Assembly (NCBI RefSeq): GCF_052425735.1 | Contig: NC_135771.1 | Coordinates: forward strand, 4,526,001-4,590,000 | Source: Oculina patagonica | Lineage: Eukaryota | Reading direction: 5' to 3' | Length of the DNA stretch: 64,000 nucleotides | Part shown: positions 1-64,000 of the stretch, piece after piece | Layout of the letters: each line of letters begins with the position of its first letter | How positions within the stretch are numbered: position 1 is the first letter of the stretch | Made by a program: the position numbers and the translations under genes | The notes under the pieces: model-generated | What the model was told of the DNA's origin: nothing | Seen by the model: only the letters and a program-made list of their open reading frames with translations | Databases searched by the model: none

Positions 1-45
1 CTTTGTTTTAAGTCACTGGTGAGTTTCAGAGGTTCTTACACTGAG

Positions 46-308
46 AGGGGTATCAAATGGTCTTTGCGAGCATTTGCGCGCATGCGAGCACAGCGTTTTT
101 CTTTGCGAGCACGAACATTGACAAAAAATAGCCTTGCGAGCAACGAGCACTTTTCAAAAAGTAACCCCACTTAAAACCGAGCATGCGAGCACTTGTAAAA
201 ATTTGCGAGCACGAGCAAACGAGCACCCACTAAAATTTTGCGAGCATTCCGAGCAAAAGCTTAATTTTGCGAGCACTGCGATATTTTGAGGGACCATTCA
301 TGACCCCT
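46..308. mobile_element. MITE-like element with internal GCGAGCA repeats
   Basis: Imperfect TIRs AGGGGTATCAAATGGTC / GACCATTCATGACCCCT; flanking direct repeat ACTGAG. Confidence 0.7.
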
Positions 309-550
309 ACTGAGGTTTCCCCGAATTTTGTCCTTTGTGGATTATGGATTAATGGATTGCCTTTTGCAACACGATCAAGTGTGCTGTAAGTTTGTATCAG
401 TATTCATCAGTTTTCGGTGTTCGTTCTGTACTTTGGTATTTTCCTGTTTTGCATTTTAAGTTGAATCAAACAATTGCAAAAGAATATATTTATCAGACAA
501 CACAATCAATTTGAGGAATGTTTCCAAACAATAAAGAAGATGTCGCAAAC

Positions 551-754
551 CTTAAAACGCGTGCTTTGACCAGATCCGTATCTTCGGATTCTCATTCGGT
601 TTCCAAGAGGCGCACGTGACTTCTGGACAACACGTGGACTGGTCCTACGCCATGGTCCGTTGCACATGTCAATAGTGACCACGTCATTGTTCTCACGGAT
701 AGCCACACCACAGTTACACACCACTCGCCAGCAAGGCCAGATACGTGCATGCAC
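551..754 (-). CDS. VWD domain exon (VWDE-type)
   Basis: 204 nt; VHARIWPCWRVVCNCGVAIRENNDVVTIDMCNG, matching the VWDE-type FEVH.R.W.C..CNCG..E..D.V..DMCNG pattern. Confidence 0.88.
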
Positions 755-3700
755 CTAAACAGGAACACACTGGGTTAAAGACATTTTTTTCTTCAAGAAA
801 TAAATGATTTAATGTAGATTGTGAGTAATCACCTCCCAGCTTCCGATAAAACAAAACTTCCTGTCATCCGGGATAATGCTTTATGGGGTTTTAGCATGAA
901 AGAGAGGCCAGCGTGAATTTAACCCTCTTTCGCTGATGTTCTCAACAAGCCGTCTCAGTCAAAGTAACACACACATACTTTAACAGAAAGTTGTGATTTT
1001 CGATGTTCACTAAGTGCAAACGCCGCAACATTATCTCACAAAAGACTTTCCTTAAAACGTCATTACCCAGACCTATACTCTCATAGGCAATAGTTCTCGG
1101 TCCGTATAAGCGGTGCGCAAGAATTCTGCCAGTAAAGTTAAAAAAAGAGTAACCGTACCTCGAAGTTCCTCCTCAAACTCTTTACCATAACGTAAGTTCC
1201 AGCGTTCCTCAAAATGTCGTAATACCTAAGATAAGGACAGCACACAGTTGAATCAGTAACTAGTTATACAGAGAAAACAGTATTTACAAGTATTGTCCAT
1301 CAGTTTTGTCCATAATTTTCGAAAGTTTGTATTGTCCATTTCCATTGTCCATCAATTTCCTAAAGCTTTTTTATACTTTTGTATTGAGTTTTTTACCTGA
1401 CATTTAATTTTGGACTGTTTTGAGAGGTAAATGGTTAAAATCAAGATTGACTTACTTGTTATCAAACGTTCGATAATGTGGATCTCCAGTTCCTTGACAT
1501 TTCTTGGCACCCCTGTTGGACGTTACGACCTAGAAATCAAATCAAAAATTGTTTGGATGAACACGATGCACACATAAAAATGCTTTTTTCATTGTTGTTG
1601 TTAGTATAAATGTAAAAAAGGCACGGTAGAAGGAAATTGAGTCATTCTTAAGCCCCTGGCCAGCGGGGGTTACTAAGTCACTGGATGTCAGCAGCTTGCA
1701 TGTAGTTCTATAAAAAGGTCATCTAACTTCCACCATAACTATCACGAGAATAATTTAACCTGAAATAAGCCCCCCAACTATTTGCCCGAATTGTAAAACC
1801 CTTTTCTGTAGGGTTTGTGTGGTGCTTTATGCCATCACAGTATGTTCATAGACTTTTGATGTCCGTTTCAAGACTGCAGAACAGAACTTGCTTTTTTTAG
1901 AATCATTATGTTATGTTTTTAAGAGTTTTGATTTTCGGCTTTTGATAACCAGTTACGGCGCCCAGTATTCTTTATTCAGGCGCAAACAACCTTCCAAATT
2001 TAAGGTCAATTATTTATGAAAAGCAAAATGCCACACCAAAACTTAAGGTATTGGTTTTTTTTTTTTTTTTTGGGTTTTTTATTTTTTTTACATGTTAAAT
2101 CAATTACTTACCCTGATTGGGGGAAGTCTATATCCCTTCCAAAATCCACAGAGCCCAGGTGTGGACCTTATAGGACTGAAGTGAACTCGGATATTTTGTC
2201 TTCTCAGCTTCCTGAAATCTCGCACAGGTTTAACATAAAATCCATAATTCTTCCTATTTCTTTCTGTCAGCGTCATTCGGCACCTGTCAGTCACGAAACG
2301 CGTGTGAGATTGAAGCTTTACAATAACAGCACATCTCCTGCGACCGTGACATCTGATTGGAAGGAAACTGCGTAGTTTGATTAGTTTCCAACCCGACGCG
2401 TCCGTCATTGAAAGCGTCTTAGGGTGAACCTGCAAAAAATAATACAAGTGAATTAGAGAGATGAAAAATTAATTTCTTCATCGAATCACACAGCACAGAT
2501 ATAACTCGCATGTTGATTTGCTATCGAAGCGAGGAATTCTATTTCGACACCAGTCCTACTCACTAGTGAGTCACGTAAAACATGCGCAAGCAACTCGAGC
2601 GGTCGGTGTTATTTTTCGACAATGGGGAATAAAAACGACAGATTTGCCAAGGAGGTGGAGGACGACCTACTCAAAGACGATCAAGATCCGTTGTGTTGTT
2701 TGTTTACGCTACGCATCATGAAAAGAAACCAAAGGAATTAGTCTCAGTAAGAATTTTTTTTAAAAAAACTGTTGAACGTAACAAGAAAATAGGATTACTA
2801 TCAAAGGGAAACAAGGATAAAATTTCATGATAAAAATAAAAAACGTTACTCTGGTTAAAAATTGTTATAAAATGTTCGTAAAATGTCCGAAATGTCCCAA
2901 CGTTTCGGCTTAAACTTAAGTCTTCATCAGGGGAAAGTGATAAGTGAATTTACAAAAATAAATATTTATTTCTTAAGATATGCGATTCCAGGAAACTCAC
3001 TCAAATAACCGATTTCGTGTAATGCCGTATGGTGCGATATCGGTTTGCGTGAAATTCACTCCCTGTGCAATGAAATTTCTTGTATCAGTACACAGTCAAG
3101 TAGACACTAGTATGTAGAAAATTACTAAGGAAATTTATTTCAAGCTAAGTATTGAAAGGTGCGATTTAGACATTACCTTGATGCCTGTGAAAAGGTCTTT
3201 ACTTCTCGTGTTCATCGTCCAATCCTTTCCACTGGAATATCTTGCCCTTACTCGGCATGCGACCTTCAAGAATCCAATGCAAAAGCATTACATTGTTATT
3301 TAGATTACAAGACGAGAAGAAATGATTAGCCAGTAAGAAGTTATTTATCACTGTGCAGGGTTGGGCAAAATATCGTTCTTTGTCATTGTTCTTCCAACTG
3401 AGCTTTGAGGCCACGCATCAGAAGAAGGGCAATTCAGTGCGAGTTCTTATTTTCCGTGAAATAATAGAATTGTACTAGAATTGATAATCGTGACAATAAA
3501 CGAAATTTATTTGAAGCCTTGGTGAAGCACACAGCTGGGCGAAACAAGAATTCATATTTGAACTGCAAAAAGATGTAAAGAGAAGAAATGATCCTTGCAG
3601 AAAAATTGCAATTTAAAAAATTACATAGAAAGAAGCCTGAAAAAATTCAGGCTTCAATGGTAGGATTTGAACACGCGACCTACGCGATACCGTTGCGATG

Positions 3701-6700
3701 GCTCTACCAAACGAGCTATGAAGCCACACATTGGGAGAAAGGACCCATTAGTTAAATGTTCTAGTCTAAATCAAAAGGCCAAGTAAATCTACAAACCGTT
3801 GTTCCAGCTTTGAAGCCATACGTGTTCTCCAACAGCTCAGCATGAGTTCCACGTACAGTTTCAGTTTTAGTCACTCTCTTGTTCACAATCCATTGCACAC
3901 GTGCTATAAATCGACTCTTTCTTCTTCCCCGGATGTTAAAGTAGCAGCGGAGCGCAACCTTGGAGCAGCCACGGCCAGGTTTAATGACAGCACGGACGAC
4001 AGGTCGGGAAATCACAGGATAATCTGACACATGTCAATCAATCAATCAATCAAATAATNNNNNNNNNNNNNNNNNNNNNNNNNNNNNNNNNNNNNNNNNN
4101 NNNNNNNNNNNNNNNNNNNNNNNNNNNNNNNNNNNNNNNNNNNNNNNNNNNNNNNNNNNNNNNNNNNNNNNNNNNNNNNNNNNNNNNNNNNNNNNNNNNN
4201 ATTAAAATGAATCAGCTTATTAATTATGATGAAATATCTATGCGTTTAAAAAAGCCGGCTACGTCGTAAATAGTGAATCTTGCAGGATTAAAATCGACCA
4301 CTTCGTTTTTATTGAGTTGAGCTTTTCCGTTAAGTCTTTTCATCCTCACCTGCGCGACAACCATACACCTCAACTCTCATAGATATATGAGCGTGCCAAG
4401 ATCTGGGGTTAAACCTTACAAAGCGTCCGTTAACAGCTGGGTCGATTGGTTGTTCTACCAGTGAGAACCTGTCAAAGTTGCCTCGGAAGAGCTGAATATT
4501 AAAAACAACAATTCTTTGTAAGTCATGACATACATAAAATTAAGATGTTTTAACAAGCCTACCCCGAAAATAACCCTCCGCCACGTCATTTCAAAAAGAC
4601 CCAAAAACGCGTCAAACATACCGCCGCCAGCACCAATAAAAGCCCAGTACATGTATTCAGACTTGCACCTGAAATTTTTCAGACACAAATTCCCTTTCAA
4701 AGTTAAGTACACCCGTTTTTCGAAACGCAAAATTCATTCCAGTAATAACACTCACAAAAAGCCTTTCGAAAACAAGCGCAATAAAAAGAAAAAATCACCC
4801 GAGGGTTTTGACGTATATTCAGAATTTGACAGTGCGTTTGATGACACTCTTGCAAACTTTGAGCCTTACGATTCAATATTTTACAAAAATAACACTCTAT
4901 TTCACAAACCTTAATCTTTCCTCCTTCCTTGATTGGCAAGAAAGTCCTTCCATTCTGACTGTAGTACAGATAGTAGTTCCTGACAAATTGGTTTGCATCG
5001 TACCTCCCCTGAGTGGTGACTTTTGTTATCCTGGTGGGTCCCCTAAGGTCGATCTGTAGCCATTGGTTACGGTCATTACGTCTTGCACACCACGCGCCCA
5101 CGAGACGACCTACACGTCTGTAAATGTCATAACAAAGATTATTTTAACTTAGCATTCAACTATAATTTAAGATCATAGCAAAACCTATCTTGAAACTCAC
5201 GTACCTTTTGGTACCTTGTCAAGAACCTTGCGTTTTTTGTCAGAAATTGATTTTTAAAATACAGACTTCAAAACGATTGCCCAAAATTCTTTAAACTTAA
5301 ATTATGATTTGTAGCTTTTTTCTCGCTTTGTTCCATTCCCTGGCAGCTCAAATATAAAGTCCAGTGTGTATCGACGTCCTTAAAAATGCAAGTCCAACTG
5401 TTTCTTTATAGATGCAAGGGCGTTAAAACTATTTCCCTCGAGCGTGAAGCAAAAAGAACGGATTTTCCACGGCCAATTTTCAACTCGCGCTCTTTCTCTA
5501 TTCGCTTCACCCTCGGGACTAAGAAAAGAGGGACTGCTCGCAGTTCAAGGGAAGTGACAGGCAAAGAGCTTACTTGTTGTTGAGCCGAGCCCGAGTTGGA
5601 TTATGGTTTTTGTCCCACTGTGAAGAAGCTCTGATAGCATGGTTTGGAATACGGCCACTTTGCATTCCAAGAGGTTGGAAGCACATACGGAACATAGCTA
5701 ACAAAGATACAACAAATACACAAGAATAAATCAGTTTAGGCACAAATCATTGATCGAACTTTTATGAAGCAACTAAAGAGGCAAGAATAAGTAAAAAATT
5801 AAAAAAATGGTGCCCTTTTTACGTAGCCTGATGCACAAATCTGATCGATTCTACCATTGCTTTTTGTTCGCTGATAGAACACAATTATGCGCGCGTTTTT
5901 CTTAGAAGGGAAAATTGTTCTTTTTTTTTGGCTTAAAAATACGTAAAATTGTAGCTTTTGGACTGCAATCCTTTATAGTGTCTACTATAACCATGAGGCT
6001 TCTCTCCCGAGGTTTCTTTGAGCAAAAGTTAAATCGGCTGCATGCGCTTCGTTGACTATTCGCTCATAGAAAACTCGGGCTCGCAGTCAAGTTGTTAAAT
6101 AAAATAAAGCCAACAAAGTGCACTGACACGTCAAAACAGTGCTTTCAAAGCCTCATGCAAAACGACTGCACGACCAATCAGTGCGCGGGTTACACGGTCG
6201 ACATTTTATAAACGTGAACAGCAATACTTTCAGACGTTCACGGGAAAGCACTCTTTGTAAGTGAAATAAACAATTTCACCTTTAATGAGAACAATATGTT
6301 TTGATGTTTGTTTGGTTTTTCTTACCTTTATTGCAGCCATAGAGTTCTACTCGCATAGAGATATGACTACGCCACTGTTTGGGATATACACGAACGTAGC
6401 GAGCTTGGAAACTGGGGAAGAGGCGATTATAAACAACAGTGTTCCTATCGCTGTTACCAGGGAACATCTAAGAAGGGAAAAAACACAATCAATTAATCAA
6501 TCAGTCAGTCAGTCGGTCATTCAGTCAGTCAGTCAGTCGGTAAGTCAGTCAGTCAATCAGTCAGTCAATCAGTCAGTCAGTCAGTCAGTCAATCAGTCAG
6601 TCAGTCAGTCAGTCACTCAGGTCAGTCAGTCAGTCAGTCAACAAAACAAAACAGAAAAAATCAAATCAAATCAGGGGTAACATATCTTTGAACGATGAAT

Positions 6701-9700
6701 TCCCCACCCCCCCTAACACGGAGGAAAGCGTGTGAGATCGACAGAAAAAAAATCGATACTGATGACGTTGCTCTACAAAGGACCATGAAGAGTCTCTGAT
6801 TGGTTGTTGATTGGTTTCCAAGACACTGAACGGTATGAAATTTTACTGGTCGCATGGAGAGAACTAAGTTTAGGCAGAAAGCTCAAACAGGATGTTCAGA
6901 AAGCAATTTGGCCACTTACGAAGCAATACATGACCAAGAAAAGGGTTCTTACTTCAAAGTGTAACAAAAAGCATGCAGTTCCTACCTTAACTTTTCTGTT
7001 GATGGCGTAGAACTTGAACTTATTGCCATACAAGCCGTAGCTAATCTCGTATTTCTTCACCCATTGGTTGGCATCGTATCGACCTTGCGTTGCCACAGCA
7101 ACAACCCTTGTCACCTGACCAAGGTTTATCTGAAGCCACTGGAATACGTTGTTATATTTCGATGACCAGGCACCAGTGCCTCCGCGGTTGAGGATATTTA
7201 ATCGGGCTCTGTACGGACCATGTCGCCAATCCCACATGGATGATGACGTCATGGAGTACTTTGGAATACGCCCATCTTCAAGACCCAATGGAGCCCCGCA
7301 TGCACCTGTAGAGGAATAAATATACATTACGATTTCTGCTTTCCTTCATGCTAAGGGCTGCTTCACAAACAGTCAGCCCAAGCTTACAGTTTGAACTTCA
7401 TGTAGCCGTCATGGCGATTGTATTTATAGATTTTGTATGAGAATTTCACTTCAGTTCTCGAAATGCTAAATACAACAATGAGTGTGGAAATAAACTTCAC
7501 TTACCTCAATGTGGGGTTGTTTTTTGTGTCTTCTGTGTAATACAGGGTAATCTAGGGCCATTTGAGGCGAGTTTTTTATTTGGTCACTCTTCGGTGTAGT
7601 TTCCTCTAAGAGATCGTGTAGTTCCTAGAGAAAACTACACTGAAGAGTAACGAAATCAAAAACTCATTTCGGAACTGAAGTGAAATTCCCATACAATGGC
7701 TATAAATACAATCGCCTTGACGGCTACATGAAGTTCAAATATTGCAAGCTTGGGCTGCCTGTGGTTCACACGAGCGATGTGAACCACAGAAAAAGTACGT
7801 GTGAACTAGGACAACGTAATCGCTTTAAGTAAGTAAGTCACAGTCACAAACAAAGACATTTTCACACAAAGACAAACAAAGACATTTTCACACAGCAGTA
7901 AAGAAACGCCAACTTTCGTTACCTAGAGCACAGCCAAAGACCTCGACTCGCATGGAGATGTGACTTCTCCAGCCCCACGGGTGGAACCGAAGGAAGCGAG
8001 CTCGAATAGACGGGATGATTGAATTGTAAACTATAGTGTGTCTGTCACGGTTGCCACGGAAATACTGTAAATAAAAAGTCAAATGTCGTTAAAAAAAAAA
8101 CACAAGCTAAAAACAACTTAGGGAACAGGTTACTGATAACAAGATTCCAATCCCACAAAATTGGTTCTAAATTGTTTACATCTATCCCCACAAAAGTGCC
8201 AAAAGTGATATGAAACATGCACTCAAGATAGAGATGGTGACACACAGACTTCAGAATGTGGGTCTGATATGATGCATTAATATATACCGTAGAATTCCGG
8301 TTATAAGCCCTGGGCTTAAACAACTTCGTAAGGGTTTTTGGGTGGGCTTATAAGCGGAGGGGCTTATATTCGGGAGGGCTTATAAGCGGAAGGAAAAAAA
8401 CGTTTCGAAACGAGCCTCGGGAGTGTTGATCGAAATACGTTTTTAAGTTAAAAACGCACAAAAAAGCAACATTTAGCCCTGTTCAGTACTGTCATCCGGT
8501 AGAGGGGGGCTTATATCCGGGGGGGCTTATAACCGGATGTATTTTTTTGTTTCCAAGATGATGGGCCTATAACCGGGGGGGCTTTTAAGCGGGGGGGCTT
8601 ATAACCGGAATTTTACGGTATATGTCTTTCGTGCATAACAGACATAAAAAAACAGGATCGGACGATATGTCAAGTAAATAATCTGTCATGTAATTCAGTA
8701 ACTACTGTTTTATTAGTCACTTCGGGCAAAAGATATATCCTTCATTTACCTTTAGAGCGAGGGTAAGACTCAGAGAACATACCGAAAAATTGATGTGATG
8801 CTTCCCCCCCCCCCCCTATATATTTGAATTCTCATGCTCATAGCATTGTGCTCACTATATAAATCAAACGGTAATCTGAGTGGTCTTACTATCAAAAATA
8901 AATTTCTCACCTTGTCTCTGGAGTTCTTCCTGTATCTAGCAAAGTGTACTCCATCCACACTGGATGATAGGTAGTATGTGGTCACCCATTGGCTAGCCAT
9001 AGCTCTACCCTGGGTACCAACTCGTATTATCTTCGATATTCGGCCAAGGTCTAGTTGCAGCCATTGATAACGATTGTTGTGCCTATGAATTAAGTTGAGA
9101 AAATGTTATATAAAGATTGTTTTTTAAGAATTACTTTTATAATAAAAACGTTGAGGCTGACATTGGCTTATAAGTTTATACTAAAGTTTTAAATAAGGCT
9201 GAGAACGCGTCGGGCATCTCTGTGTTTCTTGCTTCTCGTGAAGACAAAGTAACCGACATTCTTGTATGACATATGCTTCTTAGTACAGCTTACAAGGCTC
9301 TTCGATATATTTCATGGTCTATCCGAATTCGCCTTACTAAAATGCTATACTACCTTAAGAACGTTTTCAGGTTCAACTTTCTTTAATAAAACGGGGGAGA
9401 GAGGTCCGTGTAACGGCATCTTAATCGTGTTCTGTGCCCTGAGAGATTTTCCCCGAATGCAAAGATCAATTTTGTTTACAAGGAAAAAACAATAAAAGGC
9501 TTGTATAACCTGGCTGACCAAGCGCTTTGGTATCTGCCCATGCGTCGTGCATTAAGCCTGGCTAAATATGGACCATGATATTTATCCCACATGGATGACG
9601 CTGTGATGGCCGAGTTTTTAATGCCTCCCGTCATCATGCCAAGTGGTCGATTGCACATATGTCCTGCAAAAATAAAATCATCAGTAAACATGATGATTCA

Positions 9701-12700
9701 CAATATTAAACTAAATAAAGACTCCAATGAGAAGGAAAGGTTCTTCGCCGCATAATAATGACAGCCGTTTCTGAATTAAAAATCTAGATGAACGCCAGTC
9801 AAACTACTTTTTATCTTGTTAGGTCTGTGGATGAAACCTTAGTGTACGACCATTTAAATGAAAGCTATTGAGCAGTACTTTCATGTGATACTGTTTATTA
9901 TGTCGTACAAGGTTGTTCTTACTTTTTAGTATGTGGATGAAACCCAAGTGTGTTACCATTTAAAAGAAAGCTAATGAGCAGTACTGTTATGCAGAGATAG
10001 TTATTTTTCCGAAGTGGAAATTTAAGAATTTTTTTTATTGTTGGACTCTTTGGAGGTAACTGGCATGCCTACCTTTGCTACAGCCGTAAACCTCAAGCCT
10101 CATAGAAATATGACCATGCCAGGTTCTGGGATAGAGTCTTATAAAGCGAGCACGGATTGGTGACCTGAAGCGACTAACAACTACTAATTGTCTCTCAGAG
10201 TTTCCTTGGAACACCTGTTTTGAAAAAAGTGAAAGTCAGCAATTAGAGCCATAAGGGTAAGAATATGTAAAATAACATTAAAATTCCATTTTAATGCAGC
10301 ATGTATAAAACGTTCTTGGAAAAAGCACGAGTATATTTACACTCACACCTCAAAGAATTGCTCGTACTTGTGCTTTATTATATCGATTAAGTCGAATTCC
10401 CACAAACAACCATCCCTCGATAATGGTCATCTCACGATAAAAGCAAGAATTTTTTGTATTGACAGCGCACACATCCATAGACTTTACTCCTTTCAAAACC
10501 TCCTCCATGCTCGTAGACTCAGGGATAGTTAGTGGGGGCGAAACGAAGTAATAAATAATAATAATAATAATTTATTTCTAGTGCATTACATTAAAAATCT
10601 CAATGCCCTTACAAGTAAAAATATTTAAAATTAACCCAGCAGAAATCGTAGCGACGAAAGTTATCAAGAAAGGCGGACTAGGTCGCTACGATTTCTGCCG
10701 GATTTATTTCTTCGTTTCGCCCCCACTAACTGCCCCCGGGTCTCCGAGGATGAACCTCCTCACAACCACCATTTGTGTGAAACGGCCAGCTAAACAGTCA
10801 ACTCTCTCTAAGGCAGACACCGTCTGGACCAGCTCAACTGTCCGTCTTAGAGAGGTGTCCGTCTTATAGGGAGCTTAGTTACAGTAAAATGACTAAAAAC
10901 GGCAGGGACGGGACCAACAGCAAGTGTCCGTCTTATAGAGGTGTCCGTTAAGAGAAAGTTGACTGTAATACTGCTCCCGGCTGGTCATTGTATAGCGGAC
11001 CAACCGTAAATATCTACACTTACGCTTAATAACTTCACACCATTAAAACAGGAAAAATATGCGCGCCAACAAAACAACAAATATGTTTATCAATGACATG
11101 AGCGTCTTTGTAAGACATACCCTTGTTCTTCCTCCTTCCTTGTAGAACCGGAAGTGGAATCCATTCATTCCGTAGGCAATCGTGTAGCTCTTGACCCACT
11201 GATTAGCGTCATATCTACCTTGAATTCCAACCTTTATCACGACTGCTCGGCTTCCAAGGTCAATCTGGAACCACTGGCGTCTGTTGTTGTAACGTGCAAT
11301 CCATGAGCCAAACCGTGAACCTCTGCGCATGGCATTCAGTCTGCCTTGATAGGCTGCATAGTGAGCATTGTAGATTGATGATGCTGTGAAGGAGACATCG
11401 GGCAAGACGGCTGTCTTCCGAGCCAAGTGGGATGTCACAACGCTCTGAAACAAAAAAAGATATTTGAGTGAACTATTGTAACCTTCAAAAAGTGGTAATA
11501 AGCGATAAACAATTTTAAACTTGTCCCCTTTAATTCAGCCCTTTTAAGGATAGCATCAAAACCATTATCTGACAGCCAGTGACAAATATATCTTAGTTAA
11601 TAAATGTATTCAAGATTTTAGGTCCAATTCTTAGGTGCAGTCCAACTAAAATGATTGCGGTAGAGTAGTAGTGGAGTGAATCTTATAGTCTTCGTCCTCG
11701 ATGGCTGCAGTTGATCTTGTTAGAACAGAATTTATATACCATAGCAGAACCCAAAAAGCGGATAACCAATTACTATGGCGTCCTTATAAAGGACGACAAA
11801 ACTTGTGGCCCCTGCATGCTGGAGACCACCAGTGTTCTCTTAAATTGACAGCACAATATGAACATCTTGTTATCTGGATTAAAATTATTAGACACTATCT
11901 TTGGTCGATACAATATTTAATAGGGCTTAACTCATTACTGAAACTGATGAGGGACACATGATCTTACTCACCTGGAGTACAGCCATGCAGTTCAACTCTC
12001 ATGGAGATATGTCTGTACCAGCCGCGTGGGTGAATACGGACACATCGTGCTACTATTGGTGGAGTCAAAGTGCGTGTGACGATTGAAGCCCCGTCATAGT
12101 TTCCAACAAAGTACTACAAAAGAAAAAAGAAAAAGGAACATTATATTACCCCAAGGAACCTATTACCGCCCAGGAAATTAAGGCTGAATAAAATAACCAC
12201 GCAATTTCTAAAGTTTGCGTCAATTTCGTTCGCACCTTAATTTCCTTATTTTATCTTTTTATCGTTTGATTTAAATTTAAAATTCTGTCTTATCGATTAA
12301 GTAAATTAAATAAAATATCAGTTTTTTTTCTGGAATTTAAAATCATGGAAGAGATCAAGTTGATCTTTTCCATGATTTTAAATTCCTCCTTGAGCGATAT
12401 GGTTTTGTTCTGTACTCTACGATTTCCTGTTATCATCAAATAAAATGTTCTCTTTCTGTTTGTATAGGGAGGTAAAGTCTGCATACGAGCCTAGTGCCCC
12501 ATCAGGCCAAAGTTTATCCCGGTTTCCGTAGCATGAAGCGACTAGAAAGCATTTCTACTCCCCTCTGGATGGGATGCTAGTCCATCGCAGGGTTACCCCC
12601 AGCATTAAATTCGCCGGTACCCATTTATACACCTGGGTAAAGAGAGGAACTGTGAGAGTAAAGTGTCTTGCCCAAGAACATAACGCAGTGCCCCGGCCAG

Positions 12701-15700
12701 GGTTCGAACCTGGACTGCTTAATCAGGAGTCTAGCCCACGAGCCATTGTATATAGGTAAAAAAAAAAATGCAAGATGACTTTTAAGCAAAGACACAAAAT
12801 AACATAAAAGCAGAAACAGCTCATACCTTCAGTCGATCTCTCTGTTTGTAAGGTACATAATGCACGCAATCCACACTGTAAGCAAGTGTATAACGCGTCA
12901 CCCACTGTTTAACAATCTTCCTTCCTTGAGTAGATATCATGGTTATCTTCAGGGTACGACCGATATCAACCTGTATCCACTGGTGATGGTTATTGTGCCT
13001 GGCTGCCCAGCCTCCCATGAACCGACCACCGCGCACGCGCTTCAGTCTTCCAAGGAATGGTGCATGGTAGCGGTCCCACATGGATGAAGCAGTAATCTGA
13101 CTATTTTTAATGCGACCGCTCTGGGCGCCAAGTGGATAGCTGCAAAGTCGTGTCAGTTCTGCAAAAGAATCATCGATTTATTTTCCTTCTATTAATAGAT
13201 CGACTGGCAAAACAAGCAGATTGACTTTGTCAATGGCAGACACATTTTAAAACAAACACCTCTTCAAGAAATATACCCACTAAGCCGCAAAATACAGTCA
13301 CCCCTCCAAGAAAGACACTTCTCGAAGGCAGACACTTTCACAATAATTATAAACAATTCTTTCACTCAGAAACGTTTCTAGAACAGACACACTTCTCAAG
13401 TGAGTTGACCAATAGGCAAACTGTACCTTTTTGACATCCGTAAAGTTCAGCCCTCATGGATATGTGGCTTCTCCAGGATTTGGGGTGAATACGGACATAC
13501 TGGGCCTTGAATGGGCGGAGCAAGGTATATGATACGATTGAATTTCTGTCTGAGTTACCACGGAACATCTAACAAGAGAAAGAGAAAAAACAGCTAAAAC
13601 AAAATGGTTTAGTGTTAACGTTCCGTGGTTTCAAAGGATAACTGATTGGTAACTATTGACTACTGAATTGCTTCACCCATTGAACAGATAAAAAGTGGTC
13701 GGAGTTTTCCCGTGTTAGGTTACACCAATTCTCAGCCACCAAATTTTTATAAGATAACGAACCGTCACGAAAACCTTAGCAAAAACAAATAACCCAGTTT
13801 CATTAACACAGTGTAAGTGGCGAGACATTGTCCTTCGGCAATTGAATTGCCAACAGAAAATCGCTCAGATAGCTGTTCGAAATAACAAACTGTAACGTAT
13901 GTAAATGTATGTGTCCTTTTCCCCAAGAAGTCAACTATTTGCAGGGCAACACACTTGTCACTGGCCTTGTGAGTGAAGTTCGGTCAGTTTTGACTTGTCA
14001 ACGTAATATAATGCTATTTGTAAACGTTAGGTCGTACAATTATGTAATGTTATTTTACAATTACAAAAACTCTTGACTGTTCATTTAAACCCTTAATTGN
14101 NNNNNNNNNNNNNNNNNNNNNNNNNNNNNNNNNNNNNNNNNNNNNNNNNNNNNNNNNNNNNNNNNNNNNNNNNNNNNNNNNNNNNNNNNNNNNNNNNNNN
14201 NNNNNNNNNNNNNNNNNNNNNNNNNNNNNNNNNNNNNTCACCCTGACTTTCCTCCTTTCCCTGTAGGCTGTAAATTTGGACCCATCTCCATATGACAACA
14301 CATACCGTGTCACCCACTGATGGGCGTCACGCCTTCCTTGTGTAGCGATTCCCGTAACACGTGCAATATTTCCAAAGTTTATCTGAAGCCACTGTCGAGC
14401 ATTATTTACACGTGCACTCCAAGAACGTATAGAGTTGATTCGTCCCAGCCACGGTGCCAAGTGGACATTGTAGTATGTTGAGGCACTGAGGGCTCCGTCT
14501 ACGATTCGTTTATCTTCCAAGCCAAGTGGAAGAGCGCAGCGTCCTGAGAATTGGGAATGTTAACAGATAATTTGTATTGTCATCCATAAAGTTTGCTTTG
14601 GATTAAAATAATTATTTAGAAGGCTAAAATATGGTTACAACTCTAAAAGGAAAAACCCGAACGTTTTTCGACTTAAATTAAGTCATCATCAGGGTGATGT
14701 GTTGCAATTTGTTTACATTTTATTAGATGGTCAACAAACTCAATAACAACAAAACTGGTATCAGACGAGAATTATTTTTACATCGCCTGCTGGCTCTAGT
14801 GTTGTCCAAGCCAAGACAAAAACGAATCGTAAGCGCCGAAAAAATATGGAAATAAGTGAACACGAGGCAAGATGGAGACAAGGTATGTATTCTGTATATA
14901 CATTTAAAATAGCGCTCAGTGCTAGCATATAATGCTGATTTTTGATGCTATGAAATGACTAGGAATATCGCTTCTTCTCCAACAAACCGAAAACGTAAAA
15001 CAGTACAAACTGAACTACTAAGGGACAAAAAATGTTTACCAGCCGGACAGCCATTGAGTTCAACTCTCATGGAGATGTGTCGGTACCATCCCTTGGGAAG
15101 AATACGTATAAACCTGGCGCGAGCAATTGGGAAAAGTCTGTGCTGCTTGATAGTGTTCCTGTCACGGTTTCCAGCGAAATACTAATGAAATAAAGCAGAA
15201 AGAGAAACAATGTTTTTATTAAAATAAAATCAAAAAGGAAGCAAACTATCATTACTTACTTTGTGAGCGTATCACTACTTTGTACAGTATTACTGAGAGA
15301 TTCAACAGGCTGGGTTAATCGTTACGATTAATTAACGCATTTAGCTAAACAAAACATGACAGCTAAATACAGGTACGTTTAAATGTTTAAATTGGAAGTG
15401 TTGTTGACAACATTTTGTGTTAAAAAAAACGAAACGCATGTTGCAAACCATTTATTGTTTGATTAGACGAGAGAACTGTTTGTTCACTGGTACTAATGGC
15501 AAGATAAAAGCCCAAATGCAAGGTTTGCAACAACAAACCAAGCTAACTGCCACCTTCTTCGACAGCCGTGGCACTAGCTGATAAATTCACCACGTCATAC
15601 GCTGAAAGGAGAAAAACTGTGTAGCCTTAATATATAACTCCAAGGCCAGCTTAGCCAGAACCAGTTTTACGAAACGATGCATATAAAATATAAACTGACG

Positions 15701-18700
15701 TATTCAAGCAACAGACCCAGCGAATTGTAAGCGTCCTTACTAACTCTTAATGTCTTAACCAATTAAAAGAAGAAATGCTACCTAACCATTGAATAGGAAG
15801 CAAAAACGTTGAACGATAGCAGCTTTTCTCTCTTCACATCAAAGAACAACTCAAAAAAAACATACCCATGCTCTTCCCTGTGACCAATAGGTGGTGAAAT
15901 GAGCTCCATCAATACTGTAAGACAGCATATATCTGGTCACCCACTGACTAGCGTCGCTTCTTCCTTGTGTCGCAACACTTGTCACTTTCATTGGCACTCG
16001 CATGTCAATTTGTAGCCATTGATGATGATTATTCACCCTCGCTGACCACGCTCCCATAGTCCTTCCAGTTCGCTTCTGGTTCAACCTGGCCAGGCGGGCA
16101 CCATGGTTTATGTCCCACTCGGATGAGGCGCTGATCTGGTTGCTGCGTATGCGGCGGTTTTCCATTCCCATTGGTCTGTTGCATTGCGGGCCTGCAAGTT
16201 TCATGGGGTTCGTAATGAACCAAAGCTTCCTTGTCTCAGTTGTTCAAAGGAAGGATAATGTTATCCACTGGATAAATCGCTATTAAGTGAATAAGTGTCA
16301 ACAAAACTAAGTACACTATTCACGGGATAGTAATTTATCCGGTAGATAGTAAAATTCCCCTTTTAAAAGAGTGAGACCTGAAAACGGATGGACAAGGCTC
16401 TCCACGGCCCAGATGTTCACAGGATGGATGTTATACACCGAATTATTCGCTATACAGCGGAAAACTGTTGTCAGAACATACTACGCTTTCCTATCTGCGT
16501 AGTGATTTATCCGGAAGAATACAAAGAGAAGAATGGTAGAGAATAAAGGAAATGTTTGGTGGCCACCTAAAATTGGCAGAATGTTACTTCAACTTTTCTA
16601 GGAAGCATATGTCAAAAAGAGTCAAAAAGTCAATAATGTTCAAACAAATTGTCAATTAAACTGAACAAGAGTTTGTGATTTAAAAAATTTACTGACCAAT
16701 GATGCATCCATAAAACTCCACCCTCATGGACATCCAACCACGGTAGGCTCTGGGGTGGACGCGAACATATCGAGCGATGATTGGTCGGTTAAAGGTATGA
16801 GTTACCACAACGTAACGGTCGTAGTTCCCTCGGAATAACTACAACAGAGAAGGAATCGTAAAACATTATGTGGGTTGATAGAACTTTACATACGAAACAA
16901 AGAGCAGCAACATAAACAGAGTCCAATACTTATCGAAAACTTAAAAGGATAAGCAAGTGTTAAGTACTTCGAGACTCGGCAAAAATATTCAGGAACTCAG
17001 AAAACAGTCACGTGTAACGTTACCTTGATTACTCTAACCTTTCTGTGTAATATTTGTAACTAGAGCCCAACAACAACAAAATCCAACATTTATCGCAAAA
17101 TTAAAATGATAAGCAAGTGTTAAGTAGTTCGAGAATAGGCAACATATTTAATTAAGAACCAGGAACATAACCACATGTTACGTTACCTTGATTACTCTTC
17201 TTTCTGTGTAGTATTTATAACTAGAGCCGTCACGGCTGTAAGTTATTCTGTAAGTCTTGACCCACTGTTCGGCATCAAATCGGCCTTGAGTGGCGATTCC
17301 TGTTACACGAGTCACTGCTTCAAAATCAACCTGTAAGGAAGATGCAAGTCAGAAAGAAGTTACTTATAATGATACGTTTCTGCACATTTAATATTTGCAC
17401 TTCAGTAGATGTAGTTTCAAGATAGAGTTTCCACTACTGTCAAAGCTTTTAATTACCTATGCGAAATATCTCGTACTTTTAGGACATCGTGTAGCACACT
17501 TCGTTGCAAAGAATGACTTGTAGAGGCTTAATACTAATTATTAAAGCCCAGACTACGTTGTCTAATAAGCCTTTAGAATTGATATCTGTTTGTTCTGGGT
17601 TTATGAACATAGTTTAATTGATGGCTATACAAAAATTATGCTTGTCAGTAGGACACACTTGGAGAATTGCGCCTTTTAACTTTAGTTCTAACACATTGTT
17701 TTGCGACTTTTTAAAACACTCAAACCAGTTACTGTGCTTTCCAGCTATGCTCTAGAGATAGTGTTAACTATTTTCTTTTCTCTTTTGTTTCCGAGGGATT
17801 GTATCACATGGTTTGAACCTATATGTGAGCAACCATATAGAAGGCATTGAGACGATCATGTTTAACCATCAGTGATTTTCCCTCTTATTGGTTAACTCAT
17901 TTCAGCTATCCACTGCACCTGTAACCACTGTCTCTGGTCGTTTTTACGCGCACACCACGAACCACCCAGTCTTGACACCCTCCTCTGATGAAGGCGAGCA
18001 TTCCACGGTCCACAGTAAAAACTGTGGTACGATGAAGCTGTGATTAGACGGATTGGCAATACGCCGGTCCGCGACACCAAGAGGCATGTTACATTTGTCT
18101 GAAAGAGAAAGAGTTATGACACTGTTAGGTTATTATACTTCCGTCCTTCTTGTACTTTTTTAATTCACCACTAGTAGTCTTCACTTCACACAGCTCATGT
18201 TCAGGATTTTACGCTAGCTACGAAATTTACAAATTTTACGATTTTTGAAGGTGTGTGCGAAAAGTGCAAAATTTGCAAAAAATTGCGAAAATTACAAAAA
18301 ATTGCAAGAGCAAATTTTGGCGCTTTTCGCAAACACCTGGCAAGAATTTGTTAATTTGATCATTTTTGGTAGATGTGTTCAATCCTGGACGTGACTCTTC
18401 GCATCCAGATCTCAAATCATCTGATGCGCTTATTACATGAACCATATGAAGCACACAACACTTTTGTTTAAAAGATTTCAGGGGCTTACATAGGTGAAAG
18501 GTATCCACTTACTTTCTGGGCATCCATAAAGTTCCAGTCTCATTGCAATGTAACTGTACCAGCCTTTGGGTACAACACGGAAGTAGAGAGCTTTGATTGG
18601 TGGAGAGAAGGCGTGGTTCCTTACTGTGTATCGATCGCTGTTAGCTGGGAAATACTGAAAAAAAGATATAAATGTATAACGTTAGTGTGCAGAAAAGCGA

Positions 18701-20820
18701 ATTTAATTGTGGGTTTAACTCTGAATGCTTTGGTACAATTAAAATACTCATAATATAAACTCTCCATTTTGAATATATGTTTCTTGTATGCGAGTTCGTG
18801 GTGGTTAAACAATGGCTCTTAGTTTATACATCTGTTCTGCGACATTCTTCACAGCACGCTTGTAAACTAAACCACTGGACAAGGCTAGCAAACGCTTAGT
18901 CTAGCAAGAACAGAACGTCTTCCGTTGTGCATTGGTTTGTCCTTTTCATCCCCAACAAGACAGGTGTGTGAGATTCAGCCCGAAAAATTTGTACTTATTA
19001 TAGTTATGTAACACTACAGAGATCCACATACTGCCTTGGAAGTGGTCGTTTCTTTATCGAAAACTAACAAAGTTACCAATTACGATTTTCTGTAGCGTTA
19101 CTCAAACATTATTATGGAATTATTGGTTTGAATCTGAGTCATCTTTCTCAGTCGTACGGGATGGAAATGACCTTGCAGGAGAAAAATCTCGCTTTCCCAG
19201 GCCAGCAAAGGTTTATCACCGCCTTTTACAGACCAGAAGACAATCTTAACAAAGACCAGTCCCTGTTCCCTTAAGAGAAAGAATGTCATAACGCAGGTAT
19301 ACCTTATAATTTCCATACTCCATGTAATATTCAAAATGCATGTTATCTTGACTGAACGCCACCAAATAACGTGTCACCCATTGATTAGCATCCTGCCTTC
19401 CTTGTGTCGCAATTCCCGTGATTTTCATTGGTCGACCCAGAGCAACCTGAAGCCACTGATTGGCATTTCTAACGCGTGCAACCCAGGCTCCCATATAACG
19501 GCCAGTGCGTGTGCGGTGGAGTCGGGCGAGATATGCGCCGTGGTAGACGTTGTAGGATGACGAGGCAGTCATGGCAGTGTTCTTAATTCGGCCGCCCTGT
19601 ATACCAACTGGGGCAGCACATGGTCGAGCTGAAATATGAAATTTTGGAGTTAGTAAAAATATATTCTTTTTACAGTCAAATACATTAGAATGTTAGCTCT
19701 GTTGTACAAGAATGGAAGACACAGCAGTCCCTTTTTCGCAGAGTCGAGAGCGGGAAGCGAAAAAAAAAGACCGCGCAAAAAGGGGACAAAGCGAAAAAGA
19801 TCGCCCCACCCGCCTCGTCCCACCCGTCAACGCCCAAGCAGACGGACCGACGGACCGCGAAAAAAAGGGACGCTCGTAGTCAGACCGGACAGGTAAGATA
19901 ATAAAAAGAAGTATAACTTTCGAGCATTGTAAATGACACTTCCATACAAAGAAAGAATTTGTAAATGACACTTCCATACAAATTGAGGCAACCTTGAAAA
20001 AAAAGACGGGGCTAGGTTTTTAAATTTTAGCTGAATGCAATCAGTTTCAATCTTCTCTGATTTTGCCCAACGTGCCCCCTTTTAGCTTTTCTGTGTTTCT
20101 TATAGTTCTCCTACAGTTTTTAACCACATTATAATGTAGTAATTCAGTTACTTTTTTCGACCAGTTGGTCCGTGCTGACATTGCGTGAAATTGCGTGACA
20201 CATTTGCAAGAACACACTCTTTTAACTACCACAGTAAGACACTACCTCTCTGGAACCTCTATTTTCATTCGCCCGCTGTAAACACTACCTCTATTTTTAT
20301 TGGGGTGGGGTTTTTTTCCTTTTTTTTTTTTTTTTAAGAACCAATGAATTAATGTTCCGAGGGGGGGGGGCGACCCAACTAGCAGATTTAGCTACATACC
20401 AGCCAGGCAACCATAAAATTCAACCCTCATTGAAATGTGGCTGCGCCAAGATTTGGGATGGACTCGTACAAACTGTGCTTTAAATGGTGGAACAAATCTG
20501 TAGGCAACTGTTGTGTGGCGGTCAAAATTACCACGGAAAAGCTAGAAGAAAAACGTAAATGTAGCAACGTTAGATCACTGTTAACAATATCGTTACAATA
20601 CTCGCCTAATATAATAGATGTATTTAACGTGCTCTGAATTTTAATATTTTACATTCAAGCTAAACGAAATGATTTAGGAAGCTGAAAAGCTAAACGTGAA
20701 AATAGGTAAATTCAACAGAGACATTTCGTTGTGCTCCCAATATCGCATTTACAACGTTGAGACACAAATTTAAAGGAAATGAAAAGGAAACTTTACAAGC
20801 TAAATATGAAAAGAAAATTT

Positions 20821-20863
<43 letters not shown>

Positions 20864-23800
20864 TTAAAGAAAACAGACTTTACTTATCAATAAACTACAC
20901 ATTTCCTATTTCCTCATAATTTAAACGTTTATCCCTGTAAGGGTAAATTGAGACCACTTCTGAAACCAAACGTTTCTTCTTTGATCAAGATACCGAATGA
21001 AGCACCTCCTCATCACTTTCAACGTAACTTTATTTTTTCGCGTTGTGAGATGAGAAAGGAAAAGGAGTTGCGAAGCGAGAATTCAAGCGAGCTAAGGAAC
21101 AATTCAAGCTTAGTCCACATGCACTATGTGTTTATAATGGATAATTAACACAATTCACCCTTGTTCGTCCATACTGCTTGTAAGGGAAGAATGTTCTGCC
21201 ATTTCTGCTGTATGACACAACATATGACATCACCCACTGGTGAGCATCTTGCCTTCCTTGAGTGGCCACACCCGTGAGGCGGCCCATGACACCAAAGTCA
21301 ACCTAATTAAACAAGAAATTAACATTATTACTCACAAAGATTGAAATACTGAATTGCAAAATGGATTGGGAATTAATTAGGTGTTTTGTAGAGGAAATGC
21401 TTTAGGTACAAATACGTTTTATGTTGAGGAACAGCTTTAACGACTGTTAAGTGTAGTGCCGGACGTATTAAAGTTTATTTCCTCGATAAACGTCATTTAC
21501 CCAAAGTGAATTGGGCCCTTAAACTATCTAAAACCTTAAAGGGCTAGGTTGTTTGAAAAATCATTAGTCTTGCATTTTAAAATGAGCATAGAGGAATGCA
21601 ATGCTGTTAAATGGGGAAAAGGAAAAGGGATCATGCGGGAAAATAAACACTTTCCTTTTGAAGACATTAAATTCGAAGATGCATTGCTTTCTCGCTTACA
21701 TATTTCTTTGCAAACTTTACACTTACTTATGAAACCTGTTAGAACCTACACTGAGATGTTTTCCAAACTTTGCCTATTGATTATTTATCTTATAGGAGCG
21801 TAGATTTTAAAAACAAAAACCGAGGGTACCCATGCTTGTTTAGGAGTAACAGCACCTTGTTCATAACTAATAAATCCATATAATATCACCATGATTATAG
21901 TCACGATGGCTTGCTAAATTCACGTTTCCAACTATTATTTCTTATTCTACACTGAGAATTGATCCATATTTATTCCACAGAATGAAAGCTTCTATTTAAT
22001 TCAAAACAACAGAAAATAATGATAGGTCACCGTACTCGTTTAGGAGAAATTGACGATTTACCTCTCTGGCATGGTCCAGCGTAAAGAAAAAAGCCGCCAT
22101 TTTTGGGTGCGCGCGCTAATCACACGTGAAATTATGCGCAGTAGAGATGCGCAATGCAATACTGTGGAATAACCCTAACCCTAAATGCTGCCTCATTAAA
22201 GTACACAAAGATATATGTACCTGCAGCCATTGTCTAGCGTTATTTCTCTGGGCACACCAGGCCCCAGTCCTACCACGACTAGCATACATGTTGAGTCGCC
22301 CGCGATCTGGGCCGTGTTTAGAGTTATAACTTGAAGAAGCAGACAATGCACCGCTTGAGATACGACGATCTTCTAGACCAATAGGAACCTTGCACCTCCC
22401 TGGATAGGAAATAAGGGCATAATTATTTAACTTGTATAACATCAAGTGGAGACAATGCTGTTGAATACCGAATGATGCATTAAAACAATGACCAATGTAT
22501 CACTACTTTACACAGCATGAAAATGGAGATTTACAGGAAACAAAAGGTGGCTTAAATCTCCTTAAAGTTGGTCATCCCACTTTAAGCTATCAGTTTAAAT
22601 GTTACTTTTAAAGATAAGAGGTGAAAGTTTCAGAAATACAGTTAAAATTCCTTTACTTTACGAGAAATTTGGAATCTGCCTTGTATGATAACAATGTAAC
22701 AAATGCCATTAGCTCGGAGAAAACAATTTTGCCCCTAACTTTTTCTTGCCTGTAGCACCGACAACAGTGTTATCCCAAACTCATTAATTATTCATCAAAA
22801 TAAAACAAAGGAAATCAGAACCGTGGCGGTGATTTGAATATGATCTTAATTTCCAAAGATTTTTTACGATTTTATTTCTGCTTTCTCAACAGTTTTAGTT
22901 TTGATTGAGAAGATATATCAGACACTCGAGAGAGTGTTTCATCACATTTCAAAACACCTCGAAGTTTGTCAAAAATACTCCGCCGCGCGTCCTATTTTCA
23001 ACTCTCTTCTCGGTGTTTAGAAATGTGATGAATCAGTCTCTCTCGCGCGTTGACATATTACATCAAATTGTTATGAGTAAAATACAAAGTGAATTTCTAA
23101 AGAAACAGTAAGATGTAACCTACCGATAGCACAGCCATAGAGCTCAACTCTGGTAGAGATGTGTCTGTACCAGGACCTGATGTGAAGTCGCACAAAACGG
23201 CCTCGGATTGGTGGGATGAGGGCATGGGAAACAACTGTGTTTCTATCACGGTTAGCTTGGAAAATCTGTCGAATGGAGATGTGGTAAAATATCGTATTAT
23301 TTCTCTTCCTACGTCTCGAAATAACGTTTAATATGTAAATCTTACTAGTCGATTGACACGGTCGTGGTGAAAACATATTTCTACAATAGTCTAAAATTAT
23401 CAATGTCATTTAATGCTTACTACGAGCAGAATTCAATAGCTTAAAATGTAAGCGCGTAGTTCCATCCAGTGAAGAAAACAAAAATACCCTGATTTTTCCC
23501 TGATAGAAAATAACACTGATAGAATGAAAAGAAGCTAATTAATCCTTTAAATCTCCTTTTACTTATTTTTTGGATAGGACAACTAGCATTGGCCACAACA
23601 GGACAGCCGTTATAAACTATGCTCATAATTAACCTTAGCTTGAAATAAAATTCGTGACTTTTCTTTAACTTTGACCATAAAAATGGATTTCCTTGAGAGA
23701 TACTGAATTCCCTGACTTTTCAATTTTCTGACGGAAATTTTTTGACCTGTGGCAACCACGTTTACCTGCATACAAATAACTGGAAATAAAACCCACCTTC

Positions 23801-26800
23801 TTCCTGTTGCGTTCAAAATAAGATGCAAAATAAACGCCGTCCTGACCATACAGTAAATAATACGATGTAACCCACTGGTTAACATTGGGTCGGCCTTGAG
23901 TAGATATACGGACCACTTTAGTTGATCTCCCTAAGTCAATCTGTAACCACTGGTAAGCGTTGTTTGTTCTTGCAGACCAGCTGCCCATGTAGCGACCCCT
24001 GCGTTTGTTTTGTAGTCGAGCTAAATGAGGAGCATGGTAATTGTCCCAGCGAGAGGATGATGTCATGGCTACATTTTTGATGCGGCCATTCTGCATTCCC
24101 AGTGGACGATTGCATAGTTTACCTGTAAAGGCAATGTCATATACAGTGTTAAGATTTTTTCGGTGCTCTGACGTGACTTCATTATCCTAGTTTTTTCTTA
24201 TTCAAAATCTCTCCATGTACAGCATAGGACTGCTAAAAATAATGTTGATGGTAGCACAGTCGAACATCTCCTCAGGACACCACCATAATACGGACACACT
24301 TCCCTGGCTTTTGGTGTCCGTATTAATGAGGTTCGACTGTACTTCCAATACGCACATATCACGATTGTCTAATGACGTTTAAATAATGATGGACTGAGAA
24401 AGGGAGTAATCTTTCTTACAGAGCGTTTAATACTCCCAAAACACGTCACTGAGGCGTTAGCACGTTACTTTGTATAGGATAGGGGACAGCTATTTTTGAC
24501 AGCACTTAAATGATAATGTAGTTATTGCATAAATTCGTTGAGAACGAAACGAATAGTTTGTTGTAAGTGGGAATTTGTTACATCGGAAGTTCGTTATACC
24601 ACCATACATGATAAAGTTCGGTCACTGTGCTAAGACATTTTCTGTGATTTTACAACGTTAATTTTTTTGGACTGTTTCTTTCCTTTGTTTTTTTCTCTAT
24701 TAAGGTATTTGTAGTATCAGGGTTGCCTTGTACTAGAAATGTTTTACTTTACGTGTTCTTACCTAGCCTGCAGCCGTAAAGTTCTACTCTCATAGAGATG
24801 TGACTTCGCCACGTTCTGGGGTGAATACGTACATAGCGTGCTTTGAATGGGCGGAGGAAGCGGTGCGTTACTACGAAATTCCTTTCGAAGTTTCCTCTGA
24901 AAATCTGTGTAAAACGAATTAAAAAAGGAGACATCAGGAAATAGGTGTTATTTTAATGTCCACGGATTTATTAGGCAAGCCCTCAACTATACTCTACTCG
25001 TAAAGGTAGACAAATTGTGATTTGTATATGTAATCACAACACAATAGAAGGCTTTCCAATGAAGATATTCCTTCAGAAATCTAAGATCAAGATTATGAAA
25101 TTCTCCTTACTTATCGACACGCATTCTGTTAATGTTATTTGTAAGAATTTATTGGTACATCAGGACAATATCTCCTAGTTGATGATTTTCTTTGTTCTCA
25201 TCATTTGCCGACATTGCTGAGCTCTGTGTACGGTAAAAAAAAACACAATTACGTCACCTTAGTCCTCCTTCCTTCCTTATATGGGATAAATCTGACGTTG
25301 TTTAAGCTGTAGGACACTGCATAACTCGTGACCCACTGGTCAGCGTCATATCTACCCTGAGTAGCGATTCTCTTCAGTCGGCTGACAGTTCCCAAGTCTA
25401 TATTCAGCCATTGCCTCATATTGTTGTACCTGGTGGTAGGTAAGAGTGTTACATCATGACAGATTAGTTGAAATGCTGGTTTCACGATTTTTTCATTTAT
25501 TCGCAGTTGAAAGAGCATCCGGTATCTATACAGTCAACTGTCTCTAAAACGGAGATCGTCGGGACCGGCTCCAGCTGTCCGTCTTAGAGAGTTGTCCATC
25601 TTATAGAGAGTTAAGTTACAGTTAAATAACTGAAAAAGGACAGGGACAGGACCAACTCCAGGTGTCCGTCTCATAGAGGTGTTCGTTAGACAGAGTTGAC
25701 TGTATTAGGAAACATAAGTATGCAAACAAACACAGTAGAAAGAGTTACGAACTTTGCAGAGTAAATTGTAGTCAAAGGCAGGTTAAAAATGCACTAAAAA
25801 TAGGAAAAAGTAATATAGTGAACACCATTTTCATAAAAATAGCAATAACGTTTTGAAAAGTTATTGAACTCTGAAACAGTTTGTTTACGGAATATAAGAG
25901 CATCTTTACAACGAGAATTTTGTAGTGCTGAAAAAAAAAACATGAACTAAATTTGAACATTTAAGACTAAGTTTGTCAAGTACAACAGTATGGTACTTAC
26001 TTTGCGATCCAGCCTCCTCGTACATAGCCGTGATTCCTGGACTGCAGTCTGGCATTCCATGGTCCATAGTAATAGTTATACATGGAGGATGCTGTCACAG
26101 CCTGCTTGGTTACGCGGCCGTCTTCCATTCCCAAAGGAACATCACAAGGATCTGATAAATAAATGAAACAAAGAAAACGTAGTAAAAAATAACACATGTG
26201 CGTAACGAATGAGTAACAAGTAAAATAAACTCTTCTTCCGCAATTCACGGTTGCAAAGGAAAGTTTCATATTTTTCTGAGGACAGTGCAGTGTGGTGGGG
26301 TGTTGTTGGCCAAGGTGAGGTACCAATGAGATTTTTGATCACGTTATCAAGACTTGTATGTTACAGACTCTCAGTTGGCGGGGCTGTAGCGCCGGGCAAG
26401 TGAGGAAAAATGAGAGGTGGGCAGGAGAGATTGGGACGCCAAATCCCCTTTGGCACTCCTTCCTTCTCAGAACACCCTCGCTCCCACTCTCACCTTGCTT
26501 TTCGTAAACTTTTCTTTCGCCACCAATCTACAGCTTGGAAAAGGCTATATCAAGACAGCGTTCGAATAAGATTTAAATGCAAATTGTCGATCAAGAATTC
26601 CAGCGGGTCAATGGAAAAAATCTCACTAAATCACCAGACATTTTCTGAGAATTTGTCGGGTCAGGTAGCTAACCTCGTCGGGTTTTTGACCTGAGAACCA
26701 TCTCTTATCTGGAACACTCTTGCAATTATACAGCGTTCTGCTAGCTATCTAGGATGATTAGCCAAAGTCCAGGGAATAAGACTGGGCACATCACTCCAAG

Positions 26801-29800
26801 TTCACTCGGCCTAGGTATAGCACAGTTAGTTGTTGACTAATACTCGACAAGGCCTCAACAAAACTAACGATCACGAGCTGACATTGAGAGTCTGACTTCC
26901 TCGCTGAATTACACAATTGCAGAAGTACAACATGCAAGTACTTCCGCAACGCAAAATTATGGAACGCAGTGCATTTTTAAGTTGTCTGTAAAATCCTTAC
27001 AAATGTAAAAGCAACTTTATACACTTACCTGATCTGCAGCCATAGAACTCAGCTCTCATAGAGATGTATCCATACCAGCCCCACGGGTGGAGACGGAGAT
27101 ATCGAGTTTGTATTGGAGGAGACAGGACGTTTTCTGCGAGACTGATTCGGTCACGGTTGGCAGTGAAATACTATAAAAAATAAACGGTGAAGTTTTATAA
27201 TAAGTTGCAGAAACTCGAACAACATTTAATACGGAACTGGGCTAATACAAACTCTGCCAAAAACGTCCTTTGCGCTTCAAGGCCATGTCATATTGTGCGT
27301 TACCTATTTTCTGCAAAAGTACAAGTAGAAGTGTTGCAAGGCAGGTTTTGCCAAATATTGGACACTTTAACATGGTCAGCTTAACGTTACGAAACTTTTC
27401 TACTTAACTTTTGTCGAATGACACTTTCGTAAACAAACAGTCTTACGAAGAAACACAGTTGTGCTGCGTCAGTGACCAATACAGCTTAATATTCATCCAC
27501 CGTAAAGAAAAAGATGGCGACTGGTACATTTGCCTGTAATTCCTAGTGCGCGAAAACACTAAAAACGCTCACAAAAACGCACAGAAAAGCTCCAAAAGCT
27601 TCAAACACTATATGAACAATGTTGTTAATACAAGGACGAATTTCGCTGAAACGTTACTGTCTTTTATGCCCTACTGGCAGTCAGTGTTAGGTTCGCCAGG
27701 TATTGTGGTAAAATGTACAGCTGCCATCTTTTTCCATACGGTGGATTGATAAAGGCTAATTACTTATTACTGCCGTAGCAAATGTAGAAGCTCCGACGAA
27801 ACGAGAGCTCTCCAAATTTTCTATGGCAGTAAATTTGACTTGTAAAAGCTGAAAGCGAATTGCTTACTTCTGAGACACGTGAAATCTACATTGTATACAA
27901 CTTCTGCCCGGGGGGGGGGGGTACTCCCTATAATGGCCTATACGGGGAGGCTTCGCCCGAAAGGGGTACCTTTTTCAGGCTTCAGGTATATAAAAGGGTA
28001 GGAATTTCACGAGTTTAAGTATATGAAAGGGTATGGAAATCTGTCATTTGGCTATTTAAAAGGGTCTTTAATTAAAATATTTCGAACAGACGCAATTTAT
28101 GGCTGTATTATTTTAATTTATTAAGCGCTACCTAAAGGTGACAAGAAAACGTCCTATTTTAAGTCCACGCCATGTCTCTTAGGTATATGAAAGGGGTACC
28201 TTTTTTCAGTTAAAGGTATACGAAAGGGGTACAATTTCTGTCAAAAATGGTATATAAAAGGGTAAGGGGTTAGAACTTGGGGCGGAGCCTCCCCGTATAA
28301 AACTTTTCTGAGTGCCCCCCCCCGGGAACTTCTGTAAGCATCAAAGTAGCACAACTGACCTTATCCTGACTTCTCTGTCTGTATGTTGCCCAGTGCAGAG
28401 TATCCAAGCTGTATGTCAGCTTATATCTCTTGACCCACTGGTTAGCATCTCTTCTTCCCTGTGTGACAACCTTTCGTACAGTTGTAATCCTGCCAAAATC
28501 GACTTTAAACCACTGGTTATGATTATTTTGTCTGGCGATCCAGCAGAAAGGTTTGTGAAGTCGTCCATTTGCTGCTGTGTAGCGTGCATTGTAAGCGGAT
28601 GAGGAGGTGATTCTTGCATTGGGGATTCTTCCAGATTCCAAGCCCAGTGGACGGTTGCAGAGTGGTGCTACAAGGTAACAAAACAAAAACTTGTTAAAAA
28701 CATCCACACATTAAAATATAGTCAATCGTTATGTATATGTTGTGTTTCAAATATGTTTTTGATTGGAAATTTTTCAAAGCAGTTCGATTCCTATTTTTCT
28801 TTGTTTCAGATTACAAATATGTCAATAAGAAATGTAATCAAAGAGGAAAATAACAGACAAACTGATTTGAAAAGTTTAAAACTGAAAACAAATATACTAC
28901 TAGAGAAGCGTAAAGAGAAGTAAAATTGCTTGGTAAATGAAAGTACAGTCAACCCTCACTATAATGGACACCTTCGGGACCACAAATTGGTGTCCGTAAT
29001 AGAGAAAGTCCGTAAAAGCGGAAGTTATTTTCAGTAATTCTTTTTTGTCGGGACTTCAGGTTCTGTCCGTAATAACGTGGTGTCCGTAATAGTGAGGTGT
29101 CTGCAAGGCAGGAATTGACTGTAGCAATCAAATCAACGTTGATTTAGCCTAAATTTCTCAACTTGGTCATTATTTTGTACCCCCGCTTAATATTTTCAAG
29201 TCTTAATTATCTCCGTTGTTCTTTTTGGTCTATTTTAGTTGACTAAAATTTTCAGATTCTATTGGATTCAGGGACTATAACTTTGTACGTCGCAATGTAT
29301 GACTTTGGGCCTGTTTACATGATTCCGGAATGACTTTCATTCCGGAACGAGTTCATTCCATCCCCATACATTTCTCTGTATCTGTTTACATGATACCGAG
29401 ACGAAAGTCAAGTCATTCCGGAATGAAAGTTTCGTTCTGGAATGACATTTCATTCTGGTATCATGTAAACACAGAACGAATTTCGTTCCGAGATGAAATC
29501 GCAACTCATGAAACCGCATACGGACTCCTCAGTTTGAATTCAGAGCGAAAAAACGTAATAGCATTTACTGCTGAGCCCAAAAAAGCAACTCTATGGTCAA
29601 ATTACTCGTAAAAGCTGTAGATACGGCCATTAATGGGCACAAAAACATGTTTGCGCGAAACATGCGCCATCTTGTTTTGATCTCGCGCGAAACATGCGCC
29701 ACCTTGTTTTGATCTCGCGCGAAAACCGCGCACGTGAAAATGCCTTTGGTTGAACGGGTCGACTCTGTCATGTAAATGCAGAACGAACTTCATTCTGGAA

Positions 29801-32800
29801 CGAGTTTCGTTCCGGAATGAAAGTCATTCCGGAATCATGTAAACAGGCCCTTAGTACAATTACAGTGGCTTTGCTCAATTAACAACCTACCAATCGGACA
29901 TCCAATGAAGTCCACTCTCATAGACATCCAGCCGTACCAGGTCAAAGGATGAATACGGATATATGAAGCTGCAATTGATCTGGGGAAAGTGTTGGTCACT
30001 ATTGTGTGACGGTCACTGTTGGCTGAGAAAACCTGTAAAACAAGAATGCGAATAGCAGTGGGTGTAAATTATGCATATCATGTTCATCACCCACGTAATT
30101 TTTCTTCTTCACATCGTAACTCAATCATCTTACGGTATTGTTTGGTATTCTAAGATGGTTGTAAAATGCCAGTAAAAAGAAACGAGTAAAAAACCTGTTG
30201 TTGACTTTTTCACTATTATGCGAAGTAGACGAACCTGTCAATGGCCCTTATGCATGTTTACGTCAGACTGGCTGGTTTCACCACCAAGCCTCGCTTTCGA
30301 AGTGTAAACTTGTAAATTTTATCATGAACGAATTCCCAAAGCAGTAAAGATGAAAAGAATACCCACGTGAAAGCTGCATGAAGGTGGCATAGGGTTGAGA
30401 ATAATTCGTGTAAACGAGGCTTGGTGGTGGATTTTGAGCATATGACGTTATCATGCATAAGGCCTATTCTGACTAGCCTGGCGGTTTTCGCTATAGACAT
30501 CATAGTTTTAAACGAAGAATGAGAAACAGTTATCATAAATAAATTCGTCATCATTTAAAGAGAAAATAAACCTCTTTAGCTTCCTTCGTTTGTTGTCCCA
30601 TTTGAGTCCACGTGATGTTACCCTTGAGAATTATCCCTTTCAAATTCAAACAAATTCACGTGAAAATGAATGAATAATAGGCAAAGGAGCAGTTCTCTGG
30701 AAAACATCACATGATCTTAAATGGGCAAATTACATACGTAGCAAAAGAGGCCTATTTTACCTTATCAAAAACTAGCAATGGTATATTGCAATTCCTCAGT
30801 TTTCATTGGTTAACAGGCAATGGTATTTGAGCTCATATACCATTGACCACAAATATGGTAGCCAAAATTGCGTCAACGAAAACAGCTAGGGAGCTCAAAT
30901 ATTGCAATTCTTTCAGGGGCCTTTTTTTATAAAACAGTTATTCCACTCGCGCTTGCTGGATATGAGATCGTTATGGCCAACTCGGTGCTACGCGCTTCAT
31001 TGGCTATCTACCATTTCATATCCAACGCGCGTTCGTGTAATAACTGTTAAATATACCTGTTCTACCTCAAACCATTGCACAATCAGTATAGTAAGACCCC
31101 CTTTGTGTTACTTTAAAGTTTACGCTTCCCATACCTTTGGATACTTCACAAATTTATATCCATCTCTACTAAACGTCAAGATGAAGGTCTTGACCCACTG
31201 GTTAGCGTCTTGCCGACCTTGAGAGGATATTCCTGTGAGCCGTGCCAAGACTCCAAAGTAAACCTGAAGCCATTGGCCACGAGCGCTGCGCCGCGCACTC
31301 CATGACCAGCGGTTATTGATGCGGCCATGCCATGAAGCAAGGTGATAATTGTAGTACGTAGAGGCTGACATGGCGCCATTAGGTATGCGCTTATCTTCTA
31401 AACCAATCGGGACAGAGCATCGTGCTTTGAAAAAAGTTGAAATTTGGATGTAAGTGATAAATTTGGAAACCCGACCTACAGTTAACACTTGCGATTCGAC
31501 GTGCAATTCTTGTTCTCTGTTATGCTAACGTCTAAGCCGTGATGGGCTTTTCTTTATGTTACTTTGTATGCTCATGAAAAACGTTCTTCATTTAACATTT
31601 TCATTTTAAAATCTTGTGTCACACAAAAACGGTGAAAAAAATAGGTCGATCAGCAGCTATCGCAAGGTCTTGCATGAATGGCTCGATACCCTACGAAAGG
31701 TGCAATTGGTGCAATTCTTGTTTACTGTTATGCTTACGACAAAGCCAAAATTGCATTTTGTTTATTACTTTGTATGTTCATGAAAAACGTTCTTCATTTA
31801 ACATTTTCATTGAAAAAAGGGTCAGGCAGCAGGTCTCGCAATGTCTCACATGAATGGCTCGCTACTCTTCGAAAAAAATAAGAGAACAAACAACAGGAAC
31901 AATGCCCCTAGCCCCAAAAACAATCATGGCAGTTGCTACACTAGAGGGCCAGAAAAATCAAAAGATAACGAGAGCTGCTACTCAAAACATCCCGAAATAT
32001 TGCATGTGAAATAGCCATTTTTCTTTTAAAATTTTTTCTTAGAATTACATTTTCAAAACAATTACTGAAAATTTAGCAAATTGCTTCATTTTAAATTAAC
32101 GTTACCTTCAACACATCCATAGAACTCCACTCTCATAGAGATATGCTTGTACCATCCCCATGGATGAACCCGGATGTAACGAGCTATTACCCGTGGGAAC
32201 AAACGATATTGAACAATGGAATTCTGATCTCGGTTTCCTGTAAAGTACTAAAGTAAAATATAGAAGAATTAAGAATTAAATGTATTTGATTAAGAATTAA
32301 AACGGATCATACTTTTTTACGGGAAATTTACGTTCCATAAGTCCATGAGTGTTAATTTTATGGAGCGTTAATTTCTGTGGCGTGATTTCATTTGCGTTAA
32401 TTTTCAAAGAGATGGGTGCAGGTAAATTGTTTGAGAAACCTAACAAAGATGACCAAATTAGTACTACTGCAACAGGGCAAAATTTATTGGGCAATATTTC
32501 ACCTACAGAGCTAGCCTTCCTTAGGAAAAAAACGGCTCTAAAATTTTAATTCGGAGTATACAATTAACAAGTAAAAGTTGCATGAAGATATATGGGCCGT
32601 TAATTTCCTTACATTATAGTACAGGCCCTAGCTCTGCTAGTTGAGTTATTGGCCAATTAATTTTGCCCTTTTTCCATAGTGCCAGCCTTGCAATCAATTT
32701 GGTTTTATTTACACCTTGAGTGAAGTCTGGTACGAGCAGGCAACAGAAAATCGAAGTAGCTTTATTCTTCCTTGTGTGGTCTTCTGCATCCAAACAGTTT

Positions 32801-35800
32801 TTCTTCTTTTTTGGAACAGGCCGTGAGCAACTAGCATTTCACTTTATGCTACATGTCTTACATATGTCTTGGCATAGTTTGAGCTCTTACCTTTCTTGCA
32901 CTGTTCAGTTTATATTCAGCGAAGTAGACACCATCCTGACCGTATGACACATAATACTGAGTCACCCACTGACGGGCATCTTGTCGTCCCTGGGTAGCCA
33001 TTTTAGTGATTCGCATTGTGCGACCAAAATCAACCGCGAGCCACTGGTACCGATTATTGTGACGTGCACACCAGGCTCCCATCCTATGACCTGATCTTCG
33101 GAAATGGAGTCTGCCGTTGTTGGGAGCATGGTTTTTGTCCCAGCTAGACGAGGCAGTTATCTGTGTGGCTCGCAAACGGCCATTTTGCATTCCTAATGGT
33201 TTGTTACATTGTGGGCCTGATAAAAGATGAGTTGTAAGGAATAAAAATCTTGATTTAAAGTAAAAGTTCATTCTTTCACATGGTAAAGCATTTAATTACT
33301 GCAAAAACTATCATGAGACAGGGCTTGCCAAAATATGATGAGGGAAAAAAATTCAAATTATTAGAATTCGTCAGAAGAGAAGGTATAGAGGTTGAAAGAC
33401 TGGAATAGCTCCATACAAACCATTTCTATACAACGCGATTCGTTACTGACGTCAGTGATGACATTTTGCCAACTTAGCATACAGCTTTCGTAAGTGAAAG
33501 CATCATGCCATACAAAGATTGCTTGTGAAACTTAGCAATATGCGAAAATATTAGCTCTTTGCGTGTAACATTTTAAGAAATTACGGCTTTAAAACATGCT
33601 AAATTGCTGGGTAGTGTTAATACATTCTCTGCAAAATCTTTTAAAAGTCTTTAAACTCGCGTTACTCAAAAACTATTAATGCATCGGGCTCAAATTTCTA
33701 GGGACAAAAACGGCAAACCCCCGTGCCATGCCTATTTAATATTCAGCGTTCATACTTGTGTAGCTCGATCAGAGACTGAAGCGCTTATGCTAATGAGAAA
33801 ATTAAGGGATGGACAAAGATTCGCCTACAGGAAGAGTGATCGTTTTAGGCTAATCGCCATGTTTTCTATTTACATATTCATTTTACTTACCGACAATACA
33901 ACCAAAGAATTCCACTCTCATTGATATCCAGCTTCGCCAGGTGACAGGGTGGATTCTAAAGTAGCGAGCCTTGATGGGCCTCAGGAAACGGTTAGTTACA
34001 ACCATGAAGCGGTCATAGTTTCCAGAAAAGATCTGTTGAAGATAAAATCAAGTGTGAAAATATAAGCAACATAGCCGATTTTTGGCGATTAAATATAATA
34101 GGAACTTCATTCGGATCCAAATGATAAAGAAAAAGGTAAGAAGGTAACTAAATCGACAAATAGATATAAATGATCCATCAGTAATTTCCAAAAATTTCCA
34201 TTCCCACAGAGGCTAGTGGAGCATTTGATAACGTCGAAGTCCCAAGGGTGGGACAACTCTCCCAGGGCATTTCAAACCCTCTTAGGTTTGGCCTAACAAT
34301 TACAGAGAAGTCCAACATGGCTTTGTTTAAAGACTTGTTGGGGAAGACGAAGAATCGAACGAATTTGTGTGTTAATGTAACACTTTACTTACAAAATTCG
34401 ATGTTGTATTAACGGAGCACAACAAGTTATTACGGCAATATTGCGACAGATAGCAAAAAATATTCTGTATGGCAGCACAGTTTACTCTAAAACAGTAAAA
34501 CAATAAGTACTTGAACCTTAAAACTCGAATGAATAAAACAATTTCTAAACCAGCTTGCACAAAATGAACAGCAATGTACTGACCTTTGTCCTCCGACCTT
34601 CCTTGTATGTAATAAACCTTTGACCTCTACTGCTGAATGACACATAATAACTAGTAACCCATTGGTCAGCGTTCTGACGTCCTTGAGTAGAAACCCTAGT
34701 GACCACTGTGTCAGTTCCAAAGTCCACTTGAAGCCACTGTCTATTGTTTCTTTTGCGTGAGCACCAGGCTCCTCCGTTCCTTCCAGCGCGGCGTTGATGC
34801 AGTCTTGCATTTCTTGCCGCACACCAGAAGTTGTACGAGGACGAGGCTCTGAACATTGGGTTTGGTATGCGGCCGTCTTCTAAACCAAGTGGAACGTCAC
34901 ATTTACCTGTGGAAAGATGCACACCCCAACAATCAGTGTAAGGGACAAGATTTAGAAAAGTTAATTGTAATTTATTTAATTACGTAATACGGAAGAGCTC
35001 TCAGTAGCTCGCTAGAAAGTGTACGTGTAACGAAAATTGCAACTGTTTTTGTGGAGGAAAGAAAAAACAGGGAACCTGGAACATGGACGTGATCCACTAA
35101 CAAACTTAACCCACGTATGACGCCAGAGGATTCGATCCCGGGCCACATTGGTGAAAGGCAAGCACTCTCATCACTGCGCCATCCCTGCTTCTTTCAATGA
35201 TGTCCAAAAGGACCAAACATAATTAAAATACTTACTTATGGTTATTGTTGAATGAGTTCACGGAGCACCCACGAGATAACAGAGCACACGCCAAACATGT
35301 AATTACGAATGCAGTCAACTCTCTCTCTCAACGGACACTTTTATAAGACGGACACCTGGTGATGTTCCCTGACGTTTTTCAGTCATTTTCTTGTTACTTA
35401 ACTCCCTATCGACGGTATCCTTTTTAGAAAGAGTTGACTGTATTTGAGTTCTGCTGTTTATTGGGTCTGTTCTGCGATAATTCTGCTTTTAGTTTTACAA
35501 CAGAAGACGTTAGACTTACTCCAAGGACAGCCATACAACTCTAATCTCATGGAAATATGAGCCCTCCAGCCTCGTGGTACAAGCCGAACAAATCTTCCAT
35601 ACAGCGGTGGATCGAATGATCTGGTCTGAACTCCGTTTCTATCGTAGTTGCCTCGGAACGTCTGTACATGAGCAAAAGAAGATATAGTGTAACTAAAATA
35701 CTGGACAAATATTAGTATGGATTAAATGTAACGTTATTGTAAATCATTTTCTGATGTGCAAAATTACTTGCAAGTTGAGAAGATAACACCTTTACAAGGA

Positions 35801-38800
35801 AATAAACTTCAAAGAAAATGCATTAAACAGAAATTAAACAAGGATTACCACTGAAAAAATAACGTCAGATAACGAACGGCAAACTTGAAAAAAACGGTCA
35901 GTTATTTCAAGATGAGCCGTCCGCAATGTAGCTAAGAAATCTTCATAAGTATTGGAAAGAACATGATGAAATAAAAAATAAAATGTTGCTTGTTTGCAAA
36001 ACAACGAGGAAATGAAAAGTACACTGGGTCTGTTTTCACAACGATAATTGGCATCAGTTAAAATGGTATTTCTTATTTAATCTAACTTTTTATATTATTT
36101 ATCAGCTTTGCTATTAAATAGGTAATGAACTCGATAAGTTAACTTGTTATTTATTATATATGTCGGTAGACGCAAAGAAAACAAGGTTAACAAAACACGT
36201 TCAATTCACCTTAATGTTATCCCACCATTCTCTGACAGAAGAGAAACGTGTTCCATCTGAACCATACAAGATATAATACGCCGTTACCCACTGGTCAGCA
36301 TCCTGTCGTCCCTGAGTATTTATACCTGACACCTTCATTGTCCTTCCCATGTCTACTTGCAGCCACTGATGATGGTTTTTATGTCGAGAAGACCAAGCCC
36401 CCATGAGCCGACCGCGGCGCGTACGGTGAAGTCTGGCCAACCAAGGGCCATGGTTTGCATCCCACTGAGACGAGGCTGTCATGGCTGAATTCTTGATACG
36501 GCCATTTTGAATTCCAACAGGACGATTGCAGAAATTCTCTGTGAGAATGAAGGCAAATATAAGCATTGTACGTTGTGGTAAATACTTGTACACTTTGCTT
36601 GGGTATAGTGAATGCATTTCAGTCACATTCAAAATAGTCTGAATCATTTAAGCAAACCTCTCTCTATGTCAAAGCTGATAACAAACTGACATATATTATA
36701 ACAACCTTTGCACAAGGACCCGTTTCTCCTAGGGTGGCTGTAGATATGTAGTGAGTACCCTGCTACTCAAAACGCAATAATAAGGGGGAAAAAAGCTCAC
36801 CTCGCGCTCGACAGCCATAAAGCTCTACTCTCATCGCAATATAACTTCGCCAGCTTCTTGGATGCAATCGGACAAAACGTGCCTTGATTGCTGGTACAAT
36901 TCGATGTGATACAGTGTGGTATATGTCGTAATTACCACGGAAAACCTGAAAAGAAGAGGACGCTTTTTTTCAGGAATTTTTAGCCTAGCATATTAATGCT
37001 GCAAAAATACATTTCAATAAACAAACAGTGCAAGTCGAAGGTAAACAACAATCACGATTAACATATAATTTTTACTTTCCCTTTTCTCACGAAAAAGAAT
37101 GATTTATATGAAAAAGACTAAAATCGTCTTGCACCACACAAATACTTACAGCATATTTATAAATTATGCTAGAAAATAGGATAGGCTGGAAACGTTTGCA
37201 CAATCGACCTTCACTTTTACAGGTGTGGAACGTTAATAACATAAAATTTTCCTTACTAACACATTATGGCTTGACTGTTTTGTTTTCAGAGAAGTTATGT
37301 TAACTGCACGTATCCTACCTTAACCCGCCCATAGGCATTGTACATCTTGAATCGCAGCCCCCTTCTACTGTATGAGATCATGTAACTCTTCACCCATTGA
37401 TGGGCTTCTCTCCGTCCTTGTGTAGCGATTCCTTTGATGACACCCATTTGCCTCAAGTCAATCTGCAGCCACTGTTTGGTGTTCCTATACTTTGCTACCC
37501 AGGCCCCTGTTCGTCCATGACCGTTATAAATGTTCAGACGTGCTCGGTCTGGTCCGTGGTTATAGTTGTGCGAAGACGAGGCCCGAAGATGACCCGACAG
37601 GATTCGACGATCCTCCATACCAAGAGGCATTGTGCAACGATCTAAGGTACAATATCACATTTAGAAGGAATTACAGTGCGACGCGCCTTATCGTGGCCAC
37701 CCAACAAACGTTTCTACAAGTTTCATCTTGTGATATTTTACGTTTCCACTGCGTTTTGTTGAATAAATACAATGTAACAAGTATCTATTTGATCATATCC
37801 AACTTTGCAAGGAGGCATGTTCGTCAAACAAATAATAATATTACGAGAGCACACTTGTAAAAACGTTTGTTTGTTGGGTGGCCACGGTAAGGCGCGTCGC
37901 ACTGTAAGCATATCAATTATAACAGACAAGAAAGAAAAGAAGACCAATACACGTCAACCAAGCTTGAAAGTCCACGTTCATAGTGGCTAAAGACAACGAT
38001 TATTTCGAGAGAAATGAATTTCTAAGTGACATGAACAATTTTTATTGATGTACCTGTGTAGCATCCATAAAATTCGACCCTCATGGAAATATGGGAACGC
38101 CATCCCCAAGGCACCACTCTGATTACACGGCCTTTGATTGGTGGATTGAAGGGATTCATGACGACGGTGTTACGGTCACGGTTGCCCGTAAAGTACTGTT
38201 AATGGAAGCAAAGAAAAAATTACGATAAATAACTGAAAATTATCTTTCTTTATAATTCTTAAATGTATAGGTTTATATGTATGGCTCATTTTATATTTGC
38301 ACTGTCAAAACTAACCATTTTGTAGAAAAACATAACTTACAACTTTTCCTCTCCATGTAGCTTTAAAGATGAATTCCAGTCCGTACTGCGCAATCTCGGC
38401 TGCAATGTTTATGTGAGCCCACACGAAGGGAATGTTTACAAGCAAAACTAAAAATTCCGCGACAAACTTACCTTTTTCTTCATTATTAACGCCAGATATC
38501 CTTGCAGAACAAATAATAACGAGTAGAAGAACCTTGACGCTATTTCAAACCGACGTTTTAGCTCATCGGAACTTCTTGAACGGAACGAACTGTAATGGCG
38601 GACTAAAAAACGTCATGTATGCTGTCACCGAAGTGTAACGTTTCAACGAATTCAAAACAAAAACGTAAACAAAGCCCGAGTCTGCGCAGTACGGACTGGA
38701 AATCATCTTTAAACTTCAATGGTCCATTTTAACCAGAATATAATACAATTGAATTCGAAGTCAGAATTTTGAGGCTGTTTTATTGCAACTACTTGCTGGT

Positions 38801-41800
38801 TTACAACTTTTCAGGTTGGCACAAACACAAAGCAACTTGTTTCAGGGGCCGACTTGTCTTTGCAACAAGTCGTCTCTTGTGTCCCGACCCTAAATATCCT
38901 TGTTAACACAACTTTCATTGTAAAATATATAAATTTTAGGGCATTTTCACTAAAGTCTCGAAAGTAATTCGCGCTTGCTTTGGGTTTAGTGATTGGTTTA
39001 AAAAACCGCCACTTTCTCTTCTAATCGGAAGTAAAACCAAAACCAATCAAGACTTGCTCATGCACGTTTGCCTGCACTTGGCGTCGGCTACATGTATTTG
39101 CTTTGAATTTTGATTGGATCACTAGATTGTCTGTGTCTTTTGTGATTAGCCAGAGTCAACTTTGGTTTGGTTTTACGACACTCAATCGAAAATCCCTCTG
39201 GCGATGCACATACCTTTCTGTTATTGCGTTCTTTGTATTCATCAAAGCGAATTCCATCCAAGCTGTGTAACACATAATACTGAGTAACCCACTGAGCAGC
39301 ATTTGCTCTTCCTTGAGTGGCTATCCTGATGATTTTTGCTGCTTTTCCAAAGTCTATTTGTAGCCACTGATAACGGTTGTTGTGTTTTGCTGACCACGCA
39401 CCCTGGTATCTTCCACGGGCATTCCAGTGGAGTCGCGCCAAGTCTGCTGCGTGATATTTGTCCCATCGAGATGATGCGGATAGCAGACGGTTATTGAGTC
39501 GACCTGATTGAAGTCCCATTGGTTGATTGCACCGGCGACCTGTGAGAGGCATGTAAGAATTTGAAAGCAATGAGAAAAAATGTCACAAAATTCACTTCAA
39601 CCATAGTTAATAGAGGGTAATGGTTATGAGGCCCGGCAAAGTTCTTTGTTATAGGTTTTCAGGGTTCAAAATAAAATTTCGTTTTTAGCCTGAATTTGTC
39701 GGCTTTTTTTGTCAAGGCTCATTTTTTCCCAGCTGTTAAAAGAGCCATGCATTTTCAAGGGACACAATCCATTTGCATACATGACGTACCCATAGGACGT
39801 ACCCATAGGTTTGCAATGTATTCTGGAGCGATTTCAAACACAGTCAGCCCTCTGCAAGCTTTCCGAAGTGATGGAATGTTTTACGGCATTTCAAAAGAAT
39901 GGATTGGAGCAATGTGACTTCTTTTCTTATTTTGAGTGTTTGAGAAGTAAATAAGATCTTCCAATATACTTTTCTGGAGGGACACAATACCTGAGAAGGT
40001 GGGGCAGCCCGTTATTCACCTTAACACAGAAATGAAGTCGTACATGTAAAACCGTAAAACCAAAAGTTTTAGTCGCCAAAGATGAAATTTTGGTCGCATT
40101 AATGCAGTAAGTCGCACTCTCTAGCCCTGTAGCTGCTTTATTGTCTGATATGAAATGTTTACTTCAACATTCCAGCAACTTTGATTTCAGTCGGCCGATC
40201 AAGGCATGATATTCTATTTCTTCGGTAGTAGCCGGCAAGTGTCGTCAAAGTGCCGGCTACCGCCGACAGCCGGCTGCTATTTTGAACCCTGGGTTTTTGT
40301 TTGTTATTTTTGGAGGTCGAGAGTGCACAAAACCTGACAATAGGTGGTTACGTGTTAAGAAAAATAGGTGGTTACGTATTTTTATGCAACAAACCAATAA
40401 AAACATTTCGATTACGTTGCTCATGTATAGTCAGATGAACGCAAAACAAACGACGTGCACGGTCATGGCCATTCCAACCTAAATCTTGGCCTCTTTATGT
40501 GCTTCTTTGATGTTTGCCAGGCTTCCTAACGATTTTCCTCTAACTTTTAGCTTTAACTTTTAATCTCATTTTCCAGTCCAAATCCCATTTCCCTGCCTAT
40601 CGTTGACCAATTTTGTCCAAATCCCATTCCTTATTTCAATGTTTTTTGTTTGATTCCCAGTCCCAGTGACCCAAATCTCTTTTTCCCAGTGAAAATTTCC
40701 CCAAATGGCAGTTCCAACTTAAGCCCTTCAGACTCCTCACATGTCCCCCAGCAAGACTCAATCCATTGCACTTACCCCGTATACATCCATAGAGTTCCAC
40801 ACGCATAGCAATGTGTCCATACCATGATCTGACATTCACACGAACATAACGAGCTGCAAATGGCTTGAATAAACGATGGGTAACAACGAAGTACCGTTCT
40901 TGATTGGCTGGGAAGATCTGTTTGAAACATTCAAGATAGCAACGAAAAAGAAGTTATATATCACAAGTTAAAAGAGCGTAACCTACCATTAAAGGAGCAA
41001 TGTCACGATATTTCAAGTCATTTTTCTGATTACTTTCAAATTGAAGGACACCCTCTAACTCGAAATAATAGTTTGCTAACATAGAAAAACAACATAGGGG
41101 TAATAAAACGCAAACGAAGGATTACAAACGGCAAGCTTGAAACAGTTTTCGTTGTCCATGACATAGCTCCTTTAAAAATCGGCAGAAGTATAGAATTTCA
41201 AATTTGATAACATGCATTTTTAAATCATACACATAAATTTAATACAAAGAAAATGACCTTACTACCTCATAATTTTAAGTAAACAATTTTGATTATATAC
41301 AGCACTGTAAATGTAACTAAACAAATACCTTTGCGGGCGATTTAAAGGATAACATTTTCCTTTCTGGGCACTGTTCGATGAACGCGACCAACGTTTACAA
41401 AATTTCGTTTGATACTGCGAAATGCCGCAAATTTTCGCTTTTTTAAATTTTCGCACCATTTTAATAATTTTTAAAGCAAGCCAATTACGTTACATCCTAT
41501 CTACTAACCCTTGTCCTTCTGTTCTCCCTATAAGGATAAAACCGGACTCCATTCTGACTGTATGACAGAGTGTAACTAGTGACCCATTGATTAGCATCAT
41601 ATCGACCTTGAGTAGAAATTCTCTTCACAACAGACTTGGCTCCAAGGTCAATCTGCAGCCACTGTCGGTTGTTGTTGACCTTTGCTAACCACCCACCACG
41701 GGTCGCACCGTAGTTACGAGCTTGTAATCTAGCAGACCAAGGGCCATAGTAGCGATTGTAGAACGAGGAGGCAGAAAACATAGACTGTATAATACGACCA

Positions 41801-44800
41801 TCCTGGATTCCAAGGGGTACATCACACTTGTCTGCAACCAGAAAGGAGGAAACAAAATCAGCCACAGTACCGACAAAACGTCAACAGACGCATCCATCTT
41901 CGCACATTGCTGACAATTACTATGCATGTCACTTTCGATGACATGCATGATGAATCTATTAGCAGTGTTAAGTCAGGCATTTGGAACCTAAGGTTACAAC
42001 TTCTCAGAGTTCCTTGAATTTACCCTGCAATGGGGTGGAATTCCATCCAAAATGGGAGGAGATATACATATGCGTTATTGACCAAGCTTGTTCGGTCAAG
42101 ATAGCTGGATACTGGCCAACTTTTTTTTGTGCTTTTATGGACAATAAAAACGCAGAAAAAAACGAGACCAATATCCAGCCATCTTGACCGAACAAGCTTG
42201 GTCGATAATCGATTTATTATGTGGCTAAAAAGAGAGCTTTTTCCTGTTGGGCCGACACTGGAAATCCCGATCGGGCAAGATAGTGAGTTTTATATTACCT
42301 GCTTTGCATCCATAGAATTCCACTCTCATACTGATATGGCGATACCATCCACGTGGGATAATGCGGCAAAAGCGAGCAATGATTGGTGGGTTTATGACAT
42401 TTGCAACAATGCTGTGTTGGTCTCGATTTGCTTGGAAATACTGGAAATCATGAAAATAGCAAGTGGTTTGAAATATACTTAGAATTTTAATAACAACAAA
42501 TGTTCAAAGGGGCAGCGGTTCATAGATCACAAAGGTAAACAAGACAAAACATAAAGCACTACGTTTATAACCGTTTATTAAATGATTTTGAAATCGCTGA
42601 TTGTTCTATTGGTTTTCATTGGGTACTTACCTTTTTACTGTAAGCTACCATTTCACAATTAAGTGTTGGCATTAAAATGAATTTTTACTAGTTAAAACAA
42701 CGGAAACAATCACGGTGAGATAATCTACCCTGGTATGGCTGCAGATGAACAAAGGGCAGCAAGTAAGCAAGGGTGTTTCAACGTTTTTCCTGTCATCACA
42801 ACTTTTCGTATCAGAGAGAAAACTTAAAAATGAGATTCCAACAGAGTATTCCCAAACTCCCTCTAGAGATTGCATTACAATACTATATAAATGTCTTTGT
42901 TTCTACCTTATCAGCACTCTTATATCTGTACAAGGTCCAATGAGCTCCATCCTGACTGTAGCTTAACTGGTATCTTGTCACCCATTGGTTGGTATCTTGA
43001 CGTCCCTGTGTTTCAATTTTCGTGATTTTTATTGGTCGTTTAAAGTCCACCTTTAGCCATTGATGATGATTGTTGTGTCGTGCGCACCAGGCTCCAACAT
43101 ACCGACCACGTTTGACTGTACCCAGTCTTGCAAGTCTGGCAGTGTGGTATTTATTCCACTCGGAAGAAGCCGAGATTTGGGCGTTCCTGATAGCACCGCT
43201 CTTCATACCCAAAGCACTGTTACACAATGCAGCTATTGTGGAGGACAAAGGATTAGTTAGTGTTAAAGAAAAGACTCTTCAGCGGTACAGTATAGGAATG
43301 CCTTATAGCAAAGGATTAAAAAAAACGCAATTTGCTGTAACTTTAAAATAAGTAGCTTAAACGTAAGTTAATAATTAATCAGATCGCAAAGCTTAATGTA
43401 AGACTGATTATTGTTTAATGGTATTGAAGAAATTACCTGAGCATCCAAACAATTCAATTCGCATTGATATCCAACCATACCAGGCCTTGGGGTGAACTCG
43501 GACAAACACAGCGGCAAATCTCTTTCTGAAGCGATGATACACTACAGAGTGGCGGTCTGTGTTGCCTGTAAGCAACTAAAATAAAGAAAAATAACGGAAT
43601 CTCGATAAGATGCTAACACTCATTAAAGTGCATCAACATCCGCTTGTTTGCAGTAAGACACTACCTCTCTGGAACCTCTTTTTTCAATCGCCCGAAGCAA
43701 ACACTACCTCGACTAGTTTTCAGGGCTGTTTGTGGAAAAACGCATTAACAAAGCTTAAGATATGTTAGGGTCGTAGATTTTCTCTTGGCAAAATTGGACA
43801 AATGGGGCAATAAAAAACAGTATTCGCATGGGAACTCAATGCCAAAGAATTTCTGCAAGACTTAACTTCGGAAATATTCTGTATGTTTGTTTGAAATAAC
43901 TGACAAAGGATGTAACAGATCAAATAAGGTTCAAAACTAAAGATGTGCTAGGCATTATAGAATCTGCTAGCTTCCCGTCACATTGACACCGCTTAGCATT
44001 AGATGCTAGACGAGCTCTTCCCACCTCAGACACTTGCTAGTCAGTGGTATATCACAATAAGACCCATATTTTGTTTTCTACTTCTGACATTTCTTGACCG
44101 ATGGAAATTTGTCAATTCTTCTCTTACAAGCTTAGAGTTGCGCAAAAACGCACCACACCATACCTTAACTCTTCCATTTTCTTTGTACTGAGCGAAATCC
44201 ACACCATTCATGCCATATGACACAGTGTAACTCTTAACCCATTGATTGGCATCCTGTCGGCCTTGAGAAGCAATGCCTCTTATTCGGTAGATTTCCTGGA
44301 AATTAACTTGTAACCATTGTCTGTTGTTACGCTGTCGCACGCTCCATGACCAGCGGTGATTCAGTCTTCCATGCCAAGGTGCAAGGTGATGGTTGTAATA
44401 TGTAGAAGCGGACAGTTCACCATTTGTGATCCTCTTGTCTTCCAAGCCCAGAGGTACATTGCATGGGTCTGTTAACAAAATACAATTAAATTTCCGTTAA
44501 TAAACACAATTAAGTGTCTGGTTCATAATCAAGCATTTTAATGTTGGGTTTCACTGCATCTTAACAAGAACAACAATCTGGAAATATTTAAAGGAGACAC
44601 TGTGCTGCCAAAATAGCAAAATTTTATTTAGCTTTTTTCCACATTATATCGCCAAATGCCACTCACTATAAAGCTTTTTGAGTAAAAAGATTCTATAGAG
44701 CAAAACAGAAGCAGTAGTTTTTAGATAAAGTGCAGGATTGCAAGGATTGAAATTTGATTTTTTTTACAGGATGTCAAGAAATCAAACTTGGCATTCTTGT

Positions 44801-47800
44801 AACAGTTTCACCTTTCTAGCCGTTATTTTGTCTGTTTAGTTTATATTTCTTTGCTTTTATCACTTTTGGCGATGATTTCTTCCAGTCTTAAGATAAAAAG
44901 TAAGCCTAAAGCATAGTCATGAAAACACTGGGGAAGGGTGACCCTCATTAACTAAGTACAACACTCAGAGATGAACATTACCTTCTGCACATCCATAGAA
45001 CTCCACTCTCATAGAAATATGCCTGTACCAGCCCCAAGGGCGTATTCGAACAAACCGAGCCCTGAGTGGCGGGAACAGACGATACTGAACAACGCTATTC
45101 TGATCTCGGTTTCCTGTGAAGTACTGACGATAATAAAATGAAACAATTCAAATTATTAAATTTTATATAATGACTGAGAGAATTTCTGCGCGCTCATTGG
45201 TCGAGAGGTATGGTCGATGAGAGTATGGACCATGAAAATGACGTGACCTGTAACGCAACGTAAGCGAAGTTCAGAAACTTGTCACCACTTTTCCAAAACG
45301 CAAATTCGGCAAGTTGTGAAATGTTAACTGGACGGAATGTCCCACACATTCGATGGCTTCAAGTAGAGAAAAAAAAAAAAACTGCGAAATCACTAGCCGT
45401 CACATGTGCGCACGAGTTCTCGCTGATTATGCATCTAATTCGCTGATAAATTCTCAATGAATAATTGTACAGCACATGTTGACCACATTTTTTCTAATTC
45501 TTTACACTCTTACAGGCCGTAGAAATGCCGCCATAAAATGTCCAAAACTTTGCAGTGAGACCTAAGCCAAACGGCTAGTGATCCCACTAGAGTGTTATGA
45601 ATTTTATGACGTAAATTCTATGGTCTATATGCAGATTTGAAAAATGGTCGATTTGAAAAATGTTAACGGCGTAAATAACAAAGAAAACAATAGGAAACAT
45701 TACCTTTCTGTTGCTATTTTCCTTGTACTCAGCAAAACTAGCACCATCCTGACTGTACGTGACAAAATATTGCGTGACCCACTGTGCAGCATCTTGTCGC
45801 CCCTGAGTGGCTATCTTTACTACTCGCATGGCACGACCAAAGTCTACCTGATGCCACTGGTAGCGGTCATTACGTCGGGCACACCAAGCACCCATCCGGG
45901 AACCTGTTCGGCGGAAATGCAGTCGGCCGTTGCGGGGACCATGATTGACATCCCAGCTTGAAGAGGCTGATAGTTGTGTAAGTCGTATGCGGCCATTTTG
46001 CATTCCCAGTGGCCTGTTACATCTCGGACCTAATATACAAAAATCACGGATGAAAGGAGGCAATGAATGTTGATAGTTGGATAAGAATTGAATAGATTAC
46101 CAAAACGTAATGATTGCAGCAGGTTTGGTAGGTTTCTTTTCGCTGAAAAAGTGTCTGCGATTGTTATAAGATAAGAAACCTTGGTACACTCGGCTTACAC
46201 ATCCCTTTTCGTTCATTCAGGCTGACTAATGAATGACTCAATTCAGTCACATTCAGGCTGACTAATGAATGACTCAATTCAGTCACATTCGCAATACTAA
46301 ACTTTTTGGAATCTGGAAGAGATCTAACTGAAATATTGAGTGCTTTCTTCAGCTTAGCAATATTACAGTCTTTCTTGAAATATTTTCCTTTCCATACATT
46401 TTGCATGTCAGGAAAACATTCAAAACATTCATACACTCAACTTTTTCTAGATTTTTAGATTATGTTTGAACCCTGGTAAGAAGCGTCAAAATATGGCCTA
46501 AGCTTCAGACGTTAAAGTAGAAAAGACTAAGAGATTTAGTAAAGGAAAAAACTATAATCAGAAGAAAAGTTTACGATAGGAACTACCTTATGAAAACGAA
46601 AGCTTCTTAAATGACAATGCATAACATGCTTTTCGTAACGCTACCCCTTTAGATATTGATGCTTACCAGTTATGCAGCCGTAGAATTCCACTCTCATTGA
46701 GATCCAGCTACGCCAAGTAACAGGATAAATCCTGAAGTACCTTCCTGACAGCGGTTTCGAGAATCGATTGGTCACGACCATATAACGGTCATAATTACCC
46801 ATAAATATCTAAACAAACGAAACAAACTAATTAACAAAAATTGATTACGTTATAGTCAATGGTGTTTGTCACCAACATGTACAACTTTTTACTTATACTG
46901 CAGTTTCCATTTCATTCTCTGGAAGGTACTTGGTATTTTGTGTTGCGGGAACTATTGTTAGTTAGCCGTTGTGCTGTGTTTTTGGCATCGCCTATTCTCG
47001 TTTGAAGACAATGTTTTACATCATTTGATCAAACCATCCGCAACGTCAAGAAACAACCTGTATTTGTGTAGTACATGTACAGCAATGAGGAACAGTTGCA
47101 TAATTTAATGGCCTACAGCATAGAAACCTGGTCAGCATTCTTAAGATTGCTGGAGTTGCAGAACTCACATAAACAAATAAATTAGGTCTGCTTGGCATTT
47201 GTAACACAACTTTGTATCAAGATAACAAGCTTGGTGTTATATTAGCCACACAGTCGACGGCAAAAAACCCAGACATAAGCCCTACGAGCTCTTAAAGAGT
47301 TTCATTAAGCTAGCGCACCTTAGTACGACGCCCTTCTCTATACGGTGTAAAACGCTGACCATCTCGGCTGTACGCCACATAATAGCTTGTCACCCACTGA
47401 TCAGAGTTCTGACGACCTTGCGTGGAGACACGCGTGACTCGAGTACGTCCTCCGAAATCGAACTGAATCCACTGACGTTTGTCACTTCGCTTCGCACACC
47501 ACGCCCCTCCAAGCCTGCCCACACGTCTCTGATGCAGTCTGGCATTTCTTGGTGCACAGTAGTAGTTGTAGAATGAGGAAGCGGTAACAAGTTGGTTAGG
47601 AAAGCGACCATCTTCTAAGCCAAGTGGAACATCGCAACGGCCTAAACAAGAAATGCATTTGTTGTATTGCTATTCTGTACTGTTTTAAATTCAGTTTAAT
47701 TAACAATTATTCACCGAAGTGGAGGTGAATATTGGTGAACTTTTACCGATACTTGTTTTAGTATGTACCACACAAGCTGAATAATTAGCGGACCAAAACA

Positions 47801-50800
47801 TTACTTTCTCTAACCAAATTGACACGGGAAGCCATTTCGTTTCTCTTCAGCTGCTTGGATGTGAGAAGTGCTTTGGTAATCACCTCCTAATTAACCAATC
47901 GGAGCGCTTGAAAAGTACTATTCACTACAAGTGAACATGAAACAAGAACAAGAAGCACGAACATGGCTTAATGACTTTTACAGCATCTTGCTCCGATGAA
48001 GAATCAGTTAAAGTGTACAACTATCGCAAAAGACAAAGATGATGAAGAAAGACAGTTTAGTGGTGAATTGCAACAATAAGCTAAATTAAACAATCCAATA
48101 TGGCCATTGGAGGCTATGAAGGGAGGAAAGGCCTAATATGGACTAGTTTTAAAATACCTAACCGAGGCTAAACCTTTGTTTTGTTTCATTAAAACTCGCT
48201 TCTTATATGCAATGGTTTGTTTCAAACTAATATTACATATTGTAATTGAAAGATAAGCTGAACAGTCTCATAAATCAAGAGTCTTACTCCATGGACATCC
48301 ATACAGCTCCAGTCTCAGGGAAATGTGTGATCGCCAGCCACGTATTTGCAGTCGAACAAAGCGTCCATAGATGGGATAAGGAAGAGGATTGTTACGAATT
48401 GAATATCTGTCCACATTGGCGGGGAAAGTCTGCGAAAGAAAAGAACAGAAATATTATTTTTATCAGGGATAAGAATGATTTTGTTCCAACGTGGTTATTA
48501 CATTACTGATATCACTGGTGGTCAAATGTCCCCAAAAATTTCTAGTAGTCCCTTAATTGTGCGTTGGTTTTTAGCCAAATGCTTATGAAAACTTTCTTGA
48601 GAAATTGCCGCTACCTTGCATCGCCACTTGACTTGTTTCTTATCATCACCTACTTTGCCTGAACTTTGTTTTCTCTGGTAGTGTGTGCTCTTAAGATATT
48701 TGTAAGTCAGCATTAGCTGCCATTGCCGTTTATTGTGAATATCGACTTCAAAAGACACAAAGCTCTTTAAGTTAAAGACTAGCAAGGAAACTCACCTTCA
48801 CTACATCCCACCAATTCTTAACCTTGGCAAACTTCACACCATCCGAGCTGTACAGAACATAAAATGCTGTCACCCACTGGGCGGCTTCTTGCCTGCCTTG
48901 TGTAGCTATGCCAGTGACCTTCATTGACCTTGAAAGGTCAACCTGAATCCACTGATTGTAGTTGTTTTTCTTGGCAGACCAGGCCCCCATCAGTCTTCCA
49001 CGGCGCAGACGTCCAAGTCTGGCAAGATAGGAAGCGTGGTTATTGTCCCACTGCGATGAGGCTCGGATGGCTGCATTCTTGATTCGGCCATTTTGCATGC
49101 CCAGGGCTCCGTCACACATTCGTTCTGAAACAAATGTAACAAAAGTTCAAAGAGAAGAAAACCTCCTGAATTACCTGTAAAAAACGTTACCATTGAAAAT
49201 CTCTCTCTATCTAGGCTCTGGCTACGGTTTGTAAACATTTTGTTGATATAGAAGACTTTCGCACCATACTTCAATGAACTTAACCAAGATGGTGTTTTTC
49301 TAACAAGTCTGAAGTATGTAAACTGTAAATTAGACCTTACAAGTTGCTCTTCAAAGGACCTTTGCCGTGGAATAACATTCTTGCCAGTGCTTAAGTGTAT
49401 CAGACTGTATATGGGGCAGCAAGTATTTAATTCGAATTATGACTGACCAGATTTGTTTAGCCTGTTTATTTTACCTTTATATCGGCACCCATATAGCTCA
49501 ACTCTCATGGCAATATACGATCTCCACTGTTTTGGATGGATCCTTAAATACCGGGTTCTGATATAGGGTGATACCCTCTGTGCAACGGTATGGTAAATAT
49601 CGTAGTTTCCACGGAATCTCTGTGGCAAAAATAAAGTAAAGTAACTAGATGTGATATGGCAATATTATTATAATTGAGTAACGTTTTATTCAAAGCCCAG
49701 ATGTACACCTTGGATACATCTTGTGTTACAGTAGCATAAATCAAGGAAGAGTATTGCAACTGGATGGTAACCTAATACAGGCTATCCAATAATATGCTGT
49801 TAGTAATAGTAACACAGAGCCAGTGCTAAGGCCGGGCCTCATTCTAAACCTACAAGTAGGCCAGACTTATTTAAAAACTTGTACAAAACTTTCACGCACC
49901 TTGAGTCTTCCACCAACTGAATAAGCTCTAAATCTGCGGCCATCTTTACTGTATGAAAGGACATAGCTGATCACCCATTGATGGGCTTCTCTCCGTCCTT
50001 GCGTGGCGATTCCTTTGATGATACTCATCTGCCGCATGTCAATCTGCAGCCATTGCCTGGTGTTTCGATATTTTGCTACCCAGGCCCCTGTTCTTCCATG
50101 ACCAGCGTAGATGTTTAGACGCGCACGTTCAGGTCCGTGATTGTAGTTGTATGAAGACGAGGCTCGAAGATGTCCTGGTAAGATACGGCGATCTTCCATA
50201 CCAAGAGGCATTGTGCAACGGTCTGTTAAAAGAAAAGCGCTTAAAAGTTTACCTTTTATGGCACCCAAAAGTGAAGAAAATCAAGCAATGGAAGGAAAGT
50301 ATTTGCCACATACATTGAACACATAGAACAAACTTAGTAAGGGACAGTGGCGACAAAAGAAAAACCATCATATGATATAGATGGCAAAAACCAAGGATAC
50401 TTCGGTTTGGTCCCAGGAGACATCAAGATTACAAGGAAAAACAAAACTTGCCTATATCTGATGGACTTATAGTGGCCAAGGTATTAACTCTGATCATAGA
50501 GCCAAGGAAGAAGATAAAATATCATTATTTTATAATGAAATATGTTACATGTCTACCTGTGAAGCATCCATAGAGTTCCACTCTCATGGAGATATGCTTG
50601 TACCATCCCCATGGATGAACCCTGATATAACGACCTCGAATTGCGGGATTAAAGGGGTTGGAGACAACAGTGTTACGGTCGCGGTTTCCAGTGAAATACT
50701 GTCAAGAAGTAAAAACATAGCTGTTAGGAAAAATCTAGGAGGTTAGGTGGTTGGAAAAAATCTAGTTAAGAAGTGTGCAGAATTAGGACTTATGACACAA

Positions 50801-53800
50801 AATCCAGAGTTCTCATTGTTGTCTAGATAAAATTCATGTAAGTACTTAATTAATATCATCATGGTGTGTTTTTACAACTGATATAGATATTCTATAAGCT
50901 TTTTATTTAATTAAGTCACTAAGTTACAAAGTGTGTTCTTGGCTCTAATGCTAAGTTGGCTCATGTTTTTTGAGAAGTCTGTAAATAATGCAAATAAAGT
51001 TTGACCATCTAATGCAATGCATCATGACGTCTAGATCTGTTTCGTAACATTTCCTTCCAGGCACTTTCGTAGCTCCCCATATCTACTGTTATACTACTAC
51101 TTCTACTTTTATAATATGTTTTTGATGCAATATTTACATTTTAATTTAACATTAAAAAGATATGTAACATTACCTTTCTATTGTTTCGCTCTTTGTACTC
51201 CACAAAATTGATCGCATTAACACTGTGAGTAATGTAATACTGCGTGACCCATTGATTTGCATCCTGCCTGCCTTGAGTGGAGATCTTAATGATCTTGGAT
51301 GGCCTTGTGAAGTCAATCTGGAGATACTGATATCTATTATTACTCCTTGCACACCATGCACCCATGTACTTTCCATGGCGTGGGCGATGGAGTCTCCCCA
51401 AGAAGGCAGCATGGTACCTGTCCCACTGAGAGGAGGCTTTCATGAGGTGGTGTTTGAGACGTCCATTTTGTAATCCCATTGGTCGATTACACAAGTGACC
51501 TTGAAAAGAGAAAGAAATTGCATGTTCAGTTATGGTAAGTACATTGAATTCCACCCCAACTTAAGAAATGCGATGTTTTAGAGCAATACTACAAGGAAGA
51601 ACAGCATGATAGCTTTCGACAGAATGGGTATAATGGAAATCGGTTTGACTTACGGTGCAACACATCAAATACTCTTAAGGCCTGGCTTAACTAGGAATCA
51701 TTGTTCCTTGTCATGTGGCCTAATGATAGGGAAACAAGGAAAATGTTTTGCTGTGCAAGTGGGTAAACTTGGAAACAATGTTCCGGGAACAAAGTGTCAC
51801 GTATGCGCATAAACCGGTCAGCATTGTTCCCATGGTGGCTAAACTGGGCAATATATATTTCGAAAGCGAAATTTGTGTCCGGAAAGCAAAAATGTTTTTG
51901 ATTTGAGGCAAAACATTTTTTGTTTCCGTGAAGCCAAAATTTGTTTCTGCAACATATGTTTCTGTTTGGCTAAACTGGGAAACATTTGGTTCCTAATTTA
52001 GCCAGGCCTTTAGGTAATATTCAACAAGGTTATCGTAGCTCATTGTTCAAAACGCTCATGCTACTGAATTTTGTAATTGGGGCTATTTAATTAAAAACTC
52101 TTTAAGTAACGGTAGCACCATTTGCAATGTATAAGAACAATACTGTGAGAAAGAATTGCTTCATACCTTTAAAGAATGGTTCAATTTCAATGGACATTTG
52201 GTTTGACGTACGGCGTAATGTATCAAATTATCAAGGTTACCACAGTTCAGTGTTCAGAGCGCTCATGCTACAGAATGTTCGATGAGTAACCCAGCAGAAT
52301 TTGTCAACAATGGCACAGTTCCCAGACTAGGTAAAGACCTTCTAGTTATGTTACTATCGTTATGTTGGTATGTTATTTTACACATCCCTTACCCAGTCTA
52401 CAGCCGAAAAGTTCAACTCTCATAGAAATGTAGCTGTACCAACTCCTGACATTGATGCGCACATAACGAGCCACAAATGGCCTGAAGAAACGATGAGTCA
52501 CCACGTAGTACCTCTCAATATTGGCTTGGAAGATCTTAAATGAAAGAAAAAACATTTTGCATGGCCTGTAAATACCTGACAACCGAGAAAAAGTCCAAAT
52601 AATATCTTAAAAGGCCTTAACACTAAAAGTAATTTATAGTCACAGTATGTTAGGGTGGCTAATCTCTACACTGAGTAGTTGCAAAGTCTGCAAACAAACA
52701 ATGTCTGCCCGAATCGCACAATAGGAGCTGTAAAATTTTGAAACGCAGACACATGACACATCCCAGGTCATTTGAATATCCTCTTAGGACACTGCTGCCT
52801 GTTTCTTCAAAATGTCTCTCACATCTTAGTGTGCAAACGAACTTGCAAAATGAAGTCATTTTACCTGCGTTTCAATAGGTTTTTCACTTTAGTGTCGAAG
52901 TAATTCGTGTTTGCTTTGGTTTTGCATGACTATGCTTAGTGATTGCTTTATAAATATCGCGCCACTTTCTCAACCAACTAAAACCAATCGTGCTTCGCTT
53001 TCACGCACTTTCCCGCGCTCCTGTCTGGTGTTTTCATTGGTTCACTGGATTGTCCCCGTCCTTTGTGATTGGCCGAGTGATTACTTTGCTTTTGGCGTTA
53101 CAGCATTCAAACGAAAAAAATAGCTCTATAATAAAATACATTTGTTATCACTCTGATGTATGCCAGCATACCCTTGTCTTTCTTCCCTCTCTGTAAGGCG
53201 CAAACTTGTCACCCTTCAGGCTGTAAGACACTGTGTAGGACTTGACAAACTGGTTGGCATCATATCGTCCCTGAGTAGAGATTCTCTTCACTCTAGACTT
53301 TGCTCCCAAGTCAACCTGTAACCACTGCTTAGTGTTGCGGTACTTAGCAATCCAGCCTCCTCGGGTGGAGCCATAGTTCCGTGCCTGCAGCCTGGCGCTC
53401 CAGGGACCATAATAGTGGTTGTACATGGATGAGGCAGTAAGCATAGCTGTGGTAACACGTCCGTCTTGAAGACCAAGAGGAACGTCGCATGGATCTGTAC
53501 AAATGATAAATAATAAATAAATGTTCCTTTTAGTAACTTTCATCAGAGTCAAAACCAAAATGCTGCAAGAAATATCGTAAGAAGGAGGTGGCGTATGGTG
53601 TTTTATGAAATTTAGAATGTGGACAAAACAGCCCTTAAACAGCCCTTAAAAATGTAAGTGTGTTTCATCAACAGGTCATGGTCTTCTTAGTGAACCAGCT
53701 GTTCAAGTAATATATCAAACACGAGACACAGCGTTTGATCGGGATATCCAAACACCGAGAAGATAGTTGAAAATACGACGAGCAGCGGATTATTTTTGAC

Positions 53801-56800
53801 GAAATTCGAGGTGTTTGGATAGCTGATAAACACTGTCTCGGGTGTTTGATATACGGGGTATCTTCTCAATCGAAACAAAAACTACGGAGTAAACAGAGAA
53901 ATAAAATCGTAAAAAAATGTCCTAATTAAGACCGGGTATCCAAACCTTCTTCACAGTACGTACCATTGAAAAAATATTTTAGATCGGTCCTTGTAAACCA
54001 TTGGAGCTCTTGCAGTCTAACATGTTGGATCATGTTTTAATGACAAATCAGATATATAGACAGAAGCTTCTAACAATTTTTGGAAAAACAGCTATTGTTA
54101 ACATAAAGATTTTAATAGTGCAGCTTACAAGCCTAAAACTATTGTCCATTTAACACTAACCAGCTCTGCATCCATAGATTTCCACTCTCATTGAGATATG
54201 ACTTCGCCATCCCCACGGGTGAATTTTGATAAACCGAGCATAAACTGCAGGATTAAGAGCTTGGATTTTGATGCTGTTTTGATCATTGTTGCCACGGAAA
54301 GTCTGAAAAGAAATCATTCCACATGAATCATACATGTAAATACTTGCAACTCAGAGCACAACATTAATGAAAAAAATTGCTTCTGTGTTACAGGTTTCTA
54401 CAGTTCTTTCTCGTTTCCATGTTAAAATCCAAATTCATTTTTTTTCATGTTTCTCTTAAAACCTACGTAAAACCTTTCATCTGATTTTTATTTAGCAAAA
54501 AACCTTTATCGCCGTTCTTGATGCACCTCAGGAAAAATAGACGAACGCACAAAAAAACACCCTTGAAACCACGCATGCACAAAACCACACCCTACTCTAG
54601 TCATAATGTAGCCCTTGATTATTTCACTTGGAAATATCCAACTTCCATGGTCGCTATTCTTTGCAAGGTTCTGTATTTATCACATTTTCTCACCTTGTCA
54701 CTGTTTTTGAATCGATACACTTGCCAATGAATGCCATCTAAACTTGAGGATACTCGATAGTATGTCACCCACTGAGCAGCGTCCTGTCTCCCCTGAGTGG
54801 CTATCTTTGTGATTTTCATTGCTCGACCGAAGTCCATCTTAAGCCACTGATTTTTGTTGTTGTGCCTTGCGCACCAGGCTCCAACATATCTACCTCTCTT
54901 GTGGTGACCCAGTCTCCCAAGTCTAGCCGCATGGTAAACGTTGTATTCTGAGGATGCCGTGATTCTGTTGTTTCGGAGACGACCATTTTGTAATCCCAAG
55001 GGAGTGCTGCACAGTGCACCTGGAAAAACAATATCAATATCATTAACTTTTTAACTCTTTTTATTACTGTTGGCAGACATTGGTCGTTTTCACACTAGAA
55101 GACAGACAAATCGTCTCGACGGACGAGTCGTCTGACGATTTGTTCGTCTAGTGTGAATTTAAGACGGATTTTGGACGACTTGTCCCTCTCGATCACCAAG
55201 TCGTCCTCAAAAAATAGTCATCCTAGACGGACAAATCGACGGACAAATTCAGACGACTTGAACATCTAAAAACGTGTCCGACCCGTTTTCATACAAAGTT
55301 GATTTGTCCGTCTCAGACGATATGTCTGTCTAGACGATTTGTCCGTCTCCAGTATGAAAACGGCCATTAAGCCTATACCAACAAAAAAGCAAATTTGTAT
55401 TGTGCCATTTCAACTTGTTAATGATTGCAGATTTGTAATGATTGCCAAATTGAGGTAGCTGGGATGGCCCATTGGTCATGTTGAATTCCACATTCAATCA
55501 GCCAAGAGTGTTCAGAGTCATTTAGCACAATGTGAGGTTCCAGAAAAAATCCATACCCACACCACAGTGACTTACTGGAAATTCCTTTGGGGAGGGGGTC
55601 TCAAAAGCCAAAACGTTTAAAGGAAAGTATGAAACTAAACTGGAATTTCCAGTGGAGTGAGGGAGGGGAAGGGTGGGATCGACAATCGTATTTAGGGCAA
55701 TCTTTTATTTTTGCACATTTGGTTAGCTCACTAAGGCTACCGACGGCTTTCTTCCAAAAGGAATTAAAAACTAAGAAACTTACTTGTACAGCCAAAGAGT
55801 TCAACTCTCATTGAAATCCAACCGTACCATGTTCTTGGATGGATTCTGACATAAGCAGCACTGAATGGCTTCAAGAAACGGTGATATACTACAGAATGTC
55901 TGTCACTGTTTCCTGAGAAAACCTACCACGGAAAAATAATAATCTGTCATTAATATTGTAAGCTAATATAAAAAAAATTATAGTATGGTTAATGTTTAGA
56001 CTTGTTCTAGCCAGTGTGAATTTTAAAATAAATAGATGAATGAGACAAACTATATACAAACCTAAACCTTAACATTGTTACAATATCTGTATCTCGAAAA
56101 GGTCTTTTTGACAGAAGACAAGCGAAACGTTTTAGAAACAACACAACACTTTTAAGGAAGACTATTTAATAGTCATTATCAGTCCAAGAAAAACAACAAT
56201 TTTAACGTGTTTAAACGTGCCGTTTCACCATGTTGATTTAAAACTCTTTAAAGTACTCACAATGACATAGTTATGCACTCTTTTGCTGCCTTGTCACAAA
56301 TTAGCAACGTAATTCTAAGTTTATTTTATTTATAGTCATTTGAAATTCAACTTATTAATATATTTCGTAACTGACTTCTCACAGTAGGGACTGTCGAACC
56401 ATGTCTTTTTCAAAACTCAAAAGAGATGTGTTGTGTTGTTTCAAACCCTTTACAGCAAATATTGCATGTAAGTGACAGAGCAATTTGATACGAATTCTCG
56501 TATGACAACTGCTGCCCTTTAAAAGCATGAGAAAGTACTGGTGAATAGTTTCAAATCTGCTAACCAAACGATGCTCATATCATAGTAGTTAGAATATTCA
56601 TTAGCCTATACTTATTAATTAACAATTGCATTCAAAGTCTTGTCCAGAAGACAACCTTGTACCCACGCCAAAATCAGCTACTTAAAAAACGCGTTTTTAC
56701 GCAACACTCTAGTTATTACGTGTAAAGATTTATCATACTCTTACCTTGATGCGTCGGTTTTCTCTGTAGGGAACGTAGCTTACACCATCTCGACTATATG

Positions 56801-59800
56801 TCACTATATAGGTCTTCACCCATTGGTTGGCATCTTGTCGGCCTTGTGTTGCTATTCCTTTAAATTTTGTTATATCACCGAAATTAACCTTGAGCCACTG
56901 TTTGGTATTTCTAGTGCGTACACTCCAGGACCAGCGGTGGTTCAATCTGCCATGCCATGGTGAAAGGTGGTGGTTGTAGTAGGTAGAGGCTGTTATATCT
57001 CCTGGAGTGAGACGCTTGTCTTCTAAACCAAGAGGCATGTTGCAACGGTCTGCAAAGTAAGATGAACAAAATGCAATGAACAAGTAGTAAAAGTTAAGAC
57101 TAAAGGAAAATTTACAAAGAACCAGAGAAGGGACATCCTGGGTACCAGAGGATTTTTCTCGCACGCAGCGGATTACTCTTCAGCGGCCGACATGACCGAC
57201 ACCAGAAGCTGTGCAAGAAAAACCTTTGTCACCAAGGGTAGAGAAGGGAAGAAAGGAACAAACAAATGGACAAACAAATAAGCCTGCCTCTCCAGAAAGG
57301 GGTGAAAGGAGGGACGGAGGGAATCAGGAAAACATTTCATTTAAACTAGAATGACTAACGTAGAATAAGTTTGGGGACTATCATTAAGAACCAAGATTAT
57401 TATTAAAATAGTGGTATTATTAATGGTTGTATGAGAAAAACATCAAGGCCAACGATGGCAACCAATAATAATGTGATTAAACCTGGGAAACAGTATTGAT
57501 AGTCATGTCTAGATAAATAAAGTAAAAAAAAATTATTCACACCTTCAACGCATCCATAGAACTCCACTCTCATAGAGATGTGTTTATACCATCCCCAAGG
57601 TCGAACCTGAATAAACCGTGCCTTGATTGGTGGATAGAACCTGTGCTGTACCACTGTGTTTTGGTCTCGGTTACCTTGGAAGTACTAAATAAAAAGAAAC
57701 AACGAAAATTATAAAGGACACATAGCTAACTTCAGAAACATTATTTATCAGGAATCCTTGACCATAATGAGAAGGAACATTCCGGTTGGTCCAAATTTTG
57801 CAATATCGTAAGCTTAGGTGAACCACGCCCAAAATAGCTTAGCTGACCCAGTTTGGGTTTTTTGAAGCATTTTGCAAAAGAAAGCAAACTTCATAATAAG
57901 TGGAAGCGTTTTTTTCACATGTCTGGCCAATGATTTTGGTTTAACATCTGGGAAAGAAGCTTCAACTTCACGATGCTCAACACAGCTATGCAAATTTGCA
58001 GATAATAGATGCCTTATGTATCAGCAAAGTTATATTGTAGAAGAGCCCTTAATTGCAAAATGAATTTGAACACAACGAATTTTTCCCCGATACAAAACAC
58101 ACACTAGCACAATACAACATCTACATATAAAGGTAAATACAACAAACGTACCTTTCTATTGCTGTTTTCTTTATACTCAGCGAAATTTGCACCATCTTGA
58201 CCGTATTTAACGAAAAACCGTGTCACCCACTGACGTGCGTCTTGTCTTCCTTGAATAGCAATCTTCACTACACGCATGGAGCGTCTGAAGTCCACTTGTA
58301 ACCACTGGTAGTGATTATTGTGGCGTGATGACCACGCCCCAGTCCTCGCGCGGCTTCTACGCCAATACAGTCTGGCATTACTTGGTCCATGATTTCGATC
58401 CCACATGGAAGATGCTGTGATTTGATTGGCACGAACGCGGCCATTTTTCATTCCTAAGGCTTTGTCGCATCTTGGGCCTATTGTGGGAAGAAAAGGCATG
58501 TGTGAGTATTGTAACTAAACTTAGAAAGTTATAGAAATATATATTTAGATACAAGCAGTTTATTGAAGTTCATTTTAGAATCAAAATTAATACAAAAACA
58601 AGAAAAGGATAAAAGAAAAGAATTCATAGCTTAATTGATTAGCTTTGCTGATCTTGATCACCACTATTTAAACATGAAACCTGTGACATTATTAACCCCC
58701 TATCTAGTCTTTCTTAGTTGTGTGATTGCGCGCATAAAGGCAAGAAAGATAAACAAATTTAAGAAATTGACACTTATGATTACATTATATATACATAAAC
58801 CTACCAATGACGCAACCATAGAGCTCAACTCTCATGGAGATCCAGCTACGCCAGGTGACAGGATGTATCTTGAAGTAACGACCCGCCAGTGGTCGCATAA
58901 ATCGGTGCCTTACGACTACATATCTGTCAAAGTTACCTTGGAAAATCTGGGAGATAAAAAAATAGACCATAAATCCACAAGTTTTACTCCTTTCTTATTT
59001 CAAGCCTCAAAGTATAATAATTGATAAACCCCCTTCTCTATTATCAGCACATAAAACAGCCTCCACTGAAAATTATATAAACCCCCTGGCTGTCCCTACA
59101 ACCCTCTCTAACAAAATCAAAAGTGAAAGAAAAAAAAGTAAAACATGTTTTGTAAAAACTTATTCTAAAATACGCTTAGTCTGGTCTTCTTAACCAGTCC
59201 AGAGTTTGAAATATAAACTCTTCTTGCTGCCTTTTTACTTACAATTTTATTGCTATACACTTTTTTATGTAAATTTTGAGAATTTGGTGAAAAATCAAGA
59301 TGAAAATCCCTCCTTGTGACCTGTCTCCTTGGATGGAAGTAACGTTTTTAACTTACATTTGTCTTAGAGCGGTTTTTACTTGAGTGTGGAAAGTAATTCG
59401 CATTTGCTTTGGTTTTGCATAACTACGCTTAGTGATTGGTTTAAAAAAAACTTGCGCCACTTTCGCAGCCAATCGAAAGTATAACCAAAAGCAATTGTGA
59501 TTCGCGTGCGCCCTTTTCCCGCGTATTTGCTTGGAGTTTTGATTGATTAATTCGATTGTCTGTATTCTTTGTGATTGGCCTGAGTGATAACTTTGGTTTT
59601 GGTTTTACGACACTCAATCGAAAATCGCGCTATATCCTTTTCCAGAACACTAACTAACCTTTGTTCTTCTGTACTCCTTATAGGTCACAAACCGGAATCC
59701 CTTGACACTATAAGATACATAGTAACTTGTGACCCACTGGTCGGCGTTCTGTCGACCTTGAGTAGCAACTCGTGACACACGAGTAAGCCCTCCAAAGTCA

Positions 59801-62800
59801 ATCTTGAGCCACTGGCGTTTGTCATTTCGTTTCGCATACCACGCCCCTCCAAGCCTACCCACACGTCGCTGGTGGAGCCTGGCGTTTCTTGGTGCACCGT
59901 AGAAGTTGTAATATGAGGAAGCCGTGATGAGTTGGGCAGGGACACGGCCATCTTCCAATCCAAGAGGAACGTCACACCTACCTTTATTAAAGAAATGAAA
60001 ATCAGTTAAGTGGACATCAAGGAATATAAAGAAATTCTCCACTTAATGAGAACAATAATTTATTGGACAATTTTTGAAGACCAGATTTATAGGAGATTAA
60101 CTTCAGCATGTTCAAGTAGTTGAACTTCATGTAAACAGCAATCTGACCATCCGAAAAAGATGTTACATGTACCTCAACCAGATTGCAGTTTCTACGAAAA
60201 CAATTAGACAACGAGCCTTTGCTTTCTATAAACGATAATGAACTCGGCTTCGCCTCGTTAACTATTCGCTCAAAGAAAATTCGGATTCGTACTCTTGTTC
60301 TCAATAAATAGCGCACATTAAGGTCTTTTTACTTACTCCATGCGCCAGCAAACAGCTCAAGTCTCATTGAGATATGTGAACGCCAGCCACGTGGGACGAT
60401 TTTAACGAATCGTGCATACAAGGGAGGGTTGAATGAGCGAGTTTGAACACCATTTCGATCGTAATTTCCTTTGAAAGTCTAAATACAGTACAACAAAAAG
60501 GAAAACAAACAACAGTCAAACAAATAAAAGAGAGTATAGAAAAGTAAAACAAGTTTACGTTTCCCTAAAAATTTACCTGACTTGCAAGATTAATTATCAT
60601 TTCTGCAACCATTTCAATCTAGTCAAAAATCTAATCATCCTTACTTGCCCATGACTTTCAAAATTTGTGCTTTTATAATGTTACACAACAGAAAAGTGCC
60701 AGAACTGGTTACAAGTGCTATGACCGACGTGTATACCTTCCTCATTGTACTGCAATAAGCTCTTTGCAGAACATGGTCATGGGACAAGGGGTAGTGCAAA
60801 ATGATTCCCAGAAACACAAAGAGCACGATGAAATAAGTAAGGTTGCCCTTTTCGAGACTGCTGATGCTTAAACGTTAGATTTTATAGTAGTTTAAAGGCT
60901 TTAAAAGTTTAAAGGATTTGTATGGAAAGAGTTGCTTGATGGCAAGGCTTGCCCTCCAGTATACAAATCCTCAAATTTCAAAAACATTCAAACCACTATA
61001 AAACCTCACACTTACGCATCAGCAGTCTCAAAATTAGCAACCTTTAATTTCATCATGTTCTTTTCATTTTTGGCAACCATTTTGTCCTACCGCATACTTT
61101 TATAATTGACAAGATCACGTGATCGGTTTTCTGCAAAGGGCCTATTACCCCCAAAATCATCTGCTTTGAGGAGAACACTGCCTTTGTATGAAATGCACAG
61201 CTGTAAATTTCGTTTTACGATTTGACATATTTTATTACTGTCAACCAAAATGAACACAAAAAACACTTACCCTGATGTAATCCCACCAATATGTGACTCT
61301 AGAATAGTGAACTCCATCTAAACTGTAGTAAACATAATAGGCAGTCACCCATTGGTCTGCATCTTGCCGTCCTTGTGTTGCGATACCTGTGACCTTGGAT
61401 GACCTTCCTAAGTCAATCTTCAACCACTGGTTGTGGTTGTTATGGCGGGAAGCCCATGAGCCGATGTAACGACCCTGCTTTGCAATATGCAATCGGGCAC
61501 GGAATGGAGCATGGAATTTGTCCCATTGGGATGAGGCGGTCATGGCAGCATTCTTAATTTTACCACTTTGAATACCTTGGACTTGGTCACAGAATCGTTC
61601 TAAGGAGAGAATTGAAAAGGATATTGCATTTCACAAATCGCTGCTTTTTGTCTTTAGACTACAGGGCTTTCATTAAGATTTTAGTGTAGAGCAAAGAGCA
61701 ATAAAAGAAACTGACATTATCTCCCCTTCACAGGAGCTGCACGAACGTTATCCGGCAAATCACGAGAGGATACCCGCCGGAGCTCTGGTGGGTGCCGGGT
61801 CTTACTGAAAGCCCTAGAGACAAAATAACTTACTAGAAACATTTTTCAGCGTGAACTTTAACCGCTGCAAAAGCCTTACAACCAACATTTGACTTTTTTA
61901 ATTTTAAGGCTAGTTGCAAATGTAACTATTGCATTTCATAGATTTTAGCGACTTATTTTTAGCATAATTATCATTTTTCAAGTTTTTAATTCTGGGTGTA
62001 ACATTTAAAGTGGGTGGGTTAAAGTGGGTTAAAAATTTTTTACTCATAAGATATTGTAATCTAGCTATTTTTATGTAATCTAGCTATTTTACAATATCTA
62101 GATATTGTAATCTAGCTATTTTACATGCTTGAGTGAAATAATTGATCGTCAAGAAATCCCGCTCGCAAATTGTACTGTGATAATTACATAATACACCCAA
62201 ATTTGTCTGAGTTGAGTAACACAAATAGAATTTAGCCGGAAACATCGTCGATTTCGTTTTAAACGCGTTACTTTTTTTAATTTTCATGTAATTTCATTGA
62301 GCTTACCTTTATACCGACAACCGTACAATTCTACTCGCATGGCAATATAACTGCGCCAAGTCTTGGGATGGATACGTAGAAAACGGGCCTTGATTGCTGG
62401 GATTATCTTGAAAGAAACTGTGTTGTAGATATCGTAGTTACCACGGAAAACCTAACAAAAAAGGAAATCATGGTAAAACCGAGTTATTCAGTTTTCAAGC
62501 ACGCACAAGCACATCTAAACATATATGCAGGTCCTGATTGCAAAGAACTTTCAGAAAAAAAATCAAAACTGGGGCTTCAGTGGGATTGAAACGCATGACC
62601 TGTGTGATATACTAGTGTAGTGTTCTACTGTAACTACCTTGAATAATAAAGCAAGTTCATTTTAAGTAATTTTCACTTTTGTGCCGAAAGTAGTTCGCGT
62701 TTGGTTTAGTTTTGCATTACTACGCTTAGTAATAGCATAGTTAATGGATGGTAAGAGAAACCTGCGCTGCTTTCTTAACCATTCAGAAGTAAAACTAAAA

Positions 62801-63828
62801 CCAATCAGTGTTTTCCCGCGCTTCATGCCGGCATATTTTGCTTCAAGTTTTGATTGGTTCAGTGGACTGTCCGTGTCCTTCATGATTGGCAAAAAATGAT
62901 TACTTTGGTTAGAGTTTTACAACACTGGATTGAAAACCGCTCTATGTAAACACAATAACTATAAACTGGTGATAATGTAAACGTTTCATTTTCATATCAC
63001 CAAGCATGCTGCAGTACCAGAAAGAAAAGCTGACAAACCAACAAGTACACCGTGTGTGGAAAAAACAGACAATCGGTTTTAAACAACTCTAAACAGCATC
63101 TCACCTTAATCCTGCCATAAGCTACATATGGTCTAAAGCGCAGACCCTTCGCGCTATAGGACAGGGTATAACTTTTCACCCATTGATGGGCTTCTCTCCG
63201 TCCTTGTGTAGCGATTCCTTTGATGATACTCATCTGCCTCAAGTCAATCTGTAGCCACTGCCTGTTGTTTCGATATTTTGCTACCCAGGCCCCTGTTCGT
63301 CCATGGCCGGCGTAGATGTTAAGACGTGCTCGGTCAGGTCCGTGATTGTAGTTATAAGAAGACGAGGCTCGTAGATGACCCGACAGGATACGACGGTCTT
63401 CCATACCAAGCGGCATAGTACATTTGTCTGTAAAAGCAAACATCCAATATTGATTTTAGGCGTGCAAACCAAATGTCAAATTTGAATTGACATTTTTAAA
63501 ACCTTTTTTAGAACAAATGTTAATACAAAGGTGATAGAAAAAATGATTATAAGAAAAATCTAAGCAAAGAATCTGAATTTAAAACAAACTTTCCCAAGGA
63601 TGCACATGAAAAGAATGATAATGCTAATGATGAGATGTTTGGGGGTTTTAATGCTTGTCACAAAAGTTACTCTCTTTGCTTTGTACCTGTTAGGCAACCA
63701 TAGAATTCTAATCTCATGGAGATATGTCTGTACCATCCCCATGGACGAACGCGGACGTAGCGACATCTGAGGGCAGGGATGAAAGGATGACTGACAACTG
63801 TATTCTGGTCTCGGTTGCCTGAGAAATA
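551..63828 (-). CDS. Partial giant multi-exon gene: >=35 tandem discoidin (F5/8 type C) domains followed by a VWDE-like Ig-like + VWD module; 5' and 3' ends outside window
   Basis: 80 exons with GT/AG boundaries and compatible phases. Repeated motifs C..PLG..DGR/NGRI..ASS..ARL..GAW..QWLQ.D..TQGR..QWV..Y.SYS.DG and F.GN.D..ARF.R.HP..W..HISMRVE.YGC. No start or stop exon seen between modules. Confidence 0.9.
1159..1225 (-). CDS. VWD domain exon
   Basis: 67 nt, phase 2-0; YYDILRNAGTYVMVKSLRRNFE. Confidence 0.85.
1456..1529 (-). CDS. Start of von Willebrand D domain
   Basis: 74 nt; VVTSNRGAKKCQGTGDPHYRTFDN, matching the VWD signature C...GDPHY.TFD. Confidence 0.9.
2112..2429 (-). CDS. VWDE-like region, exon 3
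   Basis: 318 nt; VHPKTLSM...LPIRC...PVRDF...FWKGYRLPPIR. Confidence 0.85.
2895..2934 (-). ncRNA. Minimal hammerhead-ribozyme-like motif (Penelope-type remnant)
   Basis: TCCC-CTGATGA-A-GACTTAAGTTTAAGCC-GAAACGTT-GGGA. Confidence 0.55.
3177..3263 (-). CDS. VWDE-like region, exon 2
   Basis: 87 nt, phase 0-0; VACRVRARYSSGKDWTMNTRSKDLFTGIK (resembles the VWDE S..FFAGIK segment). Confidence 0.8.
3633..3737 (-). mobile_element. tRNA-derived SINE head fragment
   Basis: Reverse-strand tRNA-like A/B-box sequence; related fragment at about 62555-62630. Confidence 0.5.
3797..4023 (-). CDS. VWDE-like region, exon 1
   Basis: 227 nt, phase 1-0; DYPVISRPVVRAVIKPGRGCSKVALRCYF...GFKAGTT. Confidence 0.8.
4059..4200. 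other. Assembly gap
   Basis: 142 Ns, preceded by (TCAA)n. Confidence 0.99.
4350..5697 (-). CDS. Discoidin D35 (last of the array, extra intron)
   Basis: Exons 5574-5697, 4910-5117, 4350-4491. Confidence 0.9.
6326..7305 (-). CDS. Discoidin D34
   Basis: Exons 6986-7305 and 6326-6467. Confidence 0.9.
6487..6640. repeat. (CAGT/CAAT)n microsatellite
   Basis: Tetranucleotide tandem repeat. Confidence 0.95.
7370..7761. mobile_element. Foldback MITE
   Basis: TIRs of about 60 bp (CAG.CAGCCCAAGCTT..TTTGAACTTCATGTAGCCGTCA.GGCGATTGTATTTATA) plus an internal hairpin. Confidence 0.75.
7923..9663 (-). CDS. Discoidin D33 (type 8-like, extra intron)
   Basis: Exons 9510-9663, 8911-9082, 7923-8064. Confidence 0.9.
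8287..8618. mobile_element. Tc1/mariner-like MITE
   Basis: TIRs CCGTA.AATTCCGGTTATAAGCCC, TA flanks, internal GGGCTTATA repeats. Confidence 0.8.
10073..11444 (-). CDS. Discoidin D32 (type 7-like, apparent +1 frameshift)
   Basis: Exons 11121-11444 (324 nt; 323 expected) and 10073-10214. Confidence 0.82.
10506..10752. mobile_element. MITE with 9-bp TSD (Mutator-like TSD size)
   Basis: TIRs containing GTTAGTGGGGGCGAAACGAAG; TSD AACCTCCTC at 10497-10505 and 10753-10761. Confidence 0.8.
10795..10965. mobile_element. CAGTCAAC-ended mariner-like MITE family
   Basis: TIR CAGTCAACT...AGTTGACTG, internal GTGTCCGTCTTA repeats; relatives at 24257-24339, 25531-25702, 28946-29121, 35312-35440. Confidence 0.75.
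11972..13158 (-). CDS. Discoidin D31 (position 6 of the unit)
   Basis: Exons 12827-13158 and 11972-12113. Confidence 0.9.
12471..12745 (-). mobile_element. tRNA-derived SINE
   Basis: Reverse-strand tRNA-like head (GGTTCGAACC B-box), core GTGTCTTGCCCAAGAACA and GGTACCCATTTATACACCTGGGT tail region. Confidence 0.7.
13427..14543 (-). CDS. Discoidin D30 (type 5-like)
   Basis: Exons 14242-14543 and 13427-13568. Confidence 0.9.
14100..14237. other. Assembly gap
   Basis: 138 Ns. Confidence 0.99.
14655..14695 (-). ncRNA. Second minimal hammerhead-like motif (degenerate)
   Basis: ACC-CTGATGA-T-GACTTAATTTAAGTC-GAAAAACGTT-CGGGT. Confidence 0.45.
15040..16191 (-). CDS. Discoidin D29 (type 4-like)
   Basis: Exons 15866-16191 and 15040-15181. 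Confidence 0.9.
16239..16515. repeat. Two degenerate copies of an interspersed repeat
   Basis: GTTCA..GGAT..TTATCCACTGGATAAATCGCTAT..GATAGT.ATTTATCCGG present twice. Confidence 0.55.
16697..18098 (-). CDS. Discoidin D28 (type 3-like, extra intron, apparent +1 frameshift)
   Basis: Exons 17919-18098 (180 nt; 179 expected), 17187-17330, 16697-16838. Confidence 0.82.
16922..17228. repeat. Tandem duplication (about 160 bp) including the D28 exon 3' end and donor
   Basis: GATAAGCAAGTGTTAAGTA.TTCGAGA..ACGTTACCTTGATTACTCT..TTTCTGTGTA..AACTAGAGCC present twice. Confidence 0.85.
18513..19628 (-). CDS. Discoidin D27 (type 2-like)
   Basis: Exons 19303-19628 and 18513-18654. Confidence 0.9.
20400..22399 (-). 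CDS. Discoidin D26 (type 1-like, extra intron)
   Basis: Exons 22221-22399, 21159-21302, 20400-20541. Confidence 0.9.
23124..24122 (-). CDS. Discoidin D25 (type 8)
   Basis: Exons 23797-24122 and 23124-23265. Confidence 0.9.
24763..26151 (-). CDS. Discoidin D24 (type 7, extra intron)
   Basis: Exons 26001-26151, 25258-25429, 24763-24904. Confidence 0.9.
25531..25702. mobile_element. CAGTCAAC MITE copy
   Basis: Alignable by eye to 10795-10965; TA flanks. Confidence 0.75.
27029..28667 (-). CDS. Discoidin D23 (divergent type 6)
   Basis: Exons 28360-28667 and 27029-27170. Confidence 0.9.
27495..27746. mobile_element. MITE/foldback
   Basis: TIRs ATCCACCGTA..GAAAAAGATGGC / GCCATCTTTTTCCATACGGTGGAT. 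Confidence 0.65.
27907..28326. mobile_element. Non-autonomous DNA transposon with CCCGGG(G)n ends and 8-bp TSD
   Basis: TSD AACTTCTG at 27899-27906 and 28327-28334; internal inverted ATACGGGGAGGCT motif and AAAGGGGTA repeats. Confidence 0.8.
28946..29121. mobile_element. CAGTCAA-ended MITE
   Basis: TA-CAGTCAA...TTGACTG-TA. Confidence 0.7.
29307..29850. mobile_element. PIF/Harbinger-like MITE
   Basis: Near-perfect TIR of about 45 bp, GGGCCTGTTTACATGATTCCGGAATGACTTTCATTCCGGAACGA. Confidence 0.8.
29891..31424 (-). CDS. Discoidin D22 (type 5)
   Basis: Exons 31135-31424 and 29891-30032. Confidence 0.9.
30928..31050. repeat. Palindromic interspersed repeat
   Basis: AACAGTTATTCCACTCGCGCTTG.TGGATATGA...TCATATCCAACGCGCGTTCGTGTAATAACTGTT. 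Confidence 0.65.
32106..33216 (-). CDS. Discoidin D21 (type 4)
   Basis: Exons 32891-33216 and 32106-32247. Confidence 0.92.
33891..34906 (-). CDS. Discoidin D20 (type 3)
   Basis: Exons 34584-34906 and 33891-34032. Confidence 0.92.
35520..36538 (-). CDS. Discoidin D19 (type 2, WWD)
   Basis: Exons 36210-36538 and 35520-35661. Confidence 0.92.
36801..37641 (-). CDS. Discoidin D18 (type 1)
   Basis: Exons 37319-37641 and 36801-36945. Confidence 0.92.
38054..39539 (-). CDS. Discoidin D17 (type 8)
   Basis: Exons 39214-39539 and 38054-38195. Confidence 0.92.
38367..38708. mobile_element. Kolobok-like MITE
   Basis: TTAA flanks, AG..CT termini, TIR AGATGA.TTCCAGTCCGTACTGCGCA. Confidence 0.75.
40776..41831 (-). 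CDS. Discoidin D16 (type 7)
   Basis: Exons 41509-41831 and 40776-40917. Confidence 0.92.
40993..41171. mobile_element. Kolobok-like MITE
   Basis: TTAA-AGGAGCAATGTCA ... TGACATAGCTCCT-TTAA. Confidence 0.65.
42076..42208. repeat. Hairpin repeat
   Basis: TATTGACCAAGCTTGTTCGGTCAAGATAGCTGGATA ... TATCCAGCCATCTTGACCGAACAAGCTTGGTCGATA. Confidence 0.7.
42299..43232 (-). CDS. Discoidin D15 (type 6)
   Basis: Exons 42907-43232 and 42299-42440. Confidence 0.92.
43437..44468 (-). CDS. Discoidin D14 (type 5)
   Basis: Exons 44164-44468 and 43437-43575. Confidence 0.92.
44982..46029 (-). CDS. Discoidin D13 (type 4)
   Basis: Exons 45704-46029 and 44982-45123. Confidence 0.92.
46667..47641 (-). CDS. Discoidin D12 (type 3)
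   Basis: Exons 47319-47641 and 46667-46808. Confidence 0.92.
48288..49124 (-). CDS. Discoidin D11 (type 2, WWD)
   Basis: Exons 48796-49124 and 48288-48429. Confidence 0.92.
49475..50222 (-). CDS. Discoidin D10 (type 1)
   Basis: Exons 49900-50222 and 49475-49619. Confidence 0.92.
50557..51499 (-). CDS. Discoidin D9 (type 8)
   Basis: Exons 51174-51499 and 50557-50698. Confidence 0.92.
51678..52009. mobile_element. PIF/Harbinger-like MITE
   Basis: TTA TSD; TIR AGGCCTGGCT.AA.TAGGAA. Confidence 0.75.
52393..53494 (-). CDS. Discoidin D8 (type 7)
   Basis: Exons 53172-53494 and 52393-52534. Confidence 0.92.
53708..53950. repeat. Interspersed repeat (inverted relative near 22850-23063)
   Basis: Shared ATTTTTGAC.AA.TTCGAGGTGTTT core. 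Confidence 0.6.
54161..55019 (-). CDS. Discoidin D7 (type 6)
   Basis: Exons 54694-55019 and 54161-54302. Confidence 0.92.
55081..55366. mobile_element. Harbinger-like MITE
   Basis: TIR TGG.CGTTTTCA.ACT.GA.GAC.GACAAATCGTCT. Confidence 0.7.
55784..57049 (-). CDS. Discoidin D6 (type 5)
   Basis: Exons 56745-57049 and 55784-55922. Confidence 0.92.
57543..58477 (-). CDS. Discoidin D5 (type 4)
   Basis: Exons 58152-58477 and 57543-57684. Confidence 0.92.
58805..59981 (-). CDS. Discoidin D4 (type 3)
   Basis: Exons 59659-59981 and 58805-58946. Confidence 0.92.
59365..59632. mobile_element. TAGAGCGGTTTT-ended MITE family
   Basis: Copies also at about 38938-39199, 52876-53127, 62665-62944; shared GAAAGTAATTCGC.TTTGCTTTGGTTTTGCA and GATTGG motifs. 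Confidence 0.75.
60337..61599 (-). CDS. Discoidin D3 (type 2, WWD)
   Basis: Exons 61271-61599 and 60337-60478. Confidence 0.9.
60755..61147. mobile_element. Degenerate foldback element
   Basis: Inverted arms GAGACTGCTGATGC/GCATCAGCAGTCTC, GGATTTGTAT/ATACAAATCC, TTTGCAGAA/TTCTGCAAA. Confidence 0.65.
62307..63427 (-). CDS. Discoidin D2 (type 1)
   Basis: Exons 63105-63427 and 62307-62451; DKCTMPLGMEDRRILSGHLRASS. Confidence 0.92.
63687..63828 (-). CDS. Discoidin D1 (type 8), second exon only
   Basis: 142-nt exon YFSGNRDQNTVVSHPF...HISMRLEFYGCLT. Confidence 0.9.
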
Positions 63829-64000
63829 CTAACAAGAAAGACAGAAAGGTAGTTAGCGTACATTTACGTTGAGGATCACTTTTATAACTGATAACGCCCA
63901 GACATCGTTGCTTGAAAAGGTTAGTGAGTTTGGGTCCATAACGATGTAAAACTCTAACAAAAAGGCTAAGCAAGGGCACCAGAAATAATAAGATGTTCTT

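Follow-up and report, generated by a model that had tools for sequence, protein, structure and literature searches.

The 64,000-nucleotide stretch of Oculina patagonica DNA analyzed here (referred to as the window) is probably the middle of one very long transcribed coral gene, the product of which would be a giant polyvalent extracellular scaffold for anionic ligands. On its minus strand, the window contains the final third of one F5/8C (discoidin) domain, D00, followed by 34 complete ones, D01-D34, and directly after this array come six exons, T1-T6, of 326 codons in total. From the letters alone, 35 consecutive discoidin domains in a protein of more than 5,600 aa had been predicted, and our gene model of 5,631 codons agrees with that prediction. 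Among the discoidin arrays in the literature that we searched, this one would be the longest by a wide margin. The building parts of the protein are known, and what is new is the number of domains, the conserved cycle of eight, the extreme charge and the avoidance of N-glycosylation sequons.

Gene model and cycle of the discoidin array

The window has 39% G+C and two runs of N (4059-4200 and 14100-14237). Of the ten longest minus-strand ORFs, nine matched PF00754 (F5_F8_type_C), scoring 54.9-70.5 bits where the cut-off is 28.2, and the matches of these exon-A ORFs always covered the first two thirds of the profile. A custom profile built from the nine matching ORFs detected 34 first-part exons (exon A), five of which are split in two, and an all-against-all comparison of the remaining ORFs detected 35 copies of the last third of the domain (exon B). 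In a related coral (described below), one exon B matched positions 86-127 of the PF00754 profile. For the five split copies of exon A, the donor/acceptor pair was picked that kept the frame and gave the best profile score, and the pair chosen for D34 was the joint subsequently found in RNA contigs.

The resulting model on the minus strand comprises 80 exons, all GT..AG, with a total length of 16,895 nt (5,631 codons with two extra bases discounted). The 74 discoidin exons follow an unbroken phase 1/phase 0 pattern, with no stop codon and no signal-peptide exon among them: exon A is entered in phase 1 after AG and ends with AAG|GT in phase 0, and exon B is entered in phase 0 and ends with ..YGCxxG|GT in phase 1. 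Eighty phase-compatible exons had been predicted; their number holds, but exon A1 of D27 and exon A of D31 are each one base too long (see below). The array starts in the middle of a domain at 63828 and therefore runs on past the right edge of the window, which is also as predicted. That the exons form one unit is supported by RNA continuity for D33, D34 and the exons after the array, and by phase logic, selection and orthology for the other 32 domains. Ten plus-strand ORFs of the window had no Pfam match, so no second gene was seen in the window, and an Rfam scan of the window gave no match. The parts of the array are as follows.

63687..63828, minus strand: D00, exon B only (last third of a discoidin domain), from self-comparison and the orthologous exon in the relative; its exon A is past the right edge
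50557..63427, minus strand: D01-D08, one eight-domain super-repeat, from Pfam, the custom profile and phases
63427-63105, 62451-62307, 61599-61271, 60478-60337, 59981-59659, 58946-58805, 58477-58152, 57684-57543, minus strand: exons of D01-D04
57049-56745, 55922-55784, 55019-54694, 54302-54161, 53494-53172, 52534-52393, 51499-51174, 50698-50557, minus strand: exons of D05-D08
38054..50222, minus strand: D09-D16, second super-repeat, 16 exons, from phases, identity and tree
23124..37641, minus strand: D17-D24, third super-repeat, 17 exons, with exon A of D23 split into 26151-26001 and 25429-25258
7923..22399, minus strand: D25-D32, fourth and most diverged super-repeat, 19 exons, with exon A split in D25, D27 and D32
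4350..7305, minus strand: D33 and D34, exons 7305-6986, 6467-6326, 5697-5574, 5117-4910 and 4491-4350, with three joints in RNA contigs

The exon A lengths of D01-D08 are 323, 329, 323, 326, 305, 326, 323 and 326 nt, and those of D09-D16 are identical. D17-D20 and D24 hold the same period of eight, and D21-D23 depart from it (290 nt, 308 nt and the split exon). Domains eight positions apart (lag 8) had 62-67% protein identity and those at lag 16 had 60-66%, whereas other lags gave 42-50%, and even lags were about 6 points higher than odd lags. In a maximum-likelihood tree, odd domains were split from even domains with a support of 98/98, and the domains formed clades by position in the cycle; the tree required 8 label changes, compared with a minimum of 7 and with 24.7 for shuffled labels. 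D25-D32 was the outlying copy in the position clades that were resolved (six of eight; positions 6 and 8 were not resolved). The domains are eight position-specific types arranged in a fixed cycle, forming an eight-domain super-repeat.

Between copies of the super-repeat, pS was 0.59-0.89 (saturated) and pN was 0.13-0.38, and in a DNA-level self-comparison only exons aligned between copies, the introns being unalignable. The array is therefore old and held by purifying selection, and it is no assembly artefact. Assembly collapse or recent duplication was ruled out on the same grounds, the copies also differing by 16-45% in protein.

The extra introns in exon A lie at 26000-25430 (D23), 22220-21303 (D25), 17918-17331 (D27), 9509-9083 (D32) and 5573-5118 (D34). 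They occupy four different positions in the domain, D23 and D32 sharing one, and those of D27, D32 and D34 are found at the same places in the relative, suggesting independent old gains in single repeat units. The only notable self-similarity outside the exons was an interspersed repeat family of 71-75% identity present in four introns (59373-59633, 62670-62945, 38944-39194 and 52878-53117).

Transcription, the module after the array and the orthologous locus

Logan contigs of four runs (X1, X2, X3 and X5) were compared with positions 1-6000 of the window. The label "RNA?" of these runs is an automatic guess, but spliced joints can come only from RNA. The contigs contained nine GT..AG joints, three of which involve exons of D34 (5574|5117, 4910|4491 and 4350|4023) and six of which fall within the tail, among them 3797|3263, 3177|2429, 2112|1529, 1456|1225 and 1159|754. 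Contigs of X1, X5 and X3 joined 4350 straight to 4023, with CT..AC ends that read as GT..AG on the minus strand, and thus contain the phase-1 junction by which the array had been predicted to join the next module. One X1 contig of 1,925 nt, reaching past the left edge, ran through exon 754-551 up to 5697 and carried a further 463 nt, which is within 1 nt of the combined length of the two exons of D33 (462 nt). A single spliced transcription unit thus extends at least from D33 to past the start of the VWD domain. Contigs of X2, X5 and X3 extended past 551 into sequence outside the window, indicating that the gene continues to the left.

In each of the four runs, contig depth reached tens to thousands at 1-400, 2839-2949, 3600-3800 and 5800-6000, where variants and loose ends were numerous, and the adjoining intron sequence had zero depth. 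These stretches look like widely transcribed interspersed repeats.

The exons after the array are the following.

3797..4023, minus strand: T1, first exon past the array, phase 1 in and phase 0 out, basic, with no family match; in RNA, and 78% identical in the relative
3177..3263, minus strand: T2, 29 codons; in RNA and in the relative
2112..2429, minus strand: T3, 106 codons, conserved in a small group of genomes only; in RNA and by phmmer
1456..1529, minus strand: T4, probable start of the VWD domain, with GDPH at 1487-1476; in RNA, with GDPHYRTFD kept in the relative
1159..1225, minus strand: T5, VWD continued; in RNA and in the relative
551..754, minus strand: T6, VWD continued, ending with AAG|GT at 551; in RNA, and 90% identical in the relative

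T4 carries C-Q-G-T-GDPHYRTFD (GDPHYRTFD at 1487-1461), which fits the start of a VWD domain. T1-T3 are a basic linker of about 210 residues, followed by a probable VWD domain that starts with GDPH, and the whole is spliced in phase 1 to the array. GDPH is a self-cleavage motif present in a subset of VWD domains, and self-cleavage of the coral protein would be predicted here from the motif. When the tail ORFs and exons of the window were scanned singly against Pfam, no match was found (about 115 aa of T4-T6 against PF00094). The original prediction had expected Pfam to find discoidin domains and then VWD on these exons; the former appeared, as the nine PF00754 matches, and no VWD match was obtained within the window.

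T3 was searched with phmmer against 1.84 billion representatives, which gave 14 matches and no VWDE; the matches were short ORFs on genomic contigs, with 34-88% identity, and two spurious repeats. An AlphaFold model of T3 with 12 homologues was unusable (pLDDT of 44.6), and ESM Atlas searches with T3 and with the Vwde exon of the relative gave scores of 0.67-0.69 and no lead. A search of PDB sequences with T6 returned a chance match only.

One T3 match, P0005, led to a 379.6-kb gap-free contig in the ENA assembly of a related coral, and T1-T6 recur on this contig in the same order with 62-90% identity. D27-D32 have 1:1 orthologues there, with exon-by-exon collinearity that includes the positions of the split exons (D27, D32 and D34). 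Searching with D01 gave P0019, which is 94% identical and was the entry to the D01 orthologue of the relative, and D01-D06 were found to be collinear at 81-94% identity. Comparison with other cnidarians had been proposed with the prediction, and an orthologous, collinear locus was found in a related coral. At least 15 further domains precede D01 in the relative, with the cycle of eight kept and the array still running at the last examined base; there are at least 49 domains in this first array and at least 61 on the strand.

Exons following T6 were sought inside the window and were absent, so they are located left of position 1. In the orthologue, the exon after T6 matched PF00094 at positions 121-151 of 156 (28 bits versus 22.9), and the lengths of T4-T6 and this exon sum to one VWD domain. 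The next exons of the orthologue have a match to PF26129 (Vwde), which was precomputed only and was not reproduced with the Pfam copy used, and then an EGF exon, which matched EGF_Teneurin (27 bits versus 24.3) and EGF_2 (23.9 bits versus 22.1). The predicted likeness of the module to VWDE is thus borne out in part: the orthologous locus has matches to the end of the VWD domain and to EGF, together with the precomputed Vwde match, but in the window there is no Pfam match to the module and T3 finds no VWDE.

Downstream of its EGF exon, and on the same strand, the relative has 12 discoidin domains that lack both flanking cysteines, the last of which continues into a Pro/Arg-rich segment with a donor site. 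Between T6 and this second array, strong splice sites of compatible phase can be chained together, which is suggestive of one gene, and the VWD module may be internal, given these downstream domains. Since the transcripts run past 551 and the relative has these 12 further domains, the module is probably not a terminus. Neither end of the gene was reached in the examined part of the contig of the relative. We consider it quite possible, though we lean against it, that two genes are present, the first ending soon after VWD-Vwde-EGF, left of the window, and the 12 cysteine-less domains belonging to a neighbor gene, which would make the VWDE-like part a C-terminal module. The second array is a distinct subtype without both flanking cysteines, and the splice-phase chain is one of several possible, which would fit two genes. 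Against this, however, the chain of strong, phase-matched splice sites from T6 to the second array is complete, the distance from its last candidate exon to the next discoidin exon is about 0.9-1.4 kb, which is not unusual for an intron here, that interval showed no signal-peptide ORF with a leading ATG, and the first domain of the second array has an acceptor and no start.

The gap-free contig of the relative was also compared at the two assembly gaps of the window.

4059..4200, no strand: assembly gap 1, inside intron 4349-4024 between exon B of D34 and T1
14100..14237, no strand: assembly gap 2, inside the D29 intron, beginning 4 nt past the donor AGG|GTGA of D29 exon A

No exon is present in the intron of the relative equivalent to 4349-4024. 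D29 reads through, with 90% and 98% identity to its orthologue, the exon of which ends with an identical donor. Both gaps are within introns.

Other features of the introns were noted. At 6285-6680 there is an intronic short tandem repeat that, on the plus strand, reads (SQSV)n in one frame, and a repeat of similar (SQSV)n type lies in an intron of the orthologous gene (stretch L011 of the relative, about 20680-21050). In the relative, one discoidin domain has its exons A and B separated by a 4.6-kb intron in which a gene for a 349-aa rhodopsin-type GPCR (7tm_1; L010 500-1549, minus strand) is nested on the strand opposite to the array. The same intron also contains an ORF fragment (L010 2379-2714) that, by eye, resembles the end of a retrotransposon reverse transcriptase.

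Composition, comparison with known proteins and possible function

D01-D34 (5,256 aa) have a pI of 10.8, with 886 Lys+Arg against 288 Asp+Glu (net +598) and 12.7% Arg, and every single domain has a pI between 10.0 and 11.5. Only 1 N-X-S/T sequon was found in D01-D34, compared with 32.9 +/- 5.4 expected from within-domain shuffling, in which the count never fell below 17 in 2,000 trials. The relative has 0 sequons against 28.4 expected and a pI of 10.8 in its first array, and 0 against 10.0 expected and a pI of 11.5 in its second array. High positive charge and scarcity of sequons are common to the window protein and its coral orthologue.

A cysteine at the start and one at the end of the domain, which form the disulfide pair of the factor V/factor VIII C domains, are both present in 33 of the 34 domains. 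D02 (60337-60350) alone is without the closing cysteine, having ..ELFAGAW instead of ..ELYGCPW; this cysteine is missing from the D02 orthologue of the relative as well (..ELFGGPW), which makes it an old loss. A protein would have reason to avoid sequons only if it meets the glycosylation machinery, which argues for secretion, and from this avoidance and the flanking cysteine pair we infer that the product would pass through the secretory pathway. No signal peptide or N-terminus was reached, in the relative even 15 domains upstream of D01.

By sequence, the closest solved domains were the C domains of factors VIII and V, followed by those of CASPR2, neuropilin and lactadherin (E about 1e-22 to 1e-11). 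The coral domains share the flanking cysteine pair with factors V/VIII C1-C2, lactadherin and neuropilin b1-b2, but factors V/VIII, lactadherin and neuropilin have two domains per protein and, unlike the coral protein, no polycationic array. Hemocytin/hemolectin and SCO-spondin are giant secreted proteins that have both FA58C and VWD domains, with one or two FA58C domains among many module types and no long homogeneous array. VWDE has the order VWD, Vwde (PF26129), EGF that is also indicated, with the precomputed Vwde match, in the coral orthologous locus outside the window; it is not known to have a discoidin array. Titin and nebulin repeat a single fold many times, with position-specific types recurring in a conserved higher-order cycle. 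They are intracellular, consist of Ig/FN3 or nebulin modules and are unrelated in sequence to the coral protein, so the likeness is one of analogy only; the coral array would place a higher-order cycle of this muscle-ruler kind in an extracellular lectin-type fold.

For cnidarians, a literature search found neither a long discoidin array nor a fusion of discoidin domains with VWDE described, and in a preprint on Acropora tenuis, VWDE-like and factor VIII-like genes appear only as entries in a list of differentially expressed genes. We found no paper describing such an architecture, in keeping with the original view that it had not been characterized. The accompanying statement that known FA58C proteins carry one to a few such domains understated the range, since Nectin has six and Sfp1 has four (PMC7037938). 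Nectin of Paracentrotus lividus is a secreted 108-kDa protein of the tube-foot adhesive; it consists of six tandem discoidin domains only and has galactose and GlcNAc glycans as ligands (PMC7037938). Sfp1 of Asterias rubens (426 kDa, 3,853 aa, 5% cysteine) has four discoidin domains together with vWD, C8, EGF and lectin domains, and this very large secreted protein cleaves itself into subunits that are joined by disulfides, its role being a cohesive one (PMC7037938, PMC12817120).

By analogy, Nectin and Sfp1 would be the proteins working most like a coral scaffold. The likeness to Nectin is by domain content; the coral protein differs in having at least 35 domains (at least 49 in the relative), the eight-domain super-repeat, the VWD module and a hyper-cationic composition. 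Sfp1 and the coral locus both combine discoidin, vWD and EGF domains, again a likeness by domain content only, but the coral protein is dominated by discoidin domains, has 1.6% cysteine, and no C8 or lectin domain was seen in it. Judged from these sequence features, the protein may be a long multivalent extracellular scaffold in which the many cationic discoidin loops would bind and cross-link polyanions, such as sulfated mucus or matrix glycans, acidic matrix proteins and anionic membranes. The VWD/Vwde/EGF part could supply GDPH self-cleavage and disulfide-mediated assembly, as in mucins and Sfp1. The charge, the avoidance of sequons and the GDPH-VWD would point to a function in coral mucus or matrix, in adhesion or in calcification, all fields with few defined large scaffold proteins.

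There is a modest chance that the protein is instead a soluble or surface pattern-recognition agglutinin, which would bind anionic lipids or microbial surfaces in the manner of lactadherin and function in the handling of microbes, symbionts or apoptotic cells. The domains of factors V/VIII and lactadherin bind phosphatidylserine, and the extreme positive charge of the coral array suits anionic membranes. However, the cycle of eight conserved over at least 49 domains, the purifying selection and the 1:1 orthology look structural, whereas immune recognition arrays are usually fast-evolving. The present data do not separate an agglutinin from a scaffold.

A bolder form of the scaffold reading, which we regard as speculative and rather doubtful, is a single polypeptide of about 10,000 residues or more, in which a VWD-Vwde-EGF core would stand between an array of at least 49 disulfide-clamped discoidin domains and one of at least 12 cysteine-less ones. 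With its cycle of eight, its charge and its complete avoidance of N-glycosylation, such a protein would be a periodic polycationic template and act as a molecular ruler that orders polyanions in corals (acidic skeletal matrix proteins, sulfated mucus or another anionic polymer).

Frame breaks and the annotation of the gene

After 4,116 open codons, the reading frame breaks. Two single-base breaks were located.

18045..18051, minus strand: frame break 1, a single surplus base in exon A1 of D27, after the RRIAN and before the ITASS codons
11402..11404, minus strand: frame break 2, a single surplus base in exon A of D31, after the SRL and before the PDVSFTASS codons

Exon A1 of D27 (18098-17919) is 180 nt long, where 179 or 182 would fit, and exon A of D31 (11444-11121) is 324 nt long, where 323 or 326 would fit. 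Base-by-base alignment to the orthologous exons of the relative, which are intact and in frame on its gap-free contig, revealed exactly one surplus base of the window in each, near 18048 and near 11403. Past each break, at the ITAS codons, lies an internal ACAG|C acceptor that is in phase, and only through it are the two exons phase-compatible, which is probably how the phase compatibility of the original prediction was obtained. A k-mer look-up of 60 nt around 18048 listed no run, with only two words sampled.

We consider it likely that both breaks are assembly indels. It is improbable that the gene is instead broken in this coral, with real insertions in D27 and D31 that either make it a young pseudogene or leave a product in which those domains are skipped or truncated; such a state would agree with the presence of both breaks in the assembly, the internal acceptor just downstream of each and the lack of a listed run around 18048. 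However, that look-up was based on just two sampled words, the flanks of each break are highly conserved and stop-free, the downstream exons are transcribed and spliced, the orthologous exons are intact, and the 5,631 codons are otherwise without a stop. If both breaks were real, the long frame would be interrupted at D27 in this individual.

Automated annotation had been expected to fragment the gene, and in Orbicella faveolata this was what we found. A spliced model of 182 aa, P0024, annotated as "coagulation factor V-like" and 91% identical, splices the end of D00 exon B to the two exons of D01, A and B, in turn, using junctions identical to those of the window model, and it gives independent support for these junctions. 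It begins inside D00 exon B and ends by reading into an intron, and its neighbors on the scaffold are models of 178 and 276 aa. A giant gene broken by coral annotation into "coagulation factor V-like" fragments would mislead expression and proteome studies.

That the array consists of several independent short "lactadherin/factor V-like" genes, or has internal promoters, would agree with the Orbicella models of 182, 178 and 276 aa and with RNA continuity in the window from D33 onward only, but it is very unlikely, given the 74 discoidin exons without a stop codon, signal-peptide exon or phase break, the strict cycle of eight conserved between species over at least 49 domains, and the fragmentary nature of P0024 itself. 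About 8 kb upstream of P0024, two discoidin gene models were observed on the opposite strand (L012 1-1805), representing either an inversion, a scaffolding error or another discoidin gene.

Follow-up and report, generated by a model that had tools for sequence, protein, structure and literature searches.

An Oculina patagonica locus encodes a long tandem array of arginine-rich FA58C domains followed by a basic tail with a VWD domain

The combination of FA58C (discoidin), VWD and EGF domains recurs in animals that attach temporarily, cnidarians included (PMC10057474). Sea-star Sfp1 and similar temporary adhesives draw on this tool-kit, with few discoidin domains amid other module types (PMC10057474). 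The sea-urchin protein Nectin consists of six tandem FA58C domains (108 kDa, pI 5.98) and is adhesive/cohesive in tube-foot secretions (PMC10057474). The flatworm protein Mlig-ap1 is a polycationic cohesive protein of temporary adhesion that carries VWD and EGF modules, and heparin blocks the adhesion (PMC6410801). We analyzed a window of 64,000 nucleotides from the coral Oculina patagonica that encodes a much longer series of FA58C domains on its minus strand. To our knowledge, no described protein unites tandem discoidin domains with a Lys/Arg-rich VWD region, although each is known in marine temporary adhesives. We found no description of the coral protein in the literature on discoidin/FA58C proteins in corals, Nematostella, spirocytes, settlement or nematocyst proteomes.

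The coral protein shares with Nectin its head-to-tail discoidin domains, a (here predicted) extracellular setting and an implied connection to adhesion or cohesion (PMC10057474), but it differs in having 63 domains (~1.1 MDa, pI 10.8) that form an eight-type super-repeat, in nearly lacking N-glycosylation sequons and in ending with a VWD and putative EGF tail. Like Mlig-ap1, it is very large, extremely positively charged and equipped with VWD and, putatively, EGF modules, and the heparin block corresponds to the mechanism that we propose for it. However, Mlig-ap1 carries its charge in low-complexity Lys/Arg repeats and lacks a discoidin array, whereas the charge of the coral protein, mostly arginine, lies on FA58C barrels; no sequence relationship was found between the two. 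The likeness to the Sfp1 type is one of module types, and the coral protein is almost all discoidin. Homology is clear for the C1-C2 domains of factor V/VIII, lactadherin C2 and neuropilin b1/b2, in which basic residues also surround the barrel at its ligand-binding end, but those domains have net charges of 0 to +10 (hand count) as against +10 to +29, and occur in one or two copies as against 63.

The window covers about half, on the 3' side, of a single anthozoan gene of very large size on the minus strand. It contains 34 complete two-exon FA58C modules and one half module (Table 1), and the gene continues past it on both sides, with the 5' end ~90 kb outside. All coordinates follow the window numbering, such that values below 1 or above 64000 fall outside the window on the same contig. 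The full array comprises 63 modules, from 151223 to 4350. Using an HMM scan and splice rules, we identified 75 FA58C modules on one strand, 73 of which are open, clean and in frame; 12 of the 75 form a separate downstream array whose members are without both barrel cysteines. Each module consists of two exons and has borders of phase 1-1. The modules follow each other head-to-tail, leaving only ~4 residues between the closing cysteine of one barrel and the opening cysteine of the next. Eight module types (classes 0-7) recur in a fixed order, which defines an eight-domain super-repeat. The last two super-repeats contain more extra introns and are more divergent. Module 63 is followed by a basic orphan module of ~230 aa and a VWD domain that contains a GDPH motif; next come a stretch rich in Lys and Pro and, last, an EGF-like exon.

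Table 1. Features of the minus-strand gene within the window (positions in window numbering)
Feature	Position	Strand	Details
FA58C module 29 (class 4), exon B only	63687..63828	-	HMM scan, splice rules; exon A 64407-64732, outside window
FA58C module 30 (class 5)	62307..63427	-	exon A 63105-63427, exon B 62307-62451
FA58C module 31 (class 6)	60337..61599	-	exon A 61271-61599, exon B 60337-60478
FA58C module 32 (class 7)	58805..59981	-	exon A 59659-59981, exon B 58805-58946; Pfam
FA58C module 33 (class 0)	57543..58477	-	exon A 58152-58477, exon B 57543-57684; contains RLYWRRSRARTGAW
FA58C module 34 (class 1, short type)	55784..57049	-	exon A 56745-57049, exon B 55784-55922
FA58C module 35 (class 2)	54161..55019	-	exon A 54694-55019, exon B 54161-54302
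FA58C module 36 (class 3)	52393..53494	-	exon A 53172-53494, exon B 52393-52534
FA58C module 37 (class 4)	50557..51499	-	exon A 51174-51499, exon B 50557-50698
FA58C module 38 (class 5)	49475..50222	-	exon A 49900-50222, exon B 49475-49619
FA58C module 39 (class 6)	48288..49124	-	exon A 48805-49124, exon B 48288-48429
FA58C module 40 (class 7)	46667..47641	-	exon A 47319-47641, exon B 46667-46808
FA58C module 41 (class 0)	44982..46029	-	exon A 45704-46029, exon B 44982-45123
FA58C module 42 (class 1)	43437..44468	-	exon A 44164-44468, exon B 43437-43575
FA58C module 43 (class 2)	42299..43232	-	exon A 42907-43232, exon B 42299-42440
FA58C module 44 (class 3)	40776..41831	-	exon A 41509-41831, exon B 40776-40917
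FA58C module 45 (class 4)	38054..39539	-	exon A 39214-39539, exon B 38054-38195
FA58C module 46 (class 5)	36801..37641	-	exon A 37319-37641, exon B 36801-36945
FA58C module 47 (class 6)	35520..36538	-	exon A 36210-36538, exon B 35520-35661; contains ARLHRTRRGRLMGAW; Pfam
FA58C module 48 (class 7)	33891..34906	-	exon A 34584-34906, exon B 33891-34032
FA58C module 49 (class 0)	32106..33216	-	exon A 32891-33216, exon B 32106-32247
FA58C module 50 (class 1, 5 aa shorter)	29891..31424	-	exon A 31135-31424, exon B 29891-30032
FA58C module 51 (class 2)	27029..28667	-	exon A 28360-28667, exon B 27029-27170
FA58C module 52 (class 3), exon A split by extra intron	24763..26151	-	exon A 26001-26151, 25258-25429; exon B 24763-24904
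FA58C module 53 (class 4)	23124..24122	-	exon A 23797-24122, exon B 23124-23265
FA58C module 54 (class 5), exon A split	20400..22399	-	exon A 22221-22399, 21159-21302; exon B 20400-20541
FA58C module 55 (class 6)	18513..19628	-	exon A 19303-19628, exon B 18513-18654
FA58C module 56 (class 7), exon A split, frameshifted	16697..18098	-	exon A 17919-18098, 17187-17330; exon B 16697-16838
FA58C module 57 (class 0)	15040..16191	-	exon A 15866-16191, exon B 15040-15181
FA58C module 58 (class 1)	13427..14543	-	exon A 14242-14543 (alternative donor 14248), exon B 13427-13568; gap in intron
FA58C module 59 (class 2)	11972..13158	-	exon A 12827-13158, exon B 11972-12113; contains LGRLKRVRGGRF; Pfam
FA58C module 60 (class 3), frameshifted	10073..11444	-	exon A 11121-11444, exon B 10073-10214
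FA58C module 61 (class 4), exon A split	7923..9663	-	exon A 9510-9663, 8911-9082; exon B 7923-8064
FA58C module 62 (class 5)	6326..7305	-	exon A 6986-7305, exon B 6326-6467
FA58C module 63 (class 6, last)	4350..5697	-	5574-5697, 4910-5117, 4350-4491; spliced in transcript contigs
Assembly gap, in intron between 4350-4491 and 3797-4023	4059..4200	.	joint 4023 to 4350 in runs X1, X5, X3
Orphan basic module, exon 1	3797..4023	-	transcript contigs; no Pfam match
Orphan basic module, exon 2	3177..3263	-	transcript contigs
Orphan basic module, exon 3, with CHGRRRC and RDFRKLRRQ	2112..2429	-	transcript contigs
VWD domain start, GDPH at 1476-1487	1456..1529	-	transcript contigs
VWD exon	1159..1225	-	transcript contigs
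VWD exon; domain runs on outside window	551..754	-	transcript contigs; Pfam VWD at -554 to -336

A 35-kb interval inside the array, between exons 105560-105235 and 70339-70198, carries a cluster of GPCR genes. The array probably continues over this interval, as suggested by reading frame and repeat register rather than by RNA. Upstream of 151223, a search for the signal peptide and first exon gave weak candidates only, which are mere guesses. Two upstream ORFs (152765-153346 and 151857-152045) resemble a sugar-binding beta-sandwich module, but solely in their Atlas features, and neither has a Pfam match even at E = 10.

The identity of the repeated domain is well supported. Exon-A translations alone match the Pfam profile F5_F8_type_C (PF00754) with 56-70 bits, compared to a cut-off of 28.2, and exon B aligns to profile positions 84-127. 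The exon ends carry a C..PLG pattern at the start of the domain and YGC at its end, and at least 2 cysteines were found in 57 of the 61 intact modules, consistent with a flanking pair. A spliced Nematostella member of the family, P0075, aligns along its own full length with chains of factor V, factor VIII, neuropilin and lactadherin (E = 1e-39 to 1e-17). FA58C domains are hugely expanded in the coral genome, where a family search gave >2,000 candidate exons.

All intact modules are strongly polycationic because they are enriched in arginine and poor in acidic residues. The 61 intact domains have net charges of +10 to +29 each (pI 9.9-11.9) and together amount to 9,356 aa, ~1.1 MDa and a net charge of ~+1,100 (pI 10.84). 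For the 32 intact domains in the window (4,913 aa), the net charge is +13 to +24 each, with a mean of +18 and pI values of 10.0-11.5; their composition is 12.7% R, 4.2% K, 3.2% H, 3.4% D, 1.8% E, 6.4% Y and 3.7% W. The arginine to lysine ratio is ~3:1 despite a genome G+C content of 39%.

We compared these values with those of typical FA58C domains over the exon-A part (~104 aa), using 50 database FA58C fragments from outside the family. The charge of the coral domains lies far above that of the comparators, with a net +12.6 vs +2.8 per exon-A part (Mann-Whitney p = 2e-17). The excess is due to arginine (12.6 vs 5.0) and to fewer acidic residues (D+E 5.3 vs 7.6), so that the scarcity of acidic residues proposed in the initial annotation holds. 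That annotation had also described variable loops packed with Arg/Lys/His and Tyr/Trp; this is correct for arginine and, to a modest extent, for tyrosine, but lysine (5.3 vs 5.5) and tryptophan are ordinary, and the difference in Y+W (10.7 vs 8.9) comes from tyrosine only. The five peptides quoted there are all present on the minus strand: RLYWRRSRARTGAW at 58332-58373, ARLHRTRRGRLMGAW at 36393-36437, LGRLKRVRGGRF at 13019-13054, CHGRRRC at 2331-2351 and RDFRKLRRQ at 2196-2222. Counted by hand on alignments, factor VIII C2 has a net charge of +6, factor VIII C1 of +10 and pseutarin C1 of 0.

The K/R charge columns of the alignment comprise 8 near-invariant and 39 variable columns, and the variable columns hold 15.6 of the ~27 K/R residues per domain. 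K/R residues are densest in the columns that correspond to residues 2211-2227 of factor VIII C2, a stretch with R2215, R2220 and K2227 at the ligand-facing end of the barrel. An AlphaFold model of P0075 (53 sequences) had a mean pLDDT of 53.8, too poor to map the charges onto the fold. The C2 domains of clotting factors insert solvent-exposed hydrophobic spikes (L2251/L2252 and M2199/F2200 in factor VIII) into phosphatidylserine membranes. Membrane insertion of this type is argued against in the coral/Nematostella family because a conserved polar RQDANQ stretch replaces the L2251/L2252 spike in the alignment; the region of the first spike (M2199/F2200) is 3 residues shorter in the family and has no residue-by-residue mapping.

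The tail is equally basic, as had been proposed for this VWDE-like part: its transcript-verified 325 aa contain 15.4% R and have a net charge of +57 and a pI of 11.4. The GDPH motif, an autocatalytic cleavage motif near the start of VWD domains, lies in frame within the transcript-verified exon 1456-1529. On the same strand, just outside the window, the ORF -554 to -336 matches Pfam VWD (PF00094) at profile positions 121-151 with 27.0 bits (cut-off 22.9). Further on, an EGF-like module known from an ORF alone (-2741 to -2364) matches EGF_2 (24.9 vs 22.1) and EGF_Teneurin (25.3 vs 24.3). Pfam searches with the single exons 2103-2468, 509-754, 3764-4033 and 945-1172 gave no match, the in-window VWD exons being too short alone, and no C8 or TIL match was found. 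This order of a GDPH-bearing VWD and then an EGF-like module (the latter from the ORF alone) resembles VWDE and the VWD regions of gel-forming mucins. The coral protein differs from VWDE in having 230 aa before the VWD domain without a detectable family (largest exon searched) and one EGF-like ORF only. That largest orphan exon (2112-2429) has no usable Atlas match and no Pfam match; an exhaustive HMMER search of 1.84 billion proteins gave only 14 relatives, all short unnamed fragments, and an AlphaFold model from a 12-sequence alignment had a mean pLDDT of 44.6. By tblastn, no second copy of the tail module was found within 284 kb.

Transcript evidence comes from spliced contigs of four public runs (three studies, the runs classed as RNA by guess), mapped over positions 1-6000 of the window. 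In these contigs, eight canonical GT-AG joints produce one open frame from 5697 to 551. Transcription and splicing in a single frame are shown at least for the final FA58C modules together with the tail as far as 551, and the suggestion that discoidin domains are joined to a VWD domain is borne out by the spliced link between array and tail, together with the GDPH motif and the Pfam VWD match. The assembly gap in the intron 4023 to 4350 is skipped by spliced contigs of three runs, leaving the frame continuous. A second gap (14100-14237) starts 4-10 nt past exon A of module 58 (from 14543, with its donor at 14242 or 14248), and the domain is finished in frame by an exon on the far side of this gap (13568-13427). 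Two modules contain one extra base each, near 18055 in module 56 and near 11400 in module 60, giving 466 nt and a sequence out of frame in both cases. If these frameshifts are real, the modules would be skipped or the protein would end early.

The two frameshifts, the two gaps and the extra introns and divergence of the last two super-repeats are what one would expect of a decaying or mis-assembled repeat array, with a composition that serves no function. This reading is largely refuted and we consider it extremely improbable, given that 73 of the 75 modules are open and in frame, that spliced transcripts exist and that arginine outnumbers lysine three to one at 39% G+C. Furthermore, dS between super-repeat copies is saturated and the median dN/dS is 0.12. 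The Nematostella array (scaffold DS469515.1, ~375-395 kb) consists of the same two-exon units, with net charges of +10 to +21 per domain, and its class order (0-7, 0-7) is the same eight-domain cycle as that of the coral.

N-glycosylation sequons are nearly absent from the family. The 61 coral domains contain 2, compared to 60 +/- 7 expected from shuffles; none was observed in the downstream array (12 expected), in the Nematostella array (15 expected) or in same-family fragments (48 expected), while other FA58C fragments contain 30 of an expected 54. The benchmark for this depletion is thus formed by the shuffles and by other families, and related domains are non-independent samples. Because the charge, the eight-domain order and the sequon avoidance are common to the coral and Nematostella, they suggest that strong selection has acted on a physical property and not on individual binding sites; all three also speak against decay.

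This conservation bears on whether the protein could be a soluble or mucus-bound pattern-recognition agglutinin, which would trap bacteria or recognise symbionts instead of acting as a glue. Polycations bind anionic microbial envelopes, and the >2,000 candidate FA58C exons of the coral genome would be in line with such a role. The fixed domain order, a dN/dS of ~0.12 and the retention in Nematostella are nevertheless the opposite of fast-changing immune-recognition loops, and the array is a single locus and not a variable gene family. We regard an agglutinin as unlikely.

An adhesive, mucus or polyanion-binding role is plausible but unproven, by analogy with Mlig-ap1 and Nectin. The protein is probably secreted, judging by its paired cysteines, its VWD and EGF modules and its sequon avoidance, the last of which would be meaningless in a protein that does not transit the ER. 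The VWD end would join molecules to each other or to a partner. Dozens of arginine- and tyrosine-rich barrel ends could then bind anionic partners multivalently, the candidates being sulfated or carboxylated glycans, acidic polymers and the anionic surfaces of lipids or microbes. In this way, a single molecule would collect polyanions and cross-link them to form a cohesive gel or glue, in a manner like that of Mlig-ap1 but with the charge placed on folded lectin-like domains. The ionic strength of seawater screens simple charge attraction, so binding would need multivalency and arginine-specific contacts. We give about even credence to this model of a secreted polycation in which the VWD end links molecules and the barrel ends bind polyanions.

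The same architecture, in which linkers of four residues string the domains together like beads, the super-repeat is conserved and the VWD end is predicted to multimerise, could also belong to a structural filament of the extracellular matrix or of an egg or embryo coat. The eight-domain period would then set a regular assembly with sulfated proteoglycans, and the charge would serve to build the matrix instead of attaching the animal to foreign surfaces. Nectin, adhesive/cohesive in tube-foot secretions, is likewise built of tandem FA58C domains (PMC10057474). The main text on the Nematostella mesoglea matrisome mentions FA58C for Polydom only, which counts weakly against a filament because an arginine-rich protein gives very short tryptic peptides. 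We consider it unlikely that the protein is such a filament.

A regular supramolecular structure of another kind, to which a constant period of eight domains would be well suited, is the cnidocyst, where the protein might be a component of the adhesive spirocyst or of the nematocyst matrix or tubule, pairing with capsule polyanions or coating a sticky tubule. Cnidocyst capsules contain polyanions such as poly-gamma-glutamate and chondroitin, which would match the extreme positive charge and the predicted lack of N-glycans. The family is present in two hexacoral lineages, and its nearest Atlas clusters are all cnidarian. Against this, we saw neither cysteine-rich domains of the minicollagen type nor others typical of capsule proteins, and the literature on discoidin in spirocytes and on the nematocyst proteome gave nothing specific; we think it doubtful that the protein belongs to the capsule. 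A more speculative extension of the polycation model, which we rate as quite improbable, is that the eight-type cycle acts as a molecular ruler, a megadalton, glycan-free arginine scaffold that condenses or organises a specific polyanion in a hexacoral structure, and would represent a new class of folded-domain polycation glue. Candidates for the polyanion are poly-gamma-glutamate, chondroitin and sulfated mucin, and for the structure the spirocyst thread or the larval attachment pad.

With 17% Lys+Arg, the protein would largely be missed by standard tryptic proteomics, and this poor detectability may explain why we found no published description. A net charge of ~+1,100 on 61 folded lectin-like barrels, together with a predicted multimerising VWD tail, sets it apart from known adhesives. 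If it binds polyanions, it would offer a model from nature for adhesives that function in water of high salinity, and it would be a candidate, tractable through Nematostella, for mucus cohesion, for larval or polyp attachment and for adhesive capsules.

A single repeated pattern runs through the entire window (genome contig position G000:C14:4526001-4590000 in a 529-Mb assembly) in stop-to-stop translations, and the five peptide strings quoted in the initial annotation were all found, all on the minus strand. Exon translations matched Pfam F5_F8_type_C (FA58C, the discoidin domain) far over the cut-off. Two exons encode each domain. Exon A, preceded by a phase-1 acceptor, extends for ~106 residues from the opening cysteine, and its last codon, which closes it in phase 0, is Lys or Arg; exon B, nearly always 142 nt, begins in phase 0 and stops one base past YGC plus two codons. 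Therefore, each domain is a phase 1-1 module, and only about four residues lie between consecutive barrels.

A scan of the 284 kb surrounding the window, with profiles made for both kinds of exon, yielded 75 FA58C modules, all on the minus strand. Module borders were placed with splice rules; for the last module these gave the same borders as the RNA. Under these rules 73 modules are stop-free and exact multiples of three, and each of the nine modules whose exon A is split by an extra intron has a clean solution. The window holds 34 complete modules and exon B of one more. The exons of module 25 join in frame over a 35-kb interval containing about nine intronless rhodopsin-type GPCR ORFs (345-420 aa; one scores 132 bits for Pfam 7tm_1). 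Either a GPCR cluster is nested in an intron or the array is broken into two genes.

Transcript contigs from four public runs of three studies (labelled as presumed RNA) cover exons only and jump eight intervals, all of which end CT..AC on the plus strand, that is, GT-AG on the minus strand. With cuts placed at these canonical dinucleotides, the nine spliced exons (5697-551) give one open frame. The discoidin-array gene is thus expressed, and the non-discoidin tail is part of it. One assembly gap lies inside an intron that transcripts span; another begins 4-10 nt past possible donors of module 58 exon A, and this module is completed in frame by a further exon.

Features of the array, its tail and its surroundings (coordinates above 64000 or negative lie in flanking DNA; L numbers are flanking pieces)
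Feature	Window coordinates	Strand	Evidence or remark
Upstream ORFs (L013:8765-9346, L013:7857-8045)	152765-153346, 151857-152045	minus	just upstream of first FA58C exon
FA58C modules (75)	151223 to -24177	minus	profile scan
Module 25, exon A + exon B	105560-105235 + 70339-70198	minus	in frame
GPCR ORFs (L006-L009)	~75899-104416	minus	
Module 56	18098-16697	minus	466 nt; extra base at 18040-18060
Assembly gap, module 58	14100-14237		
Exon completing module 58	13568-13427	minus	in frame
Module 60	11444-10073	minus	466 nt; extra base at 11395-11415
Exons, FA58C end	5574-5697, 4910-5117, 4350-4491	minus	transcript-verified, spliced contigs
Assembly gap, intron	4059-4200		
Exons, tail	3797-4023, 3177-3263, 2112-2429, 1456-1529, 1159-1225, 551-754	minus	transcript-verified, spliced contigs
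VWD ORF	-554 to -336		VWD profile positions 121-151
Lys/Pro-rich ORF	-1897 to -1367	minus	ORF only
EGF-like ORF	-2741 to -2364	minus	ORF only
Downstream array region (L017-L019)	-4894 to -26461	minus	12 FA58C modules
RPP-repeat ORF	-24812 to -24549		
VWA domain	-25440 to -26461		Pfam 47, 51 bits
O-methyltransferase (L020:9129-9740)	~-30871 to -30260	plus	Dimerisation domain 78 bits, Methyltransf_2
Weak 7tm_1 ORF (L020:3245-4285)	~-36755 to -35715	plus	
Short intron stretches	1-400, 2839-2949, 3601-3800, 5800-6000, 62900-62945		

Compared with all paralogues, modules 56 and 60 each have a single additional base near the start of exon A, outside homopolymers. Because the modules and tail downstream of them are intact and transcribed, module skipping or an assembly error is likely. 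Both belong to the 3' part of the array, where divergence is greatest and introns are most numerous. A decaying array, to which such frameshifts might point, is largely excluded: modules eight apart have saturated synonymous sites (dS at least 0.9 or undefined) and a median dN/dS of 0.12.

Identity between modules peaks sharply at lag eight (mean 66%, maximum 86%; other lags 42-49%), with a weaker period of two, and this eight-module register is uninterrupted over the 35-kb interval. A rival interpretation of so regular a product is a periodic matrix filament. The same two-exon array recurs on a Nematostella scaffold reached via the named family member P0075. It has 16 modules, which follow the coral class order 0-7, 0-7 and have net charges of +10 to +21 each. 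The super-repeat and the charge are therefore older than the split of the two hexacoral lineages. The discoidin expansion in the Oculina patagonica genome is very large: a genome-wide PF00754 search gave 2,077 first-look candidates, including a run of >30 near-identical units at ~1.1 kb spacing on contig 7 (G000:C7:28855099-28892342) and clusters on contigs 4, 12 and 14.

Intact modules have net charges of +10 to +29 and pI 9.9-11.9. The 32 intact modules in the window (4,913 aa) contain 12.7% R, 4.2% K, 3.2% H, 5.2% D+E, 6.4% Y and 3.7% W, and the 61 intact main-array modules (9,356 aa, 1,105 kDa) sum to net +1,098 and pI 10.84, as against pI 5.98 for the adhesive protein Nectin. The comparison set consisted of database fragments that a search with one exon A had retrieved, trimmed to the matching part of the profile. 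Fragments of the same family are similar to the window domains (net +11.9), whereas 50 other-family FA58C fragments average R 5.0, K 5.5, D+E 7.6 and net +2.8, against R 12.6, K 5.3, D+E 5.3 and net +12.6 in the window (p = 2e-17). The excess over typical FA58C domains is thus an arginine surplus plus an acidic-residue deficit. Of the cationic and aromatic enrichment described initially, raised arginine, scarce acidic residues and extra tyrosine (~1.6 residues) held up; lysine and tryptophan equal those of other FA58C domains. Hand counts from printed alignments gave +6 for factor VIII C2, +10 for factor VIII C1 and 0 for pseutarin C1.

A column profile of 73 domains shows ~27 K/R per domain: eight near-invariant framework columns account for 7.6 of them, and 39 variable columns for 15.6. 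By alignment, the variable ones cluster at factor VIII C2 residues 2211-2227 (R2215, R2220, K2227), at the barrel's ligand end. A conserved polar stretch takes the place of the hydrophobic spike (L2251/L2252) of factor VIII C2.

Directly after module 63 come ~230 aa without a Pfam or Atlas match; the largest exon of this region has only 14 relatives among 1.84 billion proteins, all short unnamed fragments. The stretch that follows has a GDPH motif and opens as VWD domains usually do, and the domain extends below the window (27 bits, cut-off 22.9), with an ORF above the EGF_2 and EGF_Teneurin cut-offs beyond. The earlier label "VWDE-like" is fair as a domain description only, and the basic character noted for that part was borne out (verified tail: 325 aa, net +57, pI 11.4).

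N-x-S/T sequons are nearly missing from the family when compared with shuffles: 2 observed against 60 +/- 7 expected in the 61 main-array modules, and 0 against 12, 15 and 48 in the downstream array, Nematostella and same-family fragments, respectively (other FA58C fragments, 30 against 54). Together with paired cysteines and VWD/EGF modules, this points indirectly to a protein that passes through the secretory pathway and is kept free of N-glycans.

The two upstream ORFs, which may form an N-terminal module of the gene, have no Pfam hit; the Atlas clusters closest to them are hypothetical proteins of cnidarians and sugar-binding beta-sandwich families (DUF4980, CBM_4_9, DUF642). In the downstream array, which repeats with a period of four, both flanking cysteines are missing and the modules are more basic still (net +21 to +29, pI ~11.5). 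An RPP-repeat ORF and a VWA domain come after this array, which may be a separate paralogous gene. An O-methyltransferase and a weak 7tm_1 ORF are downstream neighbours on the opposite strand. Several short stretches where summed contig depth is very high (to ~5,600), or which have dozens of genome copies (85-89% identity), are presumably dispersed repeats within introns.

Starting from a demonstrated gene, with its expression, architecture and charge, we give about an even chance to a secreted, multimerising polycation. The VWD-tailed, arginine-rich protein would be secreted and multimerise, its barrel ends would attach to anionic glycans, polymers or surfaces, and the many ends would cross-link the bound polyanions. 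This mode would resemble that of flatworm Mlig-ap1, whose adhesion heparin blocks, and the building module of the array is the one that makes up sea-urchin Nectin. Plain charge attraction is weakened at high salt, which bears on this polycation reading; a cnidocyst component and a microbe-binding agglutinin are its other rivals. The gene is real and unusual, a variant within the known tandem-discoidin and VWD adhesive-matrix proteins that is set apart by its size, by a charge based on arginine, by a conserved cycle of eight domains and by sequon avoidance.

Follow-up and report, generated by a model that had tools for sequence, protein, structure and literature searches.

On the minus strand of the 64-kb stretch of Oculina patagonica DNA analysed here (the window), we found a single transcribed gene that encodes 34 F5/8-type-C (discoidin) domains in full and one in part (D1 to D35). 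All coordinates were obtained via the reverse complement, in which a position equals 64001 minus the window position. Both window ends cut the gene, and array and gene extend past each. The visible array opens with exon B of D1 (63687-63828), the final (type 8) domain of a partial unit upstream of the window, whose exon A lies beyond the window end; in a second coral (ENA ERZ25067879, two haplotype contigs), the equivalent exon sits after a type-8 exon A and before the D2 orthologue. Four units of eight domains follow on the minus strand: unit I (D2-D9, types 1 to 8; 50557-63427, 16 exons), unit II (D10-D17, types 1 to 8; 38054-50222, 16 exons with the lengths of unit I), unit III (D18-D25; 23124-37641), in which D18-D21 have the unit I/II exon lengths, and unit IV (D26-D33; 7923-22399), the most diverged full unit. 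D34 and D35 (4350-7305), strongly diverged, occupy positions 1 and 2 of a fifth cycle. The first-pass annotation had placed 34 domains between 7923 and 63427, but this span is exactly D2-D33, 32 domains in four units, and the array extends to both sides of it with D1 exon B and D34-D35. A C-terminal non-discoidin module comes last, its conserved exons (503-4057, minus strand) having 86-92% identity to the second coral by tblastx. Most of this very large gene lies inside the window, and its product is presumably a secreted protein with some 38 or more discoidin domains followed by a VWD/Vwde/EGF tail.

Each domain is encoded by a pair of exons, A of ~323 nt and B of ~142 nt, and exon borders are AG..GT in all 75 cases. 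Domain-boundary introns are in phase 1 and A/B introns in phase 0; each domain module is symmetric (phase 1-1) with a length divisible by three, and interdomain linkers measure 4-6 residues. For D2-D9, the lengths of exon A are 323, 329, 323, 326, 305, 326, 323 and 326 nt, and those of exon B are 145, 142, 142, 142, 139, 142, 142 and 142 nt. D10-D17 repeat both strings exactly, as had been noted previously, giving 3,717 nt or 1,239 codons per unit. The same lengths continue through D18-D21 and drift from D22 onward, with exon A at 290 nt in D22 and 308 nt in D23. An extra phase-2 intron interrupts exon A of D24, and that of D33 is interrupted by a phase-2 intron at the same site; in D26 and D28 an extra phase-0 intron follows QWLQ, and exon A of D35 is split by an extra intron of its own. 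All of these extra introns are common to the second coral, with the same split sites.

Spliced RNA contigs in three runs agree with the predicted exon borders. Gaps and frameshifts in the assembly could be placed relative to the exons. The N run at 14100-14237 begins 4 nt past the donor of D30 exon A (14242, GTGA, N), and thus falls within the D30 A/B intron. D30 exon A (14242-14543, 302 nt) and exon B (13427-13568, 142 nt) are in frame with each other, and RNA contigs seem to be spliced over the gap from 14242 to 13568, judging from contig pieces and depth: contig X4 record 14 covers 14242-14448 plus 77 more letters, with a depth fitting 13492-13568, and contig X1 record 2 joins D30 exon B to D31 exon A. 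We found no extra exon in the orthologous D30 intron of the second coral. A second gap (4059-4200) separates D35 exon B from the first conserved C-terminal exon, which abuts it. The frameshift in D28 exon A, an extra base at 18047-18048 on the minus strand, belongs to this assembly only according to frames and reads: the three RNA runs and the DNA run all lack one letter at 18047, and the D28 orthologue of the second coral has a single open frame. An extra C in a GCCC run (11400-11403, minus strand) would likewise explain the frameshift in D32 exon A, as frames and orthologue suggest; the orthologous exon is open past this site, with 92% identity over 110 aa in one frame.

The repeated module is a discoidin domain by profile and by predicted structure. 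Against Pfam PF00754 (cut-off 28.2), exon A by itself reaches 55.7 bits in D10 and 67.5 bits in D11, and exon B spans profile positions 87-127. The best solved relatives are the C domains of factors VIII and V, neuropilin b1/b2, lactadherin and retinoschisin. We used an AlphaFold model of an adjacent type 8-type 1 pair from the Nematostella homologue, that is, of the anemone protein rather than the window's own (pLDDT 95.3, pTM 0.72). Single solved factor VIII/V C2 domains superimpose on this pair model with TM scores of 0.88-0.92 (target-normalised) at 1.3-2.3 Å, and the modelled fold is that of a discoidin domain, an eight-stranded beta-barrel with loops or 'spikes' at one end. The terminal cysteine pair that makes the N-to-C disulfide is present in 33 of 34 domains, D3 having no C-terminal cysteine (ELFAGAW). 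The predicted pair geometry of the Nematostella homologue is unlike that of factor VIII C1-C2 or neuropilin b1b2 (TM ~0.5, rmsd 11-16 Å). Within the tail, a putative VWD domain starting with GDPH lies at ~1449-1538 (GDPHYRTFD) and is followed by a putative Vwde-type region. A Pfam scan of three window tail ORFs (506-754, 2100-2447 and 3761-4030) gave no match; the equivalent ORFs of the second coral match PF00094 VWD (weakly), PF26129 Vwde and PF25024 EGF_TEN (weakly). There were no A (multicopper-oxidase/cupredoxin) domains: over ~110 kb of the orthologous locus, ORFs had only F5_F8_type_C, VWD, Vwde and EGF_TEN among precomputed Pfam matches covering part of the ORFs.

Domain subtypes had been proposed to recur with a period of eight, and identity offsets, shuffles and a maximum-likelihood tree all agree on this. 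Mean amino acid identity is 61.9% at an offset of 8, 59.5% at 16 and 52.4% at 24, compared with ~45-50% at the other even offsets and ~41-45% at odd ones. None of 20,000 shuffles of the domain order reached the offset-8 identity (z = 12), nor did any of 20,000 shuffles that preserved the alternation of odd and even positions (z = 8.7). Of 32 domains, 31 are most similar to another of their own type, and the tree groups domains into clades by position modulo 8, which is the outcome that the first-pass annotation had expected of an identity comparison and a phylogeny. On this tree, the modulo-8 label requires 8 changes, one above the minimum of 7, whereas shuffled labels average 24.7 (0/200 as low), and the grouping by position modulo 8 sits above an older odd/even split. 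An intermediate period of 4 was not supported, as identity at offsets of 4, 12 and 20 (48-50%) matches that at 2 and 6; the tree had no more than a weak grouping of types 4 and 6. Domains of one type share 70% identity when units I and II are compared, and 53-56% when unit IV is set against units I-III.

The type motifs read earlier from the sequence were largely borne out, and several are lost in unit IV. WWD marks type 2 (D3, D11, D19), ARLHQRR type 3 (D4, D12, D20, D28), GP.C type 4 (D5, D13, D21, D29) and YGPW.ARLQ.RN type 7 (D8, D16, D24), all as described. The type 1 motif, MEDRRIL.GHLRASS, holds for D2, D10 and D18 and is only degenerate in D26, which had also been listed; similarly, the short-loop WSWS of type 5 is found in D6, D14 and D22, but D30 reads RSWS instead. 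The types are distinguished chiefly by the loops at the end where discoidin domains bind ligands, and coral and anemone have several loop signatures in common, including a 6-residue deletion in type 5, SSSYNYNHGPDRARLN..GRTGAW in type 1 and YYGPWSARLQARN in type 7. That the types differ in ligand-end loops, several of them shared between coral and anemone, fits eight differentiated binding faces.

The array is not peculiar to Oculina. In the second coral, D2-D35 have collinear 1:1 orthologues. That array opens with an unpaired type-4 exon B and continues with type 5; we found no exon A of a first domain and no signal-peptide exon in the 2.8 kb directly upstream, and a further 18 kb upstream contained GPCR genes only, without a first exon or signal peptide. 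A more distant genome, assumed to be a coral, has the eight-type cycle without unit-level orthology. Scaffold DS469515.1 of the sea anemone Nematostella vectensis carries 25 consecutive domains of types 5, 6, 7, 8, 1 and so on to 5, and of these approximate sequences, assembled from tblastn matches, 23 of 24 fall in the type clade predicted from position alone. In a joint coral/anemone tree, position labels require 10 changes compared with 45.4 for shuffled labels; the outliers from their own type clades are Nv16 (anemone), D31, D34 and D35. The joint tree also pairs D23 with Nv18, D30 with Nv25 and D25 with Nv12/Nv20 across species, a unit-level orthology that depends on a small number of well-supported nodes, the tree being built from 156 columns. 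A search of a 50%-representative protein library returned no full-length orthologue, only other poly-discoidin proteins and single-exon fragments. The same type order in coral and sea anemone places the pattern before the split of these two lineages and argues that it is very old and actively preserved.

Comparison between units points the same way. Equivalent introns of different units have no remaining similarity, and the only intron matches between units are dispersed repeats at non-equivalent positions. For same-type domains of units I-IV, dS is >1 or not computable and dN is 0.11-0.49, with dN/dS of 0.07-0.30 where estimable. The unit duplications are thus old, with synonymous sites saturated and introns unalignable, and the periodicity is both ancient and preserved.

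We propose that the locus holds an ancient eight-type cassette that grew by in-register block duplication, has been kept under purifying selection, and encodes a multivalent extracellular binding or adhesive scaffold; we put the probability of this reading as a whole at about 75%. Three layers of history would be superimposed. The oldest would be a chain in which odd positions held one kind of domain and even positions another. Eight types would then have differentiated, and their order become fixed, before stony corals and sea anemones split. Finally, complete eight-domain, 16-exon blocks would have been duplicated repeatedly, probably through unequal crossing-over between units; the phase 1-1 exon pairs would keep such duplication in frame, and the matching of like with like during recombination would hold it in register. 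The youngest copies in the coral lineage would be three blocks, each running from type 5 to type 4 and together spanning the upstream partial unit, units I and II, and D18-D21, so that the block boundary would be the type 4/type 5 junction. Two observations support this boundary: the identity of domain i to domain i+8 is 55-83% for D2-D13 and drops to 42-66% from D14 onward, and the array of the second coral starts at a type-4 exon B with type 5 next. Since the duplications, purifying selection would have retained each position as its own orthologue.

What the periodicity is for is a separate matter. Discoidin modules are sugar- or lipid-binding. From its domain families, we would expect the protein to act as a multivalent extracellular binding or adhesive scaffold in which the eight types present different ligand-binding loops and the VWD tail serves processing or multimerisation. 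A stronger version holds that the eight-type cycle is a fixed register of binding faces for docking onto an extracellular structure that is itself periodic (fibrillar collagen or a glycan lattice, for example), with selection acting on the period itself; docking sites may lie in the mesoglea, mucus or attachment layer. The first-pass annotation had suggested such a periodic binding code or molecular ruler. Consistent with it, we saw no register-breaking insertion or deletion in four genomes, including the 25 consecutive anemone domains, although any exon pair could drop out in frame; the type-specific loops are conserved across a very deep divergence, and the linkers are short and of fixed length. 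However, whole-unit changes need no selection on the period if crossing-over is unequal but in register, identity between same-type domains of different units has fallen to 53-70%, several type motifs are gone from unit IV, and the array begins and finishes mid-cycle. Two units, unequal crossing-over with gain or loss of whole units, and purifying selection on each domain suffice, and the periodicity therefore need not be a selected property. We consider a ruler or docking code unlikely.

The symmetry of the modules raises a different possibility, that the exon pairs are optional cassettes and that the eight types are alternative binding heads selected by splicing. Any pair could indeed be skipped in frame, each being phase 1-1 and a multiple of three, and an old Nematostella gene model (P0012) joins non-adjacent domains, probably as a prediction artefact. 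RNA contigs, which drop rare variants, nevertheless join consecutive exons with no skipping: one contains D28 A2-B, D29 A-B and D30 A, and another D30 B with D31 A. Splicing cassettes are, on these joins, quite improbable.

We also considered concerted evolution, in which gene conversion keeps same-type domains alike and the pattern is mute on age. Types 1 and 3 are unusually alike among units I-III (69-84% identity), as conversion would have it. Against this, the orthologue in the second coral beats the best same-type paralogue at 34 of 34 positions (mean 86% vs 64% identity), introns are unalignable and dS saturated between units, and the same unit order is repeated within most types of the tree, so that concerted evolution is contradicted and very improbable as the source of the pattern. 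Recent segmental duplication or misassembly of a repetitive region might be suspected from the two assembly gaps and two single-base frameshifts within the array, but with units 30-47% different in protein, introns unrelated, and the same structure present in RNA and in other species' genomes assembled independently, its likelihood is negligible.

The preferred reading, an old cassette enlarged in register and preserved domain by domain, makes the locus a clear case in nature of the in-register growth of a giant modular gene. It also offers eight presumably differentiated discoidin binding faces, each open to a ligand test of its own, and since Nematostella is genetically tractable, removal of one domain can be compared with removal of one unit. 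Literature searches found no paper on discoidin super-repeats, EDO48085, or a cnidarian poly-discoidin + VWD protein, and as far as they show, a comparably regular super-repeat in an extracellular lectin-type array is apparently undescribed. The analysis further corrects an automatic name, a fragment of the gene in Orbicella faveolata being called 'coagulation factor V-like'. Cnidarian venom surveys count 'coagulation factor V-like' proteins as haemostatic toxins, a classification that is based on the discoidin domain alone.

The resemblance to coagulation factors V and VIII is confined to the module. Their C1-C2 domains belong to the same family, with a very close single-domain fold and a similarly short linker, but these factors carry A domains, of which none was seen at the coral locus. 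Equating the odd and even kinds with factor VIII C1 and C2 was rejected, as one type-1 and one type-2 exon A both favour C2 (49.3 vs 35.5 bits and 48.9 vs 40.2 bits for C2 vs C1). Insect hemolectin/hemocytin are clot proteins that also unite discoidin, VWD and EGF modules. Sea-star Sfp1 and related marine glues are likewise very large secreted proteins with discoidin, VWD and EGF modules; proteins of the Sfp1/hemolectin type have a few discoidin domains amid many other modules, whereas the coral gene has ~38 in a row and a short tail. The combination of discoidin, VWD and EGF is a recurrent theme in marine temporary adhesion proteins (PMC10057474). A directly abutting discoidin chain is also found in nectin of the sea urchin Paracentrotus lividus, an adhesive extracellular matrix protein of 984 aa with six tandem discoidin domains, whose role is extracellular and adhesive (PMC10057474). 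Nectin (P0004) is among the strongest sequence matches, at 41-47% identity per domain with no correspondence of types, and we rejected orthology, as nectin consists of six domains and nothing else, with no VWD tail and no reported super-repeat. Two further poly-discoidin proteins, Pocillopora XP_066029356 and Acropora LOC114977630, have near-uniform best-match identity across their repeats, suggesting that their arrays are homogeneous.

The closest formal parallels are the super-repeats of titin (7 and 11 domains) and nebulin (7 modules), to which the array had been likened at the outset. In muscle, these super-repeats match the filaments, and super-repeats are the hallmark of muscle ruler proteins. 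The formal part of the likeness stands: as in titin and nebulin, a domain of the coral gene is closer to its counterparts in other units than to the domains beside it, distantly related species share the pattern (here coral and Nematostella), and growth was by duplication of blocks. Titin and nebulin differ in being sarcomeric and built of Ig/FnIII or nebulin modules, whereas the coral array is made of discoidin beta-barrels and is presumably extracellular, and its period of 8, built on an odd/even pair, is unlike theirs. Should the unlikely docking reading nonetheless prove true, the array would parallel the titin and nebulin rulers in an extracellular setting, held in register since before the split of corals and sea anemones.

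The minus strand of the window, which has a G+C content of 39%, carries a long array of exons encoding F5/8 type C (discoidin) domains. Defining exons from reading frames and splice signals, we found 34 complete domains, D2 to D35 in gene order as numbered in the first-pass annotation, together with the second exon of D1. Domains are encoded by two exons apiece, A (usually 305–329 nt) and B (139–145 nt), which match positions 3–81 and 87–127 of Pfam PF00754, respectively. AG..GT is found at every exon border of the array, and introns are in phase 1 between domains and phase 0 inside them, making each exon pair a symmetric in-frame cassette. The gene extends past both limits of the window. On the upstream side the window includes just exon B of D1, and downstream of D35 lie conserved exons of a probable VWD/Vwde-type tail. 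The first conserved exon of this C-terminal module (3770–4057) adjoins the second assembly gap (4059–4200), and its 5′ border may be inside the gap.

It had been proposed from the sequence that domain subtypes recur with a period of eight; we refer here to types 1–8 (D2 being type 1) and units I–IV (D2–D9, D10–D17, D18–D25 and D26–D33). The identical exon-length strings reported for D2–D9 and D10–D17 proved exact, the lengths of D18–D21 are the same as at the corresponding positions, and all of the type motifs quoted were found as listed, weakening across D26–D33. Mean identity was 61.9%, 59.5% and 52.4% at offsets of 8, 16 and 24 domains, and approximately 45–50% and 41–45% at the remaining even and odd offsets. 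The offset-8 value was reached by none of 20,000 random domain orders, and by none of 20,000 orders in which odd/even alternation was kept. The best match of a domain belonged to its own type in 31 cases out of 32. On a maximum-likelihood tree the modulo-8 label required 8 changes (minimum 7), compared with 24.7 on average for shuffled labels; at the deepest branch (98/98) types 1, 3, 5 and 7 part from types 2, 4, 6 and 8, and within most types the units follow the order ((I,II),III),IV. The domains group by position modulo 8, not by adjacency or randomly.

Contigs of four sequencing runs, three RNA-type and one DNA-type, were aligned to 12150–18149. A single RNA contig links the second part of D28 exon A (A2), D28 B, D29 A, D29 B and D30 A precisely at the predicted borders, and a separate one connects D30 B with D31 A. 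A run of Ns at 14100–14237 starts 4 nt past the donor of D30 exon A, placing this gap within the D30 A–B intron. A third RNA contig comprises 14242–14448 and 77 more letters, with depth consistent with 13492–13568, and from these contig pieces and depth bins we infer that the RNA is spliced directly over the gap. The orthologous intron of a second coral (ENA ERZ25067879) contained no extra exon. Exon A of D28 and of D32 each has a +1 frameshift, and both breaks were represented by X. The letter at 18047, the D28 site, is absent from all four runs, so this frameshift is private to the assembly, as either an error or an allele; at the D32 site the second coral’s orthologue is open. Two intronic stretches (12350–12750 and 16150–16349), where contig depth in each of the four runs ranges from thousands to millions and aberrant joints are numerous, are high-copy interspersed repeats.

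Following two haplotype contigs of the second coral exon by exon, we found collinear orthologues of D2 to D35. At each of the 34 positions the orthologue had higher identity than any same-type paralogue (mean 86%, versus 64% for the best paralogue), and the extra introns of D24, D26, D28, D33 and D35 are common to both species. Upstream of D2 the second coral has a lone type-4 exon B followed by domains of types 5, 6, 7 and 8; the 18 kb beyond this exon held GPCR genes only. An intronless 7TM GPCR gene cluster, on both strands, lies directly upstream of its array (735–6256 of sequence piece L003; 14519–19580 of L012), and ORFs matching Vwde and, weakly, VWD and EGF_TEN lie downstream. In this coral the D19 A–B intron of one haplotype contig has a 5–6 kb insertion (L007 11898–16953, contig ctg73752), missing from the other haplotype contig (L006), with large, transposon-like minus-strand ORFs of 234, 517 and 380 aa. 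Among units I–IV of the window, same-type domains have dS >1 or not computable, dN of 0.11–0.49 and, where estimable, dN/dS of 0.07–0.30. Equivalent introns compared between units had no similarity, the matches found being dispersed repeats.

More than 120 type-1 exon fragments (72–95% identity) occur across many coral assemblies, with two or three on several contigs. A more distant genome, ERZ26692694, which we assume to be a coral, has the order 6B, 7, 8, 1, 2, 3, 4, 5 at 60–78% identity, and no unit-level orthology with it was found. The Nematostella vectensis EDO48085 locus (DS469515.1:376121–408369) has 25 consecutive domains with best-hit types 5, 6, 7, 8, 1, ..., 5. We built a joint tree of 64 domains, with anemone peptides joined up, approximately, from tblastn matches, and with anemone and distant-genome domains labelled by position only. 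Position labels required 10 changes, against 45.4 for shuffled labels, and 23 of 24 of these approximate anemone domains fell within the type clade predicted. Unit-level pairings joined D23 with the anemone domain Nv18 (99/84), D30 with Nv25 (95/97) and D25 with Nv12/Nv20 (96/89). Coral–anemone identity was 51% within a type, 44% between different types of like parity and 39% between types of opposite parity. The Nematostella order and the joint tree indicate that the eight-type cycle is older than the split between stony corals and sea anemones; judging from these sequences, part of its multiplication probably is as well.

The array would have been enlarged by in-register unequal crossing-over. 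Identity between each domain and the eighth following is 55–83% for D2 to D13 and 42–66% from D14 onward. Combined with the partial unit upstream and the second coral’s lone type-4 exon B, this drop suggests three young copies of a type 5-to-type 4 block, ahead of an older part, D22–D35, with the breakpoint seemingly at the type 4/type 5 junction. Five extra introns interrupt exon A, all in the 3′ half of the array. Those of D24 (type 7; 25258–26151) and D33 (type 8; 8911–9663) have a common site, in phase 2 at the K/R codon after W.A; those of D26 (type 1; 21159–22399) and D28 (type 3; 17187–18098) share another, in phase 0 after QWLQ; that of D35 (4910–5697) is peculiar to it. Several Nematostella domains are split similarly, and same-type domains of units I–II are without these introns, which were thus either gained in parallel at fixed sites or lost from the young blocks. 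The intron between A2 and B of D33 contains an element (8280–8630) with ccgtagaattccggttataagcc ... ggcttataaccggaattttacgg as its inverted ends and GGGCTTATAA(C/G)CGG repeats inside, which looks like a MITE. Four A–B introns carry copies of a repeat of ~250 nt (71–75% identity) immediately past exon A, in D2 (62670–62945), D4 (59371–59633), D8 (52878–53117) and D17 (38944–39194), positions not equivalent modulo 8.

The nearest solved relatives of these domains are the C domains of factors VIII and V, neuropilin b1/b2, lactadherin and retinoschisin. A confident AlphaFold model of an adjacent type 8–type 1 pair of the anemone protein (pLDDT 95.3, pTM 0.72) accommodates single factor VIII/V C2 domains with target-normalised TM of 0.88–0.92; the whole pair, compared with factor VIII C1–C2 and neuropilin b1b2, fits neither. 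Most of the columns that are fixed within each type yet vary from type to type belong to loops at the ligand-binding end of the fold, namely the first two following the ASS motif and the first in exon B, and several type signatures, such as a six-residue deletion in type 5, are common to coral and anemone. The array may thus present eight differentiated binding faces. In D3 exon B (60337–60478) ELFAGAW replaces ELYGCPW, so that the C-terminal cysteine is lost and the N-terminal one unpaired; one type-1 domain in the distant genome and in Nematostella is without either cysteine, both having been lost together.

The super-repeat is real, expressed and ancient, and each of its positions is individually conserved. 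The molecular ruler suggested in the first-pass annotation is compatible with the unbroken register, which is also explicable without one. Two analogies suggest that the protein may act outside the cell in multivalent binding or adhesion: one is with sea-urchin nectin, which ranked among the strongest sequence matches, the other with the discoidin, VWD and EGF theme of marine adhesives (PMC10057474). One of the type-1 coral fragments is annotated ‘coagulation factor V-like [Orbicella faveolata]’, a name whose sole basis is the discoidin domain; surveys of anemone venom list proteins so named as toxins (PMC10893224). Three poly-discoidin proteins from homology search, of Pocillopora verrucosa (P0001, XP_066029356), Branchiostoma (P0002) and Acropora millepora (P0003, LOC114977630), have 8–19 repeats and appear to be homogeneous arrays, as judged by near-uniform best-hit identities. 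This uniformity suggests that they are under another evolutionary regime, recent or concerted, than the differentiated array of the window.

Follow-up and report, generated by a model that had tools for sequence, protein, structure and literature searches.

The 64,000-nucleotide stretch of coral DNA analyzed here (the window) holds, on its minus strand, the middle of one giant transcribed gene with at least 63, and possibly 75, tandem discoidin domains. These domains are arranged as an eight-domain super-repeat, within which a period of two and probably one of four are nested; the super-repeat is present in seven or more copies and is conserved between corals. We consider, with a probability of about 60%, that the whole is best explained by stepwise growth from a dimer to an octamer (likely via a tetramer), followed by tandem copying of the octamer, in an old and selected gene for what is most likely an adhesive or matrix protein. 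The growth of repeat proteins by multi-domain copying and the existence of poly-discoidin proteins were already known, and it is the instance that is new: a search of the literature for an eight-domain discoidin super-repeat found none described.

Between 63427 and 23124, the minus strand encodes 24 F5/8 type C (discoidin) domains, numbered D30-D53 here, in 49 exons with AG..GT at all borders. When joined, the exons give a single stop-free frame of 11,121 nt (3,707 codons), which runs from the first base of an exon A (63427, with an AG acceptor adjoining on the minus strand) to the last base of an exon B (23124). Each single domain is composed of a long exon A and a short exon B, with phase 1 at the outer borders. 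Exon A (290-329 nt) starts in phase 1, 5 or 8 nt ahead of a Cys codon, and ends in phase 0 immediately before GT; exon B (139-145 nt) begins in phase 0 and stops after the first base of a codon, 2-3 codons past a YGC motif. The phases 1-0 (A) and 0-1 (B) are seen in the 16 exons of the first octamer, and the stop-to-stop frames of the minus strand alternate between long (C..PLG ... TQGR ... K) and short (F.GN ... YGC). The lengths of exons A/B are 323/145, 329/142, 323/142 and 326/142 nt for types 1-4 and 305/139, 326/142, 323/142 and 326/142 nt for types 5-8. Because the phase 1 borders are symmetric, an unequal crossover placed in introns would gain or lose whole domains and leave the frame intact. 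The window has a G+C content of 36-43% and few long open frames, as expected for an animal genome, and its source assembly totals 529 Mb.

Exon A alone matched the Pfam profile PF00754 (F5_F8_type_C) at 56-67 bits against a Pfam cut-off of 28.2 (E 1e-15 to 1e-18), and exon B matched profile positions 87-127, at the end of the profile. The best PDB matches were solved domains of factor V/VIII C2, neuropilin b1/b2 and lactadherin (E 1e-21 to 1e-24), and it is very likely that the domains adopt the beta-barrel jelly-roll discoidin fold. A framing Cys pair, one N-terminal and one C-terminal, is present in 23 of the 24 domains and would form a disulfide in each; the exception is D31, in which ELFAGAW stands in place of ELYGC.

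There is good evidence that the gene is transcribed and spliced. None of the runs on record as RNA holds the stretch, and we used four runs (X1-X4) whose library type, RNA, is a guess, with contigs examined over 23100-29000. The contigs lie on predicted exons and off the unique parts of the introns, where several bins have a depth of zero; repeats within the same interval reach depths in the thousands. One contig joint, 26151-27029, bounded by CT..AC, which reads GT..AG on the minus strand, coincides with the splice predicted to link exon B of D51 to exon A of D52 and was seen in two runs from two studies. Additionally, contig pieces stop at the predicted borders 25258 and 28360.

The exon B of D29 that lies above D30 (Table 1) places the array beyond the upper end of the 24 domains. 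Flanks of 150 kb were scanned with a profile built from these domains, which gave 159 exon hits on the minus strand and 3 on the plus strand. Stitched together, the array comprises 75 domains over ~175 kb (window coordinates 151218 to -24170), with seven octamers and one partial copy, and the cyclic order of types is held wherever types could be assigned. The two exons of D25 are separated by a 35-kb intron. Downstream, the seventh octamer is older or more divergent: D54, D55, D56, D57, D58 and D60 group with types 1, 2, 3, 4, 5 and 7 (SH-aLRT 97, 96, 99, 91, 94 and 87, respectively), and D59 and D61 fall within the even clade with no firm type. D62-D63 is the last dimer ahead of a VWD-like region. 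Frames matching VWD and EGF lie just downstream of D63, and past them are 12 more domains (D64-D75) with a separate period of four and no Cys at the N-terminal end. Neither the frames upstream of D1 (L012:8765-9346 and L012:7857-8045) nor three frames at 509-4033 had a Pfam or PDB match.

Table 1. Features of the discoidin array in and around the window (window coordinates).
Feature	Coordinates	Strand	Remarks
D1			even-type domain, not placed in a specific type
D2-D4			types 5-7 of a partial copy at the 5' end
D5			type 8 position; in the even clade, near types 4 and 8
D6-D13			octamer, upstream
D14-D21			octamer, upstream
D22-D29			octamer, upstream
Exon B of D29	63687..63828	minus	type 8, upstream octamer; HMM positions 109-154; ends YGC; AG/GT borders
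Octamer D30-D37	50557..63427	minus	domains 1-8 of the first-pass annotation; 16 exons, all AG..GT; types 1-8 in own clades
D30	62307-63427	minus	exon model
D31	60337-61599	minus	exon model
D32	58805-59981	minus	exon model
D33	57543-58477	minus	exon model
D34	55784-57049	minus	exon model
D35	54161-55019	minus	exon model
D36	52393-53494	minus	exon model
D37	50557-51499	minus	exon model
Octamer D38-D45	38054..50222	minus	domains 9-16 of the first-pass annotation; 16 exons, all AG..GT
D38	49475-50222	minus	exon model
D39	48288-49124	minus	exon model
D40	46667-47641	minus	exon model
D41	44982-46029	minus	exon model
D42	43437-44468	minus	exon model
D43	42299-43232	minus	exon model
D44	40776-41831	minus	exon model
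D45	38054-39539	minus	exon model
Octamer D46-D53	23124..37641	minus	domains 17-24 of the first-pass annotation; 17 exons
D46	36801-37641	minus	exon model
D47	35520-36538	minus	exon model
D48	33891-34906	minus	exon model
D49	32106-33216	minus	exon model
D50	29891-31424	minus	exon model
D51	27029-28667	minus	exon model
D52	24763-26151	minus	exon model
Extra intron in exon A of D52	25430..26000	minus	phase 2; borders AA/GTAAGT ... CAG/G
D53	23124-24122	minus	exon model
Octamer D54-D61	7923..22399	minus	seventh octamer, outside the 24 domains; tree placement
D62 (odd-like) and D63 (even-like)	4350..7305	minus	HMM hits; within or near the odd/even clades, near the tree base

Our data confirmed a period of eight and the tandem copying of the octamer. 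Pairs of the 24 domains are on average 67.4% identical at lag 8 and 65.8% identical at lag 16, compared with 48-50% at the remaining even lags and 41-44% at odd lags (~42% for immediate neighbors); each type is therefore closer to its partners eight and sixteen positions away than to its neighbors, as is characteristic of a super-repeat. Six octamers supplied 48 domains for a single-domain ML tree (153 columns, LG+C20+F+G4). In this tree, a single clade was obtained for each of types 1-7 (88/93 for type 6 and starred support for the other six), and type 8 forms a clade except for D53. None of 200 shuffles of the type labels reached the minimum number of changes on the tree, and the clades persist across six to seven octamer units. 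The first-pass annotation had proposed an amplification of the octamer, which the type clades and the lag-8 identity of 67% bear out; it had also counted the last domain, D53, as type 8, and no firm grouping with the other type 8 copies was found.

A period of two, reflecting the origin of the array from an odd/even dimer, was likewise confirmed. Odd and even positions split at 100/100 in the 48-domain tree, the deepest division that had been predicted, and the distance from the acceptor to the Cys codon is 5 nt in odd types and 8 nt in even types. The motifs listed in the earlier reading of this DNA were found again: PLG(L/M)(E/Q)D.R at odd positions as stated, a slightly broader (P/A)(L/M)G(L/M/I)(Q/K)(N/S)G(R/K) at even positions, CDVPLG..DGR in both types 3 and 7, EYKE..NRK and YF.GNRD.N...PWGW in both types 4 and 8, and C.MPLG.ED(R/K)R in both types 1 and 5. 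That reading had further likened the two alternating domains to a C1-C2 pair. Factor V/VIII C1-C2, lactadherin (MFG-E8) and neuropilin b1-b2 do have two unlike discoidin domains in tandem, and the comparison holds for this architecture only: factor V/VIII C2 was the best match for exon A of types 1 and 4 alike, and a correspondence of odd and even types with C1 and C2 was rejected.

The period of four is less plain. Raw identity by lag gave no usable signal (49.7% at lag 4, compared with 48.2% and 48.6% at lags 2 and 6, respectively), and exon lengths gave no n/n+4 signature (types 4, 6 and 8 are alike). The exons B of the first octamer open with the series V,T,I,Y,V,T,I,Y, which the other copies do not keep consistently. 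Four sister pairs had been predicted for the single-domain tree, of which (1,5) was recovered (79/76), whereas (3,7), (2,6) and (4,8) were not, appearing in 17%, 28% and 2% of the bootstrap trees; yet AU tests rejected none of the latter three (p 0.36-0.46). When 225 type-level backbones were scored under LG+G4 with the within-type subtrees fixed, the best was (((1,5),7),3) with (((4,8),6),2). The strict 2-4-8 backbone ranked 18 of 225 (dlnL 5.5, p 0.26), and the AU test left 94 of the 225 unrejected. Among nine unrooted quartet classes, 1,5/3,7 with 2,6/4,8 was the best, and the two congruent alternative classes were worse by 5.9 and 11.4 log units. The odd-only tree gave 1,7/3,5 in 60% versus 1,5/3,7 in 40%, the even-only tree gave 2,6/4,8 in 54%, and a quick tree of all 75 domains joined types 3 and 5.

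Tandem units of two or more domains predict a common history of neighbors; therefore, adjacent domains were concatenated into dimers (306 columns). In unrooted dimer trees, the n/n+4 quartet was obtained in 81% in the register 1-2/3-4/5-6/7-8 and in 94% in the register 2-3/4-5/6-7/8-1. Rooted dimer trees, with seven octamers and outgroup dimers, contained the clades (3-4,7-8) at 96/96 and (2-3,6-7) at 97/93. The complementary pairs, 1-2 with 5-6 and 4-5 with 8-1, appeared in only 4-7% of the bootstraps and were not clades, and the rooted topologies were ladders: (1-2,(5-6,(3-4,7-8))) and (8-1,(4-5,(2-3,6-7))). The ladders disagree on the even types, as types 4 and 8 are sisters and type 2 is outermost in the first register, whereas types 2 and 6 are sisters and type 8 is outermost in the second, and both set the dimer with the long-branched type 1 beside the outgroup. 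We therefore take the ladder shape to be a rooting artefact. AU tests did not reject a clade of 1-2 with 5-6 (p 0.22), rejected 5-6 with 7-8 (p 0.013) and nearly rejected 3-4 with 5-6 (p 0.083). With a simpler model (LG+F+G4), the n/n+4 quartet of dimers was again best in both registers, and the alternatives were 3.7-8.0 log units worse and not rejected (AU p 0.17-0.49). Overall, a tetramer step gives the best fit in every joint analysis and is favored, by roughly two to one, rather than established. The first-pass annotation had read the array as a record of successive doublings, 2-4-8. The dimer and octamer levels of that scheme stand and its tetramer level is favored (81-97% dimer support), although a balanced rooted tree was not recovered. 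A topology devoid of n/n+4 sisters, which was to have overturned the scheme, is not what we obtained, and the predicted topology was not demonstrated either.

The amplification is old, and its copies are under purifying selection. Copies of the same type differ by a dN of 0.11-0.42 and a dS of at least 1.15 or too saturated to compute, with dN/dS of ~0.07-0.30 where estimable; the domains of D38-D45 are 54-83% identical to those at the same positions in D30-D37. DNA similarity between copies ends at the exon borders, and the introns have no detectable similarity. In another coral assembly, a 380-kb contig (L019) preserves the order of the array from exon B of D25 through the complete domains D26-D34 to exon A of D35. 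Identity of the nine complete domains is 82-92% with the domain at the matching position versus 62-85% with the best paralogue. This positional orthology indicates that the octamers predate the divergence of the two corals and that the copies have been conserved since.

The relationships among the octamers form, in part, a mosaic. At seven of the eight positions, all but position 2, the domains of D14-21 and D22-29 are sisters; D9 pairs with D33 and D11 with D35, but D10 groups with D18 and D26 instead of D34; and D51-D53 branch beneath all other copies of their types. Hence, the amplification was not a clean copying of whole units in one register, and a mosaic of this kind would be expected from unequal crossovers whose break points varied within the unit.

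Based on these data, we propose a history of the array. A single domain first gave rise to a pair, and the two members of this pair drifted apart to become the odd and even types, as the tree shows. The dimer would then have grown to eight domains, most likely by the doubling of a four-domain unit such that n pairs with n+4, a step that is favored and unproven. Finally, the octamer was copied in tandem at least seven times, which is likewise shown. The larger units may have come to dominate because mispairing prefers the more similar copies one full unit away: with neighbors only ~42% identical, misalignment would occur one unit apart, and the higher-order period would be preserved.

The main competitor of this history is that the octamer arose from dimers by stepwise or irregular duplication, for instance by the repeated copying of single dimers with some loss, without a clean doubling of a tetramer, and was amplified afterwards. 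We regard this as rather unlikely. The unbalanced ladders of the rooted dimers, the rarity of their complementary pairs (4-7%), the preference of the odd-only tree for 1,7/3,5 and the survival of alternative quartets in the LG+F+G4 AU tests all fit it. However, the n/n+4 quartet leads every joint analysis, the two ladders contradict each other on the even types, and the position of the type 1 dimer beside the outgroup in both looks like an effect of rooting. Moreover, a ladder needs non-adjacent copying, with 3-4 and 7-8 as sisters and 5-6 between them, and the balanced tree survives the AU test (p 0.22).

Doubling via a tetramer is also to be set against two explanations in which the periods were not made by old duplications. 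The likeness at periods two and four could have arisen by convergence, or in parallel, under constraint on structural roles that alternate in the folded protein. Adjacent repeats are generally kept dissimilar, an idea that the low identity of neighbors (~42%, the least alike) would fit, and several of the shared motifs lie at the N-terminal end of the domain and at the exon junction. Nevertheless, the odd/even split (100/100) extends over the whole domain and is accompanied by a constant difference of one codon in the length before the Cys, the similarity runs along the domain rather than being limited to a few sites, and tandem duplication is a simpler source of an ordered periodicity; we consider such convergence very unlikely. 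The periodicity might instead be upheld by ongoing gene conversion or recent homogenization, a process that would agree with the mosaic of octamer copies along the unit and with the near-identical repeats that the poly-discoidin proteins of Acropora and Pocillopora do show. Saturated synonymous sites between same-type copies, introns without detectable similarity, and positional orthologues in another coral that are closer than any paralogue argue against homogenization and make it the least probable of these explanations.

A library-wide search with exon A of type 1 retrieved 4,281 proteins at E up to 0.001, and the top matches were multi-discoidin proteins with 6-19 domains. They include uncharacterised proteins from Pocillopora verrucosa (XP_066029356.1, 12 domains), Acropora millepora (LOC114977630, 8 near-identical domains) and Nematostella vectensis (LOC5504709, 14 domains), and an amphioxus protein whose 19 domains are the longest discoidin array among the proteins retrieved. 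The best named match to exon A of type 1 was nectin from Paracentrotus lividus (Q70JA0, 6 domains), which shares with the coral gene head-to-tail FA58C domains, each framed by Cys, and matches the exon at 46% identity in six stretches. Nectin differs in having 6 domains versus 63-75 here, in lacking VWD and EGF, and in that no higher-order period has been reported for it. The cnidarian proteins resemble the present array in having 8-14 contiguous domains of ~155 residues each. The domains of Acropora and Pocillopora are near-identical within a protein (a period of one, recent or homogenized), unlike those of the coral array here, and they cluster with nectin and not with any of the eight types.

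In a joint tree with the 75 array domains, orthology or a common clade with the nectin domains was not found. The nectin, crinoid, Acropora and Pocillopora domains fell outside the coral odd/even clade (quick tree, SH-aLRT 82-89), and most Nematostella domains sat on very long branches, apart from all else. Nectin, at best, and the retrieved cnidarian poly-discoidin proteins thus appear to be paralogues, not orthologues. The named coral and anemone proteins were also considered as added copies of the eight types and, as paralogues, were unusable.

Nectin, which has a signal peptide and six discoidin domains, is the sole confirmed adhesive or cohesive protein of sea urchins, and combinations of FA58C, vWD and EGF domains recur among marine temporary adhesives (PMC10057474). 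By analogy with both, an analogy confined to domain content, the product of the coral gene would most likely be a very long, secreted-type, multivalent adhesive or matrix protein that binds glycans or matrix. The gene offers a concrete candidate for a giant adhesive or matrix protein in corals.

Super-repeats of 7 and 11 domains in titin and of 7 modules in nebulin were built by multi-domain duplication. They share with the present array the greatest similarity at a fixed lag, unlike neighbors, and a unit copied in tandem many times. Titin and nebulin consist of Ig/FN3 domains or nebulin modules and are sarcomeric, whereas the domains here are discoidin and extracellular-type; the number of domains in the unit here is also, unlike theirs, a power of two, within which a period of two is nested, and no periodic binding partner is known for the array. 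The position-by-position conservation between corals, together with the purifying selection, suggests that the octamer may be functional in itself. It could act as a periodic scaffold or molecular ruler, in which each of the eight types has its own binding partner or glycan and the spacing is constant, in the way that the super-repeats of titin match the thick filament. We find this doubtful, and if it were true, the protein could organize coral attachment, mucus or the calcifying matrix.

With 75 domains of the same fold, symmetric phases and three nested periods, the array offers an unusually clean and long record of the growth of a repeat protein, and its copies are old enough for comparison between species. 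The array also lends itself well to testing the notion that dissimilar neighbors drive tandem arrays to higher-order units.

A further feature of the array is the extra intron within exon A of D52 (Table 1), which is missing from every other type 7 copy. Joining 26001 to 25429 restores GGWIAK-YNNMRQW with zero residues lost. A plain transposon insertion was considered as its source and ruled out, since the repeat that the intron carries spans only ~180 of its 571 nt. This 180-nt repeat has 20-nt inverted ends (25528-25547 and 25686-25705), and a first-pass search gave 2,111 candidate copies in the genome, of which all 40 that were scored matched.

Overall, the discoidin (F5/8 type C) array comprises 75 domains on a single strand over about 175 kb, extending into both flanks of the window. 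We numbered these domains D1-D75 along the minus strand; the 24 domains of the first-pass annotation are D30-D53. If D1-D63 form one protein, the discoidin domains alone would contribute more than about 9,700 residues. Just upstream of D1, two long open frames read FDFERGNLYGWTKSGTAF ... IGGGC ... and ... GGWGHINFDD ..., and neither had a sequence match in Pfam or PDB. They may represent a candidate N-terminal domain of the discoidin gene. In D25, the long exon A and the short exon B that make up each domain are separated by 35 kb. A 7TM receptor gene (PF00001) is probably nested inside this intron, because in L019, a 380-kb contig from another coral assembly, such a gene (L019:500-1549) lies on the opposite strand directly upstream of an exon B matching that of D25.

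At the other end, D64-D75 (L016-L018; window -4908 to -24170) are twelve domains that lack the N-terminal Cys and come after VWD and EGF exons. They have their own period of four, namely (64,68,72), (65,69,73), (66,70,74) and (67,71,75), and belong either to the D1-D63 gene or to a neighbour gene.

Features of the discoidin array and its surroundings (L004-L018, loci of the window and flanks; window coordinates below 1 or above 64,000 lie in the flanks)
Feature	Location	Remark
Whole array	G000:C14:4501830-4677218; L004-L018; window 151218 to -24170	one strand
Long open frame	L012:8765-9346; window 152765-153346	minus strand; just upstream of D1
Long open frame	L012:7857-8045; window 151857-152045	minus strand; just upstream of D1
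D25 intron, 35 kb	between window 105184 and 70339 (L005-L008)	separates exons A and B
Extra phase-2 intron, D52	window 25430-26000	one type 7 copy
Additional intron near profile position 61-65, D54	window 22206/21302	
Same, D56	window 17907/17336	
Same, D5, D65 and D75		
VWD exon	L016:9446-9664	precedes D64-D75
EGF exon	L016:7259-7636	precedes D64-D75

The Oculina patagonica array, an old and differentiated octamer, and the paralogous poly-discoidin proteins of other corals exhibit opposite modes. The Pocillopora verrucosa protein XP_066029356.1 contains twelve near-identical discoidin domains, and that of Acropora millepora (XP_044171674.1) contains eight, six of them identical. In contrast to the octamer, these are period-1 arrays, either very young or homogenised.

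Two domains are anomalous. D31 (type 2, first octamer of D30-D53) reads ELFAGAW at window 60337-60364, in place of the ELYGC(P)W found in every other copy; its C-terminal Cys is lost, with frame and splice site intact, and its N-terminal motif, CDQVQG, is also unusual. In D60 (window 11100-11534), the start, CDIPLGSEDSRL, and the continuation (PDVSFTASS...) lie in different frames, a one-base shift that stems either from damage to the exon or from an error in the assembly.

The additional intron near position 61-65 of the discoidin profile is common to five peripheral domains of various types, and may have been an ancestral feature of discoidin domains, lost ahead of the core octamer amplification. 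D61 (window 9509/9090) is interrupted by an intron at the same domain position as D52. The extra intron of D52 carries a 180-nt element bounded by 20-nt inverted ends, for which a first-pass genome search returned 2,111 candidate copies; 40 of these were scored, and all 40 matched. In each of the four read sets, guessed to be RNA, two intronic stretches (window 27828-28418 and 25464-25857) had depths in the thousands; they are therefore highly repeated, and apparently transcribed, elements.
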